From Cyclobacteriaceae bacterium (GTDB lineage: Bacteria; Bacteroidota; Bacteroidia; Cytophagales; Cyclobacteriaceae): DNA of 64,000 bases. The stretch's first letter is position 1, and the number at the start of each line of letters is the position of its first letter. The position numbers were made by a program, and so were the translations under genes. Below are positions 1 through 64,000 of this stretch, piece by piece. The notes beneath the pieces were generated by a model. That model worked only from the letters and a program-made list of their open reading frames with translations. It did no database searches and was not told the origin of the DNA. Where the stretch lies: positions 3,492-67,491 of the forward strand of contig JBDVMP010000018.1 in NCBI GenBank assembly GCA_039970095.1. The letters run 5' to 3'.

Positions 1-2
1 TT

Positions 3-173
3 CCGAGAACTTACATTCCCAGCTTTGCATGGGGTGGAGCATCTGGTTTTACTACATACAAGATCAACAAAGCCATGGAATCTGCTGACCGCATGATGCA
101 GCGGAGAAATTTGTCACTTTCACGTGAAGATAAAGCCATCCTTAACCATATCTTTGAGCACTTTTCTTCTTAG
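3..173 (+). CDS. 3' end of a putative sugar nucleotidyltransferase (Bacteroidota GlmU-family protein), 5'-truncated by the window
   Basis: Manual translation of frame 3 gives PRTYIPSFAWGGASGFTTYKINKAMESADRMMQRRNLSLSREDKAILNHIFEHFSS-stop (TAG 171-173), which resembles the C-terminus of that family as I recall it. Confidence 0.6.
   Translation, partial: PRTYIPSFAWGGASGFTTYKINKAMESADRMMQRRNLSLSREDKAILNHIFEHFSS
149..156 (+). promoter_or_regulatory. Possible Bacteroidota housekeeping-sigma -7 box (TATCTTTG) upstream of holB
   Basis: Exact TAnnTTTG match 44 nt before the holB start; lies inside the upstream CDS; no clear -33 box. Confidence 0.3.
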
Positions 174-199
174 ATAAAACCCGACGCTGATAAACACAT

Positions 200-1333
200 A
201 TGCAGTTTGCAGAAATCCCCGGTCTTGCAGAAATCAAACAGTCATTAATCTCCTCATTTGAGAATAATCACATTGCGCACGCCCAGCTGTTTAGTGGAGT
301 AGAAGGGGGTGGCGCACTGCCCATGGCTTTGGCATTCACCACGTTTTTGTTGTGCCAAAATAAAACGGCAGAAGACTCTTGTGGCACTTGCGTCAATTGT
401 CAAAGGATGAAAAAATTCATTCATCCGGATGTACATTTTTTCTTTCCAAAGTTGAGTTTTTCCAAGCAAACGGATGCGGATAAACATCATGCAGAAACTC
501 AGAAAAACTGGCGGCAGTTTGCTGCAGAAACCCCTTTTGCCGGGCTCAGTACCTGGGTCTCTCTTAATGGTTTTGATAATAAAAACATGATTATCACTAA
601 AGATGAGAGCCGGCGTATCATCAAGACTGTGAGCATGAAATCATTTGAGGGTGATTTTAAGATAATAGTAATCTGGTGTCCGGAATATATGCACCCATCG
701 GCAGCCAATGGTATTTTGAAGGTGCTGGAAGAGCCACCCACGCAGACCATCTACTTGTTGGTGAGCTACGCATACGAAAGCCTTTTGCCGACTATTAAGT
801 CGCGAGTACAATTGTTTTCTGTGCCTCCACTGGCCGATGATGAGGTGCAGCAGTTTCTGATTGACAAGAAGGGGGCGGAAGTAAACAAAGCGAAGCAAAT
901 CAGCCGAATGGCAGGGGGAAGTCTGGGCAAGGCGATGCAAGAATTAGAGAGTGTGGGAGAGGTGGCATATCAGTCTTTCCAAAGTTGGATGCAATTGTGC
1001 CTGAAGGGAGACCTGCAAGCACTGGCCAGTTTGAGCGAGGACTTTTCCAAAAGCTCTAAACCTGACCAGAGGAACACGCTGGAGTTTGGTCTGACACTGG
1101 TGCGTGAATCCATATTGTCTCAATCAGGAGTGGAGTCGTTTATCGTGAGAGAAGGTGATGAGAAAACGTTTATAGTGAAATTTGGGGCGGCCGTTTCACT
1201 GGAATCTTTGGAAGGCGTCTACACAGAGTTGGGCAAGACCCTCGGATATCTTTCGCGCAATGCGAACGCAAAAATCACATTTATGGCATTATCACTGAAG
1301 ATAAGTGAGTTGTTGAGAAAAAAGGTAGCCTGA
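200..1333 (+). CDS. holB: DNA polymerase III subunit delta'
   Basis: HAQLFSGVEGGG degenerate P-loop, CxNxxxxxSCGxCxNC Zn cluster, HPDVHF, AANGILKVLEEPP, LLPTIKSR motifs. Confidence 0.93.
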   Translation: MQFAEIPGLAEIKQSLISSFENNHIAHAQLFSGVEGGGALPMALAFTTFLLCQNKTAEDSCGTCVNCQRMKKFIHPDVHFFFPKLSFSKQTDADKHHAETQKNWRQFAAETPFAGLSTWVSLNGFDNKNMIITKDESRRIIKTVSMKSFEGDFKIIVIWCPEYMHPSAANGILKVLEEPPTQTIYLLVSYAYESLLPTIKSRVQLFSVPPLADDEVQQFLIDKKGAEVNKAKQISRMAGGSLGKAMQELESVGEVAYQSFQSWMQLCLKGDLQALASLSEDFSKSSKPDQRNTLEFGLTLVRESILSQSGVESFIVREGDEKTFIVKFGAAVSLESLEGVYTELGKTLGYLSRNANAKITFMALSLKISELLRKKVA

Positions 1334-2250
1334 TGGAAGCTATAAAAATAGGAACTAGGAAAAGTAAACTGGCCCTTTGGCAGGCGGAGTATGTGTCCGA
1401 AAAACTACAGTCTGGCGGGCTCAAAACAGAACTGGTTCTCATGGAAACCAAAGGAGACAAGGTGCTGGATGTTTCCATTGCCAAGATAGGTAGTAAGGGT
1501 GTTTTCACAGAAGAGCTGGAAACCAAACTCGCAAATGGAGAAATAGATATTGCCGTGCATTCTGCCAAGGATATGCAGTCGAGCCTTGAAGAAGGCTTTG
1601 AGATTATTGCTTTCAGCGAACGAGAGGAGGTCAATGATGTGATTGTTTCTGATGGAGAAATAGATCTTTCAGAGGAAATGGTGTTGGGAACATCTTCCAC
1701 GCGTCGTATTGCCACACTGAAGCACTTTTACCCTCATGTAAAAACCGTGGAAGTAAGAGGAAATCTGCAGACACGTATTGAGAAGATGCGTTCTGGTCTG
1801 TGCGATGGTTTACTTTTGGCGTATGCCGGAGTGCATCGAATGGGATACCACGAAATGATTAAAAATAAGCTGTCACTGGATGAATTCACACCTGCTGTGG
1901 GTCAGGGGAGTGTGGCAATAGAGGCGCATAAAAGCTTGTCGCAAGAGAAGAGAAACAAAATCAGAGCGTGCGTAAACCATGAGGCAACAGAGCATGCCCT
2001 ACTGGCGGAAAGAGCTTTTCTAAAAAAACTTGAGGGCGGATGTAGCATTCCTGTTTTTGCTTTGGCCAAAAATGAAGAATCTAAAATTCACATTACGGGG
2101 GGAATTGTAAGTTTGGACGGTCAGGAGAGAATAGTAAGAAACCTATCCGGGACAGAGCCACGAGAATTGGGAGACAAACTCGCCGATGACTTGCTTGCAG
2201 CAGGAGGAGAGGCCATTTTGAAAGAAATAAAAAGTCAATTGAACAAATAA
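1333..2250 (+). CDS. hemC: Hydroxymethylbilane synthase (porphobilinogen deaminase)
   Basis: IGTRKSKLALWQA, KGVFTEELE, AVHSAKDM, GTSSTRR, RGNLQTRI, EGGCSIP (cofactor Cys). Confidence 0.98.
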   Translation: MEAIKIGTRKSKLALWQAEYVSEKLQSGGLKTELVLMETKGDKVLDVSIAKIGSKGVFTEELETKLANGEIDIAVHSAKDMQSSLEEGFEIIAFSEREEVNDVIVSDGEIDLSEEMVLGTSSTRRIATLKHFYPHVKTVEVRGNLQTRIEKMRSGLCDGLLLAYAGVHRMGYHEMIKNKLSLDEFTPAVGQGSVAIEAHKSLSQEKRNKIRACVNHEATEHALLAERAFLKKLEGGCSIPVFALAKNEESKIHITGGIVSLDGQERIVRNLSGTEPRELGDKLADDLLAAGGEAILKEIKSQLNK

Positions 2251-2257
2251 AAGAACA

Positions 2258-3103
2258 ATGAAAAAGCTTCTAATAGTATTAGCCGTCGTGACAACAATGC
2301 TAACCGCATGTGATGATAATAAAGATGCCGTCGTGACGATTCATACCGAGTATGGAGACATGAAAGCCATTCTTTACAATGAGACGCCACTGCATAAGAA
2401 GAACTTTTTGGAGCTGGCCAAATCTGGCAGATATGACAGTACGATTTGGCACAGGATCATTAAAAACTTCATGATACAGGGAGGTAACGTAAACGCCAAA
2501 GAAGGTACCCGAGAAGCAGAGGAAGACAGAATTCCTGCGGAGATCGTTGGTGGTTTTTACCACACCAAAGGCGCACTTGCCGCTGCTCGGCAGGGAGATC
2601 AGACGAACCCTGAGAAAAAATCTTCCGCTACTCAGTTTTACATTGTACATGGCAAAGTTTGGACGAAGGATGAGCTAACTGTTGATCAAGTAAAATTGAA
2701 TCAGGGAATAAGCAAGATCCTCAGCGATCCTAAGTTTGAAGAACTGACAAAGCAGTTTCAAGAGCTGAGCAAAGCACGGGATTTTGATGCCATGAATGAG
2801 CTGGCTTTAAAAAACAAAGAGTTGGTGGAGCAGGAGCTTGGAATTAATCTGAATAAAGATTTTGATCCGGACAGACTGGAACTGTACACCACAGTGGGAG
2901 GGGCTCCTCACCTTGATTCGGAGTACACTGTTTTTGGCAGAGTCGTGGAAGGACTGGATGTCATTGATAAAATAGCAGCTGTAGAAACTGGCCGCATGGA
3001 CAAGCCCGTCAAAGACACCTACATGACAATGGAGATAGAGCTCATACCAAAGCGAAAGATCACAGAGATGTATGGATATGAATATCCTGAGAAAGAAAAA
3101 TAG
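2258..3103 (+). CDS. Cyclophilin-type peptidyl-prolyl isomerase, lipoprotein
   Basis: Lipobox LTA-C then DDNKD; WHRIIKNFMIQGG, GALAAAR, SATQFYIV, GGAPHLDSEYTVFGRV. Confidence 0.92.
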   Translation: MKKLLIVLAVVTTMLTACDDNKDAVVTIHTEYGDMKAILYNETPLHKKNFLELAKSGRYDSTIWHRIIKNFMIQGGNVNAKEGTREAEEDRIPAEIVGGFYHTKGALAAARQGDQTNPEKKSSATQFYIVHGKVWTKDELTVDQVKLNQGISKILSDPKFEELTKQFQELSKARDFDAMNELALKNKELVEQELGINLNKDFDPDRLELYTTVGGAPHLDSEYTVFGRVVEGLDVIDKIAAVETGRMDKPVKDTYMTMEIELIPKRKITEMYGYEYPEKEK

Positions 3104-4231
3104 TTAGTTTGTCAGTATCATATTTGTAATCAAAAGAACAAAAGCGGTTGCTATGATTACTTTGTGAAAGGTGAGATTGTTGACTTTGGAAGAGATCAGG
3201 GCGAGAATAACGCCAGCCAGGCGCATATAATTTTGATCTCGGCTGGCTTCCTGAAAAAAGTACGAAAAAGCAATTTGTAAGGTGAGAAGCAGTGCGAAGA
3301 GTGCGAATATCAGCTGCTTGTTGGCAAAAAAGTGCTTGTTGTAGCTTTCTGTCTCAGCGTGAGGGAAAAGCAATACACAAATGAGATAGATGATAAATGG
3401 CACAATCAGGAAGATCACAAAATGTAGAATACTTTGAGTGATGAGCCCTGTGCGTTCCCAGGAGCCCCACCAGATCGCAATTAGAAATACGAACGAAAAA
3501 AGCGACCAAAGGAACTGAGTAACAGAGAAGGCGTCTTTCTTTAATCGAAACAGTCCGGCCCATCCCCGAAGAAAAACTGCGATGATATACGCGTAGATTA
3601 CAGAAATGAATATTGTTAAATGTTCGGCTTTGGAATAGGTCTGGCCGATTGGACGTTCGGGGATCAGCCCCTGATAATCCTGGAAGATATAAAGACTGAG
3701 CAGGGCAATTGAAATGAGCTGTATGAATAAATGGACGTTTCGGGGTTTAGCAAAAATACCGGCAAGACAAATACCAATTCCTGCCACCCGAAAAATCAAT
3801 GAATCCCTATGTATGGTTAAAGGCAGGTCATAAATAAAGAAAACCAGTAGCGTAAGAAATACTTTGGTCTTTTGCTCGAAAAACAAGCTGCGCAAATCCA
3901 CTTTGTTTTCTTCGCTGATTTTTCTTCGGATTTTATCGAACAGCAAAACGGCGATGAAGTAGAAAATGGCGGTATAGGGGATCACACTTAGAAACTCCAG
4001 CATACTCTTGGTCATTTTCAGTGCGCGCCCAAAAAGGTTCCACCAGTGGATGAGGAGTACGCTGAAGAGAACCAGAGTGAAAAGTGTAAAAACCAGGTCT
4101 GGTTTGATCCGTTCTCTTAATCGGAGCATTTGACCCCAACCGTCTAGAAACTGGGATGCCACAAAACCAAAGATGATCGACTGGAACGTGATCAAATATT
4201 CTATTTTCGAAAAGCCAAGAACCTCGGACAT
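3104..4231 (-). CDS. Hypothetical multi-pass membrane protein built from two homologous halves
   Basis: 375-aa hydrophobic ORF; halves share motifs (FLDGWGQMLR/FLRGWAGLFR, IHWW/AIWW, IAVLLF/ICVLLFP). Confidence 0.75.
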   Translation of the reverse strand: MSEVLGFSKIEYLITFQSIIFGFVASQFLDGWGQMLRLRERIKPDLVFTLFTLVLFSVLLIHWWNLFGRALKMTKSMLEFLSVIPYTAIFYFIAVLLFDKIRRKISEENKVDLRSLFFEQKTKVFLTLLVFFIYDLPLTIHRDSLIFRVAGIGICLAGIFAKPRNVHLFIQLISIALLSLYIFQDYQGLIPERPIGQTYSKAEHLTIFISVIYAYIIAVFLRGWAGLFRLKKDAFSVTQFLWSLFSFVFLIAIWWGSWERTGLITQSILHFVIFLIVPFIIYLICVLLFPHAETESYNKHFFANKQLIFALFALLLTLQIAFSYFFQEASRDQNYMRLAGVILALISSKVNNLTFHKVIIATAFVLLITNMILTN

Positions 4232-4288
4232 AACAATGCAACTACCGGCATGAATTTACGGATTTAACTACACTAAAAGCAACTACTT

Positions 4289-5197
4289 ATGCCCAAAACG
4301 GACATTTTATTGGTCACAGAAGAACGCTACATCCACCCAAATCCTACGGACGCTTACAAAAAGGAGGTACTCGAAGAGGATCGACTATTGTCAGGCGCTT
4401 TGCTGGAGTTGGGCTTAACCTCTCAACGCGCCAACTGGGCCGACCAGAACGTGGACTGGTCTGCGGCCAATTATATTATCTTCCGATCTACCTGGGACTA
4501 TTTTTATCGATTTGAAGAATTTCAAAAGTGGCTGCAACGCATTGACGGGCAGGTGAAGACTATTAACCCGCTCTCGCAGATCAAATGGAATATGGACAAG
4601 CATTATTTGCAGGATCTGGCAACAAAAGGAGTGCGGATAGTGCCTACCAGGTTTGTAGAAGCGGGTGAAAAAACGACCCTTAGAGCGGCTTTTGAAGAGG
4701 GCTCATATACCAGAGCTATCATTAAACCAGCCGTTTCTGGAACGGCCCGACATACTTACTTGATAGACAATGCAAATATTGAGGCCCATGAAGAAGTGTT
4801 TCAGAAGTTGATAAAAGAGGAGTGTATGTTGATCCAGCCATTCCTGAAAAATATCGCGGAGCAGGGAGAAGTGTCATTTGTGGTTTTTGACGGCAAGTTT
4901 TCTCATGCGGTTCTCAAAAAAGCGAAAGTCGGAGACTTCCGTGTTCAGAGTGATTTTGGAGGTACTGTTGAGGAGTATCAGGCGTCCAAAGAGGAAATTG
5001 AGTTTGCAGAAAATGCCGTGACTGTCTGTGAGGTTCGGCCAATATATGCGCGGGTGGATTTAGCCTGGGATGATCAGGGAAAAATGTCGCTTGTGGAACT
5101 GGAACTCATAGAGCCCGATATGTGGCTAAGACAGCATACAGGAAGTGCCGAACGATATGCAGCAGCTATTCATGCTCATTTGAAGCAAACCTGTTAG
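4289..5197 (+). CDS. ATP-grasp protein (RimK/DcsG-like)
   Basis: FRSTWDY, WNMDKHYL, IIKPAVSG, GDFRVQSDFGG, YARVDL, ELELIEP. Confidence 0.85.
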   Translation: MPKTDILLVTEERYIHPNPTDAYKKEVLEEDRLLSGALLELGLTSQRANWADQNVDWSAANYIIFRSTWDYFYRFEEFQKWLQRIDGQVKTINPLSQIKWNMDKHYLQDLATKGVRIVPTRFVEAGEKTTLRAAFEEGSYTRAIIKPAVSGTARHTYLIDNANIEAHEEVFQKLIKEECMLIQPFLKNIAEQGEVSFVVFDGKFSHAVLKKAKVGDFRVQSDFGGTVEEYQASKEEIEFAENAVTVCEVRPIYARVDLAWDDQGKMSLVELELIEPDMWLRQHTGSAERYAAAIHAHLKQTC

Positions 5198-5327
5198 GTT
5201 GGAGCATAGGTGCTCTTTTGTTCGGGATACAATATCCAAAAGGAGATCATAAAAATCAGACGTTGATCAAGGTTGTGCTTTATCTTTATGGAAATAACCA
5301 TAAAACCTGTTTTCCTGCGTAATTCAT

Positions 5328-5936
5328 ATGCATAGATTTTCGGAAGAGCAAATAGAGATCGTTTCGGAACTGGTTACGGTAGCTTTGAACAAAGCCGTGA
5401 GCTCTATGGAGCAGATGCTGAGGATCAGGATCAAGGCCAACCATATTAAATACAGTCTCGGCCCATTGGAAAACATCCCCGAACTGGATCAGTTGGGGCG
5501 TTTCAAAGCTCATCTGGTCAAGCTTTTGTTTGTTGGAGATATCAGCGGAGCATTTTATTTTATCATTTTGGATCATGAGGTGGATTTGATCAACTCCGTT
5601 TGTCTTCCTGATGAGTTCAAATCAGATAAGCGGGCAGAAAATAAGCTCATGAAACATGGCTTCATGTCTGAGATTGAAAATGTGATTGCAGCACTTTCGG
5701 TAAAGGAGATCTCAGAGGCTCTTGGCGTACAACTAGAGCTGCGTGTACCGAAAATCCAAATTTTACCGGGGGTAGATATCAATGCTTTTTTTGAGAAGGA
5801 AAACAAGATTCACAAAACAGCATTTCATGTCAAATCTGTGCTGGAAGGTCAGGCCGTGAACATTGCGCCGTTTTTCATCTGGATTATGGATGATAAGTTT
5901 TTGGATGTACTCAGGTTGAATACCTCGGGTTCTTGA
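5328..5936 (+). CDS. cheC: CheC-like phosphatase, second paralog, outside the main operon and opposite in strand
   Basis: Similar to 10709-11311; one E-x2-N-x22-P site (SEIENVIAA...LRVP); first site degenerate. Confidence 0.75.
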   Translation: MHRFSEEQIEIVSELVTVALNKAVSSMEQMLRIRIKANHIKYSLGPLENIPELDQLGRFKAHLVKLLFVGDISGAFYFIILDHEVDLINSVCLPDEFKSDKRAENKLMKHGFMSEIENVIAALSVKEISEALGVQLELRVPKIQILPGVDINAFFEKENKIHKTAFHVKSVLEGQAVNIAPFFIWIMDDKFLDVLRLNTSGS

Positions 5937-5948
5937 GTAAAACCCTAT

Positions 5949-6734
5949 CTAAATAGCAAACCCCAAAATCAGGATATCGTCGTACTGCAGAGTGGAGCCT
6001 TGCCAATCTTTGATTTCGGACAAAACGGATTCCTTTTGTTTTACAATGGGCTGGTCTTGAATTTTTGCTAAAATTCTGTGAACACCTTTTGACGACAACT
6101 TTTTCTCATCAAAGCCACCCATTAGGTCTTTAAACCCGTCACTCATAAGGTAAATGTGAGAAGTCACATCCGGCTTTAGTTCTACAGAGGAGGTTTTATA
6201 GTCATGGGGGTATTCGTACATATCGCCCACCTGAAAACGGCTCGCCTTGATCTCCGTTGGCTTATTGTCCTCATATTGAATCAATCCCATTTTGGCCCCA
6301 GAGAACTCAAGCTTTCGTACGTCCAGGTTTACTTTTAGCAACCCCACGTCAGCTGCTGGGCCCATTTGCTTGTTGGACTTTTCTTTGAACTTACTCATGA
6401 GCTGATGGTGCAAATATCTGAGTATAGTGCCAGGGTCAGTAACACCTTCTTCCTTTACTATTTTGTCCAGATACTTTGTATATACGCGGGTCATCATGCT
6501 GGCCAGGTGACCGTGACCCATACAATCGAACAACGAAAGATAAAGATCAGAACCTGCCTGGTGAACCCAAAAGCCATCACCTCCGGCGCTTCCGGTCATG
6601 GGCTTATTGATGATGAAGGCATCTAGCACACTTGCCACAATTTCCTCAGGAAACATAGAGAAGTAGTTTCTCTTTGTCTGGTCCTGATCCGAGGATAGGC
6701 CAAGGTTGAAATATGCGGGTTCCTGATCGATCAT
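5949..6734 (-). CDS. Stand-alone SpoIIE/PP2C (RsbU/SiaA-type) Ser/Thr phosphatase domain
   Basis: GGDGFW, FDCMGHG, LMSDGFKDLMGG, QYDDILILG metal-binding motifs; no sensor domain. Confidence 0.88.
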   Translation of the reverse strand: MIDQEPAYFNLGLSSDQDQTKRNYFSMFPEEIVASVLDAFIINKPMTGSAGGDGFWVHQAGSDLYLSLFDCMGHGHLASMMTRVYTKYLDKIVKEEGVTDPGTILRYLHHQLMSKFKEKSNKQMGPAADVGLLKVNLDVRKLEFSGAKMGLIQYEDNKPTEIKASRFQVGDMYEYPHDYKTSSVELKPDVTSHIYLMSDGFKDLMGGFDEKKLSSKGVHRILAKIQDQPIVKQKESVLSEIKDWQGSTLQYDDILILGFAI

Positions 6735-6742
6735 TGTGAAAG

Positions 6743-7210
6743 CTACTGGAGTCCTATTACCACATATGCTTCATGATTGTTCCACATGATTGGAATGACG
6801 TAGATAGAGACATCATCAGGGATTTTGAGCTGCTCGGGCATGCCCTGAAATACCAAAGGCACGCTTATCATAAAGTTTGCCCCAAGGTTTGCCCGAACGT
6901 TTCCGGCCACAACATTGGAAATTTCACCGGCCATGTCAAGGATGTCCTCATCGGACGGGGTGTCAATACCAATAAATATTTTGATCAAGTCCTCGTACAT
7001 GTCTCTGTTGGCAGAGATATATACGAACCCCTTTCTGTTTCCGGAGATCCCAATCATTCCGGTATAGTCTTTTAGCACCAACCCTTCGGATTCTTTCAGG
7101 TAGGGCACATTCAGCTCAGAGTCAACCTCCGTCAAGTGTCTGAAATAGTTGTTGACTGAATTGATAAACAGGTTACAGGTTGCGTCGAATTCTGCTTTAC
7201 TTGTTTTCAT
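6743..7210 (-). CDS. cheX: CheX phosphatase
   Basis: DYTGMIGISG, DMAGEISNVVAGN (D-x3-E-x2-N), FMISVP. Confidence 0.92.
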   Translation of the reverse strand: MKTSKAEFDATCNLFINSVNNYFRHLTEVDSELNVPYLKESEGLVLKDYTGMIGISGNRKGFVYISANRDMYEDLIKIFIGIDTPSDEDILDMAGEISNVVAGNVRANLGANFMISVPLVFQGMPEQLKIPDDVSIYVIPIMWNNHEAYVVIGLQ

Positions 7211-7273
7211 TAATTCTATAGTTGAAAGGTTTTACTAAGCTATTAAACTTTACCTACTGATGTTGATTTTTTG

Positions 7274-7678
7274 TTATCGTCTTGCACTGTCGCGAATACC
7301 CAAACCCCGATTTGGGCCTGGTCGTTTCAAAAGACGATCAAAGGCTTTAGCCAGATCTTGCGCATTCACGGGTTTGTACAAAAACCCTCTGGCTCCTTTA
7401 TCCAGTGCTTTTAGGCCTGTTAGCTTATCGGAAAGTGCCGTTATGATCATCACTTTCGTTTTAGGGTGTATTTTCATGATTTCATCAAGACAGGCAAGTC
7501 CGTTCATACCGGGCATGGTGATATCGAGGGTAATCACATCTGGCATTTCCGCTCTTACCAACTTGAGCGCTTCATCCCCATCTGCGGCCATCCCTATGAT
7601 TTGAATATCGTATTCATTTAGGTTTTTCTCAATGATGCGTCGCATGATTGAGGAGTCGTCAACTATCAATAGCCTCAT
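7274..7678 (-). CDS. cheY: Stand-alone receiver (CheY-like), coupled to the NIT kinase
   Basis: LIVDDS, ITLDITMP (phospho-Asp), IITA, YKP; ATGA overlap with the kinase stop; 17-aa basic tail. Confidence 0.88.
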   Translation of the reverse strand: MRLLIVDDSSIMRRIIEKNLNEYDIQIIGMAADGDEALKLVRAEMPDVITLDITMPGMNGLACLDEIMKIHPKTKVMIITALSDKLTGLKALDKGARGFLYKPVNAQDLAKAFDRLLKRPGPNRGLGIRDSARR

Positions 7679-10287
7679 TGGTCTTCTTCGGTTTGGTCTT
7701 CTTCCGCTTTGAATGGCAAGCTGATTATGAGTTTGAAGTATTTGTCTTTTTCAAAATCCATTGTGAGCCGCGCTTTCATTTCTTTGGCCAGAGTCTTTAC
7801 AAGGCTCATCCCCTGTCCTCTACCTCCGTGCTCATCGGTTTGGTCAACAGTGGAAATACCGCTTTCGTAAATCAGGTGCATAGCTTTTTTGTCGGTCAGG
7901 TTATCTGCCTCATACTGAGTCACAATTCCCTTTTGTATGGCCTGCGCTTTTATTTTATCCAGATCCAGTCCTCTGCCGTCATCCCTGTAGGTAATGCGCA
8001 GGAGATCTTTTTTGGCTTTGTCCAGGTCTATACTGATACTTCCTCTCAAGAGTTTTCCTGACTTCAACCTCACGTCTCTGTCTTCTATGCCATGTTTGAT
8101 AGAGTTTCGAATAAGCTGTAGCATCATATCCTTGAACGGCTCCACCTGATCATTTGGTAACACAAGGTTGGCTTCATTTTTAAAGAAGAAGTCAACAGGC
8201 TTATCCATTTTTTCTGATAGCACCTTGACCGACCGCTCCAGGTTATCCACTAGCATGATATTGGAAACCACATGACCACCCGTTGGGTACTTCCGGTACA
8301 CATCGGCCACTTTTCTGAGCATAGAGCTCATTTCATCAATCATCTTGTCTGCATCGTCGATTTCATATAGCACCGTGAGGAAATCCTTGCCGGTTATTTC
8401 TTTCAGCTTCAATGCTTCCAATGTGTCTTCTATCACGTGGAATTTCTCGCTCATGATATCCAGCCCAATTACCACAGCATTGGATTTTAGGCTATGTACA
8501 GTTTGGAATGTGAAATCCAAAAGCTCTTTGAGGTTGCTCTCTTTGTCGCTTTCGTATCTTTCTGAAATGCTGCGAAGTGTTCTTTTGGCATTGTAGAGGA
8601 ACCCACGAATCAGACTTGGGTCTATTTTTAGGATGCTCAGCACTTGTTCCGTTTCCTGCTTTTTCTTTTTCTCCGCCTCTTCGAGGTGCTTTTGTAGCAA
8701 TACAGACTCTGTTTCATCGGAGATTGTCACCATGATATTGCTGATGCGGTCCTTTCTCCAAATTCGGGTGAAGTTTACTCTGATGTACTTTGTAGTGACC
8801 ACACCCTCGTTTTCATTGTAAATCTTTACTTGCTCTATGGGGTTGAGTTGGTTCACCACGTCCTCATCCATATCTTCGTTGAACAAGTGGCGCATGAACA
8901 TTTCCAGAGCCTCCAGATCGCGAGGAATGATCAGCGGGCGCATGAAATTGGCGAAGTTCTCGCCCGAAATTTTATCAACACCGAAAATCTTCTCCATTGA
9001 TTTGGAGTAGAGTTTACTCATTTTGAAGTTGCGGTCAAGTAGAAAAATACCCTGATGGATATTTTTGAATACCATGATCGAAACCCTGTAGATGTTGTTG
9101 TATAGAAACTTGGCTTTGTCTCGCTCTTTTCTCAGGATGTTATGTGACTTGTTGATTTCGTCCACCATCACATTGAAAGTTTTAGCGTATTGCCCAATCT
9201 CATCTTTAGTTGGGATGCGCACTTTTTTAGACCAATCGCCCTTGGAAATACGTATGGTAAAGATTTCAAGTGTTTTCACATTGGTCAGTAGGTTGGTGAC
9301 GATGATGGACATAAGCCAGAAAGCCAGCACACCAATGATGATATCGAGCACTATGAATGACCAGAACTTTTTAAATGCTGTACTCGAAAGCTCTACTGTT
9401 CTGTTAAGGAGTCTTTCAGAAATTCTGTCTTCCACCTTTTTCAGGGAGTTGATTTTGCTGGTGGTCATTTCGTACCAGTAACCAGGCTTCACTGCGTATG
9501 CTTCGCGCAGGTGCAATTCCTGACGCAGGCGCTCTACTTCATCCACATCATGACCGGAGATTAGCCTTTCGTAGGTTTTCTGAGACTCAGAATCTGCAAT
9601 GACCAAAAAAGCGTCAGTGTATGCTTGCTGCTGTGCTACCAGGGAAGTGAACTGGGCATAAAGCTCATCGTCCATTTCTTTGCTGGAAAATGCGTGGGTT
9701 CCTATTGCCCTTTCGATGCTTGCTCTTTCTTTGGCTTTCAGGAAATAGATTAATGCATGCACTTGCTGGGCTATTTCTTTGTCCCTTGTTTCGTTGATTA
9801 GCAGATCTACACCATTTAGCGCCACGTTGTTGATATCTGAATAATAGTCCAGCACCATTTCTGCATCCAATGTTCTATCCGCTATTTTGTTGCGGATATT
9901 GGTCAGTGATTCGAACTTTGATTTTAGTAACTCAATATCATTGATATGAATGGCTGTAGCCTTGGCGGTTTCGGCGGTGTTCAGCTCTTCATAAAACCTG
10001 TTGAGTGTGCTATCCGACCTTATTTGCTGCTGCTGAAGAGACTCTAGCAGGTCTGGGTCTTCGGAGGTCACATAGCCTACTGCCATGCTTCTTTCTTTTT
10101 GCAGCTCATGCACGGAGTGGTTAATTTCCACCCCAAGCTGTAGGGTTAGGTTGAGTCTATCTGAGTCAGAGTAATCCAGATAGTTGTGCCGGATTTGCAA
10201 ATAGTCAAAGCAGATAATGATGACTATTAATGGTATGAGAACCACTGCAAATTTTACACGGATAGGCAGGTCATATAATACTCTCAT
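7675..10287 (-). CDS. Membrane-bound CheA-like ('class III') histidine kinase: TM-NIT-TM-HAMP-PAS-like-HPt-HATPase, no CheW domain
   Basis: NIT motifs HELQKERS and KERASIER; HAMP DEIGQYAKTFNVM; HPt VHSLKSNA (His598); CheA-type P4 LIRNSIKHGIE, DDGRGLD, SGIST, GRGQGMSLVK; protein ends after P4. Confidence 0.88.
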   Translation of the reverse strand: MRVLYDLPIRVKFAVVLIPLIVIIICFDYLQIRHNYLDYSDSDRLNLTLQLGVEINHSVHELQKERSMAVGYVTSEDPDLLESLQQQQIRSDSTLNRFYEELNTAETAKATAIHINDIELLKSKFESLTNIRNKIADRTLDAEMVLDYYSDINNVALNGVDLLINETRDKEIAQQVHALIYFLKAKERASIERAIGTHAFSSKEMDDELYAQFTSLVAQQQAYTDAFLVIADSESQKTYERLISGHDVDEVERLRQELHLREAYAVKPGYWYEMTTSKINSLKKVEDRISERLLNRTVELSSTAFKKFWSFIVLDIIIGVLAFWLMSIIVTNLLTNVKTLEIFTIRISKGDWSKKVRIPTKDEIGQYAKTFNVMVDEINKSHNILRKERDKAKFLYNNIYRVSIMVFKNIHQGIFLLDRNFKMSKLYSKSMEKIFGVDKISGENFANFMRPLIIPRDLEALEMFMRHLFNEDMDEDVVNQLNPIEQVKIYNENEGVVTTKYIRVNFTRIWRKDRISNIMVTISDETESVLLQKHLEEAEKKKKQETEQVLSILKIDPSLIRGFLYNAKRTLRSISERYESDKESNLKELLDFTFQTVHSLKSNAVVIGLDIMSEKFHVIEDTLEALKLKEITGKDFLTVLYEIDDADKMIDEMSSMLRKVADVYRKYPTGGHVVSNIMLVDNLERSVKVLSEKMDKPVDFFFKNEANLVLPNDQVEPFKDMMLQLIRNSIKHGIEDRDVRLKSGKLLRGSISIDLDKAKKDLLRITYRDDGRGLDLDKIKAQAIQKGIVTQYEADNLTDKKAMHLIYESGISTVDQTDEHGGRGQGMSLVKTLAKEMKARLTMDFEKDKYFKLIISLPFKAEEDQTEEDQ

Positions 10288-10315
10288 CTTAGGCTTGGTC
10301 GGTTGATGAATTCGC

Positions 10316-10684
10316 CTAGCTTTCGCTAAACACCTTGTTTACCACCTCAACTAATGCTTCTGAGGTGAAAGGTTTTACAATATAATCAGATGCTCCGAGC
10401 TCTTTGCCCTTGTTGATAACAGTTTGTTGACCAACTGCGCTGATCATGACAATTTTTGATTCCAACCCCTGATCTCTCAAGACTTTTAAGATTTCAAACC
10501 CCATCATATCCGGCAGAATGTTATCCAATGTTATCAGGTCGGGTTCGGTTTCCATGGCCAGGTCTATTGCAGACTCGCCATCTTTTGCTTCGCCTATGAC
10601 CTCATATCCGGCTTCTTCCAGAGCGGTCCTGATCAGGGATCTCATATAAATTGAATCGTCAACTATTAATACTGTATTGCTCAT
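10316..10684 (-). CDS. cheY: CheY response regulator
   Basis: LIVDDS, ITLDNILP, ISAVGQQ, IVKPF; Bacillus/Thermotoga-like SAxGQQ. Confidence 0.9.
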   Translation of the reverse strand: MSNTVLIVDDSIYMRSLIRTALEEAGYEVIGEAKDGESAIDLAMETEPDLITLDNILPDMMGFEILKVLRDQGLESKIVMISAVGQQTVINKGKELGASDYIVKPFTSEALVEVVNKVFSES

Positions 10685-10708
10685 TGTAGCGTTGTTAAAT
10701 TCTTCTCT

Positions 10709-11311
10709 TTAAACTAAGTCTTTTATTTTGTTCATAAACTCTTCGTGAAACACCCAGATAAAATCCGGAGATATATCCATTTCCATGCCTTGAAAATTTG
10801 CTTTGAAATGGATGATTGAATCAAAACCAGAGGTTTGCTTTTCCAGATATGAGTTGATATCCCGGCTGCTAATCACGTCCAGCGAAGGTACCATGCCGTA
10901 AATTTCCAATCCGAGAAAATTGGAAAACTCTGTGATCACCGCTGCGGCCATCATGTTATCCACTTCTGTGAGAAAACCCATTTTCATCATTTTACTTTCA
11001 GCGCTTTGGCTTTCTATGATGGTGGCGGGTAGGCAGGCACGGTATATTTTGTTTACCTCGTCTTCGGTGAAGATCAGGTGGCTCATTCCTTTGAGCTCTC
11101 CCATCAGGTCCGTTTTAATGAGGTGAACAGATTGCTCCGGCTCTTTTGCGAATCTGGGCAGGGCGTCTTTTATTTTATCACTGTAATCAACTTTTACCAT
11201 GGAAATGGGGCTTTGCAAAATTTGCTCCATGGACTTTTTGGCCATCGACATTCCGTCGAATACGAGCTTGGAGGCGACCTCCAGTTCGGCTTGGTTTAAT
11301 TTGTCTAGCAT
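10709..11311 (-). CDS. cheC: CheC-like phosphatase
   Basis: TEVDNMMAAA...GMVP fits E-x2-N-x22-P; located between two cheY genes. Confidence 0.8.
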   Translation of the reverse strand: MLDKLNQAELEVASKLVFDGMSMAKKSMEQILQSPISMVKVDYSDKIKDALPRFAKEPEQSVHLIKTDLMGELKGMSHLIFTEDEVNKIYRACLPATIIESQSAESKMMKMGFLTEVDNMMAAAVITEFSNFLGLEIYGMVPSLDVISSRDINSYLEKQTSGFDSIIHFKANFQGMEMDISPDFIWVFHEEFMNKIKDLV

Positions 11312-11444
11312 AGGTTGTTGGTTTGGGTTCGTAATCTCTCCATTTTGCTTGATTACGTCAAGAAAAAATGTACGAATGGGCGCGTTTTATCGGTGGACAA
11401 AGGAAATATGGATTGATCCGGCGGAAAAACATTGAGTTGATTCA

Positions 11445-11807
11445 TTATTGAAGCAAAAGCGCTAATTCTTCCAACAATTGTTCCTCTGAAAAGGGCTTAA
11501 TTAAGTATGCTTTTGCGCCGAGCGACATGGCTTCTTCTATAGCTGATTGCTGCCCTACTGCACTGATCATGATTGTGCAATGTGCTATCTTCTCCTGATT
11601 CAGAATCTGGAGTATCTGGATGCCGGTCATATCAGGCAAAATATTGTCCAGCGTTATGATGTCAGGCTTGAGCAGGGATATTTTGTCCAGAGCCTCTTCT
11701 CCGGTTTTTGCTTCCCCAACCATCTCATAGCCGGCCTTTGCAATCGTGTTTTTAACGGACATCCGGGAATATGCCGAGTCATCTACAACTAATACTCGTG
11801 GCTTCAT
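11445..11807 (-). CDS. cheY: CheY response regulator
   Basis: LVVDDS, ITLDNILP, ISAVGQQ, LIKPF; ATGA overlap with cheR. Confidence 0.9.
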   Translation of the reverse strand: MKPRVLVVDDSAYSRMSVKNTIAKAGYEMVGEAKTGEEALDKISLLKPDIITLDNILPDMTGIQILQILNQEKIAHCTIMISAVGQQSAIEEAMSLGAKAYLIKPFSEEQLLEELALLLQ

Positions 11808-12667
11808 AGTTTGACTGTTTTGTGCTTACGATAAACCTTGGTTTTGATATCTTCTACTTTGAAGAGTTTCTTTCCAGCCTCAGGCATGATGTCATAATAG
11901 CCAATGATAAGGTAACCATCGGGCCGGAGGCAGTCGTATATCATCTGAAGGACTTTCATCTTGAGTTTTTCGTCGAAGTAGATCATTACATTTCTACAAA
12001 AGACAATGTCGTAACTGCCAGTAACCGGATCATGCACCAGGTTGTGCTTCTCGAACTGAACATTTTCTTTATACAAGGCCTTAATGGTGGCATGCTTGTG
12101 GTGAAAGTCGAAATAGTCTTCCAGTTTTCTTCCGGGAAAAAACTTTAGAAAGGGAGTGAGGTATTGCTTGATGACCTCCAGAGGGTAGTCTCCTTTGCGC
12201 GCCTTGTTCAGGGCCTTGGAACTCAGGTCTGATGCCGCCAATCTCGAGCTGGTGCGCATGTTTAGTTCTTCTAGAACAATGCCCATGGTATACACTTCCT
12301 CTCCGGTGGAGCACCCGGCATGCCATATGTTTAATGGCTGTTTTTGGAACGTGGGAAGGATTTCATCTCTGAGCTTGATCCAGACATCTGGGTTTCTAAA
12401 TAGCTCAGTCAGGTTGACGAGGAGGTCATCGATGGCGGCATTAAAAAAGACTGAGTCTTTGAGGATTCGGCCCCACAAATCAAGTGAAGACTCCATGCCA
12501 TGTTTCATCATGAGCCTGTTCACCCCGCGCTTGAGGGACTGTTTTTCATAGTTGGTAAAATCAAGGCCGTATCGGTTTTTGATGGCCACCATCAGGGCGG
12601 TCATCTCTTCGTCCGTTATGAGTTCGGCGGTTTTATGCATGTTGGCCAATGCCCCGGTCATCTTCAT
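11804..12667 (-). CDS. cheR: Chemotaxis methyltransferase CheR
   Basis: VNLTELFRNP, IWHAGCSTGEEVYT, DIVFCRNVMIYFD; ATGA overlap with cheA. Confidence 0.96.
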   Translation of the reverse strand: MKMTGALANMHKTAELITDEEMTALMVAIKNRYGLDFTNYEKQSLKRGVNRLMMKHGMESSLDLWGRILKDSVFFNAAIDDLLVNLTELFRNPDVWIKLRDEILPTFQKQPLNIWHAGCSTGEEVYTMGIVLEELNMRTSSRLAASDLSSKALNKARKGDYPLEVIKQYLTPFLKFFPGRKLEDYFDFHHKHATIKALYKENVQFEKHNLVHDPVTGSYDIVFCRNVMIYFDEKLKMKVLQMIYDCLRPDGYLIIGYYDIMPEAGKKLFKVEDIKTKVYRKHKTVKL

Positions 12668-14349
12668 TTGGTTCTCTGTAGTGCTTGTTTGTGTACCGTG
12701 TCAGTGAGTACAGTAATGTCGATTACAGGGCAAACTTTTCCACTACCTAGAATTGTAGCTCCACTGATGAGTTTGATGTTTTGCAATGGGGGAGCCAGGG
12801 GCTTTTCAATAATTTCTTTTTGCTGTAGAACTTTGTCAACGACAATTCCGGTGGTGCGATCGCCATAGGAAACGATGATTACATCAAAAGGCTTGTTTTC
12901 TCCTAGTTCAAAAGTTTTATGAAGAGCTCCCCGATAATGCGCATCTGAAAGCTGATCCATCTCTAAAAGATCCTGAAGAAAAACCAGAGAGACGGCCTCA
13001 CCCTGAAAGTCTGTTGTGAGTCCTGGGCCTAATTTTTGAATTTCACTTTTTTGACGCGTGATAACAGCTTCTGTATAGGAAAGAGCAATGGCGTATGTCT
13101 GATTTTTTATTTCGAAAAGCAAGGTTCCTTTCAGCGCCAAAGAAGCCGGAACGTGAAGTTCTATTCTTGTGCCTTCTCCCTTTGTTGTTTCGATTTTGAC
13201 CTGGCCACCTACAGACTCTACGGCCTTTTTCACCACATCCATTCCCACTCCACGACCGGAGATCTCGCTTACCTTGTCTGTGTTGGAAAAACCGGATGCA
13301 AATATGAACTGAATTACTTCCGAATCGGGGAGGCTTTCCCCGACCTGTTTTGACACCAGCTTGCGCGCGATGATTTTGGCTCTGATCGTTTCCACATCTA
13401 TCCCTGCCCCATCGTCTGTTACAGATATCACGACCCGATCTCTTTCATATGCTGCTGCCAACTCTACCTGACCATCGCTGTTTTTGGAGGCTTTTTTTCT
13501 TTTTTCGGGGCTCTCGATCCCGTGACTCACGGCATTGCGTATCAGGTGAACGAGGGAATCACCGATAATTTTTAGAATATTTCTGTCTATTTCAACATCA
13601 GTTCCTTTGAGGATCAGACTCACTTTTTTGTTTTCAACAGCCGAAGCATCGCGTAACACACGGTGAAACTTATTGAAAAGAAAGCCGACCTGAACCATAC
13701 GCACGTTCATGATGCTATACTGAAGGTTGGAGGAAATGCGCTTGAGCGCATCCAGCTCAGAAGTCCCTCTTCCGAGTTGCTCTGATAAACTGATGAGCCG
13801 ATCTCTTTCTATAATGAGCTGTCCCACTTCGTTCATCATTTCATCCATTTTTTTCACTGGCACCTGGATCACATCCGAAAACGAGATTTGGCTTTCAGGT
13901 TGTTCCTGCTCTGTTTCTTCCTCTGCGTGAGTAGTTTCTTCCTCTGCATTTTCATCTTTGGCGGCCAGTGCCTTTTGGAGAAAGAGTGTCAGGCTGGTTT
14001 TTATACCGAGATAACTCACTTTCTGGTCTGTTTCTAATGCTGTGACGAGGCTTTTGAGCTTATCGTTTGCACGAAATATCAGATTAAAAAGGTCAGCACC
14101 AAGCCGTATTTTTTCTTCCTGTATGGCGAGCATGACATCTTCTATAGTGTGGGATAGCTCTGCGATGGCATCAAAACCCATGCCCATGGCATTGCCCTTC
14201 ATGGTGTGGGTGATTCGGAAGATTTCTTTTATGGCCCGACTGTTTTTGTGGTCTTTTTCAAGGTCCACAAAAAGTTTGTCCAGGTGTTCCTGGTTGTCTT
14301 TTGCTTCGACAAGGAAGAGCTCTTTATATTCTGATTCTTTTGATTTCAC
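12664..14349 (-). CDS. cheA: Chemotaxis histidine kinase CheA (P1-P3-P4-P5, no P2)
   Basis: GTG start; HPt FRITHTMKGNA (His48); short acidic linker; P3 VPVKKMDEMMNEVGQL; P4 HLIRNAVSHGIE, DDGAGID, SGRGVGMDVV; C-terminal CheW domain. Confidence 0.96.
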   Translation of the reverse strand: MKSKESEYKELFLVEAKDNQEHLDKLFVDLEKDHKNSRAIKEIFRITHTMKGNAMGMGFDAIAELSHTIEDVMLAIQEEKIRLGADLFNLIFRANDKLKSLVTALETDQKVSYLGIKTSLTLFLQKALAAKDENAEEETTHAEEETEQEQPESQISFSDVIQVPVKKMDEMMNEVGQLIIERDRLISLSEQLGRGTSELDALKRISSNLQYSIMNVRMVQVGFLFNKFHRVLRDASAVENKKVSLILKGTDVEIDRNILKIIGDSLVHLIRNAVSHGIESPEKRKKASKNSDGQVELAAAYERDRVVISVTDDGAGIDVETIRAKIIARKLVSKQVGESLPDSEVIQFIFASGFSNTDKVSEISGRGVGMDVVKKAVESVGGQVKIETTKGEGTRIELHVPASLALKGTLLFEIKNQTYAIALSYTEAVITRQKSEIQKLGPGLTTDFQGEAVSLVFLQDLLEMDQLSDAHYRGALHKTFELGENKPFDVIIVSYGDRTTGIVVDKVLQQKEIIEKPLAPPLQNIKLISGATILGSGKVCPVIDITVLTDTVHKQALQRTK

Positions 14350-14351
14350 GC

Positions 14352-15377
14352 TTATAAACAGTTTACCAAATAACCTCCGATTTCGTTGATGTTTAAAACC
14401 ACGGCCGCAGCACCCTTTTCCCGGGCTATTTTTGGCATGCCATAGATGATACTCGAAGCTTCATCCTGAGCAATCGTAAGGCCGCCGGCTTCTAAAATTT
14501 TGCTGAGTCCCTTTACTCCGTCTTTGCCCATGCCCGTGAGCAACACACCTATCGCTTTTTGCCCAAATGTTAATGCTACAGACTCTAAAAGGGCGTTTAT
14601 GGAAGGGTTGTTGTATTCTTTATATTCCTGACCTGAAAAACCAATAGTATATGTTTCTCCCTTCTTTTTTATAACGGTGTTGCCTTCTCCGCTGGCAATC
14701 ACGATCATGCCTGGTTTGATAACGAGACCTTCTTTACTGACTACCACATCAAGGTTGCTGAGCGAGTTGAGGCGTCTGGCAAAAGAACGAATGAAGTTGT
14801 GAGGCATGTGCTGTCCAATAACAACGGGAACGTTTAGGTTGGCCGGAAGCGAGGTGATTATTTTTTCTATGGCTGTTGGCCCACCTGTAGATGCCCCGAT
14901 GGCGATAATGTCATATTGAGGCTGGGGCTCAAATGTGTGTGTGAGCTGATTGAGACCTGCTTCTTGTATGTGAGTTGGTTTTGGCCGGGCGCCTGCTACT
15001 TTTTTTATTCTGGCGATAAGCTGTGCCTCCATTTCCCGAATCTTGGAACCACCCTTTTTTGGTTTGTTGATATAGTCAACCGCGCCGAGCCTAAGGGCAT
15101 CAAATATTGGATCCAGGTTTGTGTTGCCGACGGAGCTCAAAATCAGGATAGGGCAAGGGCAGTGTTTCATGATTTGCTCCACGGCGTAAAGCCCATCAAA
15201 ATCGCCCATGTTCATATCGAGCAGAACCAGGTCTGGTTTCAACTGTGCTGTTTGCTTTACGGCCTCCTTGCCATCTGTCGCAGTACCGATTACCTCAATT
15301 TCGTCATCTTTTGAGAGGAGGTCTCCGAGTAGGAGCCGCATAAAAGCGGAATCATCGACTACTAGTATTTTAATCAT
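14352..15377 (-). CDS. cheB: Chemotaxis methylesterase CheB (REC + esterase)
   Basis: N-terminal REC; catalytic GASTGG, QHMP, LTGMGKDG. Confidence 0.97.
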   Translation of the reverse strand: MIKILVVDDSAFMRLLLGDLLSKDDEIEVIGTATDGKEAVKQTAQLKPDLVLLDMNMGDFDGLYAVEQIMKHCPCPILILSSVGNTNLDPIFDALRLGAVDYINKPKKGGSKIREMEAQLIARIKKVAGARPKPTHIQEAGLNQLTHTFEPQPQYDIIAIGASTGGPTAIEKIITSLPANLNVPVVIGQHMPHNFIRSFARRLNSLSNLDVVVSKEGLVIKPGMIVIASGEGNTVIKKKGETYTIGFSGQEYKEYNNPSINALLESVALTFGQKAIGVLLTGMGKDGVKGLSKILEAGGLTIAQDEASSIIYGMPKIAREKGAAAVVLNINEIGGYLVNCL

Positions 15378-15383
15378 GCGCCT

Positions 15384-16115
15384 TTATCTGGTGGTTGGCG
15401 TTTTTACCTGAGATTGCATTCGGTCGCCTTCTATAAGCTCATCAATATCTATAAAAAAGGCCATTTGCCCCTCATACCTGACCACACCTTTGATATAAGT
15501 TTCTTCACGTGGTAGTTCCGTCACGGTACCTGATGCTACTTCAATATCTGAACCATTTACGCGTATGTTTCCAGGAACTTGCGGAAGCAAGATCCCCACG
15601 GTGAATCTCTCACTGGAGACAATCATGGTATATGTATAAGCAGCGCTTGGTTTCTCTAAACCGAGTTTCTGCGCCAGGTCGATTAAAATGATGCTATTGT
15701 TTCTGATAGTGGCAATACCGGGAATGTAGTCGGGTGTCCTGGGAACGGCGGTCACCTGCGGTGTTTTTACCACTTCGTTTACCTTGTTTATTTCCACAGC
15801 AAAGTCATTTCCGGAAAGGTTAAAAACCACCAGATGGGCTTTGGTGTCTGCTAGTGATGTTATTTCTGTTCTGAACTTTTGGTGAAGGGCTTCTCTTCTC
15901 AGCACTTCATCCGGAGAAATTAAACCCTCTGTCTGAGCCTTCGTTGTTTTAGGTTTTTGGCTTTGTTTCTTTTTAGCTTTTACCGTCGCTTTTGGGGCAT
16001 GCTTTGGTTCAATTAACTTTTTGGGCGCAATTTTTTTCTTCTTCTGTATTGTGGTTTTATCCTTCACCAGAGGAGGAGCCGACTTTGTTTTTTTAAGGTT
16101 GTTTCCCAGTGCCAT
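15384..16115 (-). CDS. cheW: CheW with long Lys/Pro-rich N-terminal extension
   Basis: LVVFNLSGNDFAVEINKVNEVV, TAVPRTPDYIPGIATIRN; ~65-aa basic N-terminus starting MALGNNLKK; TAATG overlap with parA. Confidence 0.88.
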   Translation of the reverse strand: MALGNNLKKTKSAPPLVKDKTTIQKKKKIAPKKLIEPKHAPKATVKAKKKQSQKPKTTKAQTEGLISPDEVLRREALHQKFRTEITSLADTKAHLVVFNLSGNDFAVEINKVNEVVKTPQVTAVPRTPDYIPGIATIRNNSIILIDLAQKLGLEKPSAAYTYTMIVSSERFTVGILLPQVPGNIRVNGSDIEVASGTVTELPREETYIKGVVRYEGQMAFFIDIDELIEGDRMQSQVKTPTTR

Positions 16116-16861
16116 TACTTTATTGTTTTCAAAAGCTCTTTGGTGAATGATCTGTAGTCCTGTGCGCTTGATGAAGACGGGGAGTAAGTAAGCACACTTT
16201 GTCCAAAAGAGGGTGCCTCAGAAGCGCGAACATTTGTTCTGATATAATTTGAAAAAATTTTGTAGGTGTAATTTTCCCTGATGTGATCCATGATTTCATT
16301 GCTGAGCTTGCGACGTTTGTCTAGCATGACCGGCAATATCCCCAAAACTGCCAGTTTGGGGTTTGAGGTGTTACGGATTTTTTCGATGGTATCTGATATG
16401 AGATCCAGACCCTGAAGGCTGAGTACCTCCATTTGCATGGGAATGATAATTTTGTCAGCACAAGTGAGTGCATTTATAGTCATGAGTGAAAGCGACGGAG
16501 GGCAATCAATCAAAATATGATCATAATCGTTTTTGACCTCATCGAGAATTCCCTGCAGGATTGACTCGCGATTGTGCTCTTCGGCAATGGCCAGCTCCAG
16601 ATCAGCGAGTGATACATCGGAAGGGGCAATATCCAGCTCTTCGCGTGATACGATTATGTCTGTTATTGCTACTTCACCCTGGATAACCTCTGCCATGCTA
16701 CTTTCGGCATGCTGTATGCCCAAAGAATATCCCAAGCTTCCCTGAGCATCCATATCTACAAGCAAAACACGTTTTTTGGATTCACTCAGTCCTCGACCAA
16801 GGTTGATTGTCGTGGTGGTTTTTCCAGTTCCTCCTTTTTGGTTGACAATTGCTATGATCAT
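16115..16861 (-). CDS. parA: ParA/Soj-family ATPase within the che operon (ParC/PpfA-like role inferred)
   Basis: Deviant Walker A NQKGGTGKTT, LVDMDAQG, LIDCPPSL, SEAPSFG. Confidence 0.92.
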   Translation of the reverse strand: MIIAIVNQKGGTGKTTTTINLGRGLSESKKRVLLVDMDAQGSLGYSLGIQHAESSMAEVIQGEVAITDIIVSREELDIAPSDVSLADLELAIAEEHNRESILQGILDEVKNDYDHILIDCPPSLSLMTINALTCADKIIIPMQMEVLSLQGLDLISDTIEKIRNTSNPKLAVLGILPVMLDKRRKLSNEIMDHIRENYTYKIFSNYIRTNVRASEAPSFGQSVLTYSPSSSSAQDYRSFTKELLKTIK

Positions 16862-17038
16862 GAGAAAGTTTGCACCGCTTAGTTAGGTTAAACTTAAAGA
16901 GTTCTTGATTGAATTTTAAAATAAATTCGTTCAATACGCTCTGGCCATGGGTGTGCTGGCAGAAAAACGGATGATCTGGAATTTGGAATGTTGGTTGTGC
17001 CCTTTATACAGATTAAAATGAAGGTTTTTGAAATCGTT

Positions 17039-17458
17039 CTAAGACAAGACCCTCGTTTTCAATCGGCTTTGAGCGGCGATTACTTTTAGTTCTTCGGTTG
17101 TACGCATACAAAATGGGAGACTCAATAGGTCGCTAAAGTCTTCACCGCATTCCAGCATGTCTTCATCATACTCATCGTAATACCAGTTTACCCGAATCTT
17201 AGTGCCGGATTTTTCGAAGGTCTTCACCTTTTTGAGAATTTCATAAATACACTTCGCACTAGATGTATTGAACATACTGAAACACATATTTACAACCAGA
17301 TGTTTCGGCGTAGACGGACAGTTTGTGAGGTTGTCCATAATCGGTTTGTAGAAGGAAATGCTATGATCGGGAGAGGATAAACCCTTGATGTCTAAACGAC
17401 CCCTGTCCAGATCTAACCTGACTAATGGGGTTTTGTTGGTTGGTTTGATTAATAGCAT
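17039..17458 (-). CDS. SiaC-family (DUF1987) regulatory phosphoprotein
   Basis: KPTNKTP, KGLSSP, FYKPI, FNTSSAK (Thr65), VNWYYDEYDEDMLECGEDFS. Confidence 0.85.
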   Translation of the reverse strand: MLLIKPTNKTPLVRLDLDRGRLDIKGLSSPDHSISFYKPIMDNLTNCPSTPKHLVVNMCFSMFNTSSAKCIYEILKKVKTFEKSGTKIRVNWYYDEYDEDMLECGEDFSDLLSLPFCMRTTEELKVIAAQSRLKTRVLS

Positions 17459-17569
17459 ATAGGTTGAAAATATAGGTGACCATGATAAGGCTTCTTGACG
17501 CCAACTACTAGCATTATTCGTTTAAGGGACTTATCAAATCGACCAAATAGAACATAAATAGTTTTCTGG

Positions 17570-20095
17570 CTATTCCTCTATGTTGATGTGATTGGCCTCT
17601 TTGGTAATGTCTCTTGAGATACCGAATGTACCAATGATTTTGCCGTCAGTATCTTTGAGAGGCATTTTGGTGGTGGAGACAGTTTTTACTGACCCATCTG
17701 GTTGATCTACTTTCTCAACCAAATTCATTAATGGCTCGCCTGTATTGATAATTCTTTGCTCGTCTTCATAGGCTTTTTGTGCATGGTCGCTGTAGAAGTC
17801 AAAGTCGGACTTACCGATCATTTCTTCCAAGTTCTCAACGAGATGTCCGTAAGACTTGCTCACTCGGGTAAACTTGCTGTCTTTATCCTTGAAATAGATG
17901 TAGTCCGGCATATTGTTGAGAAGAGCGTCGAGATAACTTTTTTCCTTTTCGAACATCATTTGGTTCATTTTCAGGTCTGTGATGTCTCGAGATATTCCGA
18001 AGGTACCAATGATGTTTCCATCTACGTCTTTGAGAGGCATTTTAGTGGTGGACAGGTATTTAATCTCACCATTTTTGAGATCCGCTTTTTGCACGATGTT
18101 GATCAGAGGCTTATTGGTGCGGATTATTTGTTGTTCTTCTTCATAAGCTACACGAGCATGCTGTCCATGGAAGTCAAAATCAGATTTTCCTAAAATCTCA
18201 TTTTGGTGGTCCATTCCAAAACGCGTAATGTGAGATTGGCTGTTTCTGATAAACTTACTGTCTTTGTCTTTGAAGTAGATAAAATCAGGGCTGTTGTCCA
18301 GCAGAGCGTCCAGTAGGCTTTTCTCCTTTTCGTAAGCTTCGCGCATTTGAAACAGTGCGTTGTTTTGTTGGCTTTGTCCGGAGAGTCTAACCATGCTGAT
18401 CCCTTCGCTGAATTTTTCTGCCACTTCGGCCAGACTTTGGGCCTTTTCATTATAGCTGCCCATTCCGGACGACAACTCTGAAGCAGAGCTGGCCACTTCT
18501 TCTGTGCCAGCAGCGGTTTGCTCGGCAATGACCACAACACTTTCGGTGATGGTCACCACGTTGTTGATGCTGCTAATCTGGTTTTGTGCCGAAGTGAGTA
18601 TGTCTTCAGAGAAGCTTAATGTATTATTAGAAGAATTTAGAATTTCTTTGAAAGACGTTGAGGCGGTCTGAGATGTTTCTTCTCCTCCTTTGACGACCTT
18701 TTTCATTTGCTCCATTACTTTCACAGCGTCTTCAGTATCTGCATGTACACTGTTAACGAGTTTTTCAATTTCCTTTGCCGACTTTCTGGAGTCTTCGGCC
18801 AGCTTTCTTATTTCCTCTGCTACTACGGCAAAACCTCGTCCAGAATCTCCTGCTTGCGCTGCTTCAATGGCTGCATTGAGGGCTAAAAGGTTTGTTTGCG
18901 CCGCTATTTCCGTTATCACACTGAGCGCACTTGATATTTCGCTGCTTCGCTCATTTAGCACTTGCATGGAGGAGTCCGTTTTGTTACTAAACTCGGAAAT
19001 TTCCTTCATGCTGTTGACCACATTATCTATTAGGTTCATGCCGTTTTCGCTGCTTTTAGCTCCGGTTTTGGCAGCTTCATTGATGGCTTCAGACTTGATG
19101 ACCATCTTTTTGGAGTCTTCCAGAATCCTTTCCATAAGTGCGGAGGATTCATCAACTTTTGAGACTTGGTTTTGTGCTCCATTGCTCATCTGAGCAATGG
19201 CAGAAGCGATCTCATTGGTGTTGGCGTTCATCTCTTCGCCGGTTACTTTCATTTCAGTAGCAGACTCGTCGATGACCTTCACATTTTCAGAGATCTGATG
19301 AAGAAGGCCGTCAAGGTTGTCTAAAGCCAGGTTAAGGTTGGTAGCCATGGTTTTTATTTCTCCCTTAGCTTCTTCTTTGTAGCGTAGCGTTAAATCACCA
19401 GAAGACATGGCTTTTACTATTTTGTTGATTGCTGCAAATGGAGTAGCAATACTTTCAAGCAGCTGATTTACGTTTGACGAAAGTCTCAGCCATACGCCCT
19501 CTTTGCCGGATAGCCCGATACGTTCATTAAAGTGACCATCTTCCCCGGCACTTTTTACCACTTCATTGGTTTCACCCACCATCATTTTTAAGTTTTGGCG
19601 CATGCTGATCAAAGAGTTTCCGAGTAAATCGTTTTCTCCTTTGGTATGGTACTCAGTGTCAAGGTTACCTTGAGAAATATCCTGCGCGAAAGAAGCAGCC
19701 TGCTTAACAGCCTCCAACAGGCTATTCATAGCCACAGATAACAACCCGACCTCATCTTGCCGCTTGATCAAATCCTCTGGAATGTTACTTACTTCTCCAG
19801 AGGTCAGAAGGCTCACTCGTTTGGATATTCGGTGGATCGGTATGCTGAGTATGATGAAGCAATACCTGAAATATGCCGATGTAACAAGGCAGCCTAGAGG
19901 TAAAACCCAGGCTAAATGTATAAGTCCTTTTTCAGCCACAAAATATCCAAAAACGGACATCATGATAAGAAGTACGATCAGTGGCCATGACAGCTTAAAT
20001 AGTAGCGTTTTTTTGAACAATAGCCTTACCGACATGAAACTTAGCGGTGCGGCAATTAAAAGAAGGATTAGGGTAAAAATTGAAAAATCACTCAT
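17570..20095 (-). CDS. Methyl-accepting chemotaxis protein: ~3 TM, no periplasmic sensor, multiple HAMP, signalling domain, two C-terminal PAS domains
   Basis: [34 protein letters not shown]; two PAS repeats [13 protein letters not shown] / [13 protein letters not shown]...[23 protein letters not shown] after the hairpin. Confidence 0.93.
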
Positions 20096-20141
20096 TGCTG
20101 GTTGTTATTTGGGTTTGCTGGTTATGGGGTTGGAAAGTTTG

Positions 20142-20669
20142 TTAAATCATTTTTAATATATCAACTAAAAAGATCATTTGATCTTCGTGTTTGGCAATTC
20201 CGACAATGAACTCATCGTCTTCAGTTAAGTTTTGTAAGACGGAGGCAGACTTGTTGATACTGGGTTCTTCAATCATGACTGTTTTGGGCACTGTTTTAAC
20301 TAAAATTCCGGCTTGAAATTCTTCACTGTTGATTACCAGAACGAAAGCCGTGTGGTTTGGAGTTTTTGCTGGTGAAGTGGATACTCTGGATTCAGCGTCC
20401 ACGATGCTAATCACAGAGCCTCGCACATTCGTCACACCCAAAATGTAATCTTGTGTTTGGGGAATGGGAGAAATATCCGGGGCGTTTACTACTTCTTTCA
20501 CGTCATGGATGGGTGCTCCGTATTGCTGATCGCCCAGCTGGAATACCACGATGGCTTCCTTTTTTATCGTGTCCTGCGTGCCGTGAACCAGTTGGGTTTT
20601 TTCGGCATGATCAACCCAGCTTTTTCCTTCAGGTATCAATGAATTTGTATTTTGGGAAGGTTTACTCAC
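20142..20669 (-). CDS. cheW: CheW coupling protein
   Basis: GTG start; IVVFQLGDQQYG, VKEVV, ISPIPQTQDYILGVTNVRGSVI; between the two MCP genes. Confidence 0.93.
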   Translation of the reverse strand: MSKPSQNTNSLIPEGKSWVDHAEKTQLVHGTQDTIKKEAIVVFQLGDQQYGAPIHDVKEVVNAPDISPIPQTQDYILGVTNVRGSVISIVDAESRVSTSPAKTPNHTAFVLVINSEEFQAGILVKTVPKTVMIEEPSINKSASVLQNLTEDDEFIVGIAKHEDQMIFLVDILKMI

Positions 20670-20676
20670 GTAAGTT

Positions 20677-23184
20677 TTAACTTAATCTAAACTTGCTTAT
20701 TCTCTCATTCAAACCTACTGCGACCTGAGATAGGTCTGCTGTCTTCTCATTGTAGTTGTCCATACCGGCCGAAAGCTCGGTGGCAGAACTTGCAATTTCC
20801 TCAGTGCCCGCAGCAGTTTGCTCAGCTATTACCACCACAGATTCGGTGATGGTCACTACGTGTTTGATAGCATCTATTTGCTGGAGCACATGGTTTCTGA
20901 TTTCGTCTGATACGTTGAGATTGGCATTGGCCGACTCATATATTTCGTTGAATGCATCCGAAGCATGTTTTGTGGCATCCTCCCCACTTTGTACACTGGC
21001 CTTCATCATTTCTATGGCTGTACTGGCACTGGATACATCCTTCTTCACGTCCAGAATAAGCTTTTCTATTTCTTTCGCCGATTTGCGAGAGTCCTCGGCC
21101 AGCTTGCGAATTTCCTCAGCCACCACTGCAAAGCCACGTCCTGCATCCCCAGCCTGGGCGGCTTCTATGGCGGCATTGAGTGCCAGTAAGTTTGTTTGAG
21201 CTGCAATTTCGGTTATGACCGAAAGGACACTGGAGATCTCATTCGAACGATCCGTTAGGACCTGAATGGAGTTGTAAGTTTCGCCCGAAAAAGCAGAAAT
21301 ATCACGCATGCTAAACCCTGCCTTTTTTACCAACTTCAGCCCTTTGTCGCTGTTGTCGGAGACCTCCTGGGCTACACTTTTGATTTTATCGGCCTGATCT
21401 CCCATCTTGTTTGAGGACCTGAGGATTCCTTCTACCAGGTTGGAAGACTCATCTACTTTTGTCACCTGATTTTGTGCTCCACGGCTCATTTCTGAAATAG
21501 AAGAGGCAATTTCACGGGTGTTGAGAGTCATCTCTTCATTTACACCGAGCATTTCCACAGCAGAATCAGCCACACGCTTGGATCCTGCCAAAATTCCCTT
21601 GATCAGGTCGCTGATGTTATCAAGGGCGGAATTTAGGTTGTTGGAGAGTACCTGTATATCTCCTTGTACATTGCTGCTAAACCTTACGGTGAGGTCCCCA
21701 TCAGCCATGGCGTTTACCACATGGTTTATTTCTTTGAATGGGTTTGCCAGAGAGTCGAGAAGCGAGTTTATCGAATCGCTAAGCTCTTTCCACGCACCAT
21801 TTTCCCAGTCAGTCTCAATCCGCGCGGTGCTTAGTTCGCCGGATTCTCCTGCTCTTTTCACCACAGTGTTGGTTTCACTGATAACTGTCTCCAGGTTTTC
21901 GCGCATGCGCAAAAGTGCATACCCCAGCATATCCCGATCGCTCGATACTTCAAAAGATTCTGACAGGTTGCCTAGACCAATCTGATGTGCAAAGTTTGAC
22001 TTATATATCAACTGATCCATTAGGTGATTTGCGGAAGTTGCCAGCTGACCGATTTCGTCTGAGGACTTGAAGTCCAGCCTGTTTTCCACATCTAAATCTC
22101 CCGTTGACAGCCGTTGTAGCATTTCGCTTGATTGATCCAATGATCTGGCGATGGAGGTAGCAATTTTGTAGGTAATGATAATGAGTATTATCAGCCCGAT
22201 CAGTCCCACAGCAATAGTTGCAAAGAATGTTCTGGCGATGGGGCCGGTTATTTCCTTGATGGGGATTTCCAAACCGGCAGACCATGGGGATTTCGAATAT
22301 CCAATTTCTATAGGAGCAAAAGCGATCATCACCTCTTCCTTGCCAAAACCAGCGTTATTTGCAGTAAAAGACGTTGTTTCTCCGTTAGCGATGATTGACT
22401 TTAAGTCAAAACCCAGACTTTGATAAAACGGCAATGAATCCAATGGCTGGTTGGCATATTTAAGGTTTTCGTGGGTAATTACGGTTCCTTTGTTTGAAAC
22501 AAGGAAAGCAAAGCCTCTATCGAAAAAGTCTATCTCAGACATTGATTCAAAGTCATCCAAAAACATGTCTGTTCCGATCAGTCCGGCAAATTTTCCATCT
22601 AGCATGATGGGGGCTTCCGGAGAAACACCCAGCAACAATTCGTCTGATTTTCCTCCATAGGCAGCAAATTTGTAGGGCTCGCCAATGATTTCTTGCGGGT
22701 TTTGTTTGATGTAGGAATACAGCCCCGTTTCAGGGTCGCCGTTCAGGTTATCCAGACGAATGTGCTCCTGAACATCACCATCATCGAGGTAATAGGTGGC
22801 CCTTTCACGACCGAAGGGTTTGTCCCACTCCGGGTCTATGGACCAGAGCTCGTAACTCATCCAGGCGGCCTCATATTTGGGGTTTGATTTGAGGGCGCCA
22901 ATCATGATTTGTTTTCTAACTTCAGTTCTTTGGTCTGCGGGAAGAGAAAGCGCGGCTTCCATGGCTGTGGCCATAGACCGAGTCACGGCAATGTCTTCAC
23001 TCAAAATCCTGGAGATTTCATTTGCCTTCTGGCTTGCAGCTGTATTTACCAGCTTCCACCCCTCTTCTATCGCCTGATTTCGCAGGCTCAGTGTGATATA
23101 GCCCAGCGTAAACACGTACGTCAGTATCATGGTGCCTATGATAAACACCATCATTTTTTTTCGAATGCTAAAATTCAAGTTCAT
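20677..23184 (-). CDS. Methyl-accepting chemotaxis protein with periplasmic dCache domain and multiple HAMP
   Basis: TM1, ~290-aa periplasmic region ([26 protein letters not shown]), TM2, HAMPs, [29 protein letters not shown]. Confidence 0.94.
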
Positions 23185-23344
23185 TGCTAGTTAGGTTGGT
23201 GCGGTGATGGTCTCTAAGCGAAACAGCTATTAAAGAAAGTTATTTTGGATGAGAAAACCTCCTTATTTCGATAACTCGGGAAATTTCTATGATGAGTGAG
23301 CAGAGCACAGGGAAACCGAAAAGCAAGTCGGTAATTTTCCAGAA

Positions 23345-23740
23345 CTAAACAGCCTTTGAGCGGAGCAGTAGTTTTTCTATAAATGCGGAATTGAGTTTTA
23401 TCCCTTCTTCAAAAGAAATGAATTTTCCTTCTGATTGGAGTATGAGGTCAGGCTTGGTTTCTATACGCAGCGAACGAAATGCAATGGGCCAGGCGTAGGA
23501 TTCCAACTTATACCTAAAATGGATTATGATCCCTTTCGGTCGTAGTTCAATGTTGGCATACGTTTTATAATGAGCAGCTTTGAGGTATTCCTGAAATTCA
23601 TCGCTGATCGCTGCTATGGGCATGCGTTTTGAGCCAATACCGCCCATTTTTAGTCTTTCCAAAAGCGAATAAGGCTCTCCTACAAGTTGGTCTATTTGAA
23701 GGGTAACTTCTCTGCTGGTATATGTCGTTTCGAGAATCAC
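23345..23740 (-). CDS. Conserved hypothetical protein
   Basis: 131-aa ORF (GGIGSKRM, NIELRPKGIIIHF); tightly packed with neighbours. Confidence 0.7.
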   Translation of the reverse strand: MILETTYTSREVTLQIDQLVGEPYSLLERLKMGGIGSKRMPIAAISDEFQEYLKAAHYKTYANIELRPKGIIIHFRYKLESYAWPIAFRSLRIETKPDLILQSEGKFISFEEGIKLNSAFIEKLLLRSKAV

Positions 23741-23743
23741 GGG

Positions 23744-24001
23744 TTATTCTATGATTTCAGGTTGAGCATTTACAGCTCCCCGGTAGCCCAGGTACCCGCC
23801 AAAAGCAGCACCGGCAATGGCCAAAAGGTAAGCGCCAAATGGATTTGGAAAAAGCTGCATTCCGATGTACAGTCCCACTATTTCCATACTGATCCAAAGC
23901 AGCACCATGTTTATAATGTACCTTGTTGGTCTCAGCCCTTTTTCCAGAACGATGTTTTTGATGGTTCTCCCAAGAGAGATCATTGCAATTATTTCAAGCA
24001 T
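23744..24001 (-). CDS. Small hypothetical membrane protein (2 TM)
   Basis: 85-aa hydrophobic ORF, 3-10 nt from neighbours on the same strand. Confidence 0.65.
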   Translation of the reverse strand: MLEIIAMISLGRTIKNIVLEKGLRPTRYIINMVLLWISMEIVGLYIGMQLFPNPFGAYLLAIAGAAFGGYLGYRGAVNAQPEIIE

Positions 24002-24011
24002 AGATGAAGTT

Positions 24012-24839
24012 CTATTTCAGTTTTCCCAGGATCAAATTTCGGCTATTGATACCAAAGTGATGCTCTAGTTTGGATAAAAACTCGTCTTCATTGAGAATCG
24101 GTTTTTCCTCTGTATCTCCTTTCAGATCAAATCTGATTTTGCGATCTGTGAGGGTGATCCTTCCGTTTCTGAATAGCTGGGTGATCAGTTTTTTTTGTGT
24201 GAAGTGAGACTTTTCCGATTCTTGATGATAGTTGCACATAGGCAGGAACTCGATAAACTCGCGCCGCTTCAGGTCAAACTTATACACTGACTCGTAAACG
24301 GAGTTATCAAGGGATTTTTTCAACACATATCTGTCATCAGGATCCACTTCAAATTTGAAGTAAGTATTGTAATCAAGCAGTGGGGTGTTTAAAGTTAGCG
24401 GCTTGGGCTCCACAAAAAGCTTTCCAAAGCCCACATCCAACAACCACGCTTTATCGCTTACTTTGGCCACCACTGCCATGTGGTCAAAGTCTGGTCCCCA
24501 ACTATTATTTTCACCTTTTACGTTGGCCGAAATAAGAAAACACTCAAAACCTAAATGACTTAGTAAATGATAAAGCAGGGCATTTAGCTCATAACAAAAA
24601 CCCCCTCTTCTTTGGTGCACTACCTTCTCGAATATTAAATCTATGTCCATCAGGATTTTTGGTCCGTAATGAATGTCGAGGTTTTCGAAGGGAATAGAGA
24701 GAAGGTGGGCTTTGTGGATTTTCTTTAAAAAAGCGAGAGATGGTTCTTCTTTTGTCAGGCCGATCCTCTTTAAGTATGGCTCTACGGCTATAGGTTTGGC
24801 TTTGGATCGGGTCTGAAAATAATTGAGTTGTCGAGACAT
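24012..24839 (-). CDS. Arylamine N-acetyltransferase
   Basis: IPFENLDI, RRGGFCYELN (Cys), DHMAVV (His), LLDVGFG (Asp) catalytic triad. Confidence 0.93.
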   Translation of the reverse strand: MSRQLNYFQTRSKAKPIAVEPYLKRIGLTKEEPSLAFLKKIHKAHLLSIPFENLDIHYGPKILMDIDLIFEKVVHQRRGGFCYELNALLYHLLSHLGFECFLISANVKGENNSWGPDFDHMAVVAKVSDKAWLLDVGFGKLFVEPKPLTLNTPLLDYNTYFKFEVDPDDRYVLKKSLDNSVYESVYKFDLKRREFIEFLPMCNYHQESEKSHFTQKKLITQLFRNGRITLTDRKIRFDLKGDTEEKPILNEDEFLSKLEHHFGINSRNLILGKLK

Positions 24840-24845
24840 GTGAGT

Positions 24846-25907
24846 CTATTTGACATTAAAATCGAACTTAATGTTTTCTATAAAGTTTACCAGTGCCTTT
24901 TGCCATGTTGCGTCAGCGTCCCACCTGCTTCCCACGTGCACATCCATCACGATCGTTTGTTTGATATAAAACTTTGCCATATTTCCATTTGCGGGAATTC
25001 GCTTGAGCACAGGTTTTTCACCCTTTTTAGATATTTCTGAAATATACACAGTCTCGGAGGGTGCCGTTGGGTAGTTGAGCATCTGCTTGATGGTGCGCCC
25101 CGAGCTTATCAGCGGCATGAGCGCATACTGATATCCTGTTTTGTAGAGGTCTTCTATGCTGGTGAAGTTTACCAGTTCATACTGAAAAGGGTATTGCTGC
25201 ATGATGCTGTCCAGCTGCCTATTTGCAGCAGCGACTTCAGCATTTTTTTGGCGCAGCTTTTCTATATCCCTTTCGGACAAACCATCATTGATCTTCACAG
25301 AATCAAACTTAATAACGGCAATCCCGAGGCTTTTCAGTCTGCTTGGCACATTGACATATCGGGTGCCAGTATATAGGTTCAAATCATCCAAAAACTCCGG
25401 CTGATCCGGGATAAGGAAATTGGTTCTTGGTATTTCCTGTCGTAAAACCTGCCTCCCAAGTATGAGCATCAACTCTCGAAGAGAGGCAGAAGAAATACTG
25501 TAATATGGGTTGTTAAGGTCAAGCTTTTCTTTGATGGGGTAAATGCCTATTTCAAACATGGGGTTACTTTCATCACCGGAGTGTGAGAGCGAAAGGATGT
25601 TGGAGATATCCCTTTTTTCCAGCAGGTCTTTATAAGCTTTGGTTACCTCAGGTCCGGCTTTGAGGTCGTCTTCATAAATGTAAATGATGCCATCCACACC
25701 TATTTTTTTGAAGCTCTTATGTGCATCTAGCGCAAACTTTTTCCAGTCTCCTCTGACCGAATATCCGTTTTGATACATTTCAGGTATGGAAACAACTACA
25801 GCACACCGTGTAGAGGTGAGGTTGTCAGGCACCTGAGCGACCGCCTGCAGCCCTGAGCAGATGCAAAAAAGTATTAGAAGAAAGTTGAGAGTGTTGTTTT
25901 TGCGCAT
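24846..25907 (-). CDS. Hypothetical exported protein
   Basis: Signal peptide MRKNNTLNFLLILFCICSGLQAVA|Q from ATG 25907 (track start 25916 is TTG); no family recognised. Confidence 0.65.
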   Translation of the reverse strand: MRKNNTLNFLLILFCICSGLQAVAQVPDNLTSTRCAVVVSIPEMYQNGYSVRGDWKKFALDAHKSFKKIGVDGIIYIYEDDLKAGPEVTKAYKDLLEKRDISNILSLSHSGDESNPMFEIGIYPIKEKLDLNNPYYSISSASLRELMLILGRQVLRQEIPRTNFLIPDQPEFLDDLNLYTGTRYVNVPSRLKSLGIAVIKFDSVKINDGLSERDIEKLRQKNAEVAAANRQLDSIMQQYPFQYELVNFTSIEDLYKTGYQYALMPLISSGRTIKQMLNYPTAPSETVYISEISKKGEKPVLKRIPANGNMAKFYIKQTIVMDVHVGSRWDADATWQKALVNFIENIKFDFNVK

Positions 25908-25965
25908 GTTGATCAAACCAGCGATAAATTTATATATTAACCCCTAAAGCACAAGACTATTATTT

Positions 25966-26532
25966 ATGGACATGAAAAGATGCGACTGGGCCTTCGGTAT
26001 GTTTGATGATTATGTGAAATACCATGATGAGGAGTGGGGTGTGCCCGTTCATGATGATCATAAGCATTTTGAGTTTTTGGTATTAGAGAGCGCCCAAGCG
26101 GGACTTAGCTGGAGTACCATATTGAAAAAAAGAGCGGGATATAGAAATGCATTTGCAGGTTTTGATGTGAGAAAAGTGGCTGCTTTTGGCGAGGAAGAGG
26201 TGGAGGTGCTCTTGCAAGATTCGGGCATTATCAGAAACAAAATGAAAATTACGGCTACTATCAACAATGCTCAGAAGTTTATAGAAGTACAAAAAGAGTT
26301 TGGATCATTTGACAAATACATTTGGTCGTTTACAGGCGGAAAACCCATAGTTAATCACTGGAAACACAGAAATGATGTGCCCGTGACCACAAAGGAATCA
26401 GACGCTTTGGCCAAAGACCTTAAAAAGAGAGGGTTCAAGTTTGTTGGTTCAACAACCATGTATGCTCACATGCAAGCCATCGGTCTGGTCAATGACCACA
26501 CCACCGACTGCTTTAGGCATGGGCAAGTTTGA
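25966..26532 (+). CDS. tag: DNA-3-methyladenine glycosylase I
   Basis: RCDWA, YHDEEWG, LESAQAGLSW, IIRNKMKI, FKFVGST, GLVNDHTTDCF. Confidence 0.97.
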   Translation: MDMKRCDWAFGMFDDYVKYHDEEWGVPVHDDHKHFEFLVLESAQAGLSWSTILKKRAGYRNAFAGFDVRKVAAFGEEEVEVLLQDSGIIRNKMKITATINNAQKFIEVQKEFGSFDKYIWSFTGGKPIVNHWKHRNDVPVTTKESDALAKDLKKRGFKFVGSTTMYAHMQAIGLVNDHTTDCFRHGQV

Positions 26533-27649
26533 CCTCCGCAGGAGTTTGCCGCTGTGTCTTGGGCCGGTAGTCTGCCTCTTGCCCCATTCTTTTCAGGAAG
26601 TTGAAATGTGATTTCAGTGCTGCCCCAAAAGACGGAAGATCGTGATAGGGCACGCCATATTCCTCACAGGTAGCTTTTATCACTTTGGAGATTGACCTGT
26701 AGTGCACACTGCAAACATTAGCGAACAAGTGATGTTCTATTTGAGTGTTGAGCCCGCCGGACAAAAAACCCGCCCACCAGCTCCTGGAAGAGAAGTTGGC
26801 GGTAGTGTGCATTTGGTGTACTACCCAATCGTCTCCTATGATTCCTTCGTCATCAGGAAGCGGAAAATGCACTTCTTCTACAGCATGAGCCAGCATAAAC
26901 ATCAAGGCCAGGTACATTCCACAAACAAGGTGAAACAGTAAATAACCGAGGATAATTTGGCCGACAGTGTATGGCATGAAAATGATCGGGATGGCAATGT
27001 ATAACCCGTAATTGATCAACTTGTAAAAGAACAACAGAAAATACTCTCTGGCCGGGTGCTTATGGTTGTCATAATTATTGATCCTGTTTTCGAAAAACTG
27101 CTTATAATCTTTCATCAAAACCCAGCTTAGGGTAGCCAAACCATAAAAAAAGAAGGCATAAAATTGCTGGAACCTGTGCATCGGCAGCAGCTTGGTGCTT
27201 GGCGAGATACGAAGAATATCCCCAGGAGAAATATCTTCGTCGTGACCGTGAATATTGGTAAAAGTGTGATGTGCGTGGTTGTGAGAGATTTTCCACATAT
27301 ACGCACTTGCCCCGTTGATATTGAATGTGTGGCTGAGCAGGGTTTTTACCCATTTCTTTTTGGAGTAAGCCCCGTGAATGGCATCATGGCCAATATTCAT
27401 AGAAACCAATGCAATCACGGCCCCTAGAAAAGCCCAAAGCACATAGCTAGCCCAAAGAGGAACATTCCCAAAAACCAACAGACCATATGTGCCAAACCAG
27501 GCAGTCACCAATACGATGGTTTTGATAACCATTTCTGTGTTGGCGTGTGTAGAAATCCCTTTTTCTTTAAAATACCCGTTCACTCGGTCGCGAAGCACGC
27601 GAGAGAATTCGGATTTAACTGTGGGACGAAATTTTGGTTGAACTGACAT
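26513..27649 (-). CDS. Membrane fatty acid (acyl-CoA/acyl-lipid) desaturase
   Basis: His boxes HDAIH, HNHAHH, QIEHH; 3' end overlaps tag by 20 nt. Confidence 0.93.
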   Translation of the reverse strand: MSVQPKFRPTVKSEFSRVLRDRVNGYFKEKGISTHANTEMVIKTIVLVTAWFGTYGLLVFGNVPLWASYVLWAFLGAVIALVSMNIGHDAIHGAYSKKKWVKTLLSHTFNINGASAYMWKISHNHAHHTFTNIHGHDEDISPGDILRISPSTKLLPMHRFQQFYAFFFYGLATLSWVLMKDYKQFFENRINNYDNHKHPAREYFLLFFYKLINYGLYIAIPIIFMPYTVGQIILGYLLFHLVCGMYLALMFMLAHAVEEVHFPLPDDEGIIGDDWVVHQMHTTANFSSRSWWAGFLSGGLNTQIEHHLFANVCSVHYRSISKVIKATCEEYGVPYHDLPSFGAALKSHFNFLKRMGQEADYRPKTQRQTPAEVKLAHA

Positions 27650-27675
27650 AATGCCTACTCTCTTAAACTAGTTTG

Positions 27676-27683
27676 CAAAGGTA
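27676..27683 (-). promoter_or_regulatory. Bacteroidota -7 promoter box (TACCTTTG) for the desaturase
   Basis: Exact TAnnTTTG on the minus strand, 26 nt before the ATG. Confidence 0.55.
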
Positions 27684-27732
27684 ACTATGTAAAACCAAAT
27701 TAGTTATGGGTTAAGCTTACGTTTACCTTTTA

Positions 27733-27740
27733 TAGCTTTG
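27733..27740 (+). promoter_or_regulatory. Bacteroidota -7 promoter box (TAGCTTTG) for prfA
   Basis: Exact TAnnTTTG, 22 nt before the ATG. Confidence 0.5.
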
Positions 27741-27762
27741 TGCCTGAAAATTCGCAATAAGA

Positions 27763-28836
27763 ATGATTGATAAATTAGAGGCGATCAAGCACAGGTTTGA
27801 GGAAGTAGGGCAGCTGATAGTGCAGCCTGATGCTATGGCTGACATGGGCAAGTACACTAAGCTCAACAAGGAGTATCGCGATCTGGAGAAGATCGTGAAG
27901 AAATACGATGAATATACTTTAGTCACAGGAAATATAGCCAGTGCCAAAGAGGTGCTGGAAACAGAAAAGGATCCTGATTTTCGAGAGATGGCCAAGGGCG
28001 AGTTGGATGAGTTGGCGCCACAAAAAGTGGAGCTGGAAGAGGAATTGAAAATACTGCTTATCCCGAAAGACCCCAATGACAGTAAAGACGTGATTTTGGA
28101 GATCCGCGCAGGCACAGGGGGTGATGAAGCAGCCCTATTTGCCGGGGACCTGTTTGGGATGTACAAAAGTTACGCAGAGACGGAAGGTTGGAATTTTTCT
28201 GTTGTGAGTCTCACGGAAGGTACGGTTGGAGGATTTAAGGAAATTGTCTGTAGCGTTACGGGAGAGGATGTTTATGGTAAGTTGAAGTTTGAGTCAGGAG
28301 CGCACCGTGTGCAACGCGTGCCCAGTACCGAATCGCAAGGCCGGGTGCATACCTCAGCAGCTACGGTAGCTGTGATGCCCGAAGCGGAGGAGGTTGATGT
28401 AGAACTCAATATGGGTGACATCCGCAAGGACACCTTTCGAGCATCTGGAGCAGGGGGTCAGCACATTAACAAAACAGAGTCTGCTATTCGTCTGACCCAT
28501 GCGCCTTCTGGCTTAGTGGTAGAGTGTCAGGACGGGAGATCACAACACGCCAATTATGATAAGGCTCTAAAAGTACTTCGTTCCAGGCTTTATGAAATGG
28601 AGCTCAAAAAACACAATGATGAGATCAGCTCGCAGCGGAAATCACTTGTAGGCTCAGGCGATAGATCGGATAAAATCAGAACCTACAATTTTCCCCAGGG
28701 AAGGGTTACCGACCACAGAATAGGCCATACTGTCTATAACCTGCCGGCTATTTTGGGCGGAGATATTGGTGATTTTATTGAAAAACTGAGAATCGCCGAG
28801 AATACCGAATTAATGAAAGCCGAAAATCAGGAATAA
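27763..28836 (+). CDS. prfA: Peptide chain release factor 1
   Basis: GAGGQH (GGQ), QRVPST (PxT = RF1), DRSDKIRTYNFPQGRVTDHR. Confidence 0.98.
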   Translation: MIDKLEAIKHRFEEVGQLIVQPDAMADMGKYTKLNKEYRDLEKIVKKYDEYTLVTGNIASAKEVLETEKDPDFREMAKGELDELAPQKVELEEELKILLIPKDPNDSKDVILEIRAGTGGDEAALFAGDLFGMYKSYAETEGWNFSVVSLTEGTVGGFKEIVCSVTGEDVYGKLKFESGAHRVQRVPSTESQGRVHTSAATVAVMPEAEEVDVELNMGDIRKDTFRASGAGGQHINKTESAIRLTHAPSGLVVECQDGRSQHANYDKALKVLRSRLYEMELKKHNDEISSQRKSLVGSGDRSDKIRTYNFPQGRVTDHRIGHTVYNLPAILGGDIGDFIEKLRIAENTELMKAENQE

Positions 28837-28867
28837 ATAAGGGCCAAAGGCGTTTGTTTCAAACAAC

Positions 28868-30250
28868 ATGAAAAATTTAGGTCTAGCACTTTTACTGGGA
28901 ATCACCGGGTTGCTTATTTACTCATGCGAGCCTGTGGAAGAAAAAATTTCCGGATCAGGCTCTATCAATCTGCACTTTAGTACCGATACTGTGATCTTTG
29001 ATACGCTCCTCACGGCACGTACGAGCATCACCAAGCGGCTGAGGATTTTCAATCCTTCAAAAAAGGCAGTTTCTATTTCAAGTATTCGACTGGGCAAGGG
29101 GGAGTCCTCGCCCTACTCAATCATTGTCAACGGCAAGTTTGGAACCGAGATAGAAGACGAAGTGCTCTTTGGTGGCGATAGCCTGCTTGTGTTGGTGGAT
29201 GTGGAAATAGACCCACAGGACGAAAACCTGCCCTACATTGTGAAGGATTCAGTGGTGGTAGATTGGAATGGAAACAGTGGACATGTGAAACTGGTGGCCT
29301 GGGGTCAGAATGCCAATTTTATCAACGGAGAAATAATCTGCGACCAAACATGGACGGCAGATAGGCCTTATGTAATCTATGATGGTGTTTTGGTGGATTC
29401 ACTTTGCACATTGACCATAGAGCCGGGGGCAAGAGTTTATATTGACAATAATGCCGCATTCTTTGTCAAAGGAACCCTCAAAGTATTAGGAGACTCTTCA
29501 AATCGAGTTTTGTTTAGAAACACAAGATTTGATGAAAGTTATAAAATAGCACCAGGCCAATGGGATGCTATTTACTTTTTAGAGGGAAGTAAAAACAATG
29601 AGATACGTTTCGCTGATCTGGAGAACGGAATGCAGGGACTGAGGATAGGCTCTCCTGATGACGACACTGAATACGACCTAATTGTAGCTAATACAAGTAT
29701 TAGGCACATGTCGCAAACAGGCATTCAGTCGTACACCTCAGATGTATTAGTAGAAAACACCGAAATTTTCAATTGTGGCAACTTCACTGTGGTCAATGCT
29801 CTCGGCGGTTATTATAGATATGAGCACTGTACCTTTTCCAACCTTGGAAGCCTTTTTATAAACGAAGACCCATCTTTTTATTTTACAGATTATCTGCAGG
29901 TAGAGCAAAACGAATTTCTCTATGAGGATATTGATGTGCTAATCAAAAACAGCATTATATGGGGTTCAAACGAGGAAGAAATCTTTTTCGAGGCTTCTGG
30001 CAATGCCAACTTTACTTTAGAGATGAGTTCTAATATCATCAAGTCAGAACAGGATTTTGGAACCACCAATTATACGTCTACCGAAAATGATTTTCCGGGT
30101 TTTGTTGACCCTTACACATTCAACTTCCGGTTAGACTCTCTTTCTTTTGCCAGGGACAAAGGAGAAGATTTGGGATATGAATTCGATGTTTTGGGAATCC
30201 CGCGAGACGATAAGCCGGATATCGGCGCTCATGAAAGAGTTGACCTATGA
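28868..30250 (+). CDS. Hypothetical lipoprotein with Ig-like and beta-helix-like regions
   Basis: Lipobox LIYS-C then acidic EPVEE; FSTDTVIFDT, PGQWDAIYF, PDIGAHE terminus. Confidence 0.75.
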   Translation: MKNLGLALLLGITGLLIYSCEPVEEKISGSGSINLHFSTDTVIFDTLLTARTSITKRLRIFNPSKKAVSISSIRLGKGESSPYSIIVNGKFGTEIEDEVLFGGDSLLVLVDVEIDPQDENLPYIVKDSVVVDWNGNSGHVKLVAWGQNANFINGEIICDQTWTADRPYVIYDGVLVDSLCTLTIEPGARVYIDNNAAFFVKGTLKVLGDSSNRVLFRNTRFDESYKIAPGQWDAIYFLEGSKNNEIRFADLENGMQGLRIGSPDDDTEYDLIVANTSIRHMSQTGIQSYTSDVLVENTEIFNCGNFTVVNALGGYYRYEHCTFSNLGSLFINEDPSFYFTDYLQVEQNEFLYEDIDVLIKNSIIWGSNEEEIFFEASGNANFTLEMSSNIIKSEQDFGTTNYTSTENDFPGFVDPYTFNFRLDSLSFARDKGEDLGYEFDVLGIPRDDKPDIGAHERVDL

Positions 30251-30675
30251 TTTTTCTTCAGGAGCATATTACGCTTTCGGCAAAAAGCCGTGGTTTTCAC
30301 TTGATTACAGGTGAAGTCCTTTCCGCTATCCCTGACCTCCGAAAGATCAAGAAGGGAATGCTGCAGGTTTTTATCCAGCATACTTCTGCTTCTTTGACTA
30401 TCAATGAAAATGCTGACCCTACGGTACGGCAGGATTTTGAGTCGCATTTCAACAAAATGGTACCAGAGAACGCTCCTTATTATATCCACACCTACGAAGG
30501 CCCGGATGATATGCCGGCACATATCAAATCTTCGCTTTTGGGAGCTTCTGTGATGATTCCCATTGCAAATGGTCGCCCAGCCTTGGGAACATGGCAGGGC
30601 ATTTATCTGTGTGAGCATCGTGATTACGGCGGCTCCAGAAAGCTCGTTGTTACGGCCTGGGGTGAAGCAGGCTAA
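30247..30675 (+). CDS. yjbQ: YjbQ/UPF0047 family protein
   Basis: HTSASLTINENADPTV, DMPAHIKS, LGTWQGIYLCEH. Confidence 0.92.
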   Translation: MIFLQEHITLSAKSRGFHLITGEVLSAIPDLRKIKKGMLQVFIQHTSASLTINENADPTVRQDFESHFNKMVPENAPYYIHTYEGPDDMPAHIKSSLLGASVMIPIANGRPALGTWQGIYLCEHRDYGGSRKLVVTAWGEAG

Positions 30676-30683
30676 ACCCCTTT

Positions 30684-31346
30684 TTACATTTTCTTTAGGA
30701 TTCTTTTTTTGTTTTTGAGTAGGGTCTCGGCAACTTCTGTTGCCATTATCTTAGAGCCAGCAGCATCAGGGTGTATTTTGTCTGGGATCAGGTCTAAGTG
30801 ATGTTCTAGCGGTATGTATAAATCAATGGTCTTTACTTTTTCTGATTTGGCTATGGACTGTAGAATTAACGGGATTTCTTCTTCCATAACCTGTTTGTCT
30901 ATTCCCCATTTTGTTTCCACAACGGGGATGGGAAAACAAATGAAAACCGTGACCTCTGGATTTATTGCCCTGAAAGTGCCAATAAGATCATGATAGTCCT
31001 TGACATATTCACCCTTATATGGCTCCCAGTTCATGGGCTTAGAGTCGTTGGTTCCTAACATGATGATTACTACGTCGGCCCCAAAACTCTTTGCCTGTTC
31101 AAACTCAGGCTGATCCCAATACGGCAAGTTTCCGTTTCTGAGCAATGTTGCTCCACTTCTACCGAAATTTTCAACAAGCCATTCCGATCCTAGAATCCGC
31201 TGCAGTTGTGGCGGGTATGCCAGGGAATCTCTTTCTTCTATTCCTGCACCGTAAGTGATGCTGTTTCCTACACAAGCAACTTTGATTTGTGCTGTTGCAT
31301 AGTTAATAAGGGTTAAGACTAAAAAAGTAAGGAGTACGTTTTTCAT
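30684..31346 (-). CDS. SGNH/GDSL-family esterase, exported
   Basis: Signal peptide ..TA|Q; GNSIT, GRSG, LGTND, DKIHP. Confidence 0.9.
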   Translation of the reverse strand: MKNVLLTFLVLTLINYATAQIKVACVGNSITYGAGIEERDSLAYPPQLQRILGSEWLVENFGRSGATLLRNGNLPYWDQPEFEQAKSFGADVVIIMLGTNDSKPMNWEPYKGEYVKDYHDLIGTFRAINPEVTVFICFPIPVVETKWGIDKQVMEEEIPLILQSIAKSEKVKTIDLYIPLEHHLDLIPDKIHPDAAGSKIMATEVAETLLKNKKRILKKM

Positions 31347-32248
31347 CTACTGTTTTTTTTCAACTTTTTCAACGGAAGCTTTTTGATCATACCTCCTTTG
31401 ATATCCTTCACTTTTGACATGACCAGAAAAGCACTGGGGTCTATGCTGGCGATCTCCGTTTCCAGACGAGCCAGCTCCAGGCGCGTTATCACTGTGTAGA
31501 GGATGTTGGTATGTGCATCGGCGTTCGACTGCAGGCTAAACCCTTTGCTACCATGATAGATGGTGGCACCCCTTCTTAGCTTTGAAAGAACCATCTCGCG
31601 GATTTCAGAATGTTTGTCTGAAACAATTGTAACGCCGATATATTCATCAAAGCCTTCTAAAACGAAATCCACCGTTCGTGATGCGGCAAAGTAAGTGATG
31701 ATCGAGTACATGGCTGTTTCCAGGGAGAGCAGGTACGCCGCTACGGAGAAAATCAACACATTGAAAATCAAAATAAGTTCACCAACGGAGAATCCGGTTT
31801 TCTTTCCCAGATAGATGGCCAAAACTTCCGTGCCGTCAATGATGGCACCACCACGTATGGAAAAACCAATCCCCAACCCAAGAAAGAACCCCCCAAACAC
31901 GGCAACCAGCAATGTGTCATCAGTAAGCGTCGGGAAATGAAAATTGTAAATCACAATGGCCAGTAGGGTGATACTCAAAAAGCTTTTGATAGCGAAGGTT
32001 TTGCCAATCTGCCACCATCCCAAAACCAAAAAAGGAATGTTGATCAGGAATATAAAAAGAGATGGACGTCCATCTGTTACCACAGCCAGTAGGAGAGAAA
32101 TACCTGTTACGCCCCCATCCAGCACGTCGTTTGGCAGCAAAAAGCTCTCAAGTCCAAATGAGGCAGCAGCCACACCAAGAACCATAAGAAATCCCTCGCG
32201 GCTGAGTCGTCTAAGTTTTATTTTGAAAGAAGTAGGTTTATCTGGCAT
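31343..32248 (-). CDS. YitT-family membrane protein
   Basis: LDGGVTGIS, INIPF, GAIIDGTEVLA, DPSAF; start placed at MPDKP (32248) rather than the track's 32302. Confidence 0.9.
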   Translation of the reverse strand: MPDKPTSFKIKLRRLSREGFLMVLGVAAASFGLESFLLPNDVLDGGVTGISLLLAVVTDGRPSLFIFLINIPFLVLGWWQIGKTFAIKSFLSITLLAIVIYNFHFPTLTDDTLLVAVFGGFFLGLGIGFSIRGGAIIDGTEVLAIYLGKKTGFSVGELILIFNVLIFSVAAYLLSLETAMYSIITYFAASRTVDFVLEGFDEYIGVTIVSDKHSEIREMVLSKLRRGATIYHGSKGFSLQSNADAHTNILYTVITRLELARLETEIASIDPSAFLVMSKVKDIKGGMIKKLPLKKLKKNSR

Positions 32249-32644
32249 AATGAGGCAAAAATTCAACCGTAAGTTAATACCACTTCGTGTGCCAAAAATC
32301 ATTTTTTCTCTAACCTTTTAGTGGCACCTGGCTGACTTACATTGAATCAATTAACCCGACCTATCGATTTGGAAGCAACCGACGAAGTATTGATAAAGGA
32401 TGAGAATGGTAAACATGGAAATTGAAAAGTTAAAACATTATTCTAAAAAAGTGCGGACACCAGTTTACGAGGAAAAGGATATAGGCCCAAATCTTCTTAC
32501 GGAAAGCTCCTTATATGCTATTACTATAGTTTGTCGTGGGATTCAGTACAGATACCTCGGTGTGAAAGGCCATTTTGCTGTGGGATATTAAAAAGTTTTC
32601 ATCCCAAAAAACATCTTGTTGGTCGATAAAAACTCTTACCCAGC

Positions 32645-32727
32645 CTCACAGCGGTCTTATATTTAAATTCTATTACAATTCACATCGCTGGTAGGAAGGG
32701 GGTCTAGATACCCCCTTCTTTATTTTT
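32645..32727 (+). repeat. Intergenic element copy A (candidate small RNA), homologous to 33764-33850
   Basis: CTCACAGC, near -7 box TATATTTA, core ACATCGCTGGT (32682-32692), then G/C hairpin and T-rich tail. Confidence 0.6.
32693..32727 (+). terminator. Rho-independent terminator
   Basis: GAAGGGGGT-CTAGAT-ACCCCCTTC stem-loop (32695-32718) followed by TTTATTTTT. Confidence 0.75.
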
Positions 32728-32831
32728 ACCCCACCTCATTACATTGACCAATATCAGGGTGCCCGCTGACAGCCTTTTGCTTCACCCACATTTTTAGTTG
32801 TTAAATTGGCGCTTCACCAATTAGCGCCCAT

Positions 32832-33605
32832 ATGAACACTGAGACCTACAACACCGCTTTACTTGAATTACAGGAACAGCTTGTTCACCTACAAGAGTGG
32901 GTGAAAAGGCAGGGATTGAAAGTTGTTGTCATTTTTGAAGGCAGAGATGCTTCCGGCAAAGGAGGCGTGATCAAACGTATAACAGAGCCTCTAAACCCCC
33001 GAGTGGCGAGAGTTGTGGCGTTGGGCGTGCCTACCGAGAAAGAAAAAAGCCAATGGTATTTCCAGCGATATGTGGCTCATCTGCCAGCAAAGGGCGAAAT
33101 AGTTTTGTTTGATCGCAGTTGGTATAACCGTGCCGGAGTAGAGCGGGTAATGAGCTTTTGTACTGAGGAAGAGTATCGTGAGTTTTTGCGCTCGTGTCCG
33201 GAGTTTGAGCGTATGCTCATCCGATCGGGTATAATTTTGGTGAAATACTGGTTTTCTGTAAACGATGATGAACAGGAAAAGCGGTTTCGCAATCGCGTGA
33301 ACAACCCTATGAAGCGCTGGAAATTTAGCCCTATGGATTTGGAGTCGAGATCTAAATGGCTCGAATACTCCAAAGCCAAAGATGAAATGTTTGCGCATAC
33401 AGACACCAAGCAATCGCCGTGGTTTGTAGTGAATGCAGACAACAAAAAGACAGCCCGTTTGAACTGCATCCACCACTTGCTGAGCCAGATTCCCTATCAG
33501 AAGGTCGATTATCCGGAAGTAGAGTTGCCTCCTTTACCAGAAAACAAGTCCTATGTCCGTCCACCTATGGATTACCAGACATTTGTCGAAGAGATTTATT
33601 CTTGA
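32832..33605 (+). CDS. ppk2: Polyphosphate kinase 2
   Basis: FEGRDASGKGG (Walker A), QWYFQRY, FDRSWYNR, WKFSPMD. Confidence 0.97.
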   Translation: MNTETYNTALLELQEQLVHLQEWVKRQGLKVVVIFEGRDASGKGGVIKRITEPLNPRVARVVALGVPTEKEKSQWYFQRYVAHLPAKGEIVLFDRSWYNRAGVERVMSFCTEEEYREFLRSCPEFERMLIRSGIILVKYWFSVNDDEQEKRFRNRVNNPMKRWKFSPMDLESRSKWLEYSKAKDEMFAHTDTKQSPWFVVNADNKKTARLNCIHHLLSQIPYQKVDYPEVELPPLPENKSYVRPPMDYQTFVEEIYS

Positions 33606-33763
33606 AGAAACTCAAAATTGTCTGGTACACCTTTAAGCTCTAATGCAAAAAAGTAGGCCTATAGCAACCAGTCTATCGCCCCTTTTTATTTGATAAGCCT
33701 GTTCATCGAGGGTTTGGTAGCATTCAACGAGTCGATGTGCAGAGGTGACGAGTTTGATCTCCA

Positions 33764-33850
33764 CTCACAGCTTGGTGGACTTAAGTTTGAACTGTTAATA
33801 CTATTAACATCGCTGGTTTGGGGGGAGTCATAGACTCCCCCCTTTTTTTT
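33764..33850 (+). repeat. Intergenic element copy B (candidate small RNA)
   Basis: CTCACAGC, perfect -7 box TAAGTTTG (33782-33789), core ACATCGCTGGT (33807-33817), hairpin plus T8. Confidence 0.6.
33820..33850 (+). terminator. Rho-independent terminator
   Basis: GGGGGGAGTC-ATA-GACTCCCCCC perfect 10-bp stem followed by 8 T. Confidence 0.85.
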
Positions 33851-34730
33851 AACTCTTCTTTTTCCAATACCTTATCAAACCCGCCACACTCATCCAGCTT
33901 GGGTTTGCTGCCTCATATTGTTTTAGTCCGTGATCATTCACCCCTTTGTCCATCAGCTGAGCAGCAGTGTATGCTTTGAAATGTGGAGTGATCTCCTCTG
34001 CGGTCATTCCACTTTCCCACTTTTCTTTTACCCACAGAGCCCAATTATTGAGAATATGCCTGAGTTCAGATAAGTGTTCGTGCTTGTTTTCTACAAGTCC
34101 AAAGTGCGTCAGGTAGAGTTTGGATGCATCCGTGTCAAGCAGTTTTTCTATGCTCACATTCCAATCTTCCAGATTTATATCCGGAGGAGGACATGGAGGC
34201 ACCACCGGTCCATCACCTATTTTCACACCAGCAACATCACCAGTGAAAACGGTATCGTTGATTTGCCAGGCGATGTGGTGTTTGGCATGACCTGGCGTAT
34301 GCAATGCCCGTATTTTGACGCCACCAATTTCCAGATCTTCATTATCCGCTGGTGCAATGAGTAAGTTGCCTTTTATTTTTTCCATGGTTCCCCAAAGCCG
34401 CTCCATATCATCACCATAAATCATTTTGGCAGAGTTGTATAGTTTGGTGGGGTCTTCCATGTGGTTGATACCAAATGGGTGAACGTATATTTTGGCTCCT
34501 TTTTCGGCGAATGCCCAGGCCGCCCCGGCGTGATCAAAATGTATGTGCGTGAGCAAAACATGCTTCACATCTTCTACTTTATATCCGTGCTTTTTCAGTT
34601 CGGATTGCATGGACTCAAAAGTGGAGTAGGGCCCAGTTTCTATCAGAATGGGGCCATCTGACGACTCTATTAAAAACGAGGCTATGGCATGATCAATGCC
34701 AAGAAAGTTCAAATCTAGTACGTGGATCAT
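33849..34730 (-). CDS. MBL-fold metallo-hydrolase
   Basis: THIHFDHAG, HTPGHAKHH, FTGD, LTHFG. Confidence 0.92.
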   Translation of the reverse strand: MIHVLDLNFLGIDHAIASFLIESSDGPILIETGPYSTFESMQSELKKHGYKVEDVKHVLLTHIHFDHAGAAWAFAEKGAKIYVHPFGINHMEDPTKLYNSAKMIYGDDMERLWGTMEKIKGNLLIAPADNEDLEIGGVKIRALHTPGHAKHHIAWQINDTVFTGDVAGVKIGDGPVVPPCPPPDINLEDWNVSIEKLLDTDASKLYLTHFGLVENKHEHLSELRHILNNWALWVKEKWESGMTAEEITPHFKAYTAAQLMDKGVNDHGLKQYEAANPSWMSVAGLIRYWKKKS

Positions 34731-34767
34731 TTTGTGTTTATTTGTTGCTTCAAACTAACAAAAAAAT

Positions 34768-35250
34768 ATGGGCAATCGTGACTACTTTCAGGATCATATG
34801 CCGGAGAATGTTTGCTTCGGTTGTGGAAAAAACCATGAAGGATTAAATATCAAAAGCTACTGGGATGGCGATGAAGCGGTATGTTGCTGGGATTCAGAAG
34901 AGAAATACCACGGGTGGGCTAACCTGCTCAACGGAGGTGTATTGGCCACCTTGGTGGATTGTCACTGCATGGGTACTGCCATGGCCCATGCTTACAAAAT
35001 AGAGAACCGTGATTTGGACTCTGACCCGGTTTACAGATATGCCACCGGCACCCTCACGGTCAAATACCTTAAGCCCACGCCCAACGATAAAACGGTGGAG
35101 TTGAGAGCCCGAATAGTGGAAGTGAAAAACCGAAAAACTGTACTCAGGTGCGAGGTGTTTTCTGAAGGGATTCAAACCGCCGAGGCTGATGTTGTTGCCA
35201 TCCGTGTTTTTGATAGCAGCAGCCACAAAGGCGAGAACCCATTCAAATAG
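34768..35250 (+). CDS. PaaI-family (hotdog) thioesterase
   Basis: CFGCG, LNGGVLATLVDCH, VKYLKPTP. Confidence 0.88.
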   Translation: MGNRDYFQDHMPENVCFGCGKNHEGLNIKSYWDGDEAVCCWDSEEKYHGWANLLNGGVLATLVDCHCMGTAMAHAYKIENRDLDSDPVYRYATGTLTVKYLKPTPNDKTVELRARIVEVKNRKTVLRCEVFSEGIQTAEADVVAIRVFDSSSHKGENPFK

Positions 35251-35251
35251 G

Positions 35252-36082
35252 TTAGGATTTCAGATCCCTGCGGTTGAGTATAAACACGATACCACCAATG
35301 TAAACAAGAAACCAAACCGTGCTTATGGCTAAAGCCGAGAGCGGCACATTGTCTTCTATCTCCCTGAAAGCATATTTTGGGAAAGGCACAGGAATCAAGT
35401 CATTTATGGCATGGATGGGGAAAAACGGAGCTAAAGAGGCCCATATTTGGCCCTTCAAAAAGGGAGCCTCCGTGAAAACCATGGTTAGTATGGGCTCAAA
35501 CATTAGACTGTAAAGAGTCAACGCTATGATGATGAAGCCGGCTTTTTTGATGATTAACGAAAGGAAAAAAGCCAGTGCACAAAAAATGACAATGTCGTAC
35601 CAGTAGGCAAATAGGAATTCTAATTCATCAAGGACATAGTGCCCGCCCTGAACATGTGAATAAATGGAGCCGTTGATCAACCCTGATATAAATAACAGAA
35701 CGGTACTGAAAAGCGCCAAAGCCGCAATCAAGAGCATTTTTCCAAGTAAATACTCCTTTTTGCTGATTCCATCAATGATGTTTTGTCTGAGGGTGTTGTA
35801 GGTTTGATCGTTGGTGATGGAAATGATCACAATAAAGGCAATCAGAATTTTGAGGAATGAACCGAGATAAGTGGTGTTTTGCCAAATGTCTGGGAAGTCG
35901 TAGATCGGAAGTATGGTCGGGTCTATTCCTTCAAAATCTGCTCCGTGATTTTTGAGGTATTCGAGAAGAAACATACCACCGAAGCAAATGATTATCAAAG
36001 CCAGCGCATAGAGTCCCAGCAGAATCCAAAACGTGTGGTAATTCTTGATTTTTAGCCATTCCAGTTTGAGTGCTCGTATCAT
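35252..36082 (-). CDS. ABC transporter permease
   Basis: 6 TM; TLRQNIIDGISKKEY; overlaps the ATPase gene. Confidence 0.88.
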   Translation of the reverse strand: MIRALKLEWLKIKNYHTFWILLGLYALALIIICFGGMFLLEYLKNHGADFEGIDPTILPIYDFPDIWQNTTYLGSFLKILIAFIVIISITNDQTYNTLRQNIIDGISKKEYLLGKMLLIAALALFSTVLLFISGLINGSIYSHVQGGHYVLDELEFLFAYWYDIVIFCALAFFLSLIIKKAGFIIIALTLYSLMFEPILTMVFTEAPFLKGQIWASLAPFFPIHAINDLIPVPFPKYAFREIEDNVPLSALAISTVWFLVYIGGIVFILNRRDLKS

Positions 36083-36972
36083 TTTTCTTCGAGTATTTTT
36101 AGAAATTCCTGTTCCAGCGAATTTGTTCGGGTTACGATTCTTTTTAGCGAAAGGCCCTGTTCAAAACAGTATTTGTTGATGGCATCACTAGTTAAACCAT
36201 TGGCAGTTTTTAGTATGAGGAGGCCGTTTTCTTCGCTCATTGCTTCTATGTTGTCTAGTTTCAGTATTGTCGCCTTGAGTTTTTCATTGTCTGCCGCGGC
36301 AATTTCTACTTCATTGGTTTCACCTAAAATATCATTCACTGAGCCTTCGTGGAGTTTGACACCCTGGCGCAAAACACAAAAGTGCGTGCACACTTTTTGT
36401 ACCTCATCTAGCAGGTGACTGGCCAGCAGTATTGTTTTTCCTGCGGCGGCTATTTCTTTTATCAAAGTTCGGATCTCCGCAATACCTTGTGGGTCCAACC
36501 CATTTGTGGGCTCGTCCAGAATGAGAACGGGAGGGTTGGCTATCAGCGCTGCTGCGATGGACAGCCGCTGTTTCATCCCCAGACTGTACGTTTTGAATTT
36601 GTCGTTTTTCCTTTCGGCTAGCCCAACTTGCTCGAGCACCTCTTCTATCCGATCAAACGAACATTCTTTGATGTGTGCGGTGATGCGCAGGTTTTGCACA
36701 GCCGTGAGATAAGGGTAAAAACAAGGCGTTTCCAGTATGGCACCAATTTGCTTTCTGGCGCTAATGGGGGACATGCCACCAAACCACTGATATGCTCCGG
36801 CCGTAGGGGCAACCACATCCAGTATCATGCCCAGAGTGGTGGTTTTACCACTACCGTTTGGCCCTAAAATACCGTAAATCTGACCTTGCTGTATGTTGAG
36901 GTTGAGGTTGGTCACGGCTTTTACCTTCCCAAAGTTTTTGGAAAGCCCTTTTATTTCAAGAATGTCCTTCAA
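36079..36972 (-). CDS. ABC transporter ATP-binding protein (BcrA-like)
   Basis: GPNGSGKTT, YSLGMKQR, LDEPTNGLDP, SH switch. Confidence 0.95.
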   Translation of the reverse strand: MKDILEIKGLSKNFGKVKAVTNLNLNIQQGQIYGILGPNGSGKTTTLGMILDVVAPTAGAYQWFGGMSPISARKQIGAILETPCFYPYLTAVQNLRITAHIKECSFDRIEEVLEQVGLAERKNDKFKTYSLGMKQRLSIAAALIANPPVLILDEPTNGLDPQGIAEIRTLIKEIAAAGKTILLASHLLDEVQKVCTHFCVLRQGVKLHEGSVNDILGETNEVEIAAADNEKLKATILKLDNIEAMSEENGLLILKTANGLTSDAINKYCFEQGLSLKRIVTRTNSLEQEFLKILEEK

Positions 36973-36989
36973 AATGTGGGTTGATTGAG

Positions 36990-37475
36990 TTAGAAAATTT
37001 CAATTAAATCAAGGTCTTCCATGCTTTTGATCAGCGTCGGGATCTTTTGCCACGGAATGTCACCTCTCAGATAAAAGGCCACCGCCAGTTCGTCTGACCA
37101 CATATACCCTGCAAACTCCTGCTGGCGTCTATCGCTTTTTCCTACTATGGACAAGCTCATGCCGCCTCCCTGCGCAGAAGCGTATTCTTCAAAACCCACA
37201 CTTTGGTATTTTTCCGATACCTCTCTGTAAGATTTATTTGCCTGGCTGCTGCTATCTAGTTGGTATATGAGCAATTTTTCTACACCGGTAGCCAGCTCGT
37301 TGAAGTCAGCATTTTGCTTGATATTGACCATGCGAAGCGTGCTGGGATAAAAGCAATATTTGCCTTCATTGCTTTTTTCGAATTGGTCTTTCAGGATGGA
37401 TTCCTGTGCAAAAAGGGGCTGCTGTGACAGCCCCAGAATTGAAACAAAGAGGATAATCTTAATCGTCTGCATCAA
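36990..37475 (-). CDS. Exported DUF4252-like protein
   Basis: Signal peptide ..FA|Q; FYPSTLRMVN; GFEEYA; adjacent to a DUF4252 gene. Confidence 0.65.
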   Translation of the reverse strand: MMQTIKIILFVSILGLSQQPLFAQESILKDQFEKSNEGKYCFYPSTLRMVNIKQNADFNELATGVEKLLIYQLDSSSQANKSYREVSEKYQSVGFEEYASAQGGGMSLSIVGKSDRRQQEFAGYMWSDELAVAFYLRGDIPWQKIPTLIKSMEDLDLIEIF

Positions 37476-37980
37476 GTTTGCCTAAATTGTCCAAACCGCC
37501 TACATTCATAGATCTCGCTATTTTGGAGATGTTTTTCAGGTCTATTTCGCCGTAGAGGCTCAGCAGCACAAAATGCTTGTTTCCACCTACTACCATGATC
37601 AGCTCTTCTATGATACCGTTTTTGTCTTTGATAGAAAACTTCATGTTTTCTTCTGCATCCTTGACGGACATCAGTTCCTCATACCCGGCAGCTTCCACGT
37701 CTGTAGTTGCTCTTTTGTACATGGCAGCTGAGTTTGCAATGGAGTCTGCGGCTATCACCTTGAGGCCTTTCAGTTTGCTGATGGCTTTGAGAAACTCTTT
37801 TTCCTCTTCGCTTCCTGCTTCCAGCTCTGTGAAAAGCGAAAACATCTTGCTGCTGACGGACACCTTTGTGAAGGCGTCATTGTCTGCCAATTCATTCAAA
37901 TAATTGGTCACGACTTTCCCTTGTGCAAACACTCCCAGGGAGGTCAAAATAATTGCGATTGATAATAATATCTTTTTCAT
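37459..37980 (-). CDS. DUF4252 domain protein
   Basis: Signal peptide ..FA|Q; FTKVSVSSKMFSLF, KLKGLKV, GYEELMSVKD, ELIMVV, LYGEIDL. Confidence 0.88.
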   Translation of the reverse strand: MKKILLSIAIILTSLGVFAQGKVVTNYLNELADNDAFTKVSVSSKMFSLFTELEAGSEEEKEFLKAISKLKGLKVIAADSIANSAAMYKRATTDVEAAGYEELMSVKDAEENMKFSIKDKNGIIEELIMVVGGNKHFVLLSLYGEIDLKNISKIARSMNVGGLDNLGKLDADD

Positions 37981-37998
37981 GTCTTTGATCTTAAAATG

Positions 37999-38424
37999 TT
38001 ATTCTTCGTCTGAAATAATTTGTTCTGCTTTGTTGATATGTCCTATTTCTTTGGAATAAGTCTTGCCCTCATTCAACCCCGACGAAACCATCATCAGCGC
38101 TTTTCTGGTGATTTCGTAGGCTTCTTTTGGGTCCTCTACCAAAAAGTTGTCCCCGTTTCTCGAATCCTGTATCACGATGGCGGCCGTCATGATGCCAACC
38201 AGAAGAGCCGCTGCTACTGACCACTGGCTTTTCCAACCCGTACGTCCTGGATGCTTAAAGGTCACGCCGGGCTTTTTGCCTTTGGCGTTTACCGCCTGAA
38301 AGTACCTTCCCTGAGCTGTCAAAGAAGGGTTGGATTTGAAATATGCTTTCAATTCTGCTTCTTCGGCCAGCGATGTTTCACCAGCCCAATACTTTTCCTG
38401 CAATTCCTTAATTCGCGATTCCAT
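37999..38424 (-). CDS. Putative anti-sigma factor (single TM)
   Basis: MESRIKELQEKYWAGETSLAEEAELKAYF N-terminus, one TM (SVAAALLVGIMTAAIVI); directly after the ECF sigma gene. Confidence 0.7.
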   Translation of the reverse strand: MESRIKELQEKYWAGETSLAEEAELKAYFKSNPSLTAQGRYFQAVNAKGKKPGVTFKHPGRTGWKSQWSVAAALLVGIMTAAIVIQDSRNGDNFLVEDPKEAYEITRKALMMVSSGLNEGKTYSKEIGHINKAEQIISDEE

Positions 38425-38920
38425 AAGCTTCGATTCGTTCAATGGATGATCTGATTTTAGTTCTGGCGCGATGAAGGTAAACTTTCACTTCGCTCATGCT
38501 AATGGACAGCACGTCCGCAATGTCCTGATAAGGCAATTCCTCAATTTCCCGCAGGTGGTAAACCTCCTGTTGTTTCACGGGCAGAGATTCGATGGCCTTT
38601 TCGAGCCATTTCATATGATCAGAAAAGAGTAACTCGTAATCTGACTGATCATCTGCGGGGCGTTCTTTGTCCTGATCGGTTAAAACCGTAAACCGGTTCG
38701 TTTTTACCCAGTCATAACACTGGTTTCTGGTTATGCGCATTGCCCAGGCCTCCGGGCTTTGAACCTCTACAAGCTTGGTTCTTTTGTTCCAAATTTTGGC
38801 CAAACACTCCTGAACCACATCTTGTGCCGTGTCCGCTTCCTTGAGGATGGACAGGGCAAACCGATACATTTTATCTGATACCGGAATAATTTGTGTTTCA
38901 AACAGTTGGTTTGGTGACAT
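38408..38920 (-). CDS. ECF RNA polymerase sigma factor
   Basis: MYRFALSIL, AQDVVQE, WAMRITRNQCYD, region 4 YQDIADVLSISMSEVKVYLHRAR. Confidence 0.95.
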   Translation of the reverse strand: MSPNQLFETQIIPVSDKMYRFALSILKEADTAQDVVQECLAKIWNKRTKLVEVQSPEAWAMRITRNQCYDWVKTNRFTVLTDQDKERPADDQSDYELLFSDHMKWLEKAIESLPVKQQEVYHLREIEELPYQDIADVLSISMSEVKVYLHRARTKIRSSIERIEAYGIAN

Positions 38921-39037
38921 ATCAAAAAGGAGACGACCCGAAAGGCCGGATGTTACAGGCGTCCTTAAAATATTTTTATAAAAAGATAATGAGAAGTTTT
39001 TTCAAGGCAGAGGCAGGAAACGGAAAAGCGCATTTTA

Positions 39038-39045
39038 TACCTTTG
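39038..39045 (+). promoter_or_regulatory. Bacteroidota -7 promoter box (TACCTTTG) for lgt
   Basis: Exact TAnnTTTG, 61 nt before the ATG. Confidence 0.5.
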
Positions 39046-39106
39046 AAAGCCTTTTATATGACAACTAGTTTGGACAAATTAGTGTCTTAACCCAAAATCA
39101 AAATTT

Positions 39107-39877
39107 ATGCATCCCGAACTCTTTTCTATTGGCAGCCTCACAATTCACACCTATGGGTTTATGATTATGATGGGGGCCCTGGTTGGCTATTTTTATATGT
39201 CCACCACGGCAAAAAAGGAATTGGGTATAGAAAGCGAAAAGATTCAGAACCTGGCTATATTGATCATAGTGGCGGCTTTTGTGGGAGGAAAATTGCTTTT
39301 TTATCTGGAAGACCCAAAACACTATTTTTCTTCGTGGGATGCCATGGCCAGAAACTTCCGAACGGGTTTTGTTTTTTATGGCTCTCTGCTTTTCGCCATT
39401 CCTACGGCCGTTTGGTACTTTAGAAAAGAAAAATTTCCACTTTGGCCCATGCTAGACAGGGTCGCGATTACAGGGTGTATCATTCATGCATTTGGGAGAA
39501 TGGGCTGCTTTTTCGCAGGCTGCTGCTACGGTAAACCAACGGATGGCACCTTAGGCGTGACCTATACCGACGAAGCTTCGCAGGCAGAGCCACTTCATAC
39601 CGCCCTCCACCCGACGCAGCTTTATTCTGTCACCATGATTTTGATCATTTTGGTGGTGCTGATTATGCTGAAGCGCCATGGAAGACTGCAAGGCAGGTTG
39701 ATATTTGTTTATGTGACGCTCTATGCAGCTGGCAGGGCGATCATTGAAATTTTCCGTGGAGATATAGCCCGTGGTTTTATCATCGAAGGTTGGCTGTCAC
39801 ACTCTCAGTTCATTTCTATTTTGGTAGTGGCTGCCGCGGGGATCGCTTATTTTGTAGGTTATAGGAAGGGAAGTTAG
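39107..39877 (+). CDS. lgt: Prolipoprotein diacylglyceryl transferase
   Basis: IHTYG, GFVFYGSL, GRMGCFFAGCCYG, HPTQLY, EIFRGD. Confidence 0.95.
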   Translation: MHPELFSIGSLTIHTYGFMIMMGALVGYFYMSTTAKKELGIESEKIQNLAILIIVAAFVGGKLLFYLEDPKHYFSSWDAMARNFRTGFVFYGSLLFAIPTAVWYFRKEKFPLWPMLDRVAITGCIIHAFGRMGCFFAGCCYGKPTDGTLGVTYTDEASQAEPLHTALHPTQLYSVTMILIILVVLIMLKRHGRLQGRLIFVYVTLYAAGRAIIEIFRGDIARGFIIEGWLSHSQFISILVVAAAGIAYFVGYRKGS

Positions 39878-40749
39878 GTTTTCACCCGCACCGTCAACCC
39901 ACCTTTCAGCACAGAAAATCTAAACGGCGGGTTTCCGAAATATTCTCCATCTATATGCGCGTGAAGTTGAGGTTGCTCATTTATAACAAGCTCTTCTGCT
40001 TGATGAATTAGCACTTCTTTGAGTTCAACGTGTGAGCCGCTTTCTAATCTCGAAATATTCAAAAACCTTCTTAGCGGTTTGAGGTCTCCTATTTCACAGA
40101 TGTGGAGTTTGCCATCGTCCAGAGCAGCATCTGGTGTCAGCTTGAACGACCCCCCGAATGTTGTGCCTTTTGCTACACAGAGCAAGATCAAGCCTTTCTT
40201 GTGACTCTCTTTGTCAATGCTGAAATCGAAAGGTTTGGCTTTGTATGAGGACAAGATTTTCAAAACGTGGTAATAATACTTGGCAGCCCCCTGAAGCCAT
40301 GTTTTTTGTGAAGCCATGTCAGCTACGATCTGCCCATCGAAACCAACTCCTACTCCGTTTAGGAACTTTCTACCATTACAAATACCAATGTCAACAAGCT
40401 TGATTTTTCCTGAAATGGCGGTTTCTATTTGTTCATGAAGCGTTTTGCCAAGGTCGAGGCACTTCACATAGTCATTGCCGGAACCACACGGAATTATACT
40501 GACCGGGATGTTTGGTTTGAGCCCGTTCACGGCCTCATTGATGGTGCCGTCTCCACCAAGTATGATCACGTCGGTGAAGGTTTTGTTCAATTCCTGTTCT
40601 ACTGTTTGCCAGCCGTTGCGATCAGCGTGAGTCAGAAATGACTCATATGGGATGTGATCAGCAGCAAGCACTTCCTCTAGTGTCGCCAGTGCTTTTAATG
40701 CTTTACGTTTGCCTGAGGTTGGGTTGGTGAGGACGAATATTTTTTTCAC
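39874..40749 (-). CDS. Diacylglycerol/lipid kinase family protein (YegS/BmrU-like)
   Basis: NPTSG, GGDGTINE, PCGSGNDY, GVGFDG, HIDGE. Confidence 0.92.
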   Translation of the reverse strand: MKKIFVLTNPTSGKRKALKALATLEEVLAADHIPYESFLTHADRNGWQTVEQELNKTFTDVIILGGDGTINEAVNGLKPNIPVSIIPCGSGNDYVKCLDLGKTLHEQIETAISGKIKLVDIGICNGRKFLNGVGVGFDGQIVADMASQKTWLQGAAKYYYHVLKILSSYKAKPFDFSIDKESHKKGLILLCVAKGTTFGGSFKLTPDAALDDGKLHICEIGDLKPLRRFLNISRLESGSHVELKEVLIHQAEELVINEQPQLHAHIDGEYFGNPPFRFSVLKGGLTVRVKT

Positions 40750-40758
40750 TTCCTGATG

Positions 40759-41709
40759 CTAAAAGGGTAGGTTGGTCACGTCCACATTGCCACCTGTAAG
40801 AACCATCCCAACTCGCTTGCCTGCCAGGAGCTCTTTGTTTTTGAGTGCGACGGCAAATGGAACTGCGGAAGAAGGTTCGATGATGATTTTCATCCGTTCC
40901 CAAATGATTCGCATGGCCTTTACTATTTCCTTTTCACTGACAGTGACCACATCTTCTACCAACTCTTTGATGATACCAAAGTTTTTATCTCCTAAGGAGA
41001 CTTTTAGACCATCCGCCACTGTTTTTGGGTTTGTAACTGTTTGTAATTTTCCTGATTTGAATGAGCGAAATGTGTCATCGGCTTTCTCAGGCTCACCCAA
41101 AATCACCTTAATGTTAGGGTCAATGCATTTTGCGCTGATGGCGGTACCTGCTGCGAGCCCACCTCCACCTACCGGGGTGAGGATGTAATCGAGATCTTCG
41201 ATTTCCTCGATTAGCTCTTTTGCAGCGGTGGCTTGTCCGGCGATGATTCTATAATCGTTGAACGGAGGTACGAAAATGGCATTTGTTTTGGCCAAAATGG
41301 CATCACAGGTTTTCTGGCGTGACTTTTCATTTGGCTCGCAAAAGGTGACTTGTGCGCCGTATTCTTTTACCGCTTCTATTTTCACTTTGGTGGAGTCCTT
41401 AGGCATCACCACATATGCTTGGGTGCCGATCAGCTTGGCGGCCAGCGCCACAGCCTGGGCGTGATTGCCCGAGGAGTGGGTGGCAAATCCGCGAGCCCTT
41501 TCTTCGGGGGTGAACTCCATGATCATGTTGGTGGCACCACGCATTTTGAAGGCTCCCCCCTTTTGAAAGTTTTCACACTTAAAAAAAATCTCAGCACCCA
41601 CCATCTCATTGATTGACTTGGCGGTCATTACGGGAGTGACATCCACATACTTACTGATGCGAATATGTGCACGTTTGATCTCTGATAAACCTGGGACTTT
41701 TTCTGTCAT
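40759..41709 (-). CDS. PLP-dependent serine/threonine dehydratase or serine racemase-like enzyme
   Basis: KCENFQKGGAFKMRGA (PLP Lys), SSGNHAQ, VGGGGL, EPSSA, TGGNVD. Confidence 0.92.
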   Translation of the reverse strand: MTEKVPGLSEIKRAHIRISKYVDVTPVMTAKSINEMVGAEIFFKCENFQKGGAFKMRGATNMIMEFTPEERARGFATHSSGNHAQAVALAAKLIGTQAYVVMPKDSTKVKIEAVKEYGAQVTFCEPNEKSRQKTCDAILAKTNAIFVPPFNDYRIIAGQATAAKELIEEIEDLDYILTPVGGGGLAAGTAISAKCIDPNIKVILGEPEKADDTFRSFKSGKLQTVTNPKTVADGLKVSLGDKNFGIIKELVEDVVTVSEKEIVKAMRIIWERMKIIIEPSSAVPFAVALKNKELLAGKRVGMVLTGGNVDVTNLPF

Positions 41710-41726
41710 TTTCTTAATTAGTGTGA

Positions 41727-44504
41727 TTAGTGAGCCTGAAGCCAGTTTTCGCCTTGGCCTATACCAATTTCCATGGGTACGTTCAGCTCCAGAGCGGTTT
41801 TCATAAATTGATCCACGTTTTCTTTGAGCAGGTCTATCTCGTCTTTGTGCGCGTCAAAAACCAATTCATCATGTACTTGCATGATCATTTTGGACTTTAG
41901 GTTTTGCTCCTTCATCCAGTTGTGGATTTTGATCATGGCCAGTTTGATCATATCTGCGGCGCTTCCCTGGATGGGGGCATTGATGGCATTGCGTTCGGCA
42001 AAGCCACGCTGCGTAAAGTTTTTGGTGTTGATGTTCCTCAAATACCTGCGACGACCCAAAATTGTCTCTACATATTCCTGCTCGTGCGCCTTGGCGATGG
42101 TATCGTCCATGTATTCTTTCACCTTCGGGAATTGCTGAAAATAGGACTCTATGATTTCTGCTGCCTCCGACCTTGGGATATTCAGGTTTTGGCTTAGGCC
42201 AAATGCCGAGATACCATAAATAATTCCAAAGTTTACTTCCTTGGCTTTTCTCCTCATCCCTGAATCAACTTCATCTAAAGGGACTTTAAAGACTTTACTG
42301 GCAGTGTTGGTATGAATATCCACACCCGTTTTGAAAGCTTCCACCATGCCTTCGTCACCTGAAAATGCAGCCATGATTCTCAACTCGATCTGCGAATAAT
42401 CTGCTGCCAAGATGATGTAATCTTCACTTCTTGGGATGAACGCTTTTCTAATTTCTCTTCCTTTTTCGGTCCTGATAGGGATATTTTGAAGGTTTGGGTT
42501 ATTAGAACTCAGCCTGCCCGTAGCAGCTATGGTCTGCCGATAGTCGGTGTGCAGTTTGCCATCAATGGGGCTCACGAGAAGGGGTAGCGCATCTACATAA
42601 GTTGATTTGAGTTTTTGGTATTCACGAAACTCCAGGATTTTGGCAGCTATCTCGTGCTCGTTTGCCAGCTTGGATAAGATTTCTTCACCTGTAGCGTATT
42701 GGCCGGTCTTGGTTTTCTTTGGGTTCTCCATGATTTTGAGTTTATCAAAGAGAATTTCGCCGAGTTGTTTCGGGGAGGCAATGTTGAACTGCTGGCCCGC
42801 AATGTTGAAAATTTCGTCCTGCGCCGTTCTGCTGGCTTCTTCCAGTTCTTTGGACATGGCAGCAAGAGCAGGTTCGTCTATCCGTACACCTTCATATTCC
42901 ATATCGGCGAGCACAAAAGAAAGCGGCTCCTCTACTTCATGGAGTAATTTTCCTAGATTAAATTCTTTGATCTCGGGCTCCAGTTTTTCCTTTAGCTGCA
43001 AGGTGATATCGGCATCTTCACAAGCGTAGTTTTTCACATCCTCATCGGCTACATCCCTGATAGATTTTTGAGCCTTCCCTTTACCTACGAGCTCCTCAAA
43101 TTTGATCGGCTTATAGTTTAGATAGTTCTCCGCCATGATGTCCATGCCATGCTGAGTTTCCGGGTCAATGAGATAATGAGCCAGCATGGTGTCAAAGATT
43201 TTGCCTTTCACATTGACCCCATAATTGCGAAGTACCTGGATGTCGTACTTGAGGTTTTGTCCGATTTTCAGAACTGACTCGTCTTCCAGCAGGGCTTTAA
43301 ACTCGTTGGCGATATTTTGAGCTTCTTTTTCATCTTCGGGAATCATGACATAATAACCCTCTCCCACTTTTGTGCTAAAAGCGATACCGGCAAGCTTTGC
43401 TTCGCGTGTGTTCAGGCTGTTGGTTTCTGTATCAAAGCAAAACTCTTTCACAGAGCTCAATTTTTTAATGAGCTCAGACCTTTCATCGGCTGTTTTTACC
43501 AGGTGATATTTTGCTTTTTGTGCGTCCAGTTGGGTTTTTGTGGTGCCAAGCTCTTCTGGAGCATCGCCTGTGCCAAAGAGCCCTAGTTGGGATGTATCGC
43601 CGCTGGAGCTTGCAGTTCCCGCTACTTGTTCCACGAAAATACGTTTGGCAATGGTGCGCAGCTCCAACTCTTCGAAGATCGGGAGGAGCTTGTCTTTTTC
43701 CGGGTCTTTTTTCTCCAGTAACTCCTCATCAAAATCAATAGGAGAATCTATTTTTATGGTTGCTAATTTTTTGGAGAATATGCCCTGTTCCCCAAACTCT
43801 ACTACCTTTTTTTGAAGCGCACCTTTCAGTTGATCTGCATTGGCCACAATATTTTCAACCGTGCTGAATTCTTTCAGGAGTTTCACGGCTGTTTTATCTC
43901 CTACTCCGGGGATACCCGGAATATTATCCACGGCATCACCTTTGAGCCCAAGAAAATCAATGACCTGATCTACTCTTTCTATATCGAACTTGGCCAAAAC
44001 TTCGGGTATGCCAAGGATATCCACGGCATTTCCCATGAAGGCGGGCTTGTATAAAAAGATATGCTCGTCAACAAGCTGAGCATAATCCTTATCGGGAGTC
44101 ATCATGTAAACATCAAAATCATCTTTGGAGGCTTTTTTTGCCAAAGTGCCAATGAGATCATCTGCTTCATACCCATCCAATTCGATGATGGGGATATTCA
44201 TTCCGTCAAGGATTTTTTTGCAATATGGAATTGCCACAGCTATTTCTTCTGGTTGGGATTCCCTGTTTGCCTTGTATTCTTTATACTCGATGTGTCGGAA
44301 TGTAGGAGCGTGGGTATCGAAAGCGACACCTATGTGGGTGGGCTTTTCTTTGGTGATAATTTCCAGCACGGTATTGGTGAAACCCATGATGGCTCCTGTG
44401 TTAACACCTTTTGAAGTTATTCTTGGGTTTTTGCTCAATGCGAAGTGCGACCGATAAATAAGGGCCAGGGCATCAAGCAAGAAAAGTTTCTTTTTCTCGC
44501 TCAT
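41727..44504 (-). CDS. polA: DNA polymerase I
   Basis: 5'-3' exonuclease (GYEADD, GDAVDNIPG), 3'-5' exonuclease FDTET, polymerase motifs ADYSQIELR, AKEVNFGIIYG, QVHDELVF. Confidence 0.99.
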   Translation of the reverse strand: MSEKKKLFLLDALALIYRSHFALSKNPRITSKGVNTGAIMGFTNTVLEIITKEKPTHIGVAFDTHAPTFRHIEYKEYKANRESQPEEIAVAIPYCKKILDGMNIPIIELDGYEADDLIGTLAKKASKDDFDVYMMTPDKDYAQLVDEHIFLYKPAFMGNAVDILGIPEVLAKFDIERVDQVIDFLGLKGDAVDNIPGIPGVGDKTAVKLLKEFSTVENIVANADQLKGALQKKVVEFGEQGIFSKKLATIKIDSPIDFDEELLEKKDPEKDKLLPIFEELELRTIAKRIFVEQVAGTASSSGDTSQLGLFGTGDAPEELGTTKTQLDAQKAKYHLVKTADERSELIKKLSSVKEFCFDTETNSLNTREAKLAGIAFSTKVGEGYYVMIPEDEKEAQNIANEFKALLEDESVLKIGQNLKYDIQVLRNYGVNVKGKIFDTMLAHYLIDPETQHGMDIMAENYLNYKPIKFEELVGKGKAQKSIRDVADEDVKNYACEDADITLQLKEKLEPEIKEFNLGKLLHEVEEPLSFVLADMEYEGVRIDEPALAAMSKELEEASRTAQDEIFNIAGQQFNIASPKQLGEILFDKLKIMENPKKTKTGQYATGEEILSKLANEHEIAAKILEFREYQKLKSTYVDALPLLVSPIDGKLHTDYRQTIAATGRLSSNNPNLQNIPIRTEKGREIRKAFIPRSEDYIILAADYSQIELRIMAAFSGDEGMVEAFKTGVDIHTNTASKVFKVPLDEVDSGMRRKAKEVNFGIIYGISAFGLSQNLNIPRSEAAEIIESYFQQFPKVKEYMDDTIAKAHEQEYVETILGRRRYLRNINTKNFTQRGFAERNAINAPIQGSAADMIKLAMIKIHNWMKEQNLKSKMIMQVHDELVFDAHKDEIDLLKENVDQFMKTALELNVPMEIGIGQGENWLQAH

Positions 44505-44547
44505 GTGGGTAAAGGTAAATGAAGCGTGAGTGAAATGAAATGGAAAA

Positions 44548-45414
44548 CTACCGTCTGCTTTGGATAAAATCCATCACGGTGCTATAAGCGTCTTCGGTGG
44601 CCTCTTTATCAAATCGGCTGTTGCTGGGATTGGCAAATCCGTGCTCTGCAGCATAAGACTTGATGGTCAGGTTTTTCCCGGCGGCATCCATGTTTTTTTC
44701 AAACTGGGAGACAACTTCCGGGGTGATCCACTTTTCATTTGCGGCAAAAAGCCCGAGCACGTCACATTGCAAGGTTTTGAGTCTTTCTACATCTTGCTCG
44801 GGCATGCCATAAAACATGACTGTGCCGGCAGCCTGTCTGCCGAGCTCTATTCCGGTTTGCAAAGACCATCCACCACCAAAACACCATCCAATTGTGAAAA
44901 CTCGGGTGTCACGGCCGATAAAAAACTTAGCTCCGGCTATGATGGCTTGTGCACGGGTATCTGACACTGACTTCATGTATGTTGATGCTTCATCTCTTGT
45001 GGTGGCTACTTTGCCGTCGTATAAGTCTAGAGCCATAACATTGATGTCGCCAAGTTCTGCATGGAGTCTGTCCGATTCTTTTTTCACATATTCATTTAGT
45101 CCCCACCATTCATGAATCACAAAAAGATAATCATCTGACTTGCTTTCGGATTTGATCAGATAGGCGTTGGCAGTCTGGCCATCGCGTGTTTTATATTCGA
45201 CCATTTCGCCCTTTGGCATATAATCTTGAAGAGGCAGAGGTGTCTGGTGCTTTTTCTGAAACGAGACGTTTGTGGCGAAACCGGCGAACTCCTGAGTGGG
45301 GCTCGAACACTTGGTAATGTAGTCTGCGGGCAGCTTGGCTTGTTCTCTTTTATTAGACATAAATGCCAATGCGGCTGCAGCGAAAACTAAGAAGGTGATA
45401 ATTTTGGTCTTCAT
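44548..45414 (-). CDS. Dienelactone hydrolase family protein, exported
   Basis: IHEWWGL, GWCFGG nucleophile, FYG, AEHGFANP; start placed at MKTKII (45414). Confidence 0.92.
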   Translation of the reverse strand: MKTKIITFLVFAAAALAFMSNKREQAKLPADYITKCSSPTQEFAGFATNVSFQKKHQTPLPLQDYMPKGEMVEYKTRDGQTANAYLIKSESKSDDYLFVIHEWWGLNEYVKKESDRLHAELGDINVMALDLYDGKVATTRDEASTYMKSVSDTRAQAIIAGAKFFIGRDTRVFTIGWCFGGGWSLQTGIELGRQAAGTVMFYGMPEQDVERLKTLQCDVLGLFAANEKWITPEVVSQFEKNMDAAGKNLTIKSYAAEHGFANPSNSRFDKEATEDAYSTVMDFIQSRR

Positions 45415-45501
45415 AGCCCGGCAATTTGGTTTGTATAAGTTAACCAAAAAATCGTAAAATCACTCAAAAGGGCATTTCGGCCTCCTTATTATCAAGAAAA
45501 T

Positions 45502-46875
45502 TTAGGCCAGGTTTGATCGGAGCGGGAGTTTAATTTGAAAAGTTGAACCTGGAGTCTTTGGAATATAAATTAGTTCCCCGGAATGTTTTTTTACAATACC
45601 GTAAGAGATAAACAACCCAAGGCCAGTTCCTTCCCCTTCAGGTTTGGTTGAAAAAAAAGGCTCGAAAATTTTGGCTCGATTGGCCTTTTTAATTCCACAT
45701 CCATTGTCTGAGACCTCTATGACTCCATAGTTATCAGATTTAAAGGTTGAAAGAGAGATTTCTCCATTTTCAGAGATGGCGTCAATGGCGTTTTTAATAA
45801 CGTTTAATAATACCTGATTGATTTCAACAGAGTTGCCATAGAGCGTAATTTCATCTCTGTATTTTGTTGTAAACGAAATGTGAGGATTGGCGCCAGATAC
45901 GAGAAGGGAAGTTTGATGAACAATCTCCTGTAGATTGATTTCAGTTAATTCATTTAAATAGCCTCGGGGTGAAATCTTAAGTAGGTTGTTTATGATGTCA
46001 GAGGTTTTCTGGGCGCCTGTTTTAATGTTGCTCAGGAGCTGATCAATTTCGGAAAAGAGATCTTTTGTTTTTTCCTGATCTTCTTTCGTAAGTAGTGCCT
46101 TTATTTCCTGAAGGTCTGTTTTTATGGGACTCACATTGCCTCCAATAAAGTTTAAAGGGTTATTAAGTTCATGAGCAAGACCTGCTGTTAAACGACCAAT
46201 TGAAGCCATTTTCTCTGAATCTATAAGCTGATCTTTTGTGGCCTCCAGTTTTTTGAGTGTTGCTTTAGATTCCTTAATTGACTGGTTAAGGCTCACGTTC
46301 AGAGCGTCAAGCTGTTGGTTTTTGTCGGAAACTAACTTTCTTTCAAGATCAAACTCACTTTTCAGCCTGTTTACAATCAAAAGAGTACTGGTTACAATAA
46401 CCAGATAGTCATAAGGCAAGGTTGCATAGTCCATTGGGCTGGTTCTAACCCAGTTTGTATTAGTTTGAAATACAACTAAGAGAACAACGAAAGCAGCGTA
46501 AGTAAGCACGATAAGGGTTCGGTGCTTTTGAGGAAGTAGCAAGATGGTTATGATGCCAATAGCCACCGCTCCGACACCTGTTGGTCCGTGATAGCCAGAA
46601 AGCCAAAACCAAAAAAGGGTGAATGCAATTATGAGAATGATGACAAGAGGAACTCTTAGTACGTTGAACTTTCTCTTAAACCGAGATAGATATAAGAACC
46701 CTGTCATTAGGAGCGAAAGGAAAATCTCTATCAATGAAAGAGGAGTCACTCCAAATAGTACCATGCCTTGTACAAAACCATGACACATGACAACAATGAA
46801 CATCAGGCAGATGATTTCAAAGAGGGCCTTTTCGAGTCTATCTGATTTGTTGAAATGTGTTTCCAGGTCGGTCAT
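45502..46875 (-). CDS. Orphan membrane sensor histidine kinase (class I)
   Basis: ~5 TM; H-box LAHELNNPL; NQVLLNVIKNA, DNGCGI, FEPFFSTK, GTGLGL. Confidence 0.93.
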   Translation of the reverse strand: MTDLETHFNKSDRLEKALFEIICLMFIVVMCHGFVQGMVLFGVTPLSLIEIFLSLLMTGFLYLSRFKRKFNVLRVPLVIILIIAFTLFWFWLSGYHGPTGVGAVAIGIITILLLPQKHRTLIVLTYAAFVVLLVVFQTNTNWVRTSPMDYATLPYDYLVIVTSTLLIVNRLKSEFDLERKLVSDKNQQLDALNVSLNQSIKESKATLKKLEATKDQLIDSEKMASIGRLTAGLAHELNNPLNFIGGNVSPIKTDLQEIKALLTKEDQEKTKDLFSEIDQLLSNIKTGAQKTSDIINNLLKISPRGYLNELTEINLQEIVHQTSLLVSGANPHISFTTKYRDEITLYGNSVEINQVLLNVIKNAIDAISENGEISLSTFKSDNYGVIEVSDNGCGIKKANRAKIFEPFFSTKPEGEGTGLGLFISYGIVKKHSGELIYIPKTPGSTFQIKLPLRSNLA

Positions 46876-46929
46876 AATTTAAGAGTGAACAGCCCAGTTC
46901 CAACTAACCATTATTAAAAATCAGGATGA

Positions 46930-49900
46930 CTACATCCCTACCATAACAAATGCTCCCCAGTAGTAGGGAGATTTCCATTTGTCCTTGATGCGTTTCTGTG
47001 CAGTGATAAATGCCTCCTGTTTTTCTTTTCCACTGAGCCATTCCTCGTAGAAGACTGTCATCAGTTCTTGTGTGGCATTATCATCAACTGTCCACATGGA
47101 CATGATCATGGTCTTGGCTCCAGCCACGGTAAATGCTCTTTGCAGACCGTAGACACCCTCACCGTTTTTGATTTCGCCAAGGCCTGTTTCGCATGCAGAA
47201 AGCACAACCAGCTCGGTATCGTCCAGGTTGAGGTTCATGGCTTCATATGCTGTCAGAATTCCATCTTCGTTGTGTGCTTCGGTATTTGAAATTTGCCCGT
47301 TGGAAATGAAACTGTTAGCTCCGGCTAGAATTAGCCCTGATCTCAACAATGGGTTTTCAACATATTCATCTGAAGTGGCGTCATCGCTGTGGCTCTCAAG
47401 GAAGAACCCATGAGTAGCTATGTGTAGTACTTTTGGGTTTTTGATGCTCTTGATACTGTCTTCTAGTGCCTCATTGCTCAACAGTGTTGTTACATTGGCT
47501 TGTTTCGTTTGATACAGGCTATCGATCAGACCTACTTCTTTTTTGGTTCCGGGAAGGAGCGCAAGTAGTTGGTTGGAGCTCATGTACCTTAACATGTTTC
47601 CTCTCAGTCCGCGCGGTATTGCTCCACCTCTGGATAGTCCTTGTCCGGAATCTGCTCCACGTCCACCTCTGGCGCCTCTTTCGCCCCCACGACTAACCCC
47701 ACGGCCTCTGTTTTCAGCCGCCGCTTTCACAGCCGCCTCGGCCGAGCCGTTTTTGTTTTCATTTTTTTTGTCATCATCGAGGATTCCCATGTTGTAGTTG
47801 GGGTATCCAAATAAGAAGGAGTCTCCTGAAGATTGCCCCGAGGTGTTTACAGCAACGAGATCTTTGGTATTGGTAATCACCTGAATTTCTAGTTCGTCGA
47901 TGGTGAAGTTTCCAGTGGCGGGGTTTCGTAAAGTGTAAATACTAATTTGATTGAAAACCCCGTCTGGTGAAAAATAGACCTTGTTTATTCCCTCAAGCTT
48001 ATTGGCGATCGGTCGCCAGAATAGTTTGTAGCTGTAGTCTTCGTCAATTTTATATTTGATGGCATTTCGGTAGTTGGACAAGTATCGGCTTTCCATGAGT
48101 TTTCCGTTTCTCATGATTACCATTTCCGGATAATCTTCTGTTTCCGAAGTTAAAATCAGCGCAGCGTAGTAAACCTCGTCCGTAAAGATTCCGGCAGAGT
48201 CAGTAGAAAAATCACGAAAACGGACCACCTCAACGGCAGCCTCTCCAGCCTTAAGTGTTTTCTGTATGTCTTGCCATTTGAGGTTTTTGTTGGCAAAGGT
48301 CGAAGCGAACGTGGAGCTGGCCTGGCTGAGTTCCTTTTCAAGGTTGTTGGAAAGGGTCGTGAGAGAATCGATCTTCTTGTTACGGATCTTTACATTCAGA
48401 TCACTAGCGCTGAATAGCTTGGCAAGTTGCTCTTTCTGATCGATCCAACTGCTGTATTTTGAAATGAGCGTTGAATCCCCGCTATTGAGAATTGAGTTTT
48501 TGACCTTGCCAGAGGCATATAGAATCAAGCCTTTTGTTGCGAGCTGATTGTTGTAGATCTCACCGATTAGCTCCTTGTCTTCCGAGCTGGTCTCTATGAT
48601 GAATGAGTTGTATTGCTCAAAAGCAGGTTTGAGTTTGTTGTAGTAAAACTTGGTTTTTTCCTCTTCGCTCAAGATTGGGAAAACGAGGTTGATCTGCTTG
48701 AAGTAGTTTTCAAAAGTCTCTCCGTAGTAGCGAAGGGCTTGTTTATTGTCGCCCTTTTTCCAGTTTAGGATAGCCATTTTGGTGGTACTCGCCGCATAAT
48801 CAGGGCTCCCTTCTCCGAGATATTTTTTTCTAAGATCCAAAGCTGCTTCATGATACTTTTCAGCTTTTTCTATTTCATCAGCAGCAAAGTACGCTTCACC
48901 TAGATAGTAATTGGCGAAAGCCAACTGTCGGTTGTCAGTGGTTGTTTTTTGGAAAATATCCAAAGCCTTTTTAGCCATATCCTGGGCTTCATAGACATTG
49001 CCTTTTCTGGTATATACCTGAGATAGGTTTTGGAGAGTTCTGGCATATTCGGAACTTTCTTCACCTACGATGCTTTTATAGACCTCACCCGATTTTTTGA
49101 AGTACTCCTCCGCTTTGCTTAGCTGACCGGCATACATGTAGTTTGTGGCCAGGTTACCCGCATCTACTGCTATCGGGTATGACTCTGATCCGTAGTATTC
49201 TTCGTCGAGCTCAAGGTTTTTGAGGTAGATTTCTTCGGCTTTATCAAAATTCCCAAGCGAGACATAGTTCAAACCCATGTTGCTTCCAAGAATCATTTTG
49301 TACTCTGACATGTCGCCTTGCAGTCGATCAAGTATGGACATAGCCTCCAGATAGACTTCTTCGGCCAATGGCAGCTTACCGATTTGGTTGTAAAGACCAC
49401 CCAAACTAGCAAGTGTATTCACATATTCGATGGAAGCATAGAGGCCTAAATCATCTAGGGTTTCCAGAGCTTGTGTGAGTAATCGCTCCGACCGGCTATA
49501 ATTACCAGCAATGCTATAAAAATCCCCGGTAATTTTTAGCACGATGGCCTCTTCATAAGAGTTTCTGTCAACGCTCTGCTTTCGGAGTTCTTTACACAGT
49601 TCGAGCCCTTTTTCTACGTCCTCCACAAACATGTAATGATCTGCAAGCGAGGAAGCGGAAGAAAAGTATTCATCGCTTTTTTCTCCAAACTTCTTTTTGT
49701 CGTGAGCCAAAACCTCCAAATAAATTTCCTCTGTTTCATTGTATAGCCCAAGCTCGTCTTTGATGTAACCAATGTTGAGAGCAGGTGTGGCCAGGTCATC
49801 ATCGCCAAGTTCTTTGCGCAGGTCATACTCTTTTTGGTAATACTGCAGCGACTTTTTCATGTCATTGTCCCAATACAGATAAGATTCTCCCAGAAAGCTA

Positions 49901-50118
49901 TACATCAAAGCGGCTAGCGTGTCCTTTTTGTTTAGGAACATGCTTGTGATATCATCTTCACTTTTGAGAATCTTGTCGTAAGCATAGTCGGCGTAGTAGC
50001 CTTCTAACTTGTTGTATAGCTTTTCGGATTTTTTGCTGTCAAACTGGTATTGAGCGTGTGATTTGTCGATACCGATAAATAGAGAAATCAGAAAAAGTAG
50101 CGGTAGTAAGCGTTTCAT
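46930..50118 (-). CDS. Exported TPR-repeat CHAT-domain (caspase-like) protease
   Basis: Signal peptide ..SHA|Q; many TPRs; CHAT catalytic LHIATHGFF (His) and LSACETG (Cys); ends PYYWGAFVMVG. Confidence 0.93.
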   Translation of the reverse strand: MKRLLPLLFLISLFIGIDKSHAQYQFDSKKSEKLYNKLEGYYADYAYDKILKSEDDITSMFLNKKDTLAALMYSFLGESYLYWDNDMKKSLQYYQKEYDLRKELGDDDLATPALNIGYIKDELGLYNETEEIYLEVLAHDKKKFGEKSDEYFSSASSLADHYMFVEDVEKGLELCKELRKQSVDRNSYEEAIVLKITGDFYSIAGNYSRSERLLTQALETLDDLGLYASIEYVNTLASLGGLYNQIGKLPLAEEVYLEAMSILDRLQGDMSEYKMILGSNMGLNYVSLGNFDKAEEIYLKNLELDEEYYGSESYPIAVDAGNLATNYMYAGQLSKAEEYFKKSGEVYKSIVGEESSEYARTLQNLSQVYTRKGNVYEAQDMAKKALDIFQKTTTDNRQLAFANYYLGEAYFAADEIEKAEKYHEAALDLRKKYLGEGSPDYAASTTKMAILNWKKGDNKQALRYYGETFENYFKQINLVFPILSEEEKTKFYYNKLKPAFEQYNSFIIETSSEDKELIGEIYNNQLATKGLILYASGKVKNSILNSGDSTLISKYSSWIDQKEQLAKLFSASDLNVKIRNKKIDSLTTLSNNLEKELSQASSTFASTFANKNLKWQDIQKTLKAGEAAVEVVRFRDFSTDSAGIFTDEVYYAALILTSETEDYPEMVIMRNGKLMESRYLSNYRNAIKYKIDEDYSYKLFWRPIANKLEGINKVYFSPDGVFNQISIYTLRNPATGNFTIDELEIQVITNTKDLVAVNTSGQSSGDSFLFGYPNYNMGILDDDKKNENKNGSAEAAVKAAAENRGRGVSRGGERGARGGRGADSGQGLSRGGAIPRGLRGNMLRYMSSNQLLALLPGTKKEVGLIDSLYQTKQANVTTLLSNEALEDSIKSIKNPKVLHIATHGFFLESHSDDATSDEYVENPLLRSGLILAGANSFISNGQISNTEAHNEDGILTAYEAMNLNLDDTELVVLSACETGLGEIKNGEGVYGLQRAFTVAGAKTMIMSMWTVDDNATQELMTVFYEEWLSGKEKQEAFITAQKRIKDKWKSPYYWGAFVMVGM

Positions 50119-50395
50119 GACGGGTTTGTTAATTCATGGATTCTTAAAATAACGAAGAATTAGCTTCGTCTCAAAATAGCAATTGGTTTTCCAGTCTCGT
50201 CTTCAGTTAATTGTTTAACAAGTGGAGAGTTAATGGATGATTTTGCGCTGTTTGTCGAAATATTAATATTTCAAAAAATAATTGTACTATAACGCAGTAA
50301 ATTAAACAACTTTTTTGAAAACTGAATAATTTGGATCAAGCTACAAATACGAATTATATATTTAGCCTTCCAACTAATTGATAAGTTCACCGCCC

Positions 50396-53300
50396 ATGAA
50401 ACCCATAACCAGCAAAATCAAACTGGGGATACTTTCTTCATTCCTGTTTATTCATGTTCAGATACTGGCTCAAAACAATGCCCTCAATTTTGACGGAGTT
50501 AACCAAAATGTCACAACAACCAGAACGCAGGTTTCCGGGGGGCTGACCTATGAAGCATGGGTTAGGACAAGTACTACAGTTGGCTCCCCATCTTATGCCG
50601 GTGCACCAGGAATGGCAATTATAGGTGATTTCGATAATAATGTTGGTTTCAGTTTTGGTTTGACCAACGGGGTGCTAGAAGTGCTTCATTTTAACGATAG
50701 TTGGCAAAGTGTATCCGGAACGACTGACGTGGCTGACGGAGGTTGGCACCATGTGGCTGTCAGTCACGAGGAACTTACGGGAGAGATGGTTCTTTACCTT
50801 GATGGGAATGTAGAAGCGACGGGAAATATTACCTGGGATGGCAATTCGGAGTATCACAGTTTCAACAGGATTGGTTCATCTTACACAGATGGCCCTTCCG
50901 ATGGACAATTTTTTAATGGTGACATTGACGAAGTGCGTATTTGGAACAAACCCCTGTCTGAGGCACATATTAATTACCACAAAGACAATGAATTGTTATC
51001 GGGCGGGCATGAAGGCCTGGTGGCCTATTATGATTTTGAAGATGCTATTGGCACCACATTGACCAATGCTGAAGGAACAGCGGGACTGAATGGAACGCTC
51101 CAAAACATGGACAATGGCAACTGGATAAGTGGGAATGGCATCATTGGCGATCCTCTGGTAACCGAGCCTGATTTCGTCATGGATTTTGATGGAGTAGACG
51201 ATAAGATAGTTATAGTAGATAACCCATCTCTAGAGCCAACGGGAGGCCTGCTGACCGTCGAAGCATTGATATACAATCGTTCAGACAACTTTAAGAGAAT
51301 TATAACCAAAGCTGATGGTAACTCGGCAGGAACAGACAATGGGTCATTTTATTTTGACACATATGACAATACCGGAGGAGGCTTAGGCTTAAGAGCTGCC
51401 TTTGTAAATTCTTCAGACACCTACATTACTACTCCGTTAACAGGAGAAATATTAGCACTCAATACGTGGCATCATGTAGCGTTGGTGTTTGATCAGGGGG
51501 TTTTTACAATTTATTTGGATGGAACGGCAGTTTCAAGTGCTGATTTAGGGGAGACCACTCTTGTTGACAACACCTTTGATTGGGGAATAGGTGAAGATGG
51601 TTCGGAAGTTGGAGGAACGGAATTTTTTAATGGCCAAATAGATGAGGTAAAGATCTGGCATACAGCCAGAACACCAGAACAACTGTTGGCTTTTAAAGAT
51701 GTAGAACTAAATGGAAGTGAACCCGGCCTTGTTGGCTATTGGAACTTTGAAAATGGAGGAGGTTCAACGATTCCAGATTTGGCCTCCGGTGATGGCGCTC
51801 AAAATGGTGCCATGACCGACATGGACGTGGCGGGTGATTACGTGCAGCATTCTACGGTCGGTGATGCAGGAATGTTGGATGCCACAGCCCCAACACCAAA
51901 CATAACAACAGTAGGTTCTGGAACAAATTCCCCCATCACAGTAGATATAGATTTTGGTGAAGAGGTCGTGAATTTGGATGAAACGGACTTAGCAGTGACA
52001 AATGCCATTGTCAACAACTTTATGGGTGTGGATGGTCAGAATTATACTGTTGACTTGTATCCCAATGCAGATGGCAATGTCACTGTGGATATGGCCGGTG
52101 GTGCGGCCAATGACCTGACGGGTAATGCGAGTAATGCTGCAACCCAGTTCAGTATTACCGCGACCTTGCAAAACAATGCGCTGGATTTTGCAGCTTCCGA
52201 TTACGTCAACATTCCACATGATCCGCTGTTTGATCTGGCAAGTCCTTTCACCGTAGAGTTTTGGATAAAAACCTCTGCCAGCGTAGGTACAGTATGGTTG
52301 GAAAAAGGGACAAACAATCAGGAGTGGTCTATCCAGCAGTTCAACGATCATGTATACATGAACTTTGGCAATGGAGGCCTTGAATCTAATATTTCTATCA
52401 ATGATGGCAAATGGCATCATGTTGCTATAGTCTATAGAGGCTCAACAAATGGCACGATTTATATTGACGGGGTTGACGAAACCAATGGTGCGACTAACAC
52501 CCTCGGAACACCAGATTATGTCACTTATGATGGAGCCGTTTCTATAGGAGGCAGAGTAGGAGGTAGCTTTGATCTCGAAGGTGCGATGGACGAAGTAAGA
52601 ATCTGGAACGATGAAAGAACTATCGGGGAAATTCAAAGCAATCAGTACAATACTTTGGTTGGAAATGAAGCGAACCTTGTCGCATACTACCGCTTTGACG
52701 AAACTGGAGGAACAATTCTGCCAGACCTTTCCGCAAATACATTGGATGGAACGCTCACCAATATGACAGGTACGGAGTGGACGGCATCTGGAGCGATGAC
52801 TCCAGAAAGCCCTTTCTTGTTTAACGCAACCGACGTTTCCACTTCCGGGTTTACAGCTAATTTCTCTGCACCAGCGGGAGCAATTGATATTTTGGTAGAT
52901 GTAGACGATGCTCCAGATTTTGCTTCCCCTATTGCTATGGGTATTTCTGTTGGAGCGTCAGGGTCTGCACCAGTATCTGTTTCTCTTACTTCAGGAACTC
53001 AATATTATTACCGAGCCAAGGCAGACCACAGCACCAATGGTGAAAGTGACTATGTTGTTTCTAATTCCTTCATGGTGCAATCCGGAAACACACTGACTTT
53101 TAGTTCTTCCGATTACGTCAACATTCCACATGACCCACTTTTAGATCTGGCGGGAGATTTCACAGTTGAGTTTTGGTTTAATCACACTACATCAGGCAAT
53201 GTGATCATTCTGGAAAAAGGAAATAATAATCAGGAATGGTCTATCCAACAGAGCACTGGGAACGAAATAATACTGAACGTGGGCAATAATATTACACAAA

Positions 53301-56300
53301 CCACTCAAACATACAATGATGGAAACTGGCATCATGCAGCTGTTGTCTATCGTGGAGTGGATGATGCAAGTATATTTATCGATGGAGTGGATGACACGGA
53401 TGTTGTTGCAGTGGGAACCCCGGATTATGTAACCTTTGATGGTAATTTAAATATTGGTGGTCGTGCCGCGACTTCTAGTTACGCGGGTCTTTTGGATGAA
53501 TTAAGGATTTGGGACGATGAAAGAACTATCGGGGAAATTCAAAGCTATCAGTACAATACTTTGGTTGGAAATGAAGCGAATCTTGTCGCATACTACCGCT
53601 TTGACGAAACAGGAGGAACAATTCTGCCAGACCTTTCCGCAAATACATTGGATGGAATGCTCACCAATATGACAGGTACGGAGTGGACGGCATCTGGAGC
53701 GATGACTCCAGAAAGCCCATTCTTGTTTAACGCAACCGACGTTTCCACTTCCGGGTTTACCGCTAATTTCTCAGCACCATCTGGAGCAATTGATATTTTG
53801 GTAGATGTAGACGATGCTCCAGATTTTGCTTCCCCTATTGCTACGGGTATTTCTGTTGGAGTGTCAGGGTCTGCACCAGTATCTGTTTCTCTTACTTCAG
53901 GAACTCAGTATTATTACAGAGCCAAGGCAGACCACAGCACCAATGGCGAAAGTGACTATGTTGTTTCTAATTCCTTTTTCATATCCCCGGGTAACGCGCT
54001 GGATTTTGATGGAGTGAACGACTACATTGATTTATTTGAAGATGAGGCTTTTGTTGGTGATTTTACCGTAGAGGCCTGGGTGTACATTACCGATTTCACT
54101 GACTATAGCCCCATTCTCTCCAAACAAGGAACGACTGATAACAACACAGCAGAATTTAATTTACAAGTGCAGGGACCCATCAATGGGAACATCAGTTTTT
54201 TCTTGGGAACAGGTTCGGGAATAGCTAGTGTTAGCGGAAATGATGCCGACGATCAGGACATCATGCTGAACACCTGGACTCATGTGGCCGCAACGGTGGA
54301 GGGAACGACAATGTCGCTTTACATCAATGGAGCATTAAGTGGCAGTGGAACTTTTACGGGAGCCAGACAAAACAGTGCCGCACCGGTGCAGGTTGGCCAC
54401 TTTCAGAATTCTGTGGCTCAGTATTGGCCAGGTCAGATCGATGAGGTTCGGATCTGGGATTATGCACGGAATGCAACAGAAATCTCCGATAACACCTATA
54501 ATACCCTGGTAGGAAATGAAGCTGGTTTGATTAGCTACTATCGCTTTGACGAAACTGCCGGTCTTGTTCTCCCAGATTTATCTGTAAACGAGCTAGACGG
54601 AATACTCACCAATATGGCCGGCACAGAGTGGTCGCCATCGGGGGCTTTGACTATATCGACTCTCAATGTCAAAATCAACGAAGTAGTAACAGATCCGGCG
54701 ACAGACTGGAGTACAAACGGCTTTGATGGCACTGATGGAGGAGGGGCTGTTTCAGATATTGATCAGTATGTAGAGCTATATGTGGGAGAAGCTGGCTTGG
54801 ATTTTACCACAGGCTGGTCATTGGAAATCTATGAAGATGATGGGTCCACTCTTCGGTTTTCTGGAGACCTTACGAATACTGGAGCCTTCGATGTTGTTAC
54901 TTATTTTACCTCTGGATCAGGAACCATCTCAAATTCAGAAGTAGGGGATTACATTATTCTTGGAAACCCCGACGGCAGCAACTCCTTGGTCAACAACGTG
55001 GATTTAGTATTACTAAATGGCTTTGAGATAGATCGTGTTGATTTAGGTGGCACAATCGACCAGGCACCTAACGGAGCATCTTCTGGCACAGCAGATGAAT
55101 CCGTTTCAAGAAAGCCAAACGGTGCAGATTCGGATTCGGATGATGATGATTTTCAGAAAGCCGAAGCAACGCCGGGGACAACCAACGATAACAATGCCCT
55201 GAGTTTTGATGGGGTTGATAGCTATGTCGATTTTGGTGACGTGACTACCTTAGATGGACTTTCGTCACTTACTATAGAGGGTTGGTTCAATACAAATGTG
55301 AGTCCTTATTTCACTGCCTCAGACGAGCACTATTCAATCATTGCAAAGGGGGAAATGACGTTTGCAGGTAATAATTCCGCAGGTATTTATTTTAGAGGTA
55401 CGGATGGAGGAGGTGACTTGATTGCGAGAGTTGGTACTGATGTGGGAACTGAGACGGCTTCATTTGTTAGCACCAATGTCAATACAAACGAATGGTATCA
55501 CGTTGCTTTGGTCTGGTCATCCGGCACCCATGTTGAATTGTATTTAAATGGAGCATTGGTGGGCACATCATCTTCAACGCTGGCCGGAACAATCAATGAT
55601 ATAGCCGAACCCCTATCTATCGGCTTTAGTAATAATGGTGCCGAACAGTATTTCGATGGTGAAGTTGATGAGATAAGGATTTGGAGTGTAGCCAGAACAC
55701 AAGAACAAATAGTGGACAATGCGTACAGCTCCATTACATCAGGGCCTATATCTTCCTACACCTTCAACAATTCGTCCGGACCACTCATCGATGCTGCAGG
55801 GTCGAATGACGGTTCTCTGGTCGGTGGTGTAAGCTATGAGGTTTCTGACGCCTGGGCCGCAGATGTTTTTGCTCCGATTTTTGAAGGGATTTACCCAACA
55901 GCCGACACTGAAACCATAGATGGCTTTGATATAAATGTTGAGCTCAATGAAGGTAGCTCGCAGGTGGCATATTCAATATTGGCTAACCCATCCAGTGCTC
56001 CGGCTTTGGATGATATCGGAACCGTGGGGGATGCTGCAGGTATTATTAGCGTGACAGATGCTTCTACATTTTATAATGAAACCGTGACAGGGTTATCTGC
56101 TTCCACTAACTACGATATCTTCCTGCTACCTTATGATGGAAACTCAAACAGACCGAGCAGCGCTACGGTCATCGCGGCATTGACGCTGGATCCACCTAAC
56201 TACGCCTTGGATTTTGATGGAACGGATGACCTGATTTCAGTGGGCACTGGTACCTCGTTGCAGTTTGAGAATGCTGATCAGTTCACAATAGAAGCATGGG

Positions 56301-59300
56301 TAAACACAGCAACCGGGACTGGTAATAGAAGTATTGCAGGAAACGAACTGAATGCAGGGACATATCGCGGATACATTTTCTTTTTGGATGGTAATGTGCC
56401 ACAACTTCTTATTAGAAGTGATTTTAATGGAGGATCATCTTCCGATGAACTTTGGGTAGCGGCATCAAATGCCATCAGTACCAGTCAGTGGCATCACGTT
56501 GCGGTGACCTATGACGGGAGTACTGCAGCAGCCGGAATAAAGCTATATGTTGATGGAACTGTACAGTCCGTGACGGTGATTAGCGATAATTTGACAGGTT
56601 CGATTTTGAATGGCAATGAGTTCAATATTGGCTCAAGGGATCAAGCAGAGGCACTTTTCTCTGGGCAAATAGATGAAGTTCGGGTCTGGAATGTCGCCAG
56701 ATCGGAGAGTCAAATAGATACATTCAAAGATGTGGAACTTAATGGTGGCGAACCGGGACTTCTTGGCTACTGGAACTTCTCAGATGGTCCCGGAGATGAT
56801 AACGTTCCCGATGTTTCAGGCAATGGCAATCCGGGTACAATGTTCAACATGGACAATGCCACGGACTATGTGGCAGCTGCTCATGGAGTTGCACCGGCGG
56901 GAGCTTTGGATTCCACATCACCCACTCTTCCCACAGTATCCATCGGTCTGGACGACTCTGGGAACAACTTGTTTGGTCGGGCAACTGATAAAGTGCTTCT
57001 AACCTTTACTTCAGATGAGGACATTACCAATGTCGACGTGTTTTTTTCCAGTGATGGTGCGGCAATCAACAATGCCGTGACAATTTTAGGCGGTCCTCTT
57101 AACTGGACAGCCGAATATATTATGTCCGCTTCTGACAATGAAGGATCGGTAACTTTCCAGATTGACTTTGAAGACCTTACCGGAAACTCGGGAACTGCGG
57201 TTTTTGCAGTCACCGATGGATCTTCTGTAGTCTTTGATAATACGGCTCCTACAATCACAGGTGTCACCCTCTCCGGAGATAATACACTCCTGACTGTTGA
57301 TTTTGATGAAGACATTTTCAGTGATGAAGATGGGTTTAACTCGGTGGTGTTGGCCAATATGAGCGTAACGGTTGAGGGCGGAGTTGCATCAGTGACAGAA
57401 ACTGCACTGAGAGTCAACTCGCCAACCCAGGTTGAAATTGATCTGACAGTCGGTGGAAGTCCCGATGGTTCTGAGATAGTAAAAGTAGAGCCGGGTGCAC
57501 TTACCTATGATGCCGCAGGAAATCAGATGGCAGCAACTCAATCAAACAACACGGTAAACCTGAACGCGCCTTACGTTGTTTCTAATACCAGCCCTGCAGG
57601 CCCAGGCTCCCTACGAGACGCAATCATTAATGCAAATGCTAGTGGGGCCAAAGAAACCATTACTTTCAGTATTGCAGCTGGTAGTGTCATAGCTCTGGAT
57701 GATACTGATGGTGTCTTACCGACCATCACCAATGTCAATGGCATGATTCTGGATGCCACCACAGCAACAGACTGGAGTTTATCTTCTGATGAGCTTATTG
57801 TAATCGACGGAACCAGCCTCTCTTCTACAGTAGATGGTGCCGCATTCAGAATTGGGGCTACTGGAGCCAATATTGAAATCTATGGTTTCAAAATTCAAAA
57901 CTTTTCTCAGGGTCTGAACGACGGTGTAATCATTGAAGGGGACAACAACACCTTTGGTAAAATTGGTGGGGAGAATGTGGTAGTTCAAAATAATACCGGA
58001 ATACAATTGGAAGGAAGTTCCAATGTGATTCAATCCAATTATATCGGTCGGGATTTTGCGGATAATGATTTGGGTAATTTGGAATCCGGAATCGTGTTGC
58101 CAAATGGTGCTTCGGACAACCAAATTGGAGGGGAGAACCCAGGAGAGGGGAATTACATTTTTTATAATGGAACAACTGCAAGTCACTACGGGGTGCGTAT
58201 CACTGGTAGTACATCTTTGAGAAATCAGGTCATCGGGAACTCAATGTCTTGCAACGAAGGAGGCGGGTTCGATTTAAACAACATCGCTTCAACTCCACAC
58301 AATGACATCATTCGTCCGACGATAGATTATATAACTCCTTCAGAAATTAGTGGTACTGTTGATCCGCTCGTAGCAGCAGGATCCGATGTTCATGTATATG
58401 AGTCCACCGACGTTTGTGACCAAAAACAAGGGGTAATCTACCTTGGAAAAACCACGGTTTTTGACGATGCTGGAACGAAGAGGTTTAGCTATACAGGGAC
58501 TTTCACCTCCAACTCATACTCTGCGACCCTGACAACAACAACTGATGGGACCTCAGAGATGGGTACCGCTGGATATTATGAGGTGAATATCACGGAGGAT
58601 TCTGGTGATGGCTCTCTTAGGAAAGCCCTGGAACTGTCCAATGCCATAGATGATCAAGGGTTCTTTATTGATTTTAATCTTGGCGGAGCTGGCCCATGGA
58701 CCATTAGTCCCGCATCTGATCTGGGAACCATTTCTTCTTCTCTAACAATGGATGGATCTACGGAAGTAAACTTCAATTTGACCTCTGGCCAAATCATTAC
58801 GATAGATGGGGCCAACTCGGGTAATGACATTCTTCATTTTACCCCGACAGGGGATGACAAGGTTGAAATAGCAAACCTGCGATTTATCAATGCCAACAAC
58901 AATGTAATCAATTCGGTAAACAGCGGAAACCTTTCATTGCATGTTCATGACAATGTTTTCGGAGCTAGCGGTGATGCAGGCGTTGATGAGATTATTTATA
59001 TCACAAGCGGGAGTCTCATTGAGATCGAAAACAACTACTTTGGGTTTGACCATACCGGAACGGGCATTTCAGAACAAATCACGGGCTCGGCCATATCGAT
59101 TAGCGATTTTGTGGATGATGTGATTATTAAGGGCAACACGATTGGCAATTATTCCAATTCAGCCATAGTGCTGGGTGGCATCAACAACTCTGCACTTGTG
59201 GAAAACAATATTATTGGTTTGAATTTTGATGCCAAAGAGGCCGCACCTGCCACAAGCGCCATTAGCGATGGAATCATAATAAACGGCAACAACGTGGTGG

Positions 59301-62300
59301 TTCGTGGAAACTACATTGGAAATGTGCAGCGGGATGCTATAAAAAATCTAACTTTTGGATTGCAGAATATTGCCATACAGGCCAACACGATTGGAACAGA
59401 TGTGGATGGAGACCCACACCCTGTTGGCACAGGTATTTATCTTGACGACCGACCGGGCTATACTAATTTTAAGATTGGTGGCTTGCCAGCAGATGGTAAC
59501 ACCATCACAAATGCTACCGAGGCGATTCATTTTGAGAATGATGGCTCTCAGGATACCGACGGGGTAAGAATCACTGCCAACTCAATTTTTGGTAACACCG
59601 CAGGAATAGTCACCAATGGTGCTAATGCTTCAGTTTCCGAACCAACTATAACGTCCCTTACTACCTCTGCCGTTTCTGGAACAGGCAGTGATGGAGATAT
59701 TATTCATTTGTATTTAGGCGATGGGTCAGGACAACCCCAAACTTTAATGGATTCTGCATATGTAGTTACAGGATCATGGAACTTTGGAAGCTTGAGTTTA
59801 TCTGCAAATGATGAGGTTGTTGTTGCCGCTTCTAGTTCAACGGCCACATCTGACTTTGTTGCGGCTTCACTTACACCCGATATCAATGTAAAATTTGCAG
59901 GAAGTCCTATTGGAATCGGTGAAGCCATTGACCTAAGTTGGTCTTTTGTGGGCCAGAGTGGCGCTACAGAGCAGGTGGATGTGGAGAACACAGGTTTTGG
60001 TGCGCTGAATATTGCGAGCATCACTGGCTCACCAACACATTTTGCCGTTTCTAATATTAGTTCCACTCCGATCAGCGGGCAAACAGCAGAACATTTTACG
60101 GTCCAATTTGCTCCGGGCACTTCAGGCACAATTTCAGAGAACATTACCATCAACAATGATGACACGGATGAATCCGCCTATATGATTCAGCTAGAGGGTT
60201 TTGGCTATCCGAACGAGTCGGGCTCTGGAATGGCTCTCGATTTTGATGGAACCGACGACCATGTCACCATCAATCCGATAACCGACCTGTCAAGCACCGA
60301 TAAGTTTACTATAGAAGGATGGTTTAACCAAAATACGATCGACGTACAGGGAGGCATGTTTGGTCAGATTTTGTCAAGCACAGCAATGATCCGTGCCAGA
60401 ACCTGGAACGATGGGTATCTGTATCTCTATGTTCACAATGGCTCTTCTGCTTATGGAAGGTTTGATTACTCGCAGTATGTCTACGGTGGCGAATGGTTTC
60501 ATCTGGCCATGGTTTATGACGGAAGCCAAACGGGCAATTCGAATAGGCTGAAGGCCTATGTCAATGGAGAAGAGGTGATTTTGGATTATTTAGGGACTAT
60601 CCCAGCTTCAACAGCCAGCCTTTCTGGAGCCAATTTTTATCTAGCCGAGAATGTAAACATCGCCACAGCTGGTAACCATTGGCATGGTCAAATCGATGAG
60701 GTTCGAATTTGGAGAGATGCTGTGTCTCAAGGAGACATTCAATCCTACATGCTCACCAATGACCTCACAGGTCACCCGCAAATTGGCTCTGACGATCTGG
60801 CTGCCTATTATAGATTTGATGAAGGAGAGGGAGAAACGCTTTACGATCTTAGTTTTGACAATCATGGTGTGCTGACCAACATGGATCAGGCAACTGATTG
60901 GGTTCCTTCGGGAGCATTGATACCTGCACCTCAGATTGTTAGCCAAACGCCGGAAGTTGACGCTACGGGAGTAGTACCGAATACCACAATCACGGTAATT
61001 TTCGACCAAAACGTTCAAGCAGGCGCTGGAAATATTGCAATTAGAACTCAAGATGATAATATTGTGGAACAATTTGATGTTGCCGCCGCTGTTAACTTTT
61101 CTGGAACCTCAGTTACGTTTACTCCGACACAACTCAGCTATAACGAGATATATTCTATTACAATACCCCAGGGAGCTATTATGAACTTATCAGGAAAATC
61201 AATTGCCGCTATTACACTTTTGACTGCTTGGAGCTTTACTACTCAGGCGCAGACACTAACTGTCACACAACCTGATGGAGGTTCACCTCTTGAGGTGGGG
61301 AGCACCGTAAATATTCAATGGACTTCAGATGGGAATGGGATGAATATTGGTGATGGTCTAGAAATCAGTTTTAGTGATAACGGAGGAGGATCCTTTGATG
61401 ATATTATCTATTCAGGGCCTCTGTCCAATCATGGAGATGAGTTCTCCGGCACATTTTCGTGGGTCGTTCCCGGACCTTCTATCAGCAACAGAATTATCAG
61501 GGTTTTTAACACGACTGCTGTTGTATTTGACGACTCACCAGACCTGAATATTGTTGGACCCACAATCACTCATGTAGCAACTGAGGATGCGACTGATTGT
61601 ATATCTCCTTTTGGATCTATAACTATTGGAGGACTCATTGCAAATGAAAGTTATGACGTCATCTATGATTTTGAATCATCTCCTGTTGCCCCAGAAAGCT
61701 TTCTTACAGATGGAAGTGGAGACCTTGAAATTCCATTTTTATCAGTGGGCAGTTACACGAATATTCAAGTTCAGATTCAGAGTGCCACATCCAATGTATT
61801 GCCTGGGCCCTTTGACGTCTTTGACAATACTGTTTCTCCGGTTTTATCAGTGACTCCTACGGATAATACTGTATGTGCTGGTGACCCGGATGGCGCTGCT
61901 TCGGTGACCATTACCAATGACGATACTGGAACATATACATATGAGTGGTTCGTGGGGTCAGATACTTCTACACCTGCATCGGACGGTTCAGTTCCTGGGG
62001 TATCCACATCAGGGTCTACTACAGCCATTCTTTCAGGTGTTCCCGCAGGCCAGTATACGGTGAGGGTCACAGATGATCAAAGCCCCGGTACTGGTTGCGA
62101 AGAGGTTATAACTATTACCATCCTGGATAACCTGATTAACCCGACCATTACACCAGTCAATGCAACGTCAACGAACCCTTCGTCTATTGGAAATAATGAT
62201 GGCCAGATCAATGCCTCGAATGTGGCTCCAACAAGTGCGGATAATTACACATTTCAGTGGTATTTTGGTGCCGATACTTCCACGCCATTAGTAGACTTTA

Positions 62301-64000
62301 GTAATCCTGGAAATGGTTCTAACCCGGATGGTGCTACCTCTCATACAGTGGACGGACTGGCCGCAGGAGATTATACATTGGTAATTACTGAAAATGAAAC
62401 GGGTTGTGTATCTGATCCTGTGACTTTTACGTTGACAGATCCCGCATCTAATCCCGTCTTAACAATTACAGATATTTTGCCAAACACCACTACCGTGGGA
62501 ATTGATATGTCAGTTGACCTAACTTCAGACATATATTTTGTCGTGACTCAGTCGGAAACCGTTCCAACAGTCGCGCAGGTTGTGGCGGGTCAGGATGAGT
62601 TTAGTATTGCTGCCGATTTTTATGGTGTTATCACCACTGTTGATGGCTCCATCTCATTTACTTTGGGTGAGAATAATTTTGGACCGCAAGATCAGTCTCT
62701 TACTACAGAGAACACTTACAACGTCTATTTTGTAGCTGATGCCGGAGGAGGGAGCTACTCACTTGTTGAAGGAGGCATATTTACAACAGGATTTGTTGCA
62801 TCAGGAAACACAGTGCATACTGAAGACTTCAACACATTTAGCGGGAGTTTGAATACACTTCAGTCTAGTCCGCCGGATTATCTGTTTACAAACCAAACCC
62901 TCAGACTTTCCAATGCCAAGGTGACAGACCAGTCTGGTTATCCTTTTGGAGGTACTGGTTATGCCATACAGCTTGCAGATGGAGGCGATAGTTTCTGGAC
63001 ACTTGAGTTGGTGGATTTGACGAGAGTGGGCTTTTTATGGAGGTCAACCGATGGCGGGCCTTCTTCCATAAAGGTTTCCACATCGACTGATGGATTGAAT
63101 TTTGACAACACGATTCTTTACTCTGTTACCTCAAGCCAAAGCTATGAGGCAAAAGCGGTAGATTTTGATACTCCGTTCACAGGTTATGTCAAGGTAGAAG
63201 TTGACGGAGGCAGCCAGCTGCTTGTAGATGAGTTTTATTATGAAACAATAGAGGTAGTTACAAACCCATTCGTCACCACATGGTTAGCTACCGGAGGAAC
63301 GATCACTATTCCCACCAATACGGCTAGTCATACATATAATTATGATGTAACCTGGACGAACATTACCAACCCAGATGTTGCAGAGGGGTCATTGTCTTCT
63401 CAAACAGGTGATGCAGTCCTATCGGGCCTTGAAGATGGTAGCGACTATTTCGTCGAGATTAGTGGGCAGTTTCCAGCGATCTATTTTGCAAATACTGCTG
63501 CGGACAAGGATAAGATCATGACTATTGAGCAGTGGGGAGATATAGCCTGGGAGTCTATGCAGCAGGCGTTTATGGGATGTTCGAATCTGGATATGGCAGC
63601 AACGGACTATCCAGACCTTTCAGGCGTCACAAATATGAGTCAGATGTTCAGAGCCACTGGCATGAGTTTCAGTGGAGATTTCAGTGGTTGGGATGTCAGT
63701 AATGTCACCAATATCAGTTTTATGTTTAGCGGTTCGCAGTTCGACGGAAATATCGACTCTTGGGATGTTTCCAATGTGACTGATATGAGCTATCTGTTTT
63801 ATGTAAATCCGGTTTTCAATGGAAATATAAGCGGTTGGGTTACATCCAGTGTGGTTAATATGAGCCGAGCTTTCAGCCATACCAGTGTTTTCAATCAGAA
63901 TATCGGTGGTTGGGATGTCTCCAATGTGACGCAGATGGAGGGAATGTTCAACCAGTCCTTTCAATTCGATCAGGACCTCAGCAGCTGGGATGTTTCCAAG
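50396..64000 (+). CDS. Giant surface/adhesin protein (>=4535 aa, 3'-truncated): 8 LamG, FN3/Ig-like, lamin-tail, beta-helix, SprB-like and DUF285/BspA repeats
   Basis: ATG 50396 MKPITSKIKLGILSSFLFIHVQILA|QNNALNFDG; same frame checked by hand at ~12 points through to WDVSK at 64000; LamG starts near 50474, 51170, 52169, 53084, 53990, 55190, 56198, 60230; absent from the ORF track, consistent with no in-window stop. Confidence 0.9.
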   Translation, partial: MKPITSKIKLGILSSFLFIHVQILAQNNALNFDGVNQNVTTTRTQVSGGLTYEAWVRTSTTVGSPSYAGAPGMAIIGDFDNNVGFSFGLTNGVLEVLHFNDSWQSVSGTTDVADGGWHHVAVSHEELTGEMVLYLDGNVEATGNITWDGNSEYHSFNRIGSSYTDGPSDGQFFNGDIDEVRIWNKPLSEAHINYHKDNELLSGGHEGLVAYYDFEDAIGTTLTNAEGTAGLNGTLQNMDNGNWISGNGIIGDPLVTEPDFVMDFDGVDDKIVIVDNPSLEPTGGLLTVEALIYNRSDNFKRIITKADGNSAGTDNGSFYFDTYDNTGGGLGLRAAFVNSSDTYITTPLTGEILALNTWHHVALVFDQGVFTIYLDGTAVSSADLGETTLVDNTFDWGIGEDGSEVGGTEFFNGQIDEVKIWHTARTPEQLLAFKDVELNGSEPGLVGYWNFENGGGSTIPDLASGDGAQNGAMTDMDVAGDYVQHSTVGDAGMLDATAPTPNITTVGSGTNSPITVDIDFGEEVVNLDETDLAVTNAIVNNFMGVDGQNYTVDLYPNADGNVTVDMAGGAANDLTGNASNAATQFSITATLQNNALDFAASDYVNIPHDPLFDLASPFTVEFWIKTSASVGTVWLEKGTNNQEWSIQQFNDHVYMNFGNGGLESNISINDGKWHHVAIVYRGSTNGTIYIDGVDETNGATNTLGTPDYVTYDGAVSIGGRVGGSFDLEGAMDEVRIWNDERTIGEIQSNQYNTLVGNEANLVAYYRFDETGGTILPDLSANTLDGTLTNMTGTEWTASGAMTPESPFLFNATDVSTSGFTANFSAPAGAIDILVDVDDAPDFASPIAMGISVGASGSAPVSVSLTSGTQYYYRAKADHSTNGESDYVVSNSFMVQSGNTLTFSSSDYVNIPHDPLLDLAGDFTVEFWFNHTTSGNVIILEKGNNNQEWSIQQSTGNEIILNVGNNITQTTQTYNDGNWHHAAVVYRGVDDASIFIDGVDDTDVVAVGTPDYVTFDGNLNIGGRAATSSYAGLLDELRIWDDERTIGEIQSYQYNTLVGNEANLVAYYRFDETGGTILPDLSANTLDGMLTNMTGTEWTASGAMTPESPFLFNATDVSTSGFTANFSAPSGAIDILVDVDDAPDFASPIATGISVGVSGSAPVSVSLTSGTQYYYRAKADHSTNGESDYVVSNSFFISPGNALDFDGVNDYIDLFEDEAFVGDFTVEAWVYITDFTDYSPILSKQGTTDNNTAEFNLQVQGPINGNISFFLGTGSGIASVSGNDADDQDIMLNTWTHVAATVEGTTMSLYINGALSGSGTFTGARQNSAAPVQVGHFQNSVAQYWPGQIDEVRIWDYARNATEISDNTYNTLVGNEAGLISYYRFDETAGLVLPDLSVNELDGILTNMAGTEWSPSGALTISTLNVKINEVVTDPATDWSTNGFDGTDGGGAVSDIDQYVELYVGEAGLDFTTGWSLEIYEDDGSTLRFSGDLTNTGAFDVVTYFTSGSGTISNSEVGDYIILGNPDGSNSLVNNVDLVLLNGFEIDRVDLGGTIDQAPNGASSGTADESVSRKPNGADSDSDDDDFQKAEATPGTTNDNNALSFDGVDSYVDFGDVTTLDGLSSLTIEGWFNTNVSPYFTASDEHYSIIAKGEMTFAGNNSAGIYFRGTDGGGDLIARVGTDVGTETASFVSTNVNTNEWYHVALVWSSGTHVELYLNGALVGTSSSTLAGTINDIAEPLSIGFSNNGAEQYFDGEVDEIRIWSVARTQEQIVDNAYSSITSGPISSYTFNNSSGPLIDAAGSNDGSLVGGVSYEVSDAWAADVFAPIFEGIYPTADTETIDGFDINVELNEGSSQVAYSILANPSSAPALDDIGTVGDAAGIISVTDASTFYNETVTGLSASTNYDIFLLPYDGNSNRPSSATVIAALTLDPPNYALDFDGTDDLISVGTGTSLQFENADQFTIEAWVNTATGTGNRSIAGNELNAGTYRGYIFFLDGNVPQLLIRSDFNGGSSSDELWVAASNAISTSQWHHVAVTYDGSTAAAGIKLYVDGTVQSVTVISDNLTGSILNGNEFNIGSRDQAEALFSGQIDEVRVWNVARSESQIDTFKDVELNGGEPGLLGYWNFSDGPGDDNVPDVSGNGNPGTMFNMDNATDYVAAAHGVAPAGALDSTSPTLPTVSIGLDDSGNNLFGRATDKVLLTFTSDEDITNVDVFFSSDGAAINNAVTILGGPLNWTAEYIMSASDNEGSVTFQIDFEDLTGNSGTAVFAVTDGSSVVFDNTAPTITGVTLSGDNTLLTVDFDEDIFSDEDGFNSVVLANMSVTVEGGVASVTETALRVNSPTQVEIDLTVGGSPDGSEIVKVEPGALTYDAAGNQMAATQSNNTVNLNAPYVVSNTSPAGPGSLRDAIINANASGAKETITFSIAAGSVIALDDTDGVLPTITNVNGMILDATTATDWSLSSDELIVIDGTSLSSTVDGAAFRIGATGANIEIYGFKIQNFSQGLNDGVIIEGDNNTFGKIGGENVVVQNNTGIQLEGSSNVIQSNYIGRDFADNDLGNLESGIVLPNGASDNQIGGENPGEGNYIFYNGTTASHYGVRITGSTSLRNQVIGNSMSCNEGGGFDLNNIASTPHNDIIRPTIDYITPSEISGTVDPLVAAGSDVHVYESTDVCDQKQGVIYLGKTTVFDDAGTKRFSYTGTFTSNSYSATLTTTTDGTSEMGTAGYYEVNITEDSGDGSLRKALELSNAIDDQGFFIDFNLGGAGPWTISPASDLGTISSSLTMDGSTEVNFNLTSGQIITIDGANSGNDILHFTPTGDDKVEIANLRFINANNNVINSVNSGNLSLHVHDNVFGASGDAGVDEIIYITSGSLIEIENNYFGFDHTGTGISEQITGSAISISDFVDDVIIKGNTIGNYSNSAIVLGGINNSALVENNIIGLNFDAKEAAPATSAISDGIIINGNNVVVRGNYIGNVQRDAIKNLTFGLQNIAIQANTIGTDVDGDPHPVGTGIYLDDRPGYTNFKIGGLPADGNTITNATEAIHFENDGSQDTDGVRITANSIFGNTAGIVTNGANASVSEPTITSLTTSAVSGTGSDGDIIHLYLGDGSGQPQTLMDSAYVVTGSWNFGSLSLSANDEVVVAASSSTATSDFVAASLTPDINVKFAGSPIGIGEAIDLSWSFVGQSGATEQVDVENTGFGALNIASITGSPTHFAVSNISSTPISGQTAEHFTVQFAPGTSGTISENITINNDDTDESAYMIQLEGFGYPNESGSGMALDFDGTDDHVTINPITDLSSTDKFTIEGWFNQNTIDVQGGMFGQILSSTAMIRARTWNDGYLYLYVHNGSSAYGRFDYSQYVYGGEWFHLAMVYDGSQTGNSNRLKAYVNGEEVILDYLGTIPASTASLSGANFYLAENVNIATAGNHWHGQIDEVRIWRDAVSQGDIQSYMLTNDLTGHPQIGSDDLAAYYRFDEGEGETLYDLSFDNHGVLTNMDQATDWVPSGALIPAPQIVSQTPEVDATGVVPNTTITVIFDQNVQAGAGNIAIRTQDDNIVEQFDVAAAVNFSGTSVTFTPTQLSYNEIYSITIPQGAIMNLSGKSIAAITLLTAWSFTTQAQTLTVTQPDGGSPLEVGSTVNIQWTSDGNGMNIGDGLEISFSDNGGGSFDDIIYSGPLSNHGDEFSGTFSWVVPGPSISNRIIRVFNTTAVVFDDSPDLNIVGPTITHVATEDATDCISPFGSITIGGLIANESYDVIYDFESSPVAPESFLTDGSGDLEIPFLSVGSYTNIQVQIQSATSNVLPGPFDVFDNTVSPVLSVTPTDNTVCAGDPDGAASVTITNDDTGTYTYEWFVGSDTSTPASDGSVPGVSTSGSTTAILSGVPAGQYTVRVTDDQSPGTGCEEVITITILDNLINPTITPVNATSTNPSSIGNNDGQINASNVAPTSADNYTFQWYFGADTSTPLVDFSNPGNGSNPDGATSHTVDGLAAGDYTLVITENETGCVSDPVTFTLTDPASNPVLTITDILPNTTTVGIDMSVDLTSDIYFVVTQSETVPTVAQVVAGQDEFSIAADFYGVITTVDGSISFTLGENNFGPQDQSLTTENTYNVYFVADAGGGSYSLVEGGIFTTGFVASGNTVHTEDFNTFSGSLNTLQSSPPDYLFTNQTLRLSNAKVTDQSGYPFGGTGYAIQLADGGDSFWTLELVDLTRVGFLWRSTDGGPSSIKVSTSTDGLNFDNTILYSVTSSQSYEAKAVDFDTPFTGYVKVEVDGGSQLLVDEFYYETIEVVTNPFVTTWLATGGTITIPTNTASHTYNYDVTWTNITNPDVAEGSLSSQTGDAVLSGLEDGSDYFVEISGQFPAIYFANTAADKDKIMTIEQWGDIAWESMQQAFMGCSNLDMAATDYPDLSGVTNMSQMFRATGMSFSGDFSGWDVSNVTNISFMFSGSQFDGNIDSWDVSNVTDMSYLFYVNPVFNGNISGWVTSSVVNMSRAFSHTSVFNQNIGGWDVSNVTQMEGMFNQSFQFDQDLSSWDVSK
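52608..53070 (+). repeat. Intragenic direct repeat copy 1 (463 bp; LamG C-terminal part + FN3-like domain)
   Basis: Manual comparison with 53514-53976: 14 substitutions in 463 nt (~97%), offset 906 nt. Confidence 0.92.
53514..53976 (+). repeat. Intragenic direct repeat copy 2
   Basis: See copy 1; in-frame offset of 302 codons. Confidence 0.92.

Follow-up and report, generated by a model that had tools for sequence, protein, structure and literature searches.

What might a full set of chemotaxis genes control in a bacterium that has no flagellum? The window analyzed here, a 64-kb stretch of DNA, holds such a set. Searches with Pfam and NCBIfam profiles placed 17 of 17 island genes at the positions listed in Table 1. 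Sixteen run along the minus strand, from 23184 down to 5949, in the order MCP, CheW, MCP, SiaC, ParA, CheW, CheB, CheA, CheR, CheY, CheC-like, CheY, kinase, CheY, CheX, and PP2C, and the seventeenth, a CheC-like gene, lies on the opposite (plus) strand at 5328-5936. The first-pass annotation had described this gene set and order, with its inverted cheC, as a complete island, and the description stands; all 17 ORFs are intact. Neither CheD nor CheV is encoded in the island, which genome-wide phmmer searches identify as the only che cluster of the genome, with the only canonical CheA. The rest of the window consists of housekeeping and unrelated genes, among them, 27 kb from the island, a giant adhesin-like ORF (LamG/DUF285).

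Table 1. Genes of the chemosensory island, with their positions in the window and the matches that identify them
Product	Position	Strand	Evidence
MCP1, membrane chemoreceptor	20677..23184	-	Pfam MCPsignal 1.2e-38, HAMP_2, HAMP, weak dCache_1
CheW1 coupling protein	20142..20669	-	Pfam CheW 1.1e-25
MCP2 chemoreceptor	17570..20095	-	Pfam MCPsignal 1.2e-40, HAMP, PAS_4/PAS_9 at 603-833
SiaC-family (DUF1987) phosphoprotein	17039..17458	-	Pfam SiaC 4.3e-33 (114 bits)
ParA/MinD-type ATPase	16115..16861	-	Pfam AAA_31 1.3e-54, CbiA, MipZ
ParP-like CheW	15384..16115	-	Pfam CheW at residues 95-229
CheB methylesterase, REC + CheB_methylest	14352..15377	-	Pfam 1.6e-54, 2.6e-21
CheA kinase, P1, P3, P4, P5	12664..14349	-	Pfam Hpt, H-kinase_dim, HATPase_c, CheW
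CheR methyltransferase	11804..12667	-	Pfam CheR 3.3e-43, CheR_N
CheY1, stand-alone receiver	11445..11807	-	Pfam Response_reg 1.9e-25
CheC1, CheC-type, one intact phosphatase site (second site)	10709..11311	-	NCBIfam CheC 6.6e-8
CheY2, stand-alone receiver	10316..10684	-	Pfam 2.3e-28
Sensor CheA-like (NIT) kinase	7675..10287	-	Pfam NIT 8e-51, HAMP, HATPase_c
CheY3, stand-alone receiver, short basic C-terminal tail	7274..7678	-	Pfam 1.5e-28
CheX phosphatase	6743..7210	-	Pfam CheX 2e-19
PP2C, stand-alone (SpoIIE/SiaA-type) Ser/Thr phosphatase	5949..6734	-	Pfam SpoIIE 1.5e-11
CheC2, convergent with operon	5328..5936	+	phmmer versus CheC1, shared motif, synteny

The genome, a 108-contig draft that is 98.5% complete, contains no FHIPEP (FlhA), no FliG_C, no T2SSE/PilB/PilT-type ATPase, no CheF, and no GGDEF domain; FlhA, FliG, and PilB/T were all detected in control genomes. 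The absence of a GGDEF domain excludes a c-di-GMP output, including a c-di-GMP route to adhesion. As the first-pass annotation reported, the 64-kb window has no fli, flg, mot, or pil genes, and its view of the organism as nonflagellated is borne out in the genome as a whole, where no flagellar gene set is found elsewhere and where GldM, SprA, and a gldK-L-M-N operon are present. That flagella or pili were missed, or that the contig stems from a flagellated organism through an error of binning or assembly, is extremely improbable, even with a draft genome and with some related loci sitting in MAGs labelled Rickettsiales or Roseobacteraceae. Three assemblies, probably the source data, hold the island and its flanks at 100% identity, and a fourth, from another study, does so at ~98%. 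Contigs of 64 to 88 kb from runs X2 and X3 span the whole stretch and its flanks at 100% identity, run X1 (100%) covers the stretch in overlapping pieces, and X5 has an 80-kb contig with ~98% identity; with long contigs that continue through the flanks, these runs look like DNA assemblies. The same cluster is found in the genomes of cultured Marinoscillum, Ekhidna, and Reichenbachiella, with Marinoscillum furvescens DSM 4134 and Ekhidna lutea DSM 19307 among the carriers, and in complete chromosomes, and this sharing of island and flanks among assemblies and cultured relatives rules out the chimeric contig that had been considered at the outset. As the oddly labelled contigs show Cytophagales-type synteny, the MAG labels are the likelier error. 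The nearest CheA loci come from Marinoscillum and "Cyclobacteriaceae" MAGs, in keeping with the earlier description of the DNA as Cytophagales-like, and the source is a marine bacterium of the Cytophagales that resembles Marinoscillum.

The premise that most Bacteroidota lack che systems fails for this order. CheA was found in 96 of 301 sampled Cytophagales genomes, representing 54 of 134 genera, and the island is therefore one case of an order-wide, little-studied phenomenon. GldL is present in 276 of the 301 genomes, and FlhA-like matches, both partial, occur in 2. By synteny analysis, Marinoscillum and Ekhidna both keep the extended island, with CheX, CheY2, and CheY3 as the most conserved proteins, and gene order is kept between genera at 50-70% protein identity. 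Values of dN/dS range from 0 to 0.17 for all 17 genes (dS 0.34-1.06), and the extended island is under strong purifying selection. CheX is the most conserved island protein, with 79-100% identity in orthologs and a dN of 0 at a dS of 0.37 relative to locus L003. The G+C content is uniform and the flanks are common to relatives, so the island is not a recent insertion. A nonfunctional remnant from a flagellated ancestor, or from a transfer in recent times, might be read from a distribution in which CheA is widespread in other classes of the phylum (99 of the 104 matches come from there) and patchy in the family, being absent from 20 sampled same-family genomes. Against the intact ORFs, the low dN/dS, the invariant catalytic residues, the synteny across genera, and the uniform G+C and shared flanks, however, such an explanation is highly improbable.

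Both chemoreceptors belong, by residue counting, to the 44-heptad class. MCP1 has transmembrane helices at 10-28 and 314-332 on either side of a ~285-aa periplasmic Cache-like domain, followed by two HAMP domains and the 44-heptad signalling hairpin, with the tip motif GRGFAVVA at 682 and ~154 aa in each arm. MCP2 lacks a periplasmic domain and consists of three N-terminal transmembrane helices, a HAMP domain, the signalling domain (tip motif at 419), and two C-terminal PAS domains. Together with CheW and CheA, the receptors would form membrane arrays. The ParA protein carries a deviant Walker A motif, KGGTGKT, and its gene adjoins that of an extended CheW in 36 loci. This CheW is built of an N-terminal peptide, MALGxNLKK, a hypervariable Lys-rich linker, and a C-terminal CheW domain, and the peptide is unchanged in every one of the 36 orthologs that come after ParA. 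The Vibrio ParC-ParP and Rhodobacter sphaeroides PpfA-TlpT systems likewise have a ParA-type ATPase encoded within the che operon, next to an array protein that is extended at its N terminus and ends in a CheW domain, whereas only this Cytophagales lineage has the MALGxNLKK peptide and the long Lys-rich linker. The ATPase is probably a ParC/PpfA-like array-positioning protein, and by analogy the pair may position or partition arrays along the cell.

Signals from the arrays would reach the CheY proteins through phosphorylation by CheA, which lacks a P2 domain and has T. maritima CheA (1b3q, 1.1e-73) as its best PDB match. The CheYs are single-domain proteins of 120, 122, and 134 aa, confirming the earlier statement that they lack output domains. 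CheY1 has the active-site residues DD/D/S/K, read from its sequence; CheY2, which is 72-89% identical across Marinoscillum and Ekhidna, has as top PDB matches Pyrococcus CheY (6er7, 4e-27) and T. maritima CheY (1tmy), with Escherichia coli CheY at ~1e-17; and CheY3 shares 32% identity with CheY1 and CheY2. The NIT kinase could supply CheY2 and/or CheY3 with a further signal that bypasses the receptors and may be nitrate or nitrite. This protein comprises a transmembrane helix, a periplasmic NIT domain, a second transmembrane helix, HAMP, a PAS-like region, Hpt (His598), and a CheA-type P4 domain (PDB matches to CheA P4 at 3.2e-28 and to the NasR NIT domain at 3.5e-12), with no receptor-coupling P5 and no full P3. 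Its His598 and its N and G1 boxes are kept in 31 orthologs.

Neither CheC protein has a significant Pfam match, and the only matches of the pair are to NCBIfam CheC_Thtogales (E values of 6.6e-8 and 0.0035). Their identity as CheC is confirmed by paralogy (phmmer E of 5e-31), by the motif E-x2-N-x22-P (E116, N119, P142), which is invariant in 30 sequences and present also in CheC2, and by an AlphaFold (AF2) model of CheC1 (pLDDT 88) whose best Foldseek matches are T. maritima CheC (1xkr, E of 1.3e-11, TM 0.69) and a Haloarcula CheC-like protein (3qta, TM 0.75). CheC2 is confined to the Marinoscillum clade. With the CheX motif DMAGEISN at 92-99, all three CheC/CheX-type phosphatases have intact catalytic motifs. 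CheC1, CheC2, and CheX would quickly strip phosphate from the CheYs, and this removal, combined with adaptation supplied by CheB and CheR, would allow the fast temporal comparison typical of taxis.

By its features, the core of the pathway looks F1-type; official classes are assigned with the MiST/Wuichet-Zhulin models. Shared with the class F1 systems of Thermotoga maritima, Bacillus subtilis, and archaea are the 44-heptad receptors (by residue counting), adaptation through CheB and CheR, a CheA nearest that of T. maritima, a CheY2 nearest Pyrococcus and Thermotoga CheY, and the CheC and CheX proteins, with CheD present in simpler sister clusters of other Cytophagales. In contrast to class F1, there is no flagellum, archaellum, FliG, or CheF adaptor here, the island has neither CheD nor CheV, its CheA is without P2, and it adds the ParA/ParP-like pair, the NIT-sensor CheA-like kinase, a third CheY, PP2C, and SiaC.

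Hallmarks of motility-controlling (F-class) systems include adaptation enzymes and stand-alone CheYs, along with three phosphatases and an ATPase for positioning. Our best guess, offered tentatively, is that the pathway controls T9SS gliding, and it is with this same reserve that we regard the island, jointly with that output, as a functional, chromosomally inherited F1-type chemosensory pathway with no flagellar, archaellar, or pilus target. Phosphorylated CheY would bind a cytoplasmic portion of the T9SS/gliding motor, with GldL as the leading candidate, and could alter gliding reversal frequency or speed, giving surface chemotaxis or energy taxis. The only published contact between a receiver and the gliding motor is that of PorX of Porphyromonas gingivalis and Flavobacterium johnsoniae, in which the CheY-like receiver, once phosphorylated, docks on the cytoplasmic domain of GldL/PorL (PMC10951265, PMC5005315). 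The supposed likeness is that of a phosphorylated CheY-like receiver on a T9SS motor protein; PorX, however, is a response regulator of the REC-PglZ type that takes its input from the classical kinase PorY, whereas the island has stand-alone CheYs that would be fed by CheA. The PorX-GldL contact is not known to affect rotation direction, and a CheY-GldL contact is a candidate. The rotation direction of the T9SS is switchable, with no sensory transducer known (PMC12239597), and Ekhidna, which possesses a T9SS, has been described as motile (PMC12998431). Among 80 related loci, no gld or spr genes are linked to the che cluster, whose neighbors are lineage-specific housekeeping genes. GldL shows no che-specific signature, having the same length in 13 che-positive and 17 che-negative Cytophagales and no column specific to the former. 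Close che-negative relatives keep GldL at 71-77% identity; therefore, gliding does not need the pathway.

The PP2C at the operon end, which recurs near other Bacteroidota che clusters, argues against gliding and points to a nonmotility, partner-switch output. It is conserved in this position in Marinoscillum and Ekhidna, and PP2C-like genes lie near the che clusters of loci L029, L039, L040, L062, L065, L073, and L079. The protein has no sensor domain, and its match to NCBIfam SiaA covers the C-terminal part (1.7e-32), far below the equivalog cutoff, as is the match of the island SiaC to NCBIfam SiaC (1.1e-18). Under the main alternative, the island is an "alternative cellular function" system in which CheY3-P, ended by CheX, regulates PP2C, which removes phosphate from SiaC or from a STAS-type antagonist encoded at another locus and so changes gene expression or surface properties (aggregation, development, polysaccharide), not movement. 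The genome offers possible partners, with five further SiaC paralogs (by phmmer), one of them paired with a candidate SiaB-like protein, recognized by eye, with a SiaA-like PP2C encoded in the same region, and three single-domain STAS proteins. We nevertheless consider this output somewhat unlikely. SiaC is accessory, occurring in only some Marinoscillum-type loci, and most orthologous islands do without it; PP2C is not part of the simpler Cytophagales clusters; and genes for a SiaB-type kinase, a STAS protein, or a sigma factor are absent from the island. Although its SiaC-family protein and its PP2C, which is similar to the SiaA catalytic part, recall SiaABCD of Pseudomonas aeruginosa, the island lacks SiaB, its PP2C is without the membrane and HAMP part of SiaA, and there is no SiaD; the known Sia output, through that diguanylate cyclase, is impossible in a genome with no GGDEF domain. 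Three fast phosphatases and CheB/CheR adaptation also exceed the needs of a slow transcriptional output. PP2C, with SiaC where present, may instead form a slower Ser/Thr-phosphorylation side branch.

A pathway acting not on cell movement but on T9SS secretion or another envelope process, such as a gate on the release of adhesins, proteases, or enzymes that degrade polysaccharides when prey or particles are close by, would fit with one GldLM motor driving both secretion and gliding (PMC10951265), with the killing of diatoms by Ekhidna algicida through exudates that putatively include T9SS-secreted proteases (PMC12998431), and with the giant adhesin-like ORF of the window. The idea is without precedent, however, related loci show no link to secretion genes or substrates, and gating secretion does not obviously require temporal adaptation machinery, all of which makes it improbable.

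For control of gliding, the Frz system of Myxococcus xanthus, a Che-type control of gliding reversals, offers a functional analogy only, that of Che-type control of surface motility without flagella. Three parts of Frz are lacking in the island: the CheA-CheY fusion FrzE, a cytoplasmic receptor of the FrzCD type, and FrzZ with its two receivers. Frz acts on Agl-Glt and type IV pili, whereas the motor here would be the T9SS GldLM, and reversal control is only supposed. The literature searched yielded no papers on chemotaxis in Marinoscillum/Ekhidna-type genera. If the gliding reading is true, a Che-type pathway would steer surface motility in these bacteria without a flagellum, via receivers that do not bind FliM.

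The chemosensory (che) island comprises a run of 16 genes, all encoded on the minus strand, from 23184 to 5949, and one convergent gene. ORF listing together with Pfam and NCBIfam scans bears out the gene set and order claimed in the first-pass annotation. The core of a chemotaxis pathway is complete, as CheA has Hpt, dimerisation, ATPase and CheW-like domains and is accompanied by CheW and MCPs, all with Pfam scores above the gathering cut-offs; CheA matches CheA structures in the PDB at 1.1e-73. The linker between its P1 and P3 domains is 52 residues, leaving no room for P2. Both adaptation enzymes, CheB and CheR, are encoded (Pfam). In MCP2, which has no periplasmic domain, the PAS pair lies C-terminal of the signalling hairpin rather than before it. 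The three single-domain CheYs contain the usual acidic pocket, Ser/Thr and Lys; CheY1 and CheY2 share 47% identity, and CheY3 is 32% identical to either. When the island proteins were compared with the six-frame ORFs of the genome by phmmer, no second CheA, CheW, CheB, CheR, CheX or CheC was found, and extra MCP-like matches numbered at most two, both weak. Scans for operon boundaries gave promoter and terminator counts no higher than shuffle expectation, the sigma-70 consensus being inappropriate for Bacteroidota.

Genes of the chemosensory island, with order of transcription, window coordinates, strand and identifying features
Gene	Order	Coordinates	Strand	Features or basis
MCP1	1		-	two TM helices around ~285-aa Cache-like domain, HAMP domains, signalling domain
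CheW1	2		-	directly after MCP1
MCP2	3	17570-20095	-	three N-terminal TM helices, HAMP, signalling domain, two C-terminal PAS
SiaC (DUF1987)	4		-	Pfam
ParA-type ATPase	5		-	Pfam
CheW with 90-residue N-terminal extension	6	15384-16115	-	Pfam
CheB	7		-	Pfam CheB_methylest 1.6e-54
CheA	8		-	P1, P3, P4, P5
CheR	9		-	Pfam CheR 3.3e-43
CheY1	10		-	single-domain receiver
CheC1, CheC-like protein	11		-	motif, AlphaFold model
CheY2	12		-	single-domain receiver
NIT kinase, 870 aa	13	7675-10287	-	Pfam, PDB matches
CheY3	14		-	single-domain receiver
CheX	15		-	DMAGEISN motif
PP2C, 261 aa	16 (last of run)		-	Pfam
CheC2		5328-5936	+	CheC1 paralog, E 5e-31

CheC1 and CheC2 are not recognised by Pfam. An AlphaFold model of the CheC-like protein (mean pLDDT 88) matches CheC 1xkr in Foldseek at E 1.3e-11, with further matches to a Haloarcula CheC-like protein, FliY, CheX and the FliM middle domain. 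Among 30 aligned CheC-like orthologs and paralogs, E116, N119 and P142 are invariant, forming E-x2-N-x22-P at the second active site; the first active site has been lost, and Gly takes the place of D/S at position -4 of D/S-x3-E-x2-N-x22-P. These proteins therefore combine the CheC/CheX/FliM fold with at least one site. In CheX, DMAGEISN supplies the D-x3-E-x2-N core.

The ParA-type ATPase has a deviant Walker A motif, KGGTGKT, and is encoded within the che operon beside its N-terminally extended CheW partner. In all 36 loci where such a CheW follows ParA, the protein starts with MALG(K/G/N)N(L/V/I)KK, followed by a Lys-rich linker that is hypervariable in length and sequence, the extended CheW proteins ranging from 204 to 356 aa. 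This N terminus looks like a short peptide that contacts ParA and is attached through a flexible tether. The ParC-ParP and PpfA-TlpT pairs have a parallel architecture, and the island pair may likewise position the array.

The product of gene 13 is a sensor kinase in which a TM helix, a periplasmic NIT domain (Pfam, 8e-51; NasR 4akk, 3.5e-12), a second TM helix, HAMP, a PAS-like stretch, Hpt and an ATPase domain follow one another. The ATPase domain aligns with T. maritima CheA P4 (3.2e-28), and the Hpt histidine sits in a CheA-like context, IH[S/N]LK[G/S/A]NA. This residue, His598, is invariant in 31/31 orthologs, as is the G1 box; the N box fits its pattern in at least 27 of the 31. A Pfam and PDB domain scan found no CheW-like P5, and P3 is at most half present. 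CheA has been noted as lacking a sensor domain, and every CheA in a census of CheA architectures has a CheW domain (PMC10782961). With an Hpt histidine and a P4-type ATPase together with a sensor and no P5, the NIT kinase is predicted to work like CheA, yet it falls outside the usual CheA definition. The complete NIT-to-P4 architecture is rare, with seven clusters at 35-55% identity in a search of 1.84 billion representatives. Its C-terminal PAS-Hpt-P4 module is common, accounting for most of the best 150 matches; 1190 proteins match the kinase at E <= 1e-30 when all query regions are pooled. Elsewhere the module is joined to Reg_prop/Y_Y_Y propeller, GAF, PAS or NIT sensors, and without P5 it belongs to a large unnamed sensor-kinase family.

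The host genome (5.19 Mb in 108 contigs, the window being on contig C18) is 98.5% complete with 1.1% contamination. Whole-genome Pfam searches gave no match to FHIPEP/FlhA, FliG_C, T2SSE (the PilB/PilT/GspE family), CheF-arch or GGDEF; the T2SSE search was positive in 13 of 14 control genomes. GldM (GldM_1st, 6.7e-29) and SprA (SprA_N, 3.1e-150) are present, with a gldK-L-M-N operon at 44058-48472 of contig C99, the marker genes of a T9SS gliding host. The comparison of flagellar and pilus genes with gld and spr genes proposed in the first-pass annotation thus comes out on the gliding side, and the host is, as claimed there, non-flagellated. To judge from these markers, gliding is the only motility apparatus encoded in the genome.

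The contig is no artefact. Two sequencing-run assemblies from one study hold a 19.5-kb stretch and its flanks at 100% identity in one contig each (64.8 kb at depth 314 and 88.6 kb at depth 116), and a third holds it in three overlapping pieces; these three may be source data. An assembly from a different study contains an 80-kb contig with a match of ~98% (382 differences). The runs holding island sequence look like DNA assemblies, and a search for expression evidence turned up no usable RNA run. Related loci occur in cultured type strains and closed chromosomes. Given flat G+C (0.41-0.46 across the window), the long run contigs and relatives that share the flanks, the contig is not chimeric. 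Uniform G+C, housekeeping neighbours (holB-like, hemC, PPIase, prfA, polA, lgt, PPK2) and flanking genes common to the three closest loci likewise mark a chromosomal cluster and rule out a mobile genomic island.

Outside the island, the window has no motility genes. It contains an ECF sigma factor with two DUF4252 proteins (36990-38920) and a 1062-aa TPR-CHAT protein (46930-50118) beside a classical HisKA histidine kinase (45502-46875). A giant adhesin-like open frame of >4540 aa, 27 kb from the island, starts at 50378 and runs off the window end at 64000; it has eight Laminin_G_3 domains together with Big_5 and DUF285 repeats, and no SprB-family Pfam match in the portion inside the window, beyond which its C terminus lies.

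Both MCPs have ~154-157 residues (~22 heptads) per hairpin arm around a GRGFAVVA tip, which corresponds to the 44H class by residue counting, not profile classification. The island has two CheC-type proteins and CheX and lacks CheD. CheY2 is closest to Pyrococcus CheY (4e-27) and Thermotoga CheY (2.7e-26), with E. coli CheY at ~1e-17; CheA is nearest to T. maritima CheA in the PDB, and the best NCBIfam matches are Thermotogales CheC/CheX and haloarchaeal CheA models. Judged by counting and best matches rather than by class-specific profile models, the island resembles class F1. This class is reported (Wuichet and Zhulin 2010; Alexander and Zhulin 2007) to be normally tied to flagella or archaella. 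In flagellar (F) classes the che genes co-occur with those of a flagellum or archaellum and act on FliM or CheF, and in the Tfp class the target is type IV pilus machinery (PilB/PilT); of the markers searched for these (FHIPEP, FliG_C, CheF-arch and T2SSE), the host genome has none. Compared with known systems, the island is, as far as gene content can tell, an F1-like pathway without a flagellar target, to which a CheA-like sensor kinase, CheY3/CheX, PP2C and a ParA/ParP-like pair are added. A literature search returned nothing specific on Che systems of Cytophagales or of Bacteroidota gliders.

Searches with the island CheA recovered 80 loci, almost all in Cytophagales, in agreement with the proposed membership of the host in this order. 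CheA identity is 92% for a 'Cyclobacteriaceae' MAG (L003), 61-71% for Marinoscillum, about 52% for Ekhidna and Reichenbachiella, and 42-52% for Flammeovirga, Flexithrix, Ohtaekwangia, Pseudochryseolinea, Algivirga, Mangrovivirga, Marivirga and Rhodocytophaga. Marinoscillum, Ekhidna and Reichenbachiella make up the family Reichenbachiellaceae, with G+C of 39.8-45.4% (PMC6767994). Marinoscillum and Ekhidna share the order ParA-CheWext-CheB-CheA-CheR-CheY-CheC-CheY-NITkinase-CheY-CheX-PP2C, SiaC and CheC2 being confined to some members of the Marinoscillum clade; the Reichenbachiella form is shorter, and the remaining genera have ParA-MCP-CheW-CheY-(CheD)-CheB-CheA-CheC-CheR, the CheD of these simpler clusters being identified by Pfam (1.8e-12). 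Relative to Ekhidna, CheX (79%), CheY2 (74%) and CheY3 (73%) are the most conserved proteins, with CheA at 54%. Relative to L003, dN/dS is 0-0.17 at dS 0.34-1.06 for all 17 genes, and CheX has zero amino-acid changes. Five loci with Cytophagales-type synteny come from MAGs labelled Rickettsiales, Roseobacteraceae, Thalassobius or Thalassovita, records that are probably mis-binned or mislabelled. Three Reichenbachiella loci show a second, different che cluster, in which CheA is longer (~700 aa) and is accompanied by a SiaC-like gene and three CheYs in tandem.

Among 301 evenly drawn Cytophagales genomes, the CheA dimerisation domain is found in 96 (54 of 134 genera) and GldL in 276; the earlier statement that most Bacteroidota lack che systems thus fails for this order. 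FHIPEP is matched in two of the 301, both partially: only the C-terminal portion of the profile is covered, in several adjacent pieces, which sets them apart from ordinary FlhA genes. CheA is lacking in twenty sampled members of the same GTDB family, among them the two whose GldL is most similar (77% and 71%), and the distribution is therefore patchy even at short range. In a phylum-wide sample, CheA is present in 104 of 401 genomes, 99 of them in other classes and only two in other orders of the same class, counts that come without per-rank denominators.

What the pathway acts on was considered from the genes that accompany it. A Ser/Thr partner switch as output is possible, although we lean against it. 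The operon ends in a conserved PP2C gene, the genome encodes three STAS proteins at other sites, and SiaC lies inside the island (Pfam SiaC, 114 bits, cut-off 24.5; NCBIfam equivalog, 67 bits, under the cut-off of 150), with five paralogs elsewhere. One paralog belongs to a Sia-like region of contig C29 (9753-16552), where it adjoins a candidate SiaB-like protein of 186 aa, recognised by eye rather than by a scan; the region further encodes a 642-aa SiaA-like sensor PP2C, a REC-PP2C protein and a histidine kinase. The other paralogs are on C53 (two in tandem), C51 and C82. Set against the SiaABCD switch, the island shares SiaC but lacks the adjacent SiaB and full-length SiaA: Pfam and NCBIfam detect neither within it, and its PP2C matches the C-terminal part of SiaA only (113 bits against a cut-off of 700, NCBIfam). 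A c-di-GMP output of SiaD or WspR type is excluded because the genome has no GGDEF domain, and Sia-type switches in this genome must accordingly have a non-cyclase output. Should the PP2C switch be the output, it would be a new output type for F1 systems.

Control of gliding or of the T9SS motor is the output that we put forward, as a credible candidate that falls somewhat short of probable. The design, which combines adaptation enzymes with three phosphatases, stand-alone CheYs and an ATPase for positioning, fits motility control. The T9SS motor switches direction with no known sensory input, evidence for a transducer being stated as absent (PMC12239597), and Ekhidna is described as motile (PMC12998431). 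For Cytophagales, the F1-type array would generate stand-alone CheY-P, which would bind the T9SS rotary motor, either at the cytoplasmic domain of GldL or at another inner-membrane part, and thereby switch the motor's rotational direction or speed; through the NIT kinase, nitrate/nitrite or redox taxis that needs no receptor would feed into this switch as well. This full sequence of steps is rather doubtful as a whole. Among T9SS motor proteins, only GldL is known to be bound by a phosphorylated CheY-like receiver, namely PorX (PMC10951265, PMC5005315). That the pathway acts instead on T9SS secretion or another envelope function appears improbable.

An alignment of GldL from 13 genomes with CheA and 17 without, some of the latter from che-bearing genera and possibly incomplete, showed equal lengths and no discriminating column, so a CheY-GldL contact is neither supported nor refuted. 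Clustering of 849 unassigned ORFs from the 80 loci revealed no conserved non-che neighbour across clades; ABC-F ATPase, GAF-PAS sensors and CheD recur, and the other neighbours are lineage-specific housekeeping genes (recognised by eye, not all scanned). The archaeal-type adaptor CheF can be set aside, as CheF-arch is missing from the genome. A regex search of six-frame ORFs for a FliM-like N-terminal CheY-binding peptide, which has low power, gave one irrelevant match inside a histidine kinase; judged from this and the missing FlhA and FliG, an output through FliM is unlikely.

How gliding Bacteroidota choose direction is a long-standing question, and the model organism Flavobacterium johnsoniae is not known to have che genes. 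Related clusters occur in about a third of the sampled Cytophagales genomes, and a full taxis-grade pathway is kept under strong selection in many gliding relatives; carrier genomes have no flagellum or pilus at which it could aim. If gliding control is indeed the output, the island would represent the missing sensory transducer of Bacteroidota gliding and a third independent coupling of CheY to a rotary motor, after FliM and CheF; with the GldLM motor as target, the CheY-motor interface would be new. Since culture-collection carriers exist (Marinoscillum furvescens, Ekhidna lutea, Reichenbachiella faecimaris, Flexithrix dorotheae and Flammeovirga species) alongside close relatives without che genes, sensory control of Bacteroidota gliding is directly testable, and the pathway is relevant to how marine Bacteroidota associated with particles and algae locate their substrates.

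Follow-up and report, generated by a model that had tools for sequence, protein, structure and literature searches.

A predicted class III histidine kinase with a NIT sensor, encoded at the 3′ end of a che operon in a gliding marine member of the Cytophagales

The sole che operon of a gliding marine member of the Cytophagales, from a lineage without flagella or PilT, carries at its end the gene of a kinase fused to its own sensor. We propose, with a probability of roughly 0.7, that this one cluster encodes two pathways: an array-independent pathway built on a class III histidine kinase (HKIII) and an array-dependent CheA pathway. The window, that is, the whole stretch of DNA analysed, is 64,000 nucleotides long, and the genome is 98.5% complete. 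It contains one che cluster, with the HKIII module at its 3′ end. The upstream che set is complete (two MCPs, two CheWs, CheA, CheB, CheR, two CheYs and CheC). FliG was not found in the genome; GldM is present. The genes are as follows.

5328..5936, plus strand: second of two CheC-like paralogues, convergent with the PP2C gene
5949..6734, minus strand: stand-alone PP2C, SpoIIE/SiaA-type catalytic domain (Pfam SpoIIE, 1.5e-11; NCBIfam SiaA, C-terminal part, 1.7e-32)
6743..7210, minus strand: CheX, predicted CheY-P phosphatase (Pfam PF13690, 2e-19)
7274..7678, minus strand: CheY_a, single-domain response regulator (Pfam), its start overlapping the kinase stop
7675..10287, minus strand: NIT-HKIII sensor kinase (P0001), an ORF of 870 aa
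10316..10684, minus strand: CheY_b, of the CheA-pathway type (Pfam; 50% identical to CheY_c)
10709..11311, minus strand: CheC-like phosphatase, 200 aa (NCBIfam CheC, 6.6e-08), paralogue of 5328..5936
11445..11807, minus strand: CheY_c (Pfam)
11804..15377, minus strand: CheR, canonical CheA (P1-P3-P4-P5, 561 aa; 12664-14349) and CheB (Pfam)
15384..16861, minus strand: CheW (243 aa) and a ParA-type ATPase
17039..17458, minus strand: SiaC-family phosphoprotein PF09345, candidate PP2C substrate (Pfam, 4.3e-33; NCBIfam SiaC, 1.1e-18)
17570..23184, minus strand: MCP (HAMP-MA-2xPAS), CheW (175 aa) and MCP (Cache-HAMP-MA)

The convergent position of the CheC-like gene at 5328..5936 relative to the PP2C gene is conserved in the Marinoscillum group.

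The kinase has the domain order TM-NIT-TM-HAMP-PAS-like-Hpt-CheA-type ATPase, laid out as follows.

10195..10263, minus strand: TM1, about residues 9-31 (hydropathy scan; helix in the AlphaFold model)
9409..10113, minus strand: periplasmic NIT domain, residues 59-293 (Pfam, E 8e-51; alignment with NasR, 4akk)
9286..9366, minus strand: TM2, about residues 308-334 (hydrophobic segment)
9151..9285, minus strand: HAMP, about residues 335-379 (Pfam 344-379, 3.6e-05; model helices)
8716..9102, minus strand: PAS-like alpha/beta domain, residues 396-524 (AlphaFold topology; conservation)
8290..8619, minus strand: Hpt four-helix bundle, residues 557-666 (Pfam, CheA P1 matches, AlphaFold)
7711..8271, minus strand: CheA-type (P4) ATPase domain, residues 673-859 (Pfam HATPase_c 718-859; P4 match)

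An earlier note on this DNA had read the TM-NIT-TM-HAMP input, the Hpt with His598 and the CheA-type ATPase in this gene, and Pfam, matches to CheA structures and the AlphaFold model bear it out. Its PAS-like input stands as an alpha/beta domain in AlphaFold (strands 413-417, 422-427, 486-493, 496-511 and 514-524), an assignment from topology alone, as Pfam has no match there; in family alignments this domain is the best-conserved stretch of the HKIII core. The domain scan proposed in the note recovered NIT and no CheW, and its Hpt match, at residues 588-629, has an E of 0.0089, under the gathering cut-off. The Hpt segment matches the CheA P1 structures 1tqg and 2ld6. Its phospho-acceptor His598 (codon 8494-8496; motif VHSLKSNA, residue 597) lies on helix 2 of the modelled bundle and is kept in 34 of 34 orthologues and 61 of 63 family members. 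The ATPase domain, which follows the Hpt after only six residues in the AlphaFold model, matches the P4 domain of T. maritima CheA (E 3e-28; Foldseek TM 0.8-0.9, rmsd ~2 Å). Its N box (N728), G1 box (DDGRG, 769-773) and G2 box (GRGQGM, 822-827) are intact, and all three are conserved in alignments of its relatives. Pfam finds neither a CheW (P5) nor an H-kinase_dim (P3) domain in the 870 residues, the former in keeping with the note. We infer the signalling path through the kinase, and any dimer, since the AlphaFold model is a monomer (pTM 0.41) with the HAMP-PAS linker, residues 381-401, unmodelled.

The HKIII class was reportedly defined by Adebali and colleagues in 2017 (J Bacteriol 199:e00218-17). 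Theirs is the dedicated description of HKIIIs, as cited in one sentence of PMC6501615, and the criteria used here are those reportedly given in its abstract and those of that citing sentence; the earlier note had named Wuichet and Zhulin (2010) for the class. Judged by its domains, the kinase is an HKIII and not a CheA, since P3 and P5 are absent, while P1, P3, P4 and P5 are present in every CheA (Berry et al. 2023, PMC10782961). With residues 560-870 as the query, 99 cluster representatives scored E<1e-30, nearly all matched at the extreme C-terminus. Among 63 members scanned by domain, HATPase_c is found in all and Hpt in 47; the Hpt-ATPase core is C-terminal in 63/63, and CheW or H-kinase_dim occurs in 0/63. 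This family search agrees with the earlier assignment to the class III kinases, which the note describes as usually lying beside cheX/cheY. The core has a constant length of 455-480 aa, joined to PilJ, HAMP, NIT, MASE6, Amt, PAS, GAF or Cache sensors, and stand-alone HKIII-RR(-CheX) modules are found in the loci of relatives. A literature search returned no characterised two-kinase chemosensory system in a gliding Bacteroidota, as the note had supposed.

We suggest that the two pathways operate as follows. As a membrane dimer, the kinase would relay a signal from its periplasmic NIT domain to the Hpt, by way of TM2, HAMP, the PAS-like domain peculiar to the family and, last, a coiled-coil helix; the ATPase domain directly behind the Hpt would phosphorylate His598. 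With neither P3 nor P5, the kinase should be unable to dock to CheW and receptor arrays, and its own sensor would set its activity, the bypass claimed earlier. CheY_a, whose gene is translationally coupled to that of the kinase, would receive the phosphoryl group, and CheX would reset CheY_a-P; these phosphotransfer partners are predicted. The likeliest output branch is the PP2C, which may act on a SiaC-type phosphoprotein, one of which is encoded in the operon, and be opposed by the SiaB-family kinase encoded elsewhere in the genome, on contig C29. This PP2C-SiaC output is tentative, and we give it well under even odds. In the array-dependent pathway, MCP, CheW and CheA would signal to CheY_b and CheY_c, with CheC. 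The final target may be gliding or adhesion.

That the NIT domain binds nitrate or nitrite is plausible, at slightly short of an even chance. The Arg-bearing motifs LQKERS (residue 62) and KERASIER (residue 186) are intact, as the earlier reader had noticed, and in the 4akk alignment R66, E192 and R193 are the counterparts of NasR R50, E175 and R176, the proposed pocket residues (PMC7496416). None of the three varies among NIT-HKIIIs, even at identities as low as 34%. The genome encodes NirB and a 1172-aa NasA-like nitrate reductase, for assimilation, so nitrate is physiologically relevant. Some NIT chemoreceptors, for example Dickeya Dd15070, respond to nitrate/nitrite (PMC10832524), and family relatives carry PilJ sensors, the nitrate-binding domain type of McpN, and ammonium-transporter sensors. 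Against these points, it is almost an even bet that the architecture and phosphorelay are as proposed and the NIT ligand is something else, or no small anion. Sequence identity with the NIT domain of NasR is low (E ~1e-12). The presence of a NIT domain does not safely predict the ligand: that of the chemoreceptor PA4520 failed to bind either nitrate or nitrite; NIT has been suggested to be a superfamily with differing specificities, and McpN, cited in the earlier note as a NIT-domain nitrate sensor, in fact senses nitrate via PilJ (PMC6381276).

The partner genes point to common inheritance with the kinase. The kinase stop and CheY_a start overlap as ATGA at 7678, and CheX and a sensor-less PP2C follow, all as previously read. 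CheX carries the D-x3-E-x2-N motif (DMAGEISN) and is 79-100% conserved across orthologous loci; in the PP2C product Pfam finds no second domain, neither sensor nor receiver. CheY_a is 41-67% identical to the RRs of stand-alone HKIIIs, against 29-36% for CheY_b and CheY_c, and CheX is 38-61% identical to its counterparts there. By these identities CheY_a and CheX are orthologous to the proteins adjoining stand-alone HKIIIs and are inherited partners of the kinase. The kinase-CheY-CheX triad is present in 41 of 41 informative NIT-HKIII loci. PP2C follows CheX in 32 of them, including the stand-alone loci L050 and L066, and is missing in nine. Since PP2C also follows stand-alone NIT-HKIIIs, the four genes form one inherited module. 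Only a few of the 41 have SiaC within the flank; it follows CheX in L025, and locus P0144 reads RR-NIT-HKIII-CheX-SpoIIE. The recurrence of PP2C or SiaC beside NIT-HKIIIs is new.

The che core lies upstream of the module in 34 of the 41 loci, and the linkage is conserved in Marinoscillum, Ekhidna, Roseivirgaceae and related MAGs, which upholds the earlier view of a module appended to a complete MCP-CheA operon. In the tree, the che-embedded kinases form one clade, and one change of context suffices; the module would have been added a single time, at the che operon's 3′ end, in the ancestry of the Marinoscillum/Ekhidna group. A substantial minority possibility is that the module is a mere genomic neighbour of the che genes, with its own PP2C/SiaC output (for example c-di-GMP, adhesion or biofilm), and that CheA controls something else. 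The triad does occur alone, in genomes or loci without nearby che genes, CheY_a belongs to a different RR lineage from CheY_b and CheY_c, and PP2C, SiaC or PilZ follows CheX in stand-alone modules. However, a linkage that arose by a single joining has persisted across several genera, in 35 genomes or more and to ~45-50% kinase identity, CheC-CheY_b directly adjoins the kinase in L025, and the gaps from cheC through the PP2C gene are tight (-4 to 63 nt). Spacing and synteny suggest co-transcription of the module with the che operon.

It is very improbable that the kinase is a degenerate, truncated CheA paralogue with a receptor remnant, functionless or a phosphate sink: its P4 is CheA-like and its gene sits beside a canonical cheA, but its match to the P4 of that CheA reaches just 30% identity, its catalytic boxes and His598 are all conserved, its orthologues are strongly conserved (68% mean column identity), and a large family shares its architecture, constant core, and own RR and CheX. 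HKIIIs are said to have been proposed by Adebali and colleagues, in 2017, to modulate type IV pilus motility, and pilT was reportedly present in all HKIII genomes. Modulation of such motility by the present module, a hypothesis published for the class and echoed in the citing sentence of PMC6501615, is hardly credible here. The PilT family model has no match at all in the source genome, whereas it matches 13 of 14 control genomes; 0 of 22 HKIII-bearing Bacteroidota genomes exceed the PilT cut-off, and 13 of the 22, including the source genome, have no T2SSE-type ATPase. The absence of a PilT above cut-off across the HKIII-bearing Bacteroidota sampled is new and argues against the hypothesis for this clade; the source genome conflicts with the proposed HKIII function. 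All told, the observation of the earlier note is confirmed and its interpretation partly supported; the absence of P3, the inherited CheY_a and CheX, the possible PP2C link to SiaC-type partner switching and the lack of PilT go beyond it.

Like other HKIIIs, the kinase unites a sensor, an Hpt and a CheA-like ATPase, in that order, in one polypeptide without dimerisation domain or CheW, and has a single-domain RR and CheX next door; the PAS-like domain before the Hpt is conserved throughout the family in the present alignments. It differs in that its module closes a complete HKII (CheA) operon, in its NIT sensor and PP2C, and in its PilT-free genomes. With canonical CheA (T. maritima, 1b3q and 1i58; window 12664-14349) it shares the Hpt aHxLKg motif and the P4 fold with its ATP-binding boxes (TM 0.8-0.9), but it has a sensor of its own, is membrane-bound and lacks P2, P3 and P5.

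The NIT domain has the all-helical fold (Foldseek TM 0.65) of NasR (4akk) and of the NIT chemoreceptors Dickeya Dd15070 and Pectobacterium PacN, with the Arg/Glu pocket residues of NasR conserved; the output here is a CheA-type kinase, not an ANTAR or MCP signalling domain. As in SiaABCD of Pseudomonas aeruginosa, a SiaA-type PP2C and a SiaC-family phosphoprotein with an FNTSS site are encoded in one cluster, and a SiaB-family kinase in the genome. In contrast to SiaABCD, the PP2C here has no HAMP or membrane sensor, neither SiaB nor SiaD is in the che/HKIII cluster, and the Sia-family scores are under the equivalog cut-offs. To our knowledge, SiaABCD has no link to a CheY/CheX module, the company in which the PP2C is found here.

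The kinase is the thirteenth gene of a compact row on the minus strand, which runs from 23184 to 5949 and was annotated with Pfam and NCBIfam. The order of the row is as follows: an MCP (Cache-HAMP-MA), CheW, a second MCP (HAMP-MA-2xPAS), a SiaC-family protein, ParA, CheW, CheB, CheA (P1-P3-P4-P5), CheR, CheY_c, a CheC-like protein, CheY_b, the 870-aa kinase, CheY_a, CheX, and PP2C. The kinase and the genes that follow it are these.

7675-10287, minus strand: NIT-HKIII kinase (HKIII, class III histidine kinase), 870 aa
7274-7678, minus strand: CheY_a, the response regulator (RR) coupled to the kinase
6743-7210, minus strand: CheX
5949-6734, minus strand: PP2C, 261 aa

The earlier note had described a signalling module appended to a che operon and translationally coupled to its CheY; the operon context is right, and the ATGA stop/start overlap between kinase and CheY_a is real. 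From cheC through the PP2C gene, the gaps measure -4 to 63 nt, and given this spacing, the genes are likely co-transcribed. In three RNA runs labelled as this species, no reads fall on the locus, and another run has just chance matches of 18-35 nt. The runs that contain the locus sequence are DNA assemblies, with contigs of 20-180 kb and flat depth. A scan for sigma-70 promoters and terminators returned fewer sites than shuffled sequence, the sigma-70 consensus being wrong for Bacteroidota, and no intergenic gap in the cluster contains the Bacteroidota -7 motif TAnnTTTG; this is weak negative evidence. A DNA run from 2015 contains a strain about 98% identical over window positions 4500-24000 with the gene arrangement unchanged; there are 382 differences in 19.5 kb, and one 1-nt deletion, at 23339, is intergenic.

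The motifs LQKERS (residue 62), KERASIER (186), and VHSLKSNA (597), as well as the two hydrophobic segments on either side of the NIT domain, lie where they had been claimed, and the position of VHSLKSNA therefore makes His598 the predicted phospho-acceptor. In Pfam, the NIT domain has an E of 8e-51, HAMP and HATPase_c are both significant, and CheW is absent as proposed, whereas the Hpt, which was also to be confirmed in this way, falls below the threshold (E 0.0089). The Hpt region matches the CheA P1 structures 1tqg and 2ld6 in a PDB sequence search, and the AlphaFold model contains a four-helix bundle at residues 557-666 with His598 on helix 2. With a mean pLDDT of 77.7 but a pTM of only 0.41, this model can be trusted for the individual domains but not for how they are placed relative to one another. 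His598 is kept in 34/34 orthologues and in 61/63 members of the wider family; Lys601 is kept in 34/34 and 63/63, respectively. No HisKA domain was found in the Pfam scan of the kinase, and a classical HisKA kinase was rejected. Judged by sequence and model, an Hpt with the putative phospho-acceptor His replaces the DHp/HisKA.

At the C-terminus lies a CheA P4 domain (1i58, E 3e-28; Foldseek TM 0.8–0.9, rmsd about 2 Å) that is also matched by the NCBIfam CheA models, and its N, G1, and G2 boxes are intact. Because the Hpt–P4 linker in the AlphaFold model is six residues, a P3 would not fit between them, and because the chain stops 11 residues past P4, P5 is absent, as the earlier note had held; neither P3 (H-kinase_dim) nor a P5 or CheW-like domain has a Pfam match in the kinase. 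A decayed CheA was considered and rejected. A canonical CheA is ruled out by the missing P3 and P5, since P1, P3, P4, and P5 are present in every CheA (Berry et al. 2023, PMC10782961). N-terminal to the Hpt, the model shows a coiled-coil helix and an α/β domain of 130 residues (396-524) with a five-stranded sheet and a PAS-like fold. This domain is not recognised by Pfam and is the best-conserved part of the kinase.

Residues 560-870 were searched against 1.84 billion cluster representatives, giving 99 matches below 1e-30. The Hpt–P4 match reaches the C-terminus in almost all 99 and is preceded by anything from 0 to 1400 N-terminal residues. A domain scan covering 63 of the 99 detected HATPase_c in all 63, Hpt in 47, and CheW and H-kinase_dim in none, and the PAS-like–Hpt–P4 core has a constant length of 455-480 residues across the family. 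The sensors lean to nitrogen compounds: 14 of the 63 have PilJ, 7 have NIT, and 3 carry a fused ammonium transporter; MASE6 is found in 7 and HAMP in 11, and further sensors include PAS, GAF, Cache, and others. PilJ is the domain type through which McpN binds nitrate, so that the earlier citation of McpN as a NIT nitrate binder was wrong. At one relative's locus, L024, an Amt gene closely precedes the HKIII. Three seeming full-length matches in Proteobacteria and Planctomycetes (L070, L075, L090) turned out to be a NIT protein beside an ordinary CheA, not HKIIIs.

Adebali and colleagues in 2017 reportedly defined an HKIII as a sensor plus a CheA-like kinase lacking the dimerisation domain, with an RR and CheX as partners. 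A pilT gene in the genome is said to be a correlate rather than a structural criterion, and an unorthodox soluble chemoreceptor nearby reportedly a frequent one. The kinase has a sensor on the same chain, an Hpt, a CheA-like ATPase, and no P3, and an RR and CheX adjoin it. The class III assignment in the earlier note was thus right: by its sequence, the kinase is an HKIII, a member of a class described bioinformatically only, with no experimental work on any HKIII found in the literature. As for the chemoreceptor correlate, two MCPs stand in the operon 7-13 kb upstream, and neither adjoins the kinase. The HKIII class of Adebali et al. 2017 is cited in PMC6501615. HKIIIs are rare, occurring in 2/151 genomes sampled across the order and 4/401 across the phylum. 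Chemosensory genes are rare in the order as well, an Hpt/CheA-type match at E<=1e-10 being present in only 7 of the 151 genomes and the HKIII core in 2.

Relatives in which the HKIII stands alone, with che genes absent nearby, allow its partners to be told from those of CheA.

L020: HKIII-RR-CheX
L023: HKIII-RR-CheX-PilZ
L025: NIT-HKIII-RR-CheX-SiaC, the SiaC gene following CheX
L026: NIT-HKIII-RR-CheX
P0144 locus (P0144, a NIT-HKIII paralogue): RR-NIT-HKIII-CheX-SpoIIE

The RRs of stand-alone HKIIIs are 41-67% identical to CheY_a vs 29-36% to CheY_b or CheY_c, and their CheX proteins share 38-61% identity with the CheX of the window; therefore, CheY_a and CheX are the partners inherited with the kinase. 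CheY_b and CheY_c, which are 50% identical to each other, belong with CheA, as does CheC. The proposed synteny search, made with a NIT-HKIII alignment, yielded 42 NIT-HKIII loci in Cytophagales-type genomes. The kinase–CheY–CheX triad is present in 41/41 loci having downstream sequence, and the che core is upstream of the kinase in 34. PP2C follows CheX in 32 loci, and since these include two stand-alone loci (L050 and L066), PP2C is part of the NIT-HKIII module and not of the che operon. In a maximum-likelihood tree, the che-embedded kinases form one clade of 36 rows with one change of state, and the stand-alone kinases lie outside it. This fits one joining event, after which the arrangement was passed on vertically in Marinoscillum, Ekhidna, Roseivirgaceae, and related MAGs; the che-linked inheritance reaches down to about 45-50% kinase identity.

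Several details of these loci may be recorded here. CheY_a has a basic C-terminal tail, KRPGPNRGLGIRDSARR (residues 118-134, window 7274-7330), which is absent from CheY_b and CheY_c and could be a docking peptide. The CheC-like paralogues at 5328-5936 (plus strand) and 10709-11311 (minus strand) are 29% identical to each other; both lack the N-terminal E-x2-N active-site motif, so that the second site (ExxN...P) is the only one that can be recognised. The former is convergent with the PP2C gene, a position kept in the Marinoscillum group. A contig from a MAG labelled 'Rickettsiales bacterium', PBTY01000042.1 (loci L018/L058), carries a Marinoscillum-type che/HKIII cluster with 71% kinase identity; its kinase nests within Marinoscillum in the tree, and the contig is probably mis-binned or mislabelled. 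In P0144, Glu replaces the phospho-acceptor His and the G2 box contains Phe; P0144 is probably a pseudokinase, with RR, CheX, and SpoIIE still flanking it. A gldH gliding-lipoprotein gene lies immediately 5′ of the module in L026 (2558-3025), perhaps by chance. In L023, a PilZ-domain gene (10318-10752) overlaps the cheX end after the PilJ-HKIII-RR-CheX genes, which points to a possible link with c-di-GMP in a different HKIII branch.

Modulation of type IV pilus motility has reportedly been suggested as the function of HKIIIs by Adebali et al. The present assembly is 98.5% complete, and its single CheA, HKIII, CheX, CheR, and CheB, along with two CheW, two CheC paralogues, and two full MCPs, are all in the cluster. 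GldM (gliding/T9SS) is encoded, and FliG was not found in the genome. The PilT family model, which detected related ATPases in 13/14 control genomes, gave no match whatever here. PilT was above the curated cut-off in 0/22 HKIII-bearing Bacteroidota genomes, and 13 of the 22 are missing a T2SSE-type ATPase of any kind. The type IV pilus hypothesis therefore cannot apply here, and it is rejected for the HKIII-bearing Bacteroidota clade; the absence of PilT in every genome tested removes the clade's only proposed HKIII function. The recurrent PP2C/SiaC neighbours suggest a function other than pilus control.

The NIT domain of the kinase aligns with NasR (4akk), and residues R66, E192, and R193 correspond to R50, E175, and R176 of the proposed NasR nitrate pocket. 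None of the three varies among NIT-HKIIIs, even at 34% identity. Both NirB and a NasA-like nitrate reductase of 1172 aa are encoded in the genome. The latter is one ORF (contig C88, 3086-6571) that combines a NapA/NasA-like molybdopterin part with the N-terminal part of a NirB-like flavoprotein, probably a fused assimilatory nitrate reductase; the separate NirB is on contig C93. Some NIT chemoreceptors respond to nitrate/nitrite (PMC10832524), and the PA4520 NIT domain binds neither (PMC6381276). Nitrate or nitrite is a candidate ligand to which we give slightly less than even odds.

On the output side, none of the usual catalytic Asp motifs is missing from the PP2C, which has no regulatory domain. 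Its closest named relative in NCBIfam is the catalytic part of SiaA, and the match covers that part only, at 112.8 bits vs an equivalog cut-off of 700. The SiaC-family protein of the che operon (PF09345, 114 bits vs a cut-off of 24.5) has the FNTSS phosphorylation motif. No SiaB-family kinase is in the cluster; the genome's only copy is on contig C29 with another SiaC and PP2C set. That full SiaABC-like set (C29, 9753-17108) comprises a sensor-HAMP-PP2C (642 aa), an RR-PP2C (415 aa), a histidine kinase, a SiaC paralogue, and the SiaB-family kinase (186 aa, 128.9 bits), and two further tandem SiaC paralogues lie on contig C53 (38791-39761). The best output hypothesis at hand, though a tentative one, is a PP2C under CheY_a control that acts on SiaC; the final target might be gliding, adhesion, or c-di-GMP.

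What is new lies at the system level, namely an HKIII module fused to a CheA operon, the NIT sensor, the PP2C/SiaC link, and the absence of PilT. Literature searches agree with the earlier note in finding no characterised counterpart. The most far-reaching interpretation, to which we give roughly one chance in four, is that a single operon hard-wires two kinase classes, an array CheA and an array-independent, nitrate-sensing HKIII, and that both would converge on gliding/adhesion control via three CheYs, CheC, CheX, and a PP2C/SiaC switch in gliding Cytophagales without flagella or type IV pili. If true, HKIIIs would thereby gain their first function, one distinct from the pilus role published as a hypothesis, and Bacteroidota gliding its first defined signalling input. 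With its candidate ligand, defined phospho-acceptor, and defined partners, the locus makes HKIII function and the chemosensory output of gliding Bacteroidota directly testable. The complete system is conserved in the cultured strains Marinoscillum furvescens DSM 4134, M. luteum KCTC 23939, M. pacificum, Ekhidna lutea DSM 19307, and Ekhidna sp. To15.

Compared with known systems, the che cluster shares the SiaC-family phosphoprotein with the SiaABC partner switch but is missing the SiaB-family kinase that is encoded together with it there. The kinase differs from canonical CheA (HKII) by the absence of P3 and P5 and has the P1 Hpt and P4 in common with it. With the NIT nitrate/nitrite sensors, it shares the NIT fold and the conserved Arg and Glu residues of the pocket.

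Follow-up and report, generated by a model that had tools for sequence, protein, structure and literature searches.

A flagellum-less member of Cytophagales had a single chemosensory gene cluster, whose last gene encoded a stand-alone PP2C phosphatase of the SiaA type, and this phosphatase was conserved across the orthologous loci. The conserved PP2C was the stronger result of our analysis, and the SiaC-family gene located within the same cluster was a lineage-specific accessory. We tentatively propose that the PP2C could be a receiver-controlled Ser/Thr-phosphatase output of the cluster, acting on SiaC-family proteins that SiaB would phosphorylate in trans. This reading was derived from sequence comparison and we regard it as possible rather than probable.

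The host was a Marinoscillum-like Cytophagales, a gliding, marine and flagellum-less bacterium with a genome of 5.19 Mb. There was no FliG_C match in this genome and, at 98.5% completeness, no GGDEF domain either. Thus, a flagellar output and a c-di-GMP output were both impossible, and the aggregation response through SiaD and c-di-GMP that the initial annotation had suggested was excluded.

The chemosensory cluster and its terminal PP2C

Open reading frames and domain matches in the window (the whole analysed stretch of 64,000 nt) revealed one che gene cluster on the minus strand, running from 23184 to 5949. The features are listed in cluster order, followed by the gene that faced its end from the opposite strand:

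20677..23184, minus strand: MCP with dCache and HAMP domains, opening the cluster
20142..20669, minus strand: CheW
17570..20095, minus strand: MCP carrying HAMP, a signalling domain and, at its C-terminus, two PAS domains; it directly precedes siaC
17039..17458, minus strand: SiaC/DUF1987 phosphoprotein paralog of 139 aa with an ATG start (PF09345)
16115..16861, minus strand: ParA/MinD-type ATPase, directly downstream of siaC
15384..16115, minus strand: CheW-like protein of 243 aa with an N-terminal extension; its start overlaps the parA stop
14352..15377, minus strand: CheB methylesterase
12664..14349, minus strand: CheA with Hpt, dimerisation, ATPase and CheW-like domains, the only CheA of the genome
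11804..12667, minus strand: CheR methyltransferase
11445..11807, minus strand: CheY1, CheY-like receiver
10709..11311, minus strand: CheC-like protein of 200 aa (NCBIfam CheC_Thtogales, E 7e-8; weak match to Pfam CheC)
10316..10684, minus strand: CheY2, CheY-like receiver
7675..10287, minus strand: NIT-HAMP kinase of 870 aa with an Hpt-like part (His598) and a CheA-type ATPase
7274..7678, minus strand: RR3, single-domain receiver; its start overlaps the NIT-kinase stop (Response_reg, E 1.5e-28)
6743..7210, minus strand: CheX, of the CheY-P phosphatase family, followed after 8 bp by the PP2C gene (Pfam CheX, E 2e-19)
5949..6734, minus strand: stand-alone, sensor-less SiaA-type PP2C of 261 aa, last gene of the cluster
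5328..5936, plus strand: second CheC-like paralog, convergent with the PP2C gene (weak match to NCBIfam CheC)

The genes for MCP, CheW, CheA, CheY, CheR and CheB were encoded together as in a complete Che pathway, and since the genome had a single set of CheA, CheR and CheB, this cluster was its only chemosensory system. No Ser/Thr kinase was encoded in it. The NIT kinase matched the NIT (174 bits), HAMP, Hpt (weakly) and HATPase_c families as well as NCBIfam CheA over residues 359-536 (E 5e-35); it had a membrane segment, lacked a CheW-like P5 domain, and its H598 was invariant. The idea that the C-terminal ATPase of this protein was a SiaB-like Ser/Thr kinase was rejected because it matched the CheA ATPase core and the protein carried the Hpt-like His598. 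The two CheC-like paralogs (5328-5936 on the plus strand and 10709-11311 on the minus strand) were 29% identical and both fell under the Pfam CheC threshold. The plus-strand copy was kept at the same place in Marinoscillum-type loci and was 73-99% conserved in L046-L082. Together with CheX, there were three CheY-P phosphatase-type genes in the cluster. Scans for sigma-70 promoters and terminators returned fewer matches than shuffled sequence and were uninformative on the operon structure.

The initial annotation had described the last gene as a sensor-less PP2C, and this description held. Its product scored 45 bits against Pfam SpoIIE (cut-off 25 bits), and its sole NCBIfam match was SiaA over residues 426-656 (E 2e-32, 112.8 bits against an equivalog cut-off of 700 bits). 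The sole PDB match was also the PP2C domain of SiaA (6k4e, E 9e-23). The full-length SiaA architecture of membrane sensor, HAMP and PP2C was not present in the 261-aa protein. The motifs GGD53, D70-CMGHG, D199-G and DD252-253 were invariant in 25 orthologs and aligned with those of SiaA in 6k4e; with all metal-binding motifs present, the enzyme is predicted to be catalytically intact. Judging by these matches, it was nearer to SiaA than to PP2Cs of the RsbU/SpoIIE type. The genome encoded six PP2Cs in total, of which the nearest paralog was a dCache-HAMP-PP2C on contig 29 (27% identity, E 1e-26) and the RsbU-like ones were not detectably related to the cluster PP2C. STAS proteins, which are potential alternative substrates of the PP2C, were encoded in the genome as well. 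In SiaA, the loop residues G611/F612 dock SiaC (PMC7647112). This docking loop was not conserved in the cluster PP2C, where FDEKKLSSKG was paired with the SiaA segment EHGFGFGSRR in the 6k4e alignment. A separate observation concerned a 750-aa PP2C paralog on contig 5 (66788-67372) with degenerate motifs (S-ADF in place of GGD and CSCLDKD in place of DCxGHG), which may be a pseudo-phosphatase.

The best non-orthologous matches of the cluster PP2C were fusions of a receiver and a PP2C (REC-PP2C) of 420-450 aa. Such fused forms were located in paralogous loci: on contig 29 of the same genome (12049-13299) and in L105 and L112-L114. In L112, the fusion belonged to a SiaB-X-HK-REC-PP2C operon. In L105, the operon was REC-SiaC-PAS-HK-REC-PP2C, its SiaC came from the same clade as the in-cluster SiaC, and the che cluster of this genome had lost siaC and parA. 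Additionally, a histidine kinase and an OmpR-type regulator preceded a PP2C-SiaC pair in Ekhidna sp. To15. Within the cluster itself no receiver-PP2C fusion was present, the receiver (7274-7678) and the PP2C (5949-6734) being separate genes. Since the REC-PP2C fusions were the nearest relatives, receiver control of this PP2C type was plausible. Arguing from gene fusion, the receiver-CheX-PP2C series of the window may represent the same design split into separate genes.

The SiaC family and the SiaB kinase of the genome

The siaC gene lay between the MCP-PAS-PAS gene and parA, and its product was a DUF1987/SiaC protein with FNTSSAK around Thr65, as had been annotated. It matched PF09345 with 114 bits (E 4e-33, cut-off 24.5 bits) over profile positions 1-117 of 120, and Thr65 in its motif FNTSSAKC was the candidate phospho-acceptor. 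In a phmmer search against PDB, residues 4-122 aligned to P. aeruginosa SiaC (6kko and 6k4f, E 3.6e-12), and N64-T65-S66 was paired with N67-T68-S69 (LNTSS), so the proposed correspondence of Thr65 to Thr68 was borne out. In P. aeruginosa, the Thr of N67-T68-S69 is phosphorylated by SiaB and the motif contacts SiaD (PMC8457831). An AlphaFold model of the in-cluster protein (pLDDT 87.6) was compared with the crystal structures 7e6g, 6kko, 6k4f and 6kkp, giving target-normalised TM-scores of 0.83-0.86 and an rmsd of 1.8-2.1 Å; the protein is thus predicted to share the STAS-like fold of P. aeruginosa SiaC. In the model, T65 opened a helix (65-83), and there was an extra C-terminal helix (121-137).

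The acceptor Thr was kept in 65 of the 67 SiaC-family members compared. However, the protein scored 67.4 bits against the NCBIfam equivalog NF038265, for which the cut-off is 150 bits. It was therefore a family member rather than an equivalog of the P. aeruginosa-type biofilm regulator, and the genome, having no GGDEF domain, offered it no SiaD partner. FNTSS was invariant, and the in-cluster subclade had Met at -3 and Ala at +3 of the Thr, whereas almost all other family members had Tyr and Ser at these positions. M62 and A68 of the in-cluster protein occupied the positions of Y65 and I71 of P. aeruginosa SiaC, which both contact SiaD (PMC8457831). From these changes at two SiaD-contact positions we infer that the altered Met/Ala face may serve a different binding partner. 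The dN/dS of siaC was 0.029 relative to the ortholog in G002, which indicated strong purifying selection and hence a gene that was not decaying. The gaps flanking siaC were 111 bp and 177 bp, so the gene may have its own promoter.

The window was correctly said to hold neither SiaB nor SiaD. Searching the genome for SiaB (DUF6272) gave a single copy, located at 15591-16151 of contig 29. It was part of a module (contig 29: 9753-17108, L008) that encoded a dCache-HAMP-PP2C, the REC-PP2C, a histidine kinase, SiaB, a SiaC and a 179-aa coiled-coil protein without a Pfam family. This module was conserved in Marinoscillum and Ekhidna, where SiaB was 85-87% identical. Thus, the cluster phosphatase, the kinase and the in-cluster phosphoprotein were not encoded in one operon, as SiaB was located on contig 29 next to a different SiaC paralog. 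In P. aeruginosa, SiaC binds a coiled-coil stalk in SiaD. In this cyclase-less genome, the 179-aa coiled-coil protein may be a target of SiaC.

There were six SiaC-family genes in the genome for its one SiaB. Two divergent paralogs of the family (contig 51: 30193-30642 and contig 82: 106777-107190) had Ala in place of the acceptor Thr (FNAST and FNATT) and may be variants that cannot be phosphorylated. Each gene came shortly after those for large PAS histidine kinases and receivers.

The distributions of SiaB, SiaC and SiaA-type PP2Cs were linked: in 61 related genomes, they occurred or were missing as a set. Among these Cytophagales, SiaC was found in 47, SiaB in 46 and a SiaA-type PP2C in 45, and the 14 genomes that lacked SiaC also lacked the other two. 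All 22 additional genomes bearing the che cluster had both SiaC and SiaB, which was weak evidence since about 75% of the genomes of the order carry the two in any case. Expansions of the families were seen in G048, G012, G037, G054 and G058, with up to 23 SiaC, 13 SiaB and more than 40 SiaA-type PP2Cs per genome.

Conservation and loss across orthologous loci

Orthologous loci were collected with the NIT kinase as bait (37 loci with 10-kb flanks), all cluster proteins were mapped onto them, and further loci were added through PP2C homologs and a metagenome scan. The loci came from Marinoscillum, Ekhidna and metagenome-assembled genomes of Cyclobacteriaceae/Roseivirgaceae. In every locus that reached that far (about 50), the order NIT kinase-receiver-CheX-PP2C was kept, with CheX invariably between the receiver and the PP2C, and PP2C identity ranged from 36 to 96%. 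One lineage had two tandem stand-alone PP2Cs ending the cluster (L107: 9117-10792 and L110: 18417-20092), the two copies being 49% and 36% identical to that of the window. The MCP/CheA core was absent from the contig L123, which encoded CheR, CheY, the NIT kinase, the receiver, CheX and PP2C. Small ORFs on this contig were considered as divergent SiaC and rejected, as both the motif and the Pfam match were absent.

This invariant neighbourhood bears on another role for the PP2C, namely that of an internal feedback or reset enzyme that would take Ser/Thr phosphates off a cluster component, for instance the NIT kinase, one of the MCPs or the CheW-like adaptor, with SiaC unrelated to it. Tight coupling of the PP2C to CheX (8-bp gap), the NIT kinase and the receiver in every locus would agree with such a function, as would a cluster unusually rich in phosphatases (two CheC-like proteins and CheX) and the persistence of the unit without its MCP/CheA core in L123. 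However, the absence of a Ser/Thr kinase from the cluster argues against it, the PP2C subfamily tracked the presence of SiaB/SiaC across genomes, and relatives of the PP2C were located in SiaB or SiaC operons. We therefore consider a reset function quite improbable.

The distribution of siaC was different from that of the PP2C. The initial annotation had named co-occurrence of both genes with the che cluster as a check, and the PP2C accompanied the cluster throughout the approximately 50 loci. In contrast, siaC was found in 7 of the 14 Marinoscillum-type clusters, each time between the PAS-MCP and parA (the source genome, L046, L050, L055, L056, L081 and L082). It was missing from the other Marinoscillum-type clusters (L047, L048, L049, L052, L053, L054 and L079) and no Ekhidna-type or more distant cluster, of about 25, contained it. 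Poor conservation of siaC had been named in advance as an argument against a Sia-like output, and its absence from half of the Marinoscillum-type clusters partly went against that proposal. Since the PP2C was always kept where siaC had gone, the in-cluster SiaC cannot be its only substrate. The PP2C showed the same level of identity whether or not siaC was in the cluster.

According to the NIT-kinase tree, the in-cluster siaC occurred in all three Marinoscillum subclades. Thus, the gene was most simply ancestral in Marinoscillum and lost at least four times. In the SiaC family tree, the in-cluster proteins grouped with the L042 copy, and a well-supported clade (98/88) joined the in-cluster SiaCs with the Ekhidna SiaC encoded 6-14 kb downstream of the cluster. 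This che-associated clade was separate from the SiaB-linked and tandem clades. Other siaC genes near the cluster were located 1.8 kb upstream in L042 and 2.5 kb downstream in L108, the latter from a different paralog clade (the tandem/contig-53 clade). In many Ekhidna genomes the distance was 6-14 kb downstream and in some it was 37-186 kb. A single origin of all cluster-proximal SiaCs was rejected by the AU test (p 0.0097). Ahead of the Ekhidna gene of the che clade, a conserved 147-aa PAS protein was encoded on the same strand (L077: 20336-21339, L086, L088, L090 and L092). A conserved PAS-SiaC unit was rejected, as this stand-alone PAS protein was unrelated to the MCP PAS domains (26% identity). 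The PAS gene of L042 was an ortholog of those domains (47-53%).

The same history could be read as that of a passenger: siaC would be an independently transcribed paralog of the genome-wide SiaB/SiaC network that stayed near che by inherited synteny, and the PP2C would act elsewhere, for example on the contig-29 SiaC, on a STAS anti-sigma antagonist or on an unknown protein. Repeated loss of siaC beside a PP2C that is always kept suggests this, together with the 111-bp and 177-bp gaps on either side of the gene, the drift of the related Ekhidna SiaC from 6 kb to 186 kb from the cluster, the ratio of six SiaC paralogs to one SiaB and the presence of STAS proteins. A mere passenger is, however, difficult to reconcile with the strong purifying selection on the in-cluster SiaC and with a subclade-specific change at two of its partner-contact positions. 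Moreover, in separate lineages, SiaCs of two clades had come to lie 1.8-2.5 kb from the cluster, and the PP2C was of the SiaA rather than the RsbU type. On balance, we judge the passenger explanation to be somewhat unlikely.

At least three of the siaC losses (L047/L049, L052 and L053) had also removed the adjacent parA, and parA was never lost alone. Without an adjacent siaC, parA was kept in L048, L079 and all Ekhidna-type clusters. In L053 (Marinoscillum sp. MHG1-6), where parA and siaC were deleted, the CheW-like protein (4268-4861) had 197 aa in comparison to 243 aa, and most of its N-terminal extension appeared to be gone. Loss of the extension where parA had gone fits the N-terminal arm as the ParA-binding part of the CheW-like protein. 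It could be proposed on this basis that SiaC, as a STAS-like switch, regulates the ParA/CheW-like array-positioning pair independently of the PP2C. The location of siaC directly upstream of parA, the joint losses and the shortened CheW-like protein of L053 would all agree with it. Nevertheless, the clusters that retain parA without an adjacent siaC speak against this scheme, single deletions can explain the joint loss of neighbouring genes, and we find it very unlikely.

Proposed output and relation to known systems

We return to the PP2C as an output of the chemosensory pathway. In the scheme that we prefer, the PP2C would be its Ser/Thr-phosphatase output, and a phosphorylated receiver, either RR3 or a CheY, would control it in trans, in a split version of the receiver-PP2C fusions. 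The PP2C would strip the phosphate that the single SiaB kinase of contig 29 would put on the conserved Thr of SiaC-family proteins. The in-cluster SiaC would then be an ancestral but dispensable addition in Marinoscillum, a dedicated paralog with an altered helix-2 face. Its probable role would be to pass the signal on to a partner that is not a cyclase, perhaps the ParA/CheW array-positioning pair encoded next to it. In this scheme the pairing of phosphatase and substrate, the receiver control and the target are all inferred. Points against it are the retention of the PP2C in clusters that lack siaC, the distance of up to 186 kb to the related SiaC in Ekhidna, the different clade of the L108 SiaC, the unconserved docking loop and the STAS proteins as alternative substrates. 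Of the Sia-like module fed by che that had been proposed initially, the SiaA-type PP2C, the acceptor Thr of SiaC and a SiaB encoded in trans were retained, and the conservation of siaC and the c-di-GMP output were not.

A broader version is conceivable though doubtful. In flagellum-less, c-di-GMP-less gliding Cytophagales, a PP2C switched on by a phosphorylated receiver would work against one master SiaB on several SiaC paralogs, each with its own partner, for example in ParA-based array positioning, gliding or adhesion. This would show one kinase, several phosphatases and several SiaC paralogs as a branched Ser/Thr network fed by His-Asp signalling. For Che-type pathways in gliding, flagellum-less Bacteroidota, the PP2C, as the only conserved non-Che enzyme of the cluster, offers a concrete and testable candidate output. 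If the proposal is true, chemosensory systems would gain a Ser/Thr phosphatase as a new class of output, and partner switching of the SiaABC type would extend beyond c-di-GMP control. Among cultured Marinoscillum, M. pacificum had siaC in its cluster and M. furvescens and M. luteum did not, which provides a natural comparison.

The system was like SiaABCD of P. aeruginosa (PMC8457831, PMC7647112; PDB 6k4e, 6k4f, 6kko and 7e6g) in the SiaA-type PP2C domain, in the SiaC fold with its N-T-S motif at the start of helix 2 and in the presence of SiaB/DUF6272 in the genome. However, the PP2C lacked the sensor portion, periplasmic or HAMP, the genes were not gathered in one operon since SiaB was on another contig with its own SiaC, and the genome had no diguanylate cyclase. 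SiaD-contact positions had also changed (Y65 to M and I71 to A), and the genes were located within a full MCP/CheA/CheW/CheY/CheB/CheR cluster.

In the ParC/ParP system of Vibrio and the PpfA system of Rhodobacter, which position chemosensory arrays, the che cluster includes genes for a ParA-type ATPase and for a partner with a CheW domain. The cluster of the window was similar in encoding such a pair. To our knowledge, neither a SiaC-like gene nor a PP2C belongs to those systems. In text searches of the literature, no paper was found that connected a chemosensory cluster with DUF1987/SiaC or with a PP2C, and none that dealt with the Che systems of Marinoscillum. It has been suggested that DUF1987 proteins modulate adjacent proteins (PMC8457831).

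Two studied systems couple phosphotransfer to a PP2C. In the HptB-HsbR-HsbA system of P. aeruginosa, the PP2C is linked to a receiver, is under the control of a phosphorelay and has a STAS-like partner-switch protein as its target (PMC7647112, PMC8457831). HsbR differs in that it fuses receiver, PP2C and kinase, has a cyclase or an anti-sigma factor as its output and is found outside a chemosensory cluster. The nearest studied analogue was RsbK-RsbM-RsbY with RsbV/RsbW in B. cereus, where a His-Asp phosphotransfer route with a Che-type methyltransferase probably drives the PP2C, whose substrate is a STAS-type switch protein (PMC4574943). That system has no MCP, CheA or CheW, and its PP2C acts on the STAS protein RsbV, with sigma B as the output. 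In RsbY, receiver and PP2C are fused, whereas in the cluster described here they were separate genes with CheX between them.

Follow-up and report, generated by a model that had tools for sequence, protein, structure and literature searches.

Signal entry into chemoreceptors is understood almost wholly from the N-terminal side, along a path that runs from the periplasmic domain through TM2 and HAMP to methylation helix 1 (MH1), and PAS is the commonest cytoplasmic sensor fold. A gene in the 64,000-nucleotide stretch of Cyclobacteriaceae DNA analyzed here (the window) raises the question of what a pair of PAS domains can do when it is attached to the opposite end of the receptor, that is, after the kinase-control (MA) hairpin. 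A few C-terminal additions (CZB, PilZ and hemerythrin), none of them a PAS domain, show that this other end of the hairpin can be used. In the literature searched we found no studied receptor with a C-terminal addition in Bacteroidota, and the search for chemotaxis in Reichenbachiella or in gliding Bacteroidota gave nothing relevant. The host is a gliding marine member of this phylum, non-flagellated and equipped with a complete che operon, and the receptor family to which the gene belongs could reveal to which signals a chemosensory pathway responds in such a glider, and what it controls there.

Architecture of the receptor and integrity of its gene

The segment at positions 17570-20095 (minus strand) is one ATG-to-stop open reading frame of 841 amino acids. 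An earlier note, made from the sequence alone, had proposed a layout inverted relative to Aer and Aer2, with the PAS domains after the MA domain, and the order of the Pfam matches and the AF2 model bear this out. Hydropathy and AF2 also agree with its description of about three short transmembrane helices and no extracellular domain. The membrane anchor (residues 1-85; 19841..20095, minus strand), delimited by Kyte-Doolittle peaks and AF2 helices, is made of TM1 (~2-27), TM2 (~31-56) and TM3 (~58-85), the last of which continues into HAMP1. The AF2 helices of this region (2-27, 31-56 and 58-98) are connected by loops of just 2-4 residues, and thus the receptor has no periplasmic domain. The anchor is also the least constrained region of the protein (pN/pS 0.22).

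Next come four concatenated HAMP units (residues 86-263; 19307..19840, minus strand), recognized by Pfam, AF2 and comparison with the neighboring receptor MCP1, in which AS2 of each unit is continuous with AS1 of the following one. Pfam detects HAMP_2/HAMP at 199-261 above the curated cut-off, and HAMP at 86-130 in an orthologue (P0028); AF2 gives the helix-connector-helix series 58-98/115-141/157-184/201-231/246-. The MA hairpin (residues 264-572; 18380..19306, minus strand) belongs to the 44-heptad (44H) class according to Pfam, the heptad count and AF2. MCPsignal (PF00015) matches at 340-518 (E 1e-40, 139.6 bits against a cut-off of 34.6), the hairpin tip is AGD417SGRGF and the C-arm ends at S572. 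The 155 residues between the tip and S572 equal 22.1 heptads, which sets the symmetric start of the N-arm at 262, where HAMP4 ends, and AF2 models the arms as two uninterrupted helices (246-414 and 416-567). A single putative methylation site with the consensus [ASTG][ASTG]xx[EQ][EQ]xx[ASTG][ASTG], also present in MCP1, was located at 528. The pN/pS of the MA domain is 0.047.

The hairpin is joined to the tail by a conserved linker in which the N-cap helix of PAS1 begins (MREAYEKEK); AF2 and conservation define this segment (residues 573-590; 18326..18379, minus strand; pN/pS 0.023). In the AF2 model there is a break at 568-578, with pLDDT<50 at 574-582, and a helix at 579-601. Among 66 homologues, N578, M584, E586, E589, E591 and K592 are each either invariant or conserved to 90% or more. 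PAS1 (residues 591-712; 17960..18325, minus strand; pN/pS 0.050) is matched by PAS_9/PAS_4 at 603-707 and is confidently modeled as a PAS fold by AF2. The last segment (residues 713-841; 17573..17959, minus strand), delimited by a PAS_4 match at 726-833 and AF2, contains the helical linker between both domains (706-728), PAS2 (pN/pS 0.137) and a 12-residue C-terminal end. PAS_4 (PF08448) thus matches two stretches of the receptor (E 1e-34, 119.3 bits against a cut-off of 23.1). The two homologous repeats that the earlier note placed at about 17570-18335 correspond to residues ~587-841, i.e., to PAS1 and PAS2, which share 63% identity. The protein ends 12 residues past the 'DIT' motif of PAS2 with INIEE, and no aromatic CheR/CheB pentapeptide was found when we looked for it at this C-terminus.

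Contigs from sequencing runs were checked for a mis-assembled fusion, which the note had advised excluding by read coverage, and no stop or frameshift was found between MA and PAS. The Logan contigs of runs X1 (156x) and X2 (313x) are identical across 17300-20300, and an independent run of 2015 (X5) yields a concordant contig of 80 kb, which differs by 14 substitutions and no indels. The gene holds 12 of these substitutions; two of the 12 are non-synonymous and none creates a stop. The gene is therefore intact and free of indels in three independent assemblies. The same MA-PAS junction is present in the isolate genomes of Marinoscillum furvescens DSM 4134, Marinoscillum sp. MHG1-6 and Reichenbachiella spp. 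The pN/pS values given above indicate that PAS1 is constrained as strongly as the MA domain and that the tail is functional.

Operon context, distribution and origin of the tail

The remainder of the che operon (11445..20669, minus strand; Pfam) encodes, around the receptor gene, a CheW, a SiaC-like protein, a ParA-like protein, a CheW with a Lys-rich arm, CheB, CheA, CheR and CheY. With CheA and two CheW-domain proteins (Pfam) encoded beside the receptor, kinase control through CheW is predicted; CheR and CheB are encoded in the same operon. The synteny is kept in three related loci (L001, L002 and L004), the SiaC-like gene excepted. This gene occurs in the window genome and in L001 alone: the Marinoscillum operons with a PAS tail lack it, and SiaC was rejected on that ground as a conserved partner of the tail. 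The ParA-like gene and the basic-arm CheW gene adjoin the receptor gene in all the orthologous operons.

The partner receptor MCP1 (20677..23184, minus strand; Pfam and alignment) has a dCache domain, four HAMPs and a 44H MA domain that shares 59% identity with that of the PAS-tailed receptor. MCP1 has neither tail nor pentapeptide, and its C-terminus is the residue exactly equivalent to the end of the MA C-arm of its neighbor. The four-HAMP modules are also common to both proteins. The linker that the earlier note took as a mark of a chimaera is HAMP2 of this four-HAMP array, and since the same module occurs in the ordinary receptor MCP1, it is not diagnostic of a chimaera.

The suggestion of a lineage-specific chimaera is right as to the lineage-specific fusion and wrong as to a one-off event. 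We found at least five full-length orthologues, with syntenic che operons in Marinoscillum that include that of the cultured M. furvescens DSM 4134, and about 85 protein clusters of Marinoscillum and Reichenbachiella carry an MA-PAS tail with one to three PAS modules. The extension begins after the 22-heptad arm in all these clusters, which existing annotation names 'MCP with Pas/Pac sensor', and the MA-PAS layout is, among the sequences compared, the norm for the receptors of this lineage. PAS can thus no longer be assumed to stand ahead of the MA domain in every case. The number of PAS modules among close relatives ranges from 0 to 3 and tail-less forms persist, some of which (the M. luteum-type MCPs) retain a remnant of the linker, indicating that a receptor core can work without the tail; this observation counts against an input role. 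The cultured M. furvescens and Reichenbachiella spp. offer a natural series of 0, 1, 2 or 3 PAS domains, with or without dCache, in which it can be tested whether a PAS domain drives the kinase-control bundle via its N-terminal side.

Many of the relatives that bear the tail also have a periplasmic dCache domain, so the tail does not stand in for an absent periplasmic sensor. As a general substitute for a lost one it was rejected, given that dCache-MA-PAS-PAS receptors are common and that the tail-less dCache receptor MCP1 is nested among the dCache relatives with PAS tails in a tree of the core domains. This tree, a quick IQ-TREE run with SH-aLRT support only, suggests that the tail is ancestral in the Marinoscillum/Reichenbachiella receptor family.

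Sequence searches for MA-PAS fusions in other phyla were swamped by multi-PAS proteins, and a length-restricted search retrieved only fragments of the same family. Three distant candidates from a locus scan (L016, L019 and L047) were rejected as they have no MA domain: their apparent match to the MA C-arm is a Gln/Glu-rich coiled coil or the pre-PAS part of a multi-PAS kinase.

The PAS pair and its possible roles

The AF2 model of the tail has a pLDDT of 89.6, with the PAS order of strands and helices in each unit. Foldseek relates it with a probability of 1.00 to tandem-PAS structures, and its best superpositions are with the tandem-PAS input modules of NifL, MmoS, FixL and DosP (TM 0.56-0.63). 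The nearest solved sequence relative of PAS2 is the PAS domain of VqmA (phmmer, E 1e-8 over 110 residues), a V. cholerae PAS-LuxR regulator in which, in contrast to the tandem studied here, a single PAS precedes a DNA-binding domain. The motifs KD, G[KR]xDF and TKxP…G…DxT are common to both. The VqmA PAS binds a small ligand, DPO, with F67, F99 and K101 as contacts. Of these three residues, K101 alone falls on a conserved position here, the invariant K of 'TTKxP'; F67 and F99 lie opposite D/E and T. The same PAS subfamily occupies input positions in thousands of kinases, RsbU phosphatases and GGDEF proteins, and its core residues (K609, D610, K637, D639, D641, E654 and K685) are all retained, which can be read as a preserved, putative pocket.

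Known cofactor signatures were sought in PAS1 and PAS2. The LOV signature (GxNCRFLQ, with the flavin-adduct Cys) is absent from both, with no Cys and no NCRF motif, and so is a flavin-stacking Trp, neither domain containing any Trp. An Aer/NifL-type FAD pocket is therefore unlikely. The PAS alignment contains no invariant heme His, the most conserved His column (646) reaching 72% in the MCP-attached copies and 46% elsewhere. The cofactor search gave no candidate for either domain, a result that weighs against an input model.

We consider, on balance, that this is probably a functional, membrane-anchored, methylatable 44H chemoreceptor whose sole recognizable sensory module, the cytoplasmic tandem PAS on the C-terminal end of methylation helix 2 (MH2), acts as its proposed input. 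In the receptor dimer, the two tails would pair via their N-cap helices into a PAS dimer, and since the 44H hairpin returns exactly to the level at which it starts, this dimer would have HAMP4 and the upper end of the methylation-helix bundle as its neighbors. A cytoplasmic small molecule, rather than a cofactor of the LOV, Aer/NifL-flavin or FixL-heme type, would bind and shift the PAS quaternary structure. The change would then pass through the short conserved linker and N-cap, through a lateral contact with HAMP4 and the MH cap, or through both, to the packing of MH2 and thus to the control of CheA, with HAMP4 acting on MH1 in the usual manner. For the dCache-bearing relatives, the tail would mean a second input, from within the cell.

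Rigid helical transmission is not predicted by the AF2 monomer, because of the low-confidence break at 568-578 between MH2 and the N-cap, and the full-length monomer (pTM 0.32) is uninformative on the position of the PAS pair relative to HAMP4. The usual route of signaling out of a PAS domain is its C-terminal helix, but PAS2 is followed by nothing here, and this too speaks against an input model.

A possible, though rather unlikely, alternative is that the tail is a protein docking or assembly surface and not a ligand sensor, so that the recruitment of partners would organize, localize or branch the output of the array. Example partners are the ParA-like ATPase and Lys-arm CheW as a positioning pair, the SiaC-like protein or the neighboring receptors. 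The constant adjacency of the ParA-like and basic-arm CheW genes described above is consistent with this role, but the restricted occurrence of the SiaC-like gene, absent where Marinoscillum keeps the tail, is not. The missing cofactor signatures would also fit a docking surface, as would the fact that most of the positions conserved specifically in MCPs are on the N-cap, with a few others in the PAS domains, and that Trp680, conserved elsewhere in the family, is lost; the retention of all the subfamily core residues in a putative pocket, and a modeled fold and tandem geometry that match input modules, argue in the other direction. The same PAS pair ends the output-less dCache-HAMP-GAF-PAS-PAS proteins, where the terminal PAS may be an output, which favors docking and counts against input. 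A further parallel is H. pylori TlpD, whose C-terminus is reported to be required for polar localization (PMC13001251).

It appears quite improbable that the tail serves adaptation or autoregulation by gating, from its place at the end of MH2 beside site 528, the access of CheR and CheB, or by constitutively shifting the on/off equilibrium of the receptor, and so takes over the function of a pentapeptide tether. We know of nothing in PAS biology that points to binding of CheR or CheB, and a two-domain module of 270 amino acids is large for a tether. The receptor has no pentapeptide, both enzymes are encoded in its operon and the tail occupies the position of the tether in other MCPs, where pentapeptides can also come after C-terminal domains (PMC7390727); however, MCP1 works in the same operon with neither tail nor pentapeptide. 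Finally, an artificial fusion of an MCP gene to a separate PAS gene, by misassembly or by an overlooked stop or frameshift, raised only since the source genome consists of 108 contigs and otherwise devoid of support, has a negligible probability and is ruled out by the three concordant assemblies, the orthologues with the identical junction in isolate genomes and syntenic operons, and the strong purifying selection on that junction.

Of the readings considered, the tail as a sensory input is the preferred one. Its practical value is modest, as a design principle for engineered receptors.

Comparison with known receptors and sensors

The E. coli Aer receptor, like the one described here, is membrane-anchored, has no periplasmic domain and senses with a cytoplasmic PAS. 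The Aer PAS acts on HAMP and the MH cap from the side, and among its effects that on MH2 is the strongest (PMC13232288); a PAS placed at the MH2 end of a 44H hairpin would occupy the same neighborhood. The differences are nevertheless considerable, since Aer has an N-terminal PAS, a TM hairpin and a single HAMP, whereas we found two C-terminal PAS domains, four HAMPs and three TM helices, together with a methylation consensus site, CheR and CheB, and a hairpin of 44H and not 36H. The receptor does not have the combination that defines the Aer family (N-terminal FAD-PAS, F1 linker, TM hairpin, single HAMP and MA) and is not a member of it, although by analogy it may receive a lateral PAS input like that of Aer. 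More tentatively, and in our opinion unlikely, the receptor could be in effect a circularly permuted Aer, in which the tandem PAS tethered to MH2 would dock on the side of HAMP4 and of the MH cap and feed in an intracellular metabolic or energy signal. Each end of the polypeptide would then control the methylation-helix bundle, HAMP acting on MH1 and PAS on MH2. As the tail appears ancestral in the whole Marinoscillum/Reichenbachiella receptor family, dCache-bearing members included, such a two-input design would on this reading be the standard by which these gliding Bacteroidota integrate external and internal cues.

Aer2 and the poly-HAMP receptors of P. aeruginosa and Vibrio share the concatenated HAMPs, the cytoplasmic PAS and the lack of a periplasmic domain. 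However, the Aer2 PAS lies between HAMP3 and HAMP4, signals via its C-terminal helix to HAMP4-5 and binds heme by a His (PMC13401364), whereas here the PAS domains follow MA and have no invariant His, which places the receptor outside that family. Neither PAS qualifies as a LOV photosensor.

A closer relationship exists with the output-less dCache-HAMP-GAF-coiled-coil-PAS-PAS proteins of Bacteroidota (L016, L019, P0003 and P0007). As the earlier note had suggested, both the linker and the PAS repeats are common to these sensors: they have the HAMP2-type module 'FAxEIxxxxFD…LGNALIDMRESL' and terminal PAS domains of the subfamily 'PD·IYFKD…GK·DFDF…TK·P…GISRDIT', with 48-50% identity across the PAS pair for P0003 and P0007. 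Unlike the receptor, they have no MA hairpin, GAF and the coiled coil standing in place of HAMP3-4 and MA.

Sensor domains located after MA are a recognized category that comprises CZB, PilZ, hemerythrin and others (Ortega & Krell 2020, PMC7390727), and PAS, as PAS_3, is among the 17 C-terminal domain types listed there from Pfam (PMC7390727, Supp. Fig. 2). The receptor belongs with these C-terminal-LBD chemoreceptors, as it carries a sensor-type domain after MCPsignal in the same polypeptide. Its layout is therefore unusual, as the note had stated, in being inverted relative to Aer and Aer2, and not in falling outside the known categories. The note had also considered that the architecture might prove common and already characterized: it is common in its lineage and catalogued, and, as far as could be found, there is no study of it, the literature searched containing no characterized C-terminal-PAS chemoreceptor beyond that Pfam listing (PMC7390727).

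In the known members of this category, i.e., TlpD, Tlp1/Aer and DcrH, a globular domain likewise follows the MA C-arm and provides input to kinase control where studied (PMC12871147, PMC13401364, PMC7390727). Changes at the binding site of the H. pylori TlpD CZB domain couple to the kinase interface more than 140 Å away (PMC12871147), and input also enters through the C-terminal PilZ domain of A. brasilense Tlp1 and the hemerythrin domain of D. vulgaris DcrH (PMC13401364). DcrH is moreover membrane-bound, with the same HAMP-MA-domain order. The receptor differs from these three in having a tandem PAS instead of a helical bundle, a β-barrel or a di-iron bundle, and a predicted break followed by an N-cap helix instead of a continuous coiled coil. 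By analogy with the C-terminal CZB, PilZ and hemerythrin domains, the tail would most likely be a cytoplasmic input placed on the end of methylation helix 2.

Architecture and authenticity of the receptor

The receptor is encoded on the reverse strand (window 17570..20095) in one open frame of 841 codons with an ATG start. Pfam assigns HAMP_2/HAMP to residues 199-261, MCPsignal to residues 340-518 (E 1e-40) and two PAS_4/PAS_9 domains to residues 603-707 and 726-833 (E 1e-34), all far over the curated cut-offs. Hydropathy and an AlphaFold2 model of the full receptor (66 homologues as input, mean pLDDT 80) place three N-terminal hydrophobic helices at residues 2-27, 31-56 and 58-98, and since the loops between them have just a few residues, a periplasmic domain is absent. 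The anchor is followed by four helix-connector-helix units, the second helix of each being continuous with the first helix of the next, i.e., a poly-HAMP array, whose second unit is the sequence module cited in the earlier note. The signalling (MA) hairpin has the tip AGD417SGRGF, and the arm from there to S572 spans 155 residues (22 heptads). By symmetry, the N-arm starts at residue 262, where HAMP4 ends, so that the receptor is of the 44-heptad (44H) class. PAS1 and PAS2 share 63% identity, and the protein ends 12 residues past the PAS2 'DIT' motif; an aromatic pentapeptide, sought at this C-terminus, is absent. The MA domain is followed by two PAS domains, as the earlier note had described with correct coordinates. 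The receptor has a complete core: the tip is conserved, a methylation site is present, and its operon encodes CheA, CheW, CheR and CheB. The protein belongs to the MCP family (44H) and to the category of C-terminal LBD chemoreceptors, and falls outside the Aer, Aer2 and LOV families.

The fusion is very unlikely to be an artefact, a chance that we regard as negligible. Two runs (156x and 313x) gave Logan contigs without a single difference from window positions 17300-20300, and an 80-kb contig from a run of a separate study (2015) differs from the window by 14 substitutions and zero indels. Twelve of these substitutions lie inside the receptor gene, where they change only two amino acids (I44V and R781K) and create no stop. 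The mis-assembly, stop or frameshift for which a check had been proposed was therefore not found in any of these contigs. The same MA-PAS junction is present in full-length orthologues from a Cyclobacteriaceae MAG (91% identity), Marinoscillum sp. MHG1-6, M. furvescens DSM 4134, and others. The pN/pS values against the closest orthologue were 0.22 for the TM region, 0.11 for the HAMPs, 0.047 for MA, 0.023 for the linker, 0.050 for PAS1 and 0.137 for PAS2; the linker and PAS1 are therefore constrained as strongly as the signalling domain. The tail, a tandem-PAS module on the end of the second methylation helix (MH2), is both conserved and under selection.

The che operon and its tail-less receptor

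The operon is syntenic in three orthologue genomes and encodes MCP1, CheW, the studied receptor, a ParA-like ATPase, a CheW with a Lys-rich arm, CheB, CheA, CheR, CheY, a 200-aa protein, CheY, a NIT-kinase, a receiver and CheX. MCP1 (20677-23184, reverse strand) has a dCache domain, the same four HAMPs and a 44H MA domain that shares 59% identity with that of the studied receptor. Its terminus ('…FRLS') is the exact equivalent of S572, where the studied receptor continues into the linker and two PAS domains. In a quick maximum-likelihood tree of MA cores, MCP1 is nested, on a long branch, in a clade of Reichenbachiella dCache-MA-PAS-PAS receptors (SH-aLRT 98), and this position suggests that MCP1 lost a PAS tail.

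The ParA-like ATPase and the CheW-domain protein, which has an N-terminal Lys/Pro-rich arm of ~90 residues (15384-16861, reverse strand), are kept in all three orthologous operons examined and are a candidate array-positioning pair. The 200-aa protein whose gene separates the two CheY genes (10709-11311, reverse strand), for which no Pfam match at E ≤ 0.001 was found, is 72-98% conserved across the orthologous operons. A SiaC-like (DUF1987) gene lies directly downstream of the receptor (17039-17458, reverse strand) and is limited to the window genome and one near-identical relative. The receptors of the Marinoscillum operons carry a divergent third PAS-like module, at the end of which stands a conserved 'YPE(I/L)··DI' motif.

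In the window genome (5.19 Mb, 98.5% complete), GldM was found and FliG was not, so the organism is a non-flagellated glider. The studied receptor and MCP1 are its only full receptors. It also encodes a small soluble MCP-like protein on another contig (C71:2410-3456, reverse strand) that consists of a coiled coil, PAS_3 (153-239) and the tip half of MCPsignal (250-334). This frame reaches the contig end, and its PAS precedes MA, the reverse of the order in the studied receptor.

Spread and evolution of the MA-PAS layout

A whole-protein search, seeded with the tailed query and thus biased toward tailed proteins, retrieved ~85 clusters (90% identity) of MCPs that also contain PAS_4, from Marinoscillum, Reichenbachiella (faecimaris, agariperforans, carrageenanivorans, and sp. 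5M10) and related MAGs. An extension follows the 22-heptad C-arm in all of them, with size classes of 150-190 residues (one PAS), 270-310 (two) and >400 (three), and Pfam coordinates confirmed the post-MA position of PAS in four representatives. Some of these relatives are held in the membrane by a TM anchor only (tip near residue 415), and in others a periplasmic dCache is added (tip near 678, ~1000-1130 aa). That dCache-bearing relatives are also tailed disfavours the tail as a one-off substitute for a lost periplasmic sensor. In the MA-core tree, the studied receptor falls within a well-supported clade of TM-only receptors bearing two or three PAS domains. Two tail-less MCPs of 610 aa, P0205 and P0209 (from M. 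luteum and Marinoscillum sp. 108), have the same TM/four-HAMP/MA layout and end in 'KLSGQHH…NQEKESVLLDSLV…' and then an acidic tail; this stretch retains the linker and, apparently, part of the PAS N-cap helix, and lacks the PAS core. Taken together, the cluster spread, the nesting of MCP1 and these remnants suggest that the PAS tail is the ancestral state of the Marinoscillum/Reichenbachiella receptor family, with later losses and copy-number changes.

In a sample of 121 genera from the same GTDB family, the MA C-arm and PAS share a frame in only four genomes, and an MCP of the studied type is encoded in only ~7. In a phylum sample of 401 genomes, the combination occurs, among the matches listed, in the window genome only; the MA C-arm has no match in the 400 other genomes among those listed, and the PAS subfamily on its own occurs in 109 of the 401. 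Given its scarcity in the family and the phylum, this che system is a rare, lineage-restricted trait. A length-restricted search for the fusion elsewhere returned only fragments of the same receptor family. The proposal of a lineage-specific fusion is thus borne out, since none was seen outside the Marinoscillum/Reichenbachiella lineage in the family, phylum or length-restricted searches. Hymenobacter spp. have giant MCPs (P0220-P0235, ~1450 aa, tip near residue 1180) with several unusual N-terminal Pfam domains and a non-PAS C-terminal extension of ~115 residues.

The earlier note had also named a family of output-less sensors, to which two loci (L016 and L019) belong, with the architecture dCache-HAMP-HAMP2-like-GAF-coiled-coil-PAS-PAS and no output domain. 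They are not MCPs and were rejected as further MA-PAS receptors. Since they share a HAMP2-type module and the PAS subfamily with the studied receptor, a chimaeric origin of the latter is plausible from these shared sequences, but with ~85 tailed clusters it is not a one-off.

The layout is neither unique nor uncatalogued: these proteins are publicly annotated as 'MCP with Pas/Pac sensor', and Pfam, according to Ortega & Krell (2020, PMC7390727), contains receptors in which at least 17 kinds of ligand-binding domain are fused C-terminal to the signalling domain. PAS_3 appears among them in Supplementary Figure 2 of that work, so the category of C-terminal sensors was already known. No paper characterising a receptor in which PAS follows the MA domain was found in the literature searched, and a 2026 review of aerotaxis receptors places PAS only N-terminally or between HAMPs. 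The value of this layout, which one Bacteroidota lineage uses as its default receptor design, lies in this status and in its natural series of zero, one, two or three PAS domains, and the receptor bears on what chemosensing controls in gliders.

The PAS tail and its proposed working mode

Modelled alone (residues 561-841; pLDDT 89.6, pTM 0.66), the tail begins disordered and continues with a long N-cap helix, PAS1, a connecting helix of 23 residues and PAS2. Its closest Foldseek matches are two-PAS input modules, i.e., NifL (9qq6), MmoS (3ewk), FixL PAS-A/B (8js5) and DosP, with TM scores of 0.56-0.63 at 11-16% identity. The only solved sequence relatives are VqmA (6IDE, 6UGL, and 6KJU; E 1e-8), whose PAS ligand is the autoinducer DPO, and one further sensor-protein PAS. 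Comparison of 106 MCP-attached PAS domains with 431 other subfamily members (537 in total) revealed common core motifs (PD·IYFKD, GK·DFDF, A…E, TK·P, and G··GISRDIT). Conservation peculiar to the MCP-attached copies lies mostly in the N-cap (EKEK·LLDALL) and at R617, S619, S621 and N666. A Trp at column 680 (PAS1 numbering) is found in 12% of them versus 87% of the other members, a loss that hints at an altered pocket or interface. Both PAS domains of the receptor lack Cys and Trp, the LOV motif is absent from the tail, and even the best-conserved His column stands at only 72%, which makes LOV-type, Aer/NifL-type flavin and FixL/Aer2-type haem chemistries unlikely.

We lean, by a modest preference, towards the tail being a ligand-responsive PAS dimer beside HAMP4 that acts on the kinase-control bundle. 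Because the 44H hairpin comes back to its starting level, the end of MH2 would adjoin HAMP4. The N-cap helices would pair both tails of a receptor dimer, as in tandem-PAS sensors, and the resulting PAS dimer would adjoin HAMP4 and the upper end of the methylation-helix bundle. A putative ligand would change this dimer, and the change could reach the kinase-control bundle by either of two routes, via the short, highly conserved linker and the N-cap or laterally. Against this reading, AlphaFold2 shows a break between MH2 and the N-cap, nothing lies downstream of PAS2, and tail-less forms are evidently viable. The main rival, clearly less likely, has the tail serve as a surface for docking or assembly; it is suggested by the output-less relatives, which end in the same PAS pair, and by the conserved ParA-like/Lys-arm CheW pair encoded next door. 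The SiaC-like protein was rejected as a conserved tail partner, since it is missing from the Marinoscillum operons. A role of the tail in adaptation is more doubtful still than docking.

The lateral route of the favoured reading has a parallel in Aer, where PAS acts on HAMP and the methylation-helix cap, with MH2 the most affected (PMC13232288), and the studied receptor, though no Aer member, may likewise work via lateral PAS input. Input from a C-terminal domain has precedents in the CZB of TlpD, where changes at the binding site couple to the kinase interface >140 Å off (PMC12871147), and in Tlp1, which carries PilZ, and DcrH, which carries a hemerythrin domain (PMC13401364).
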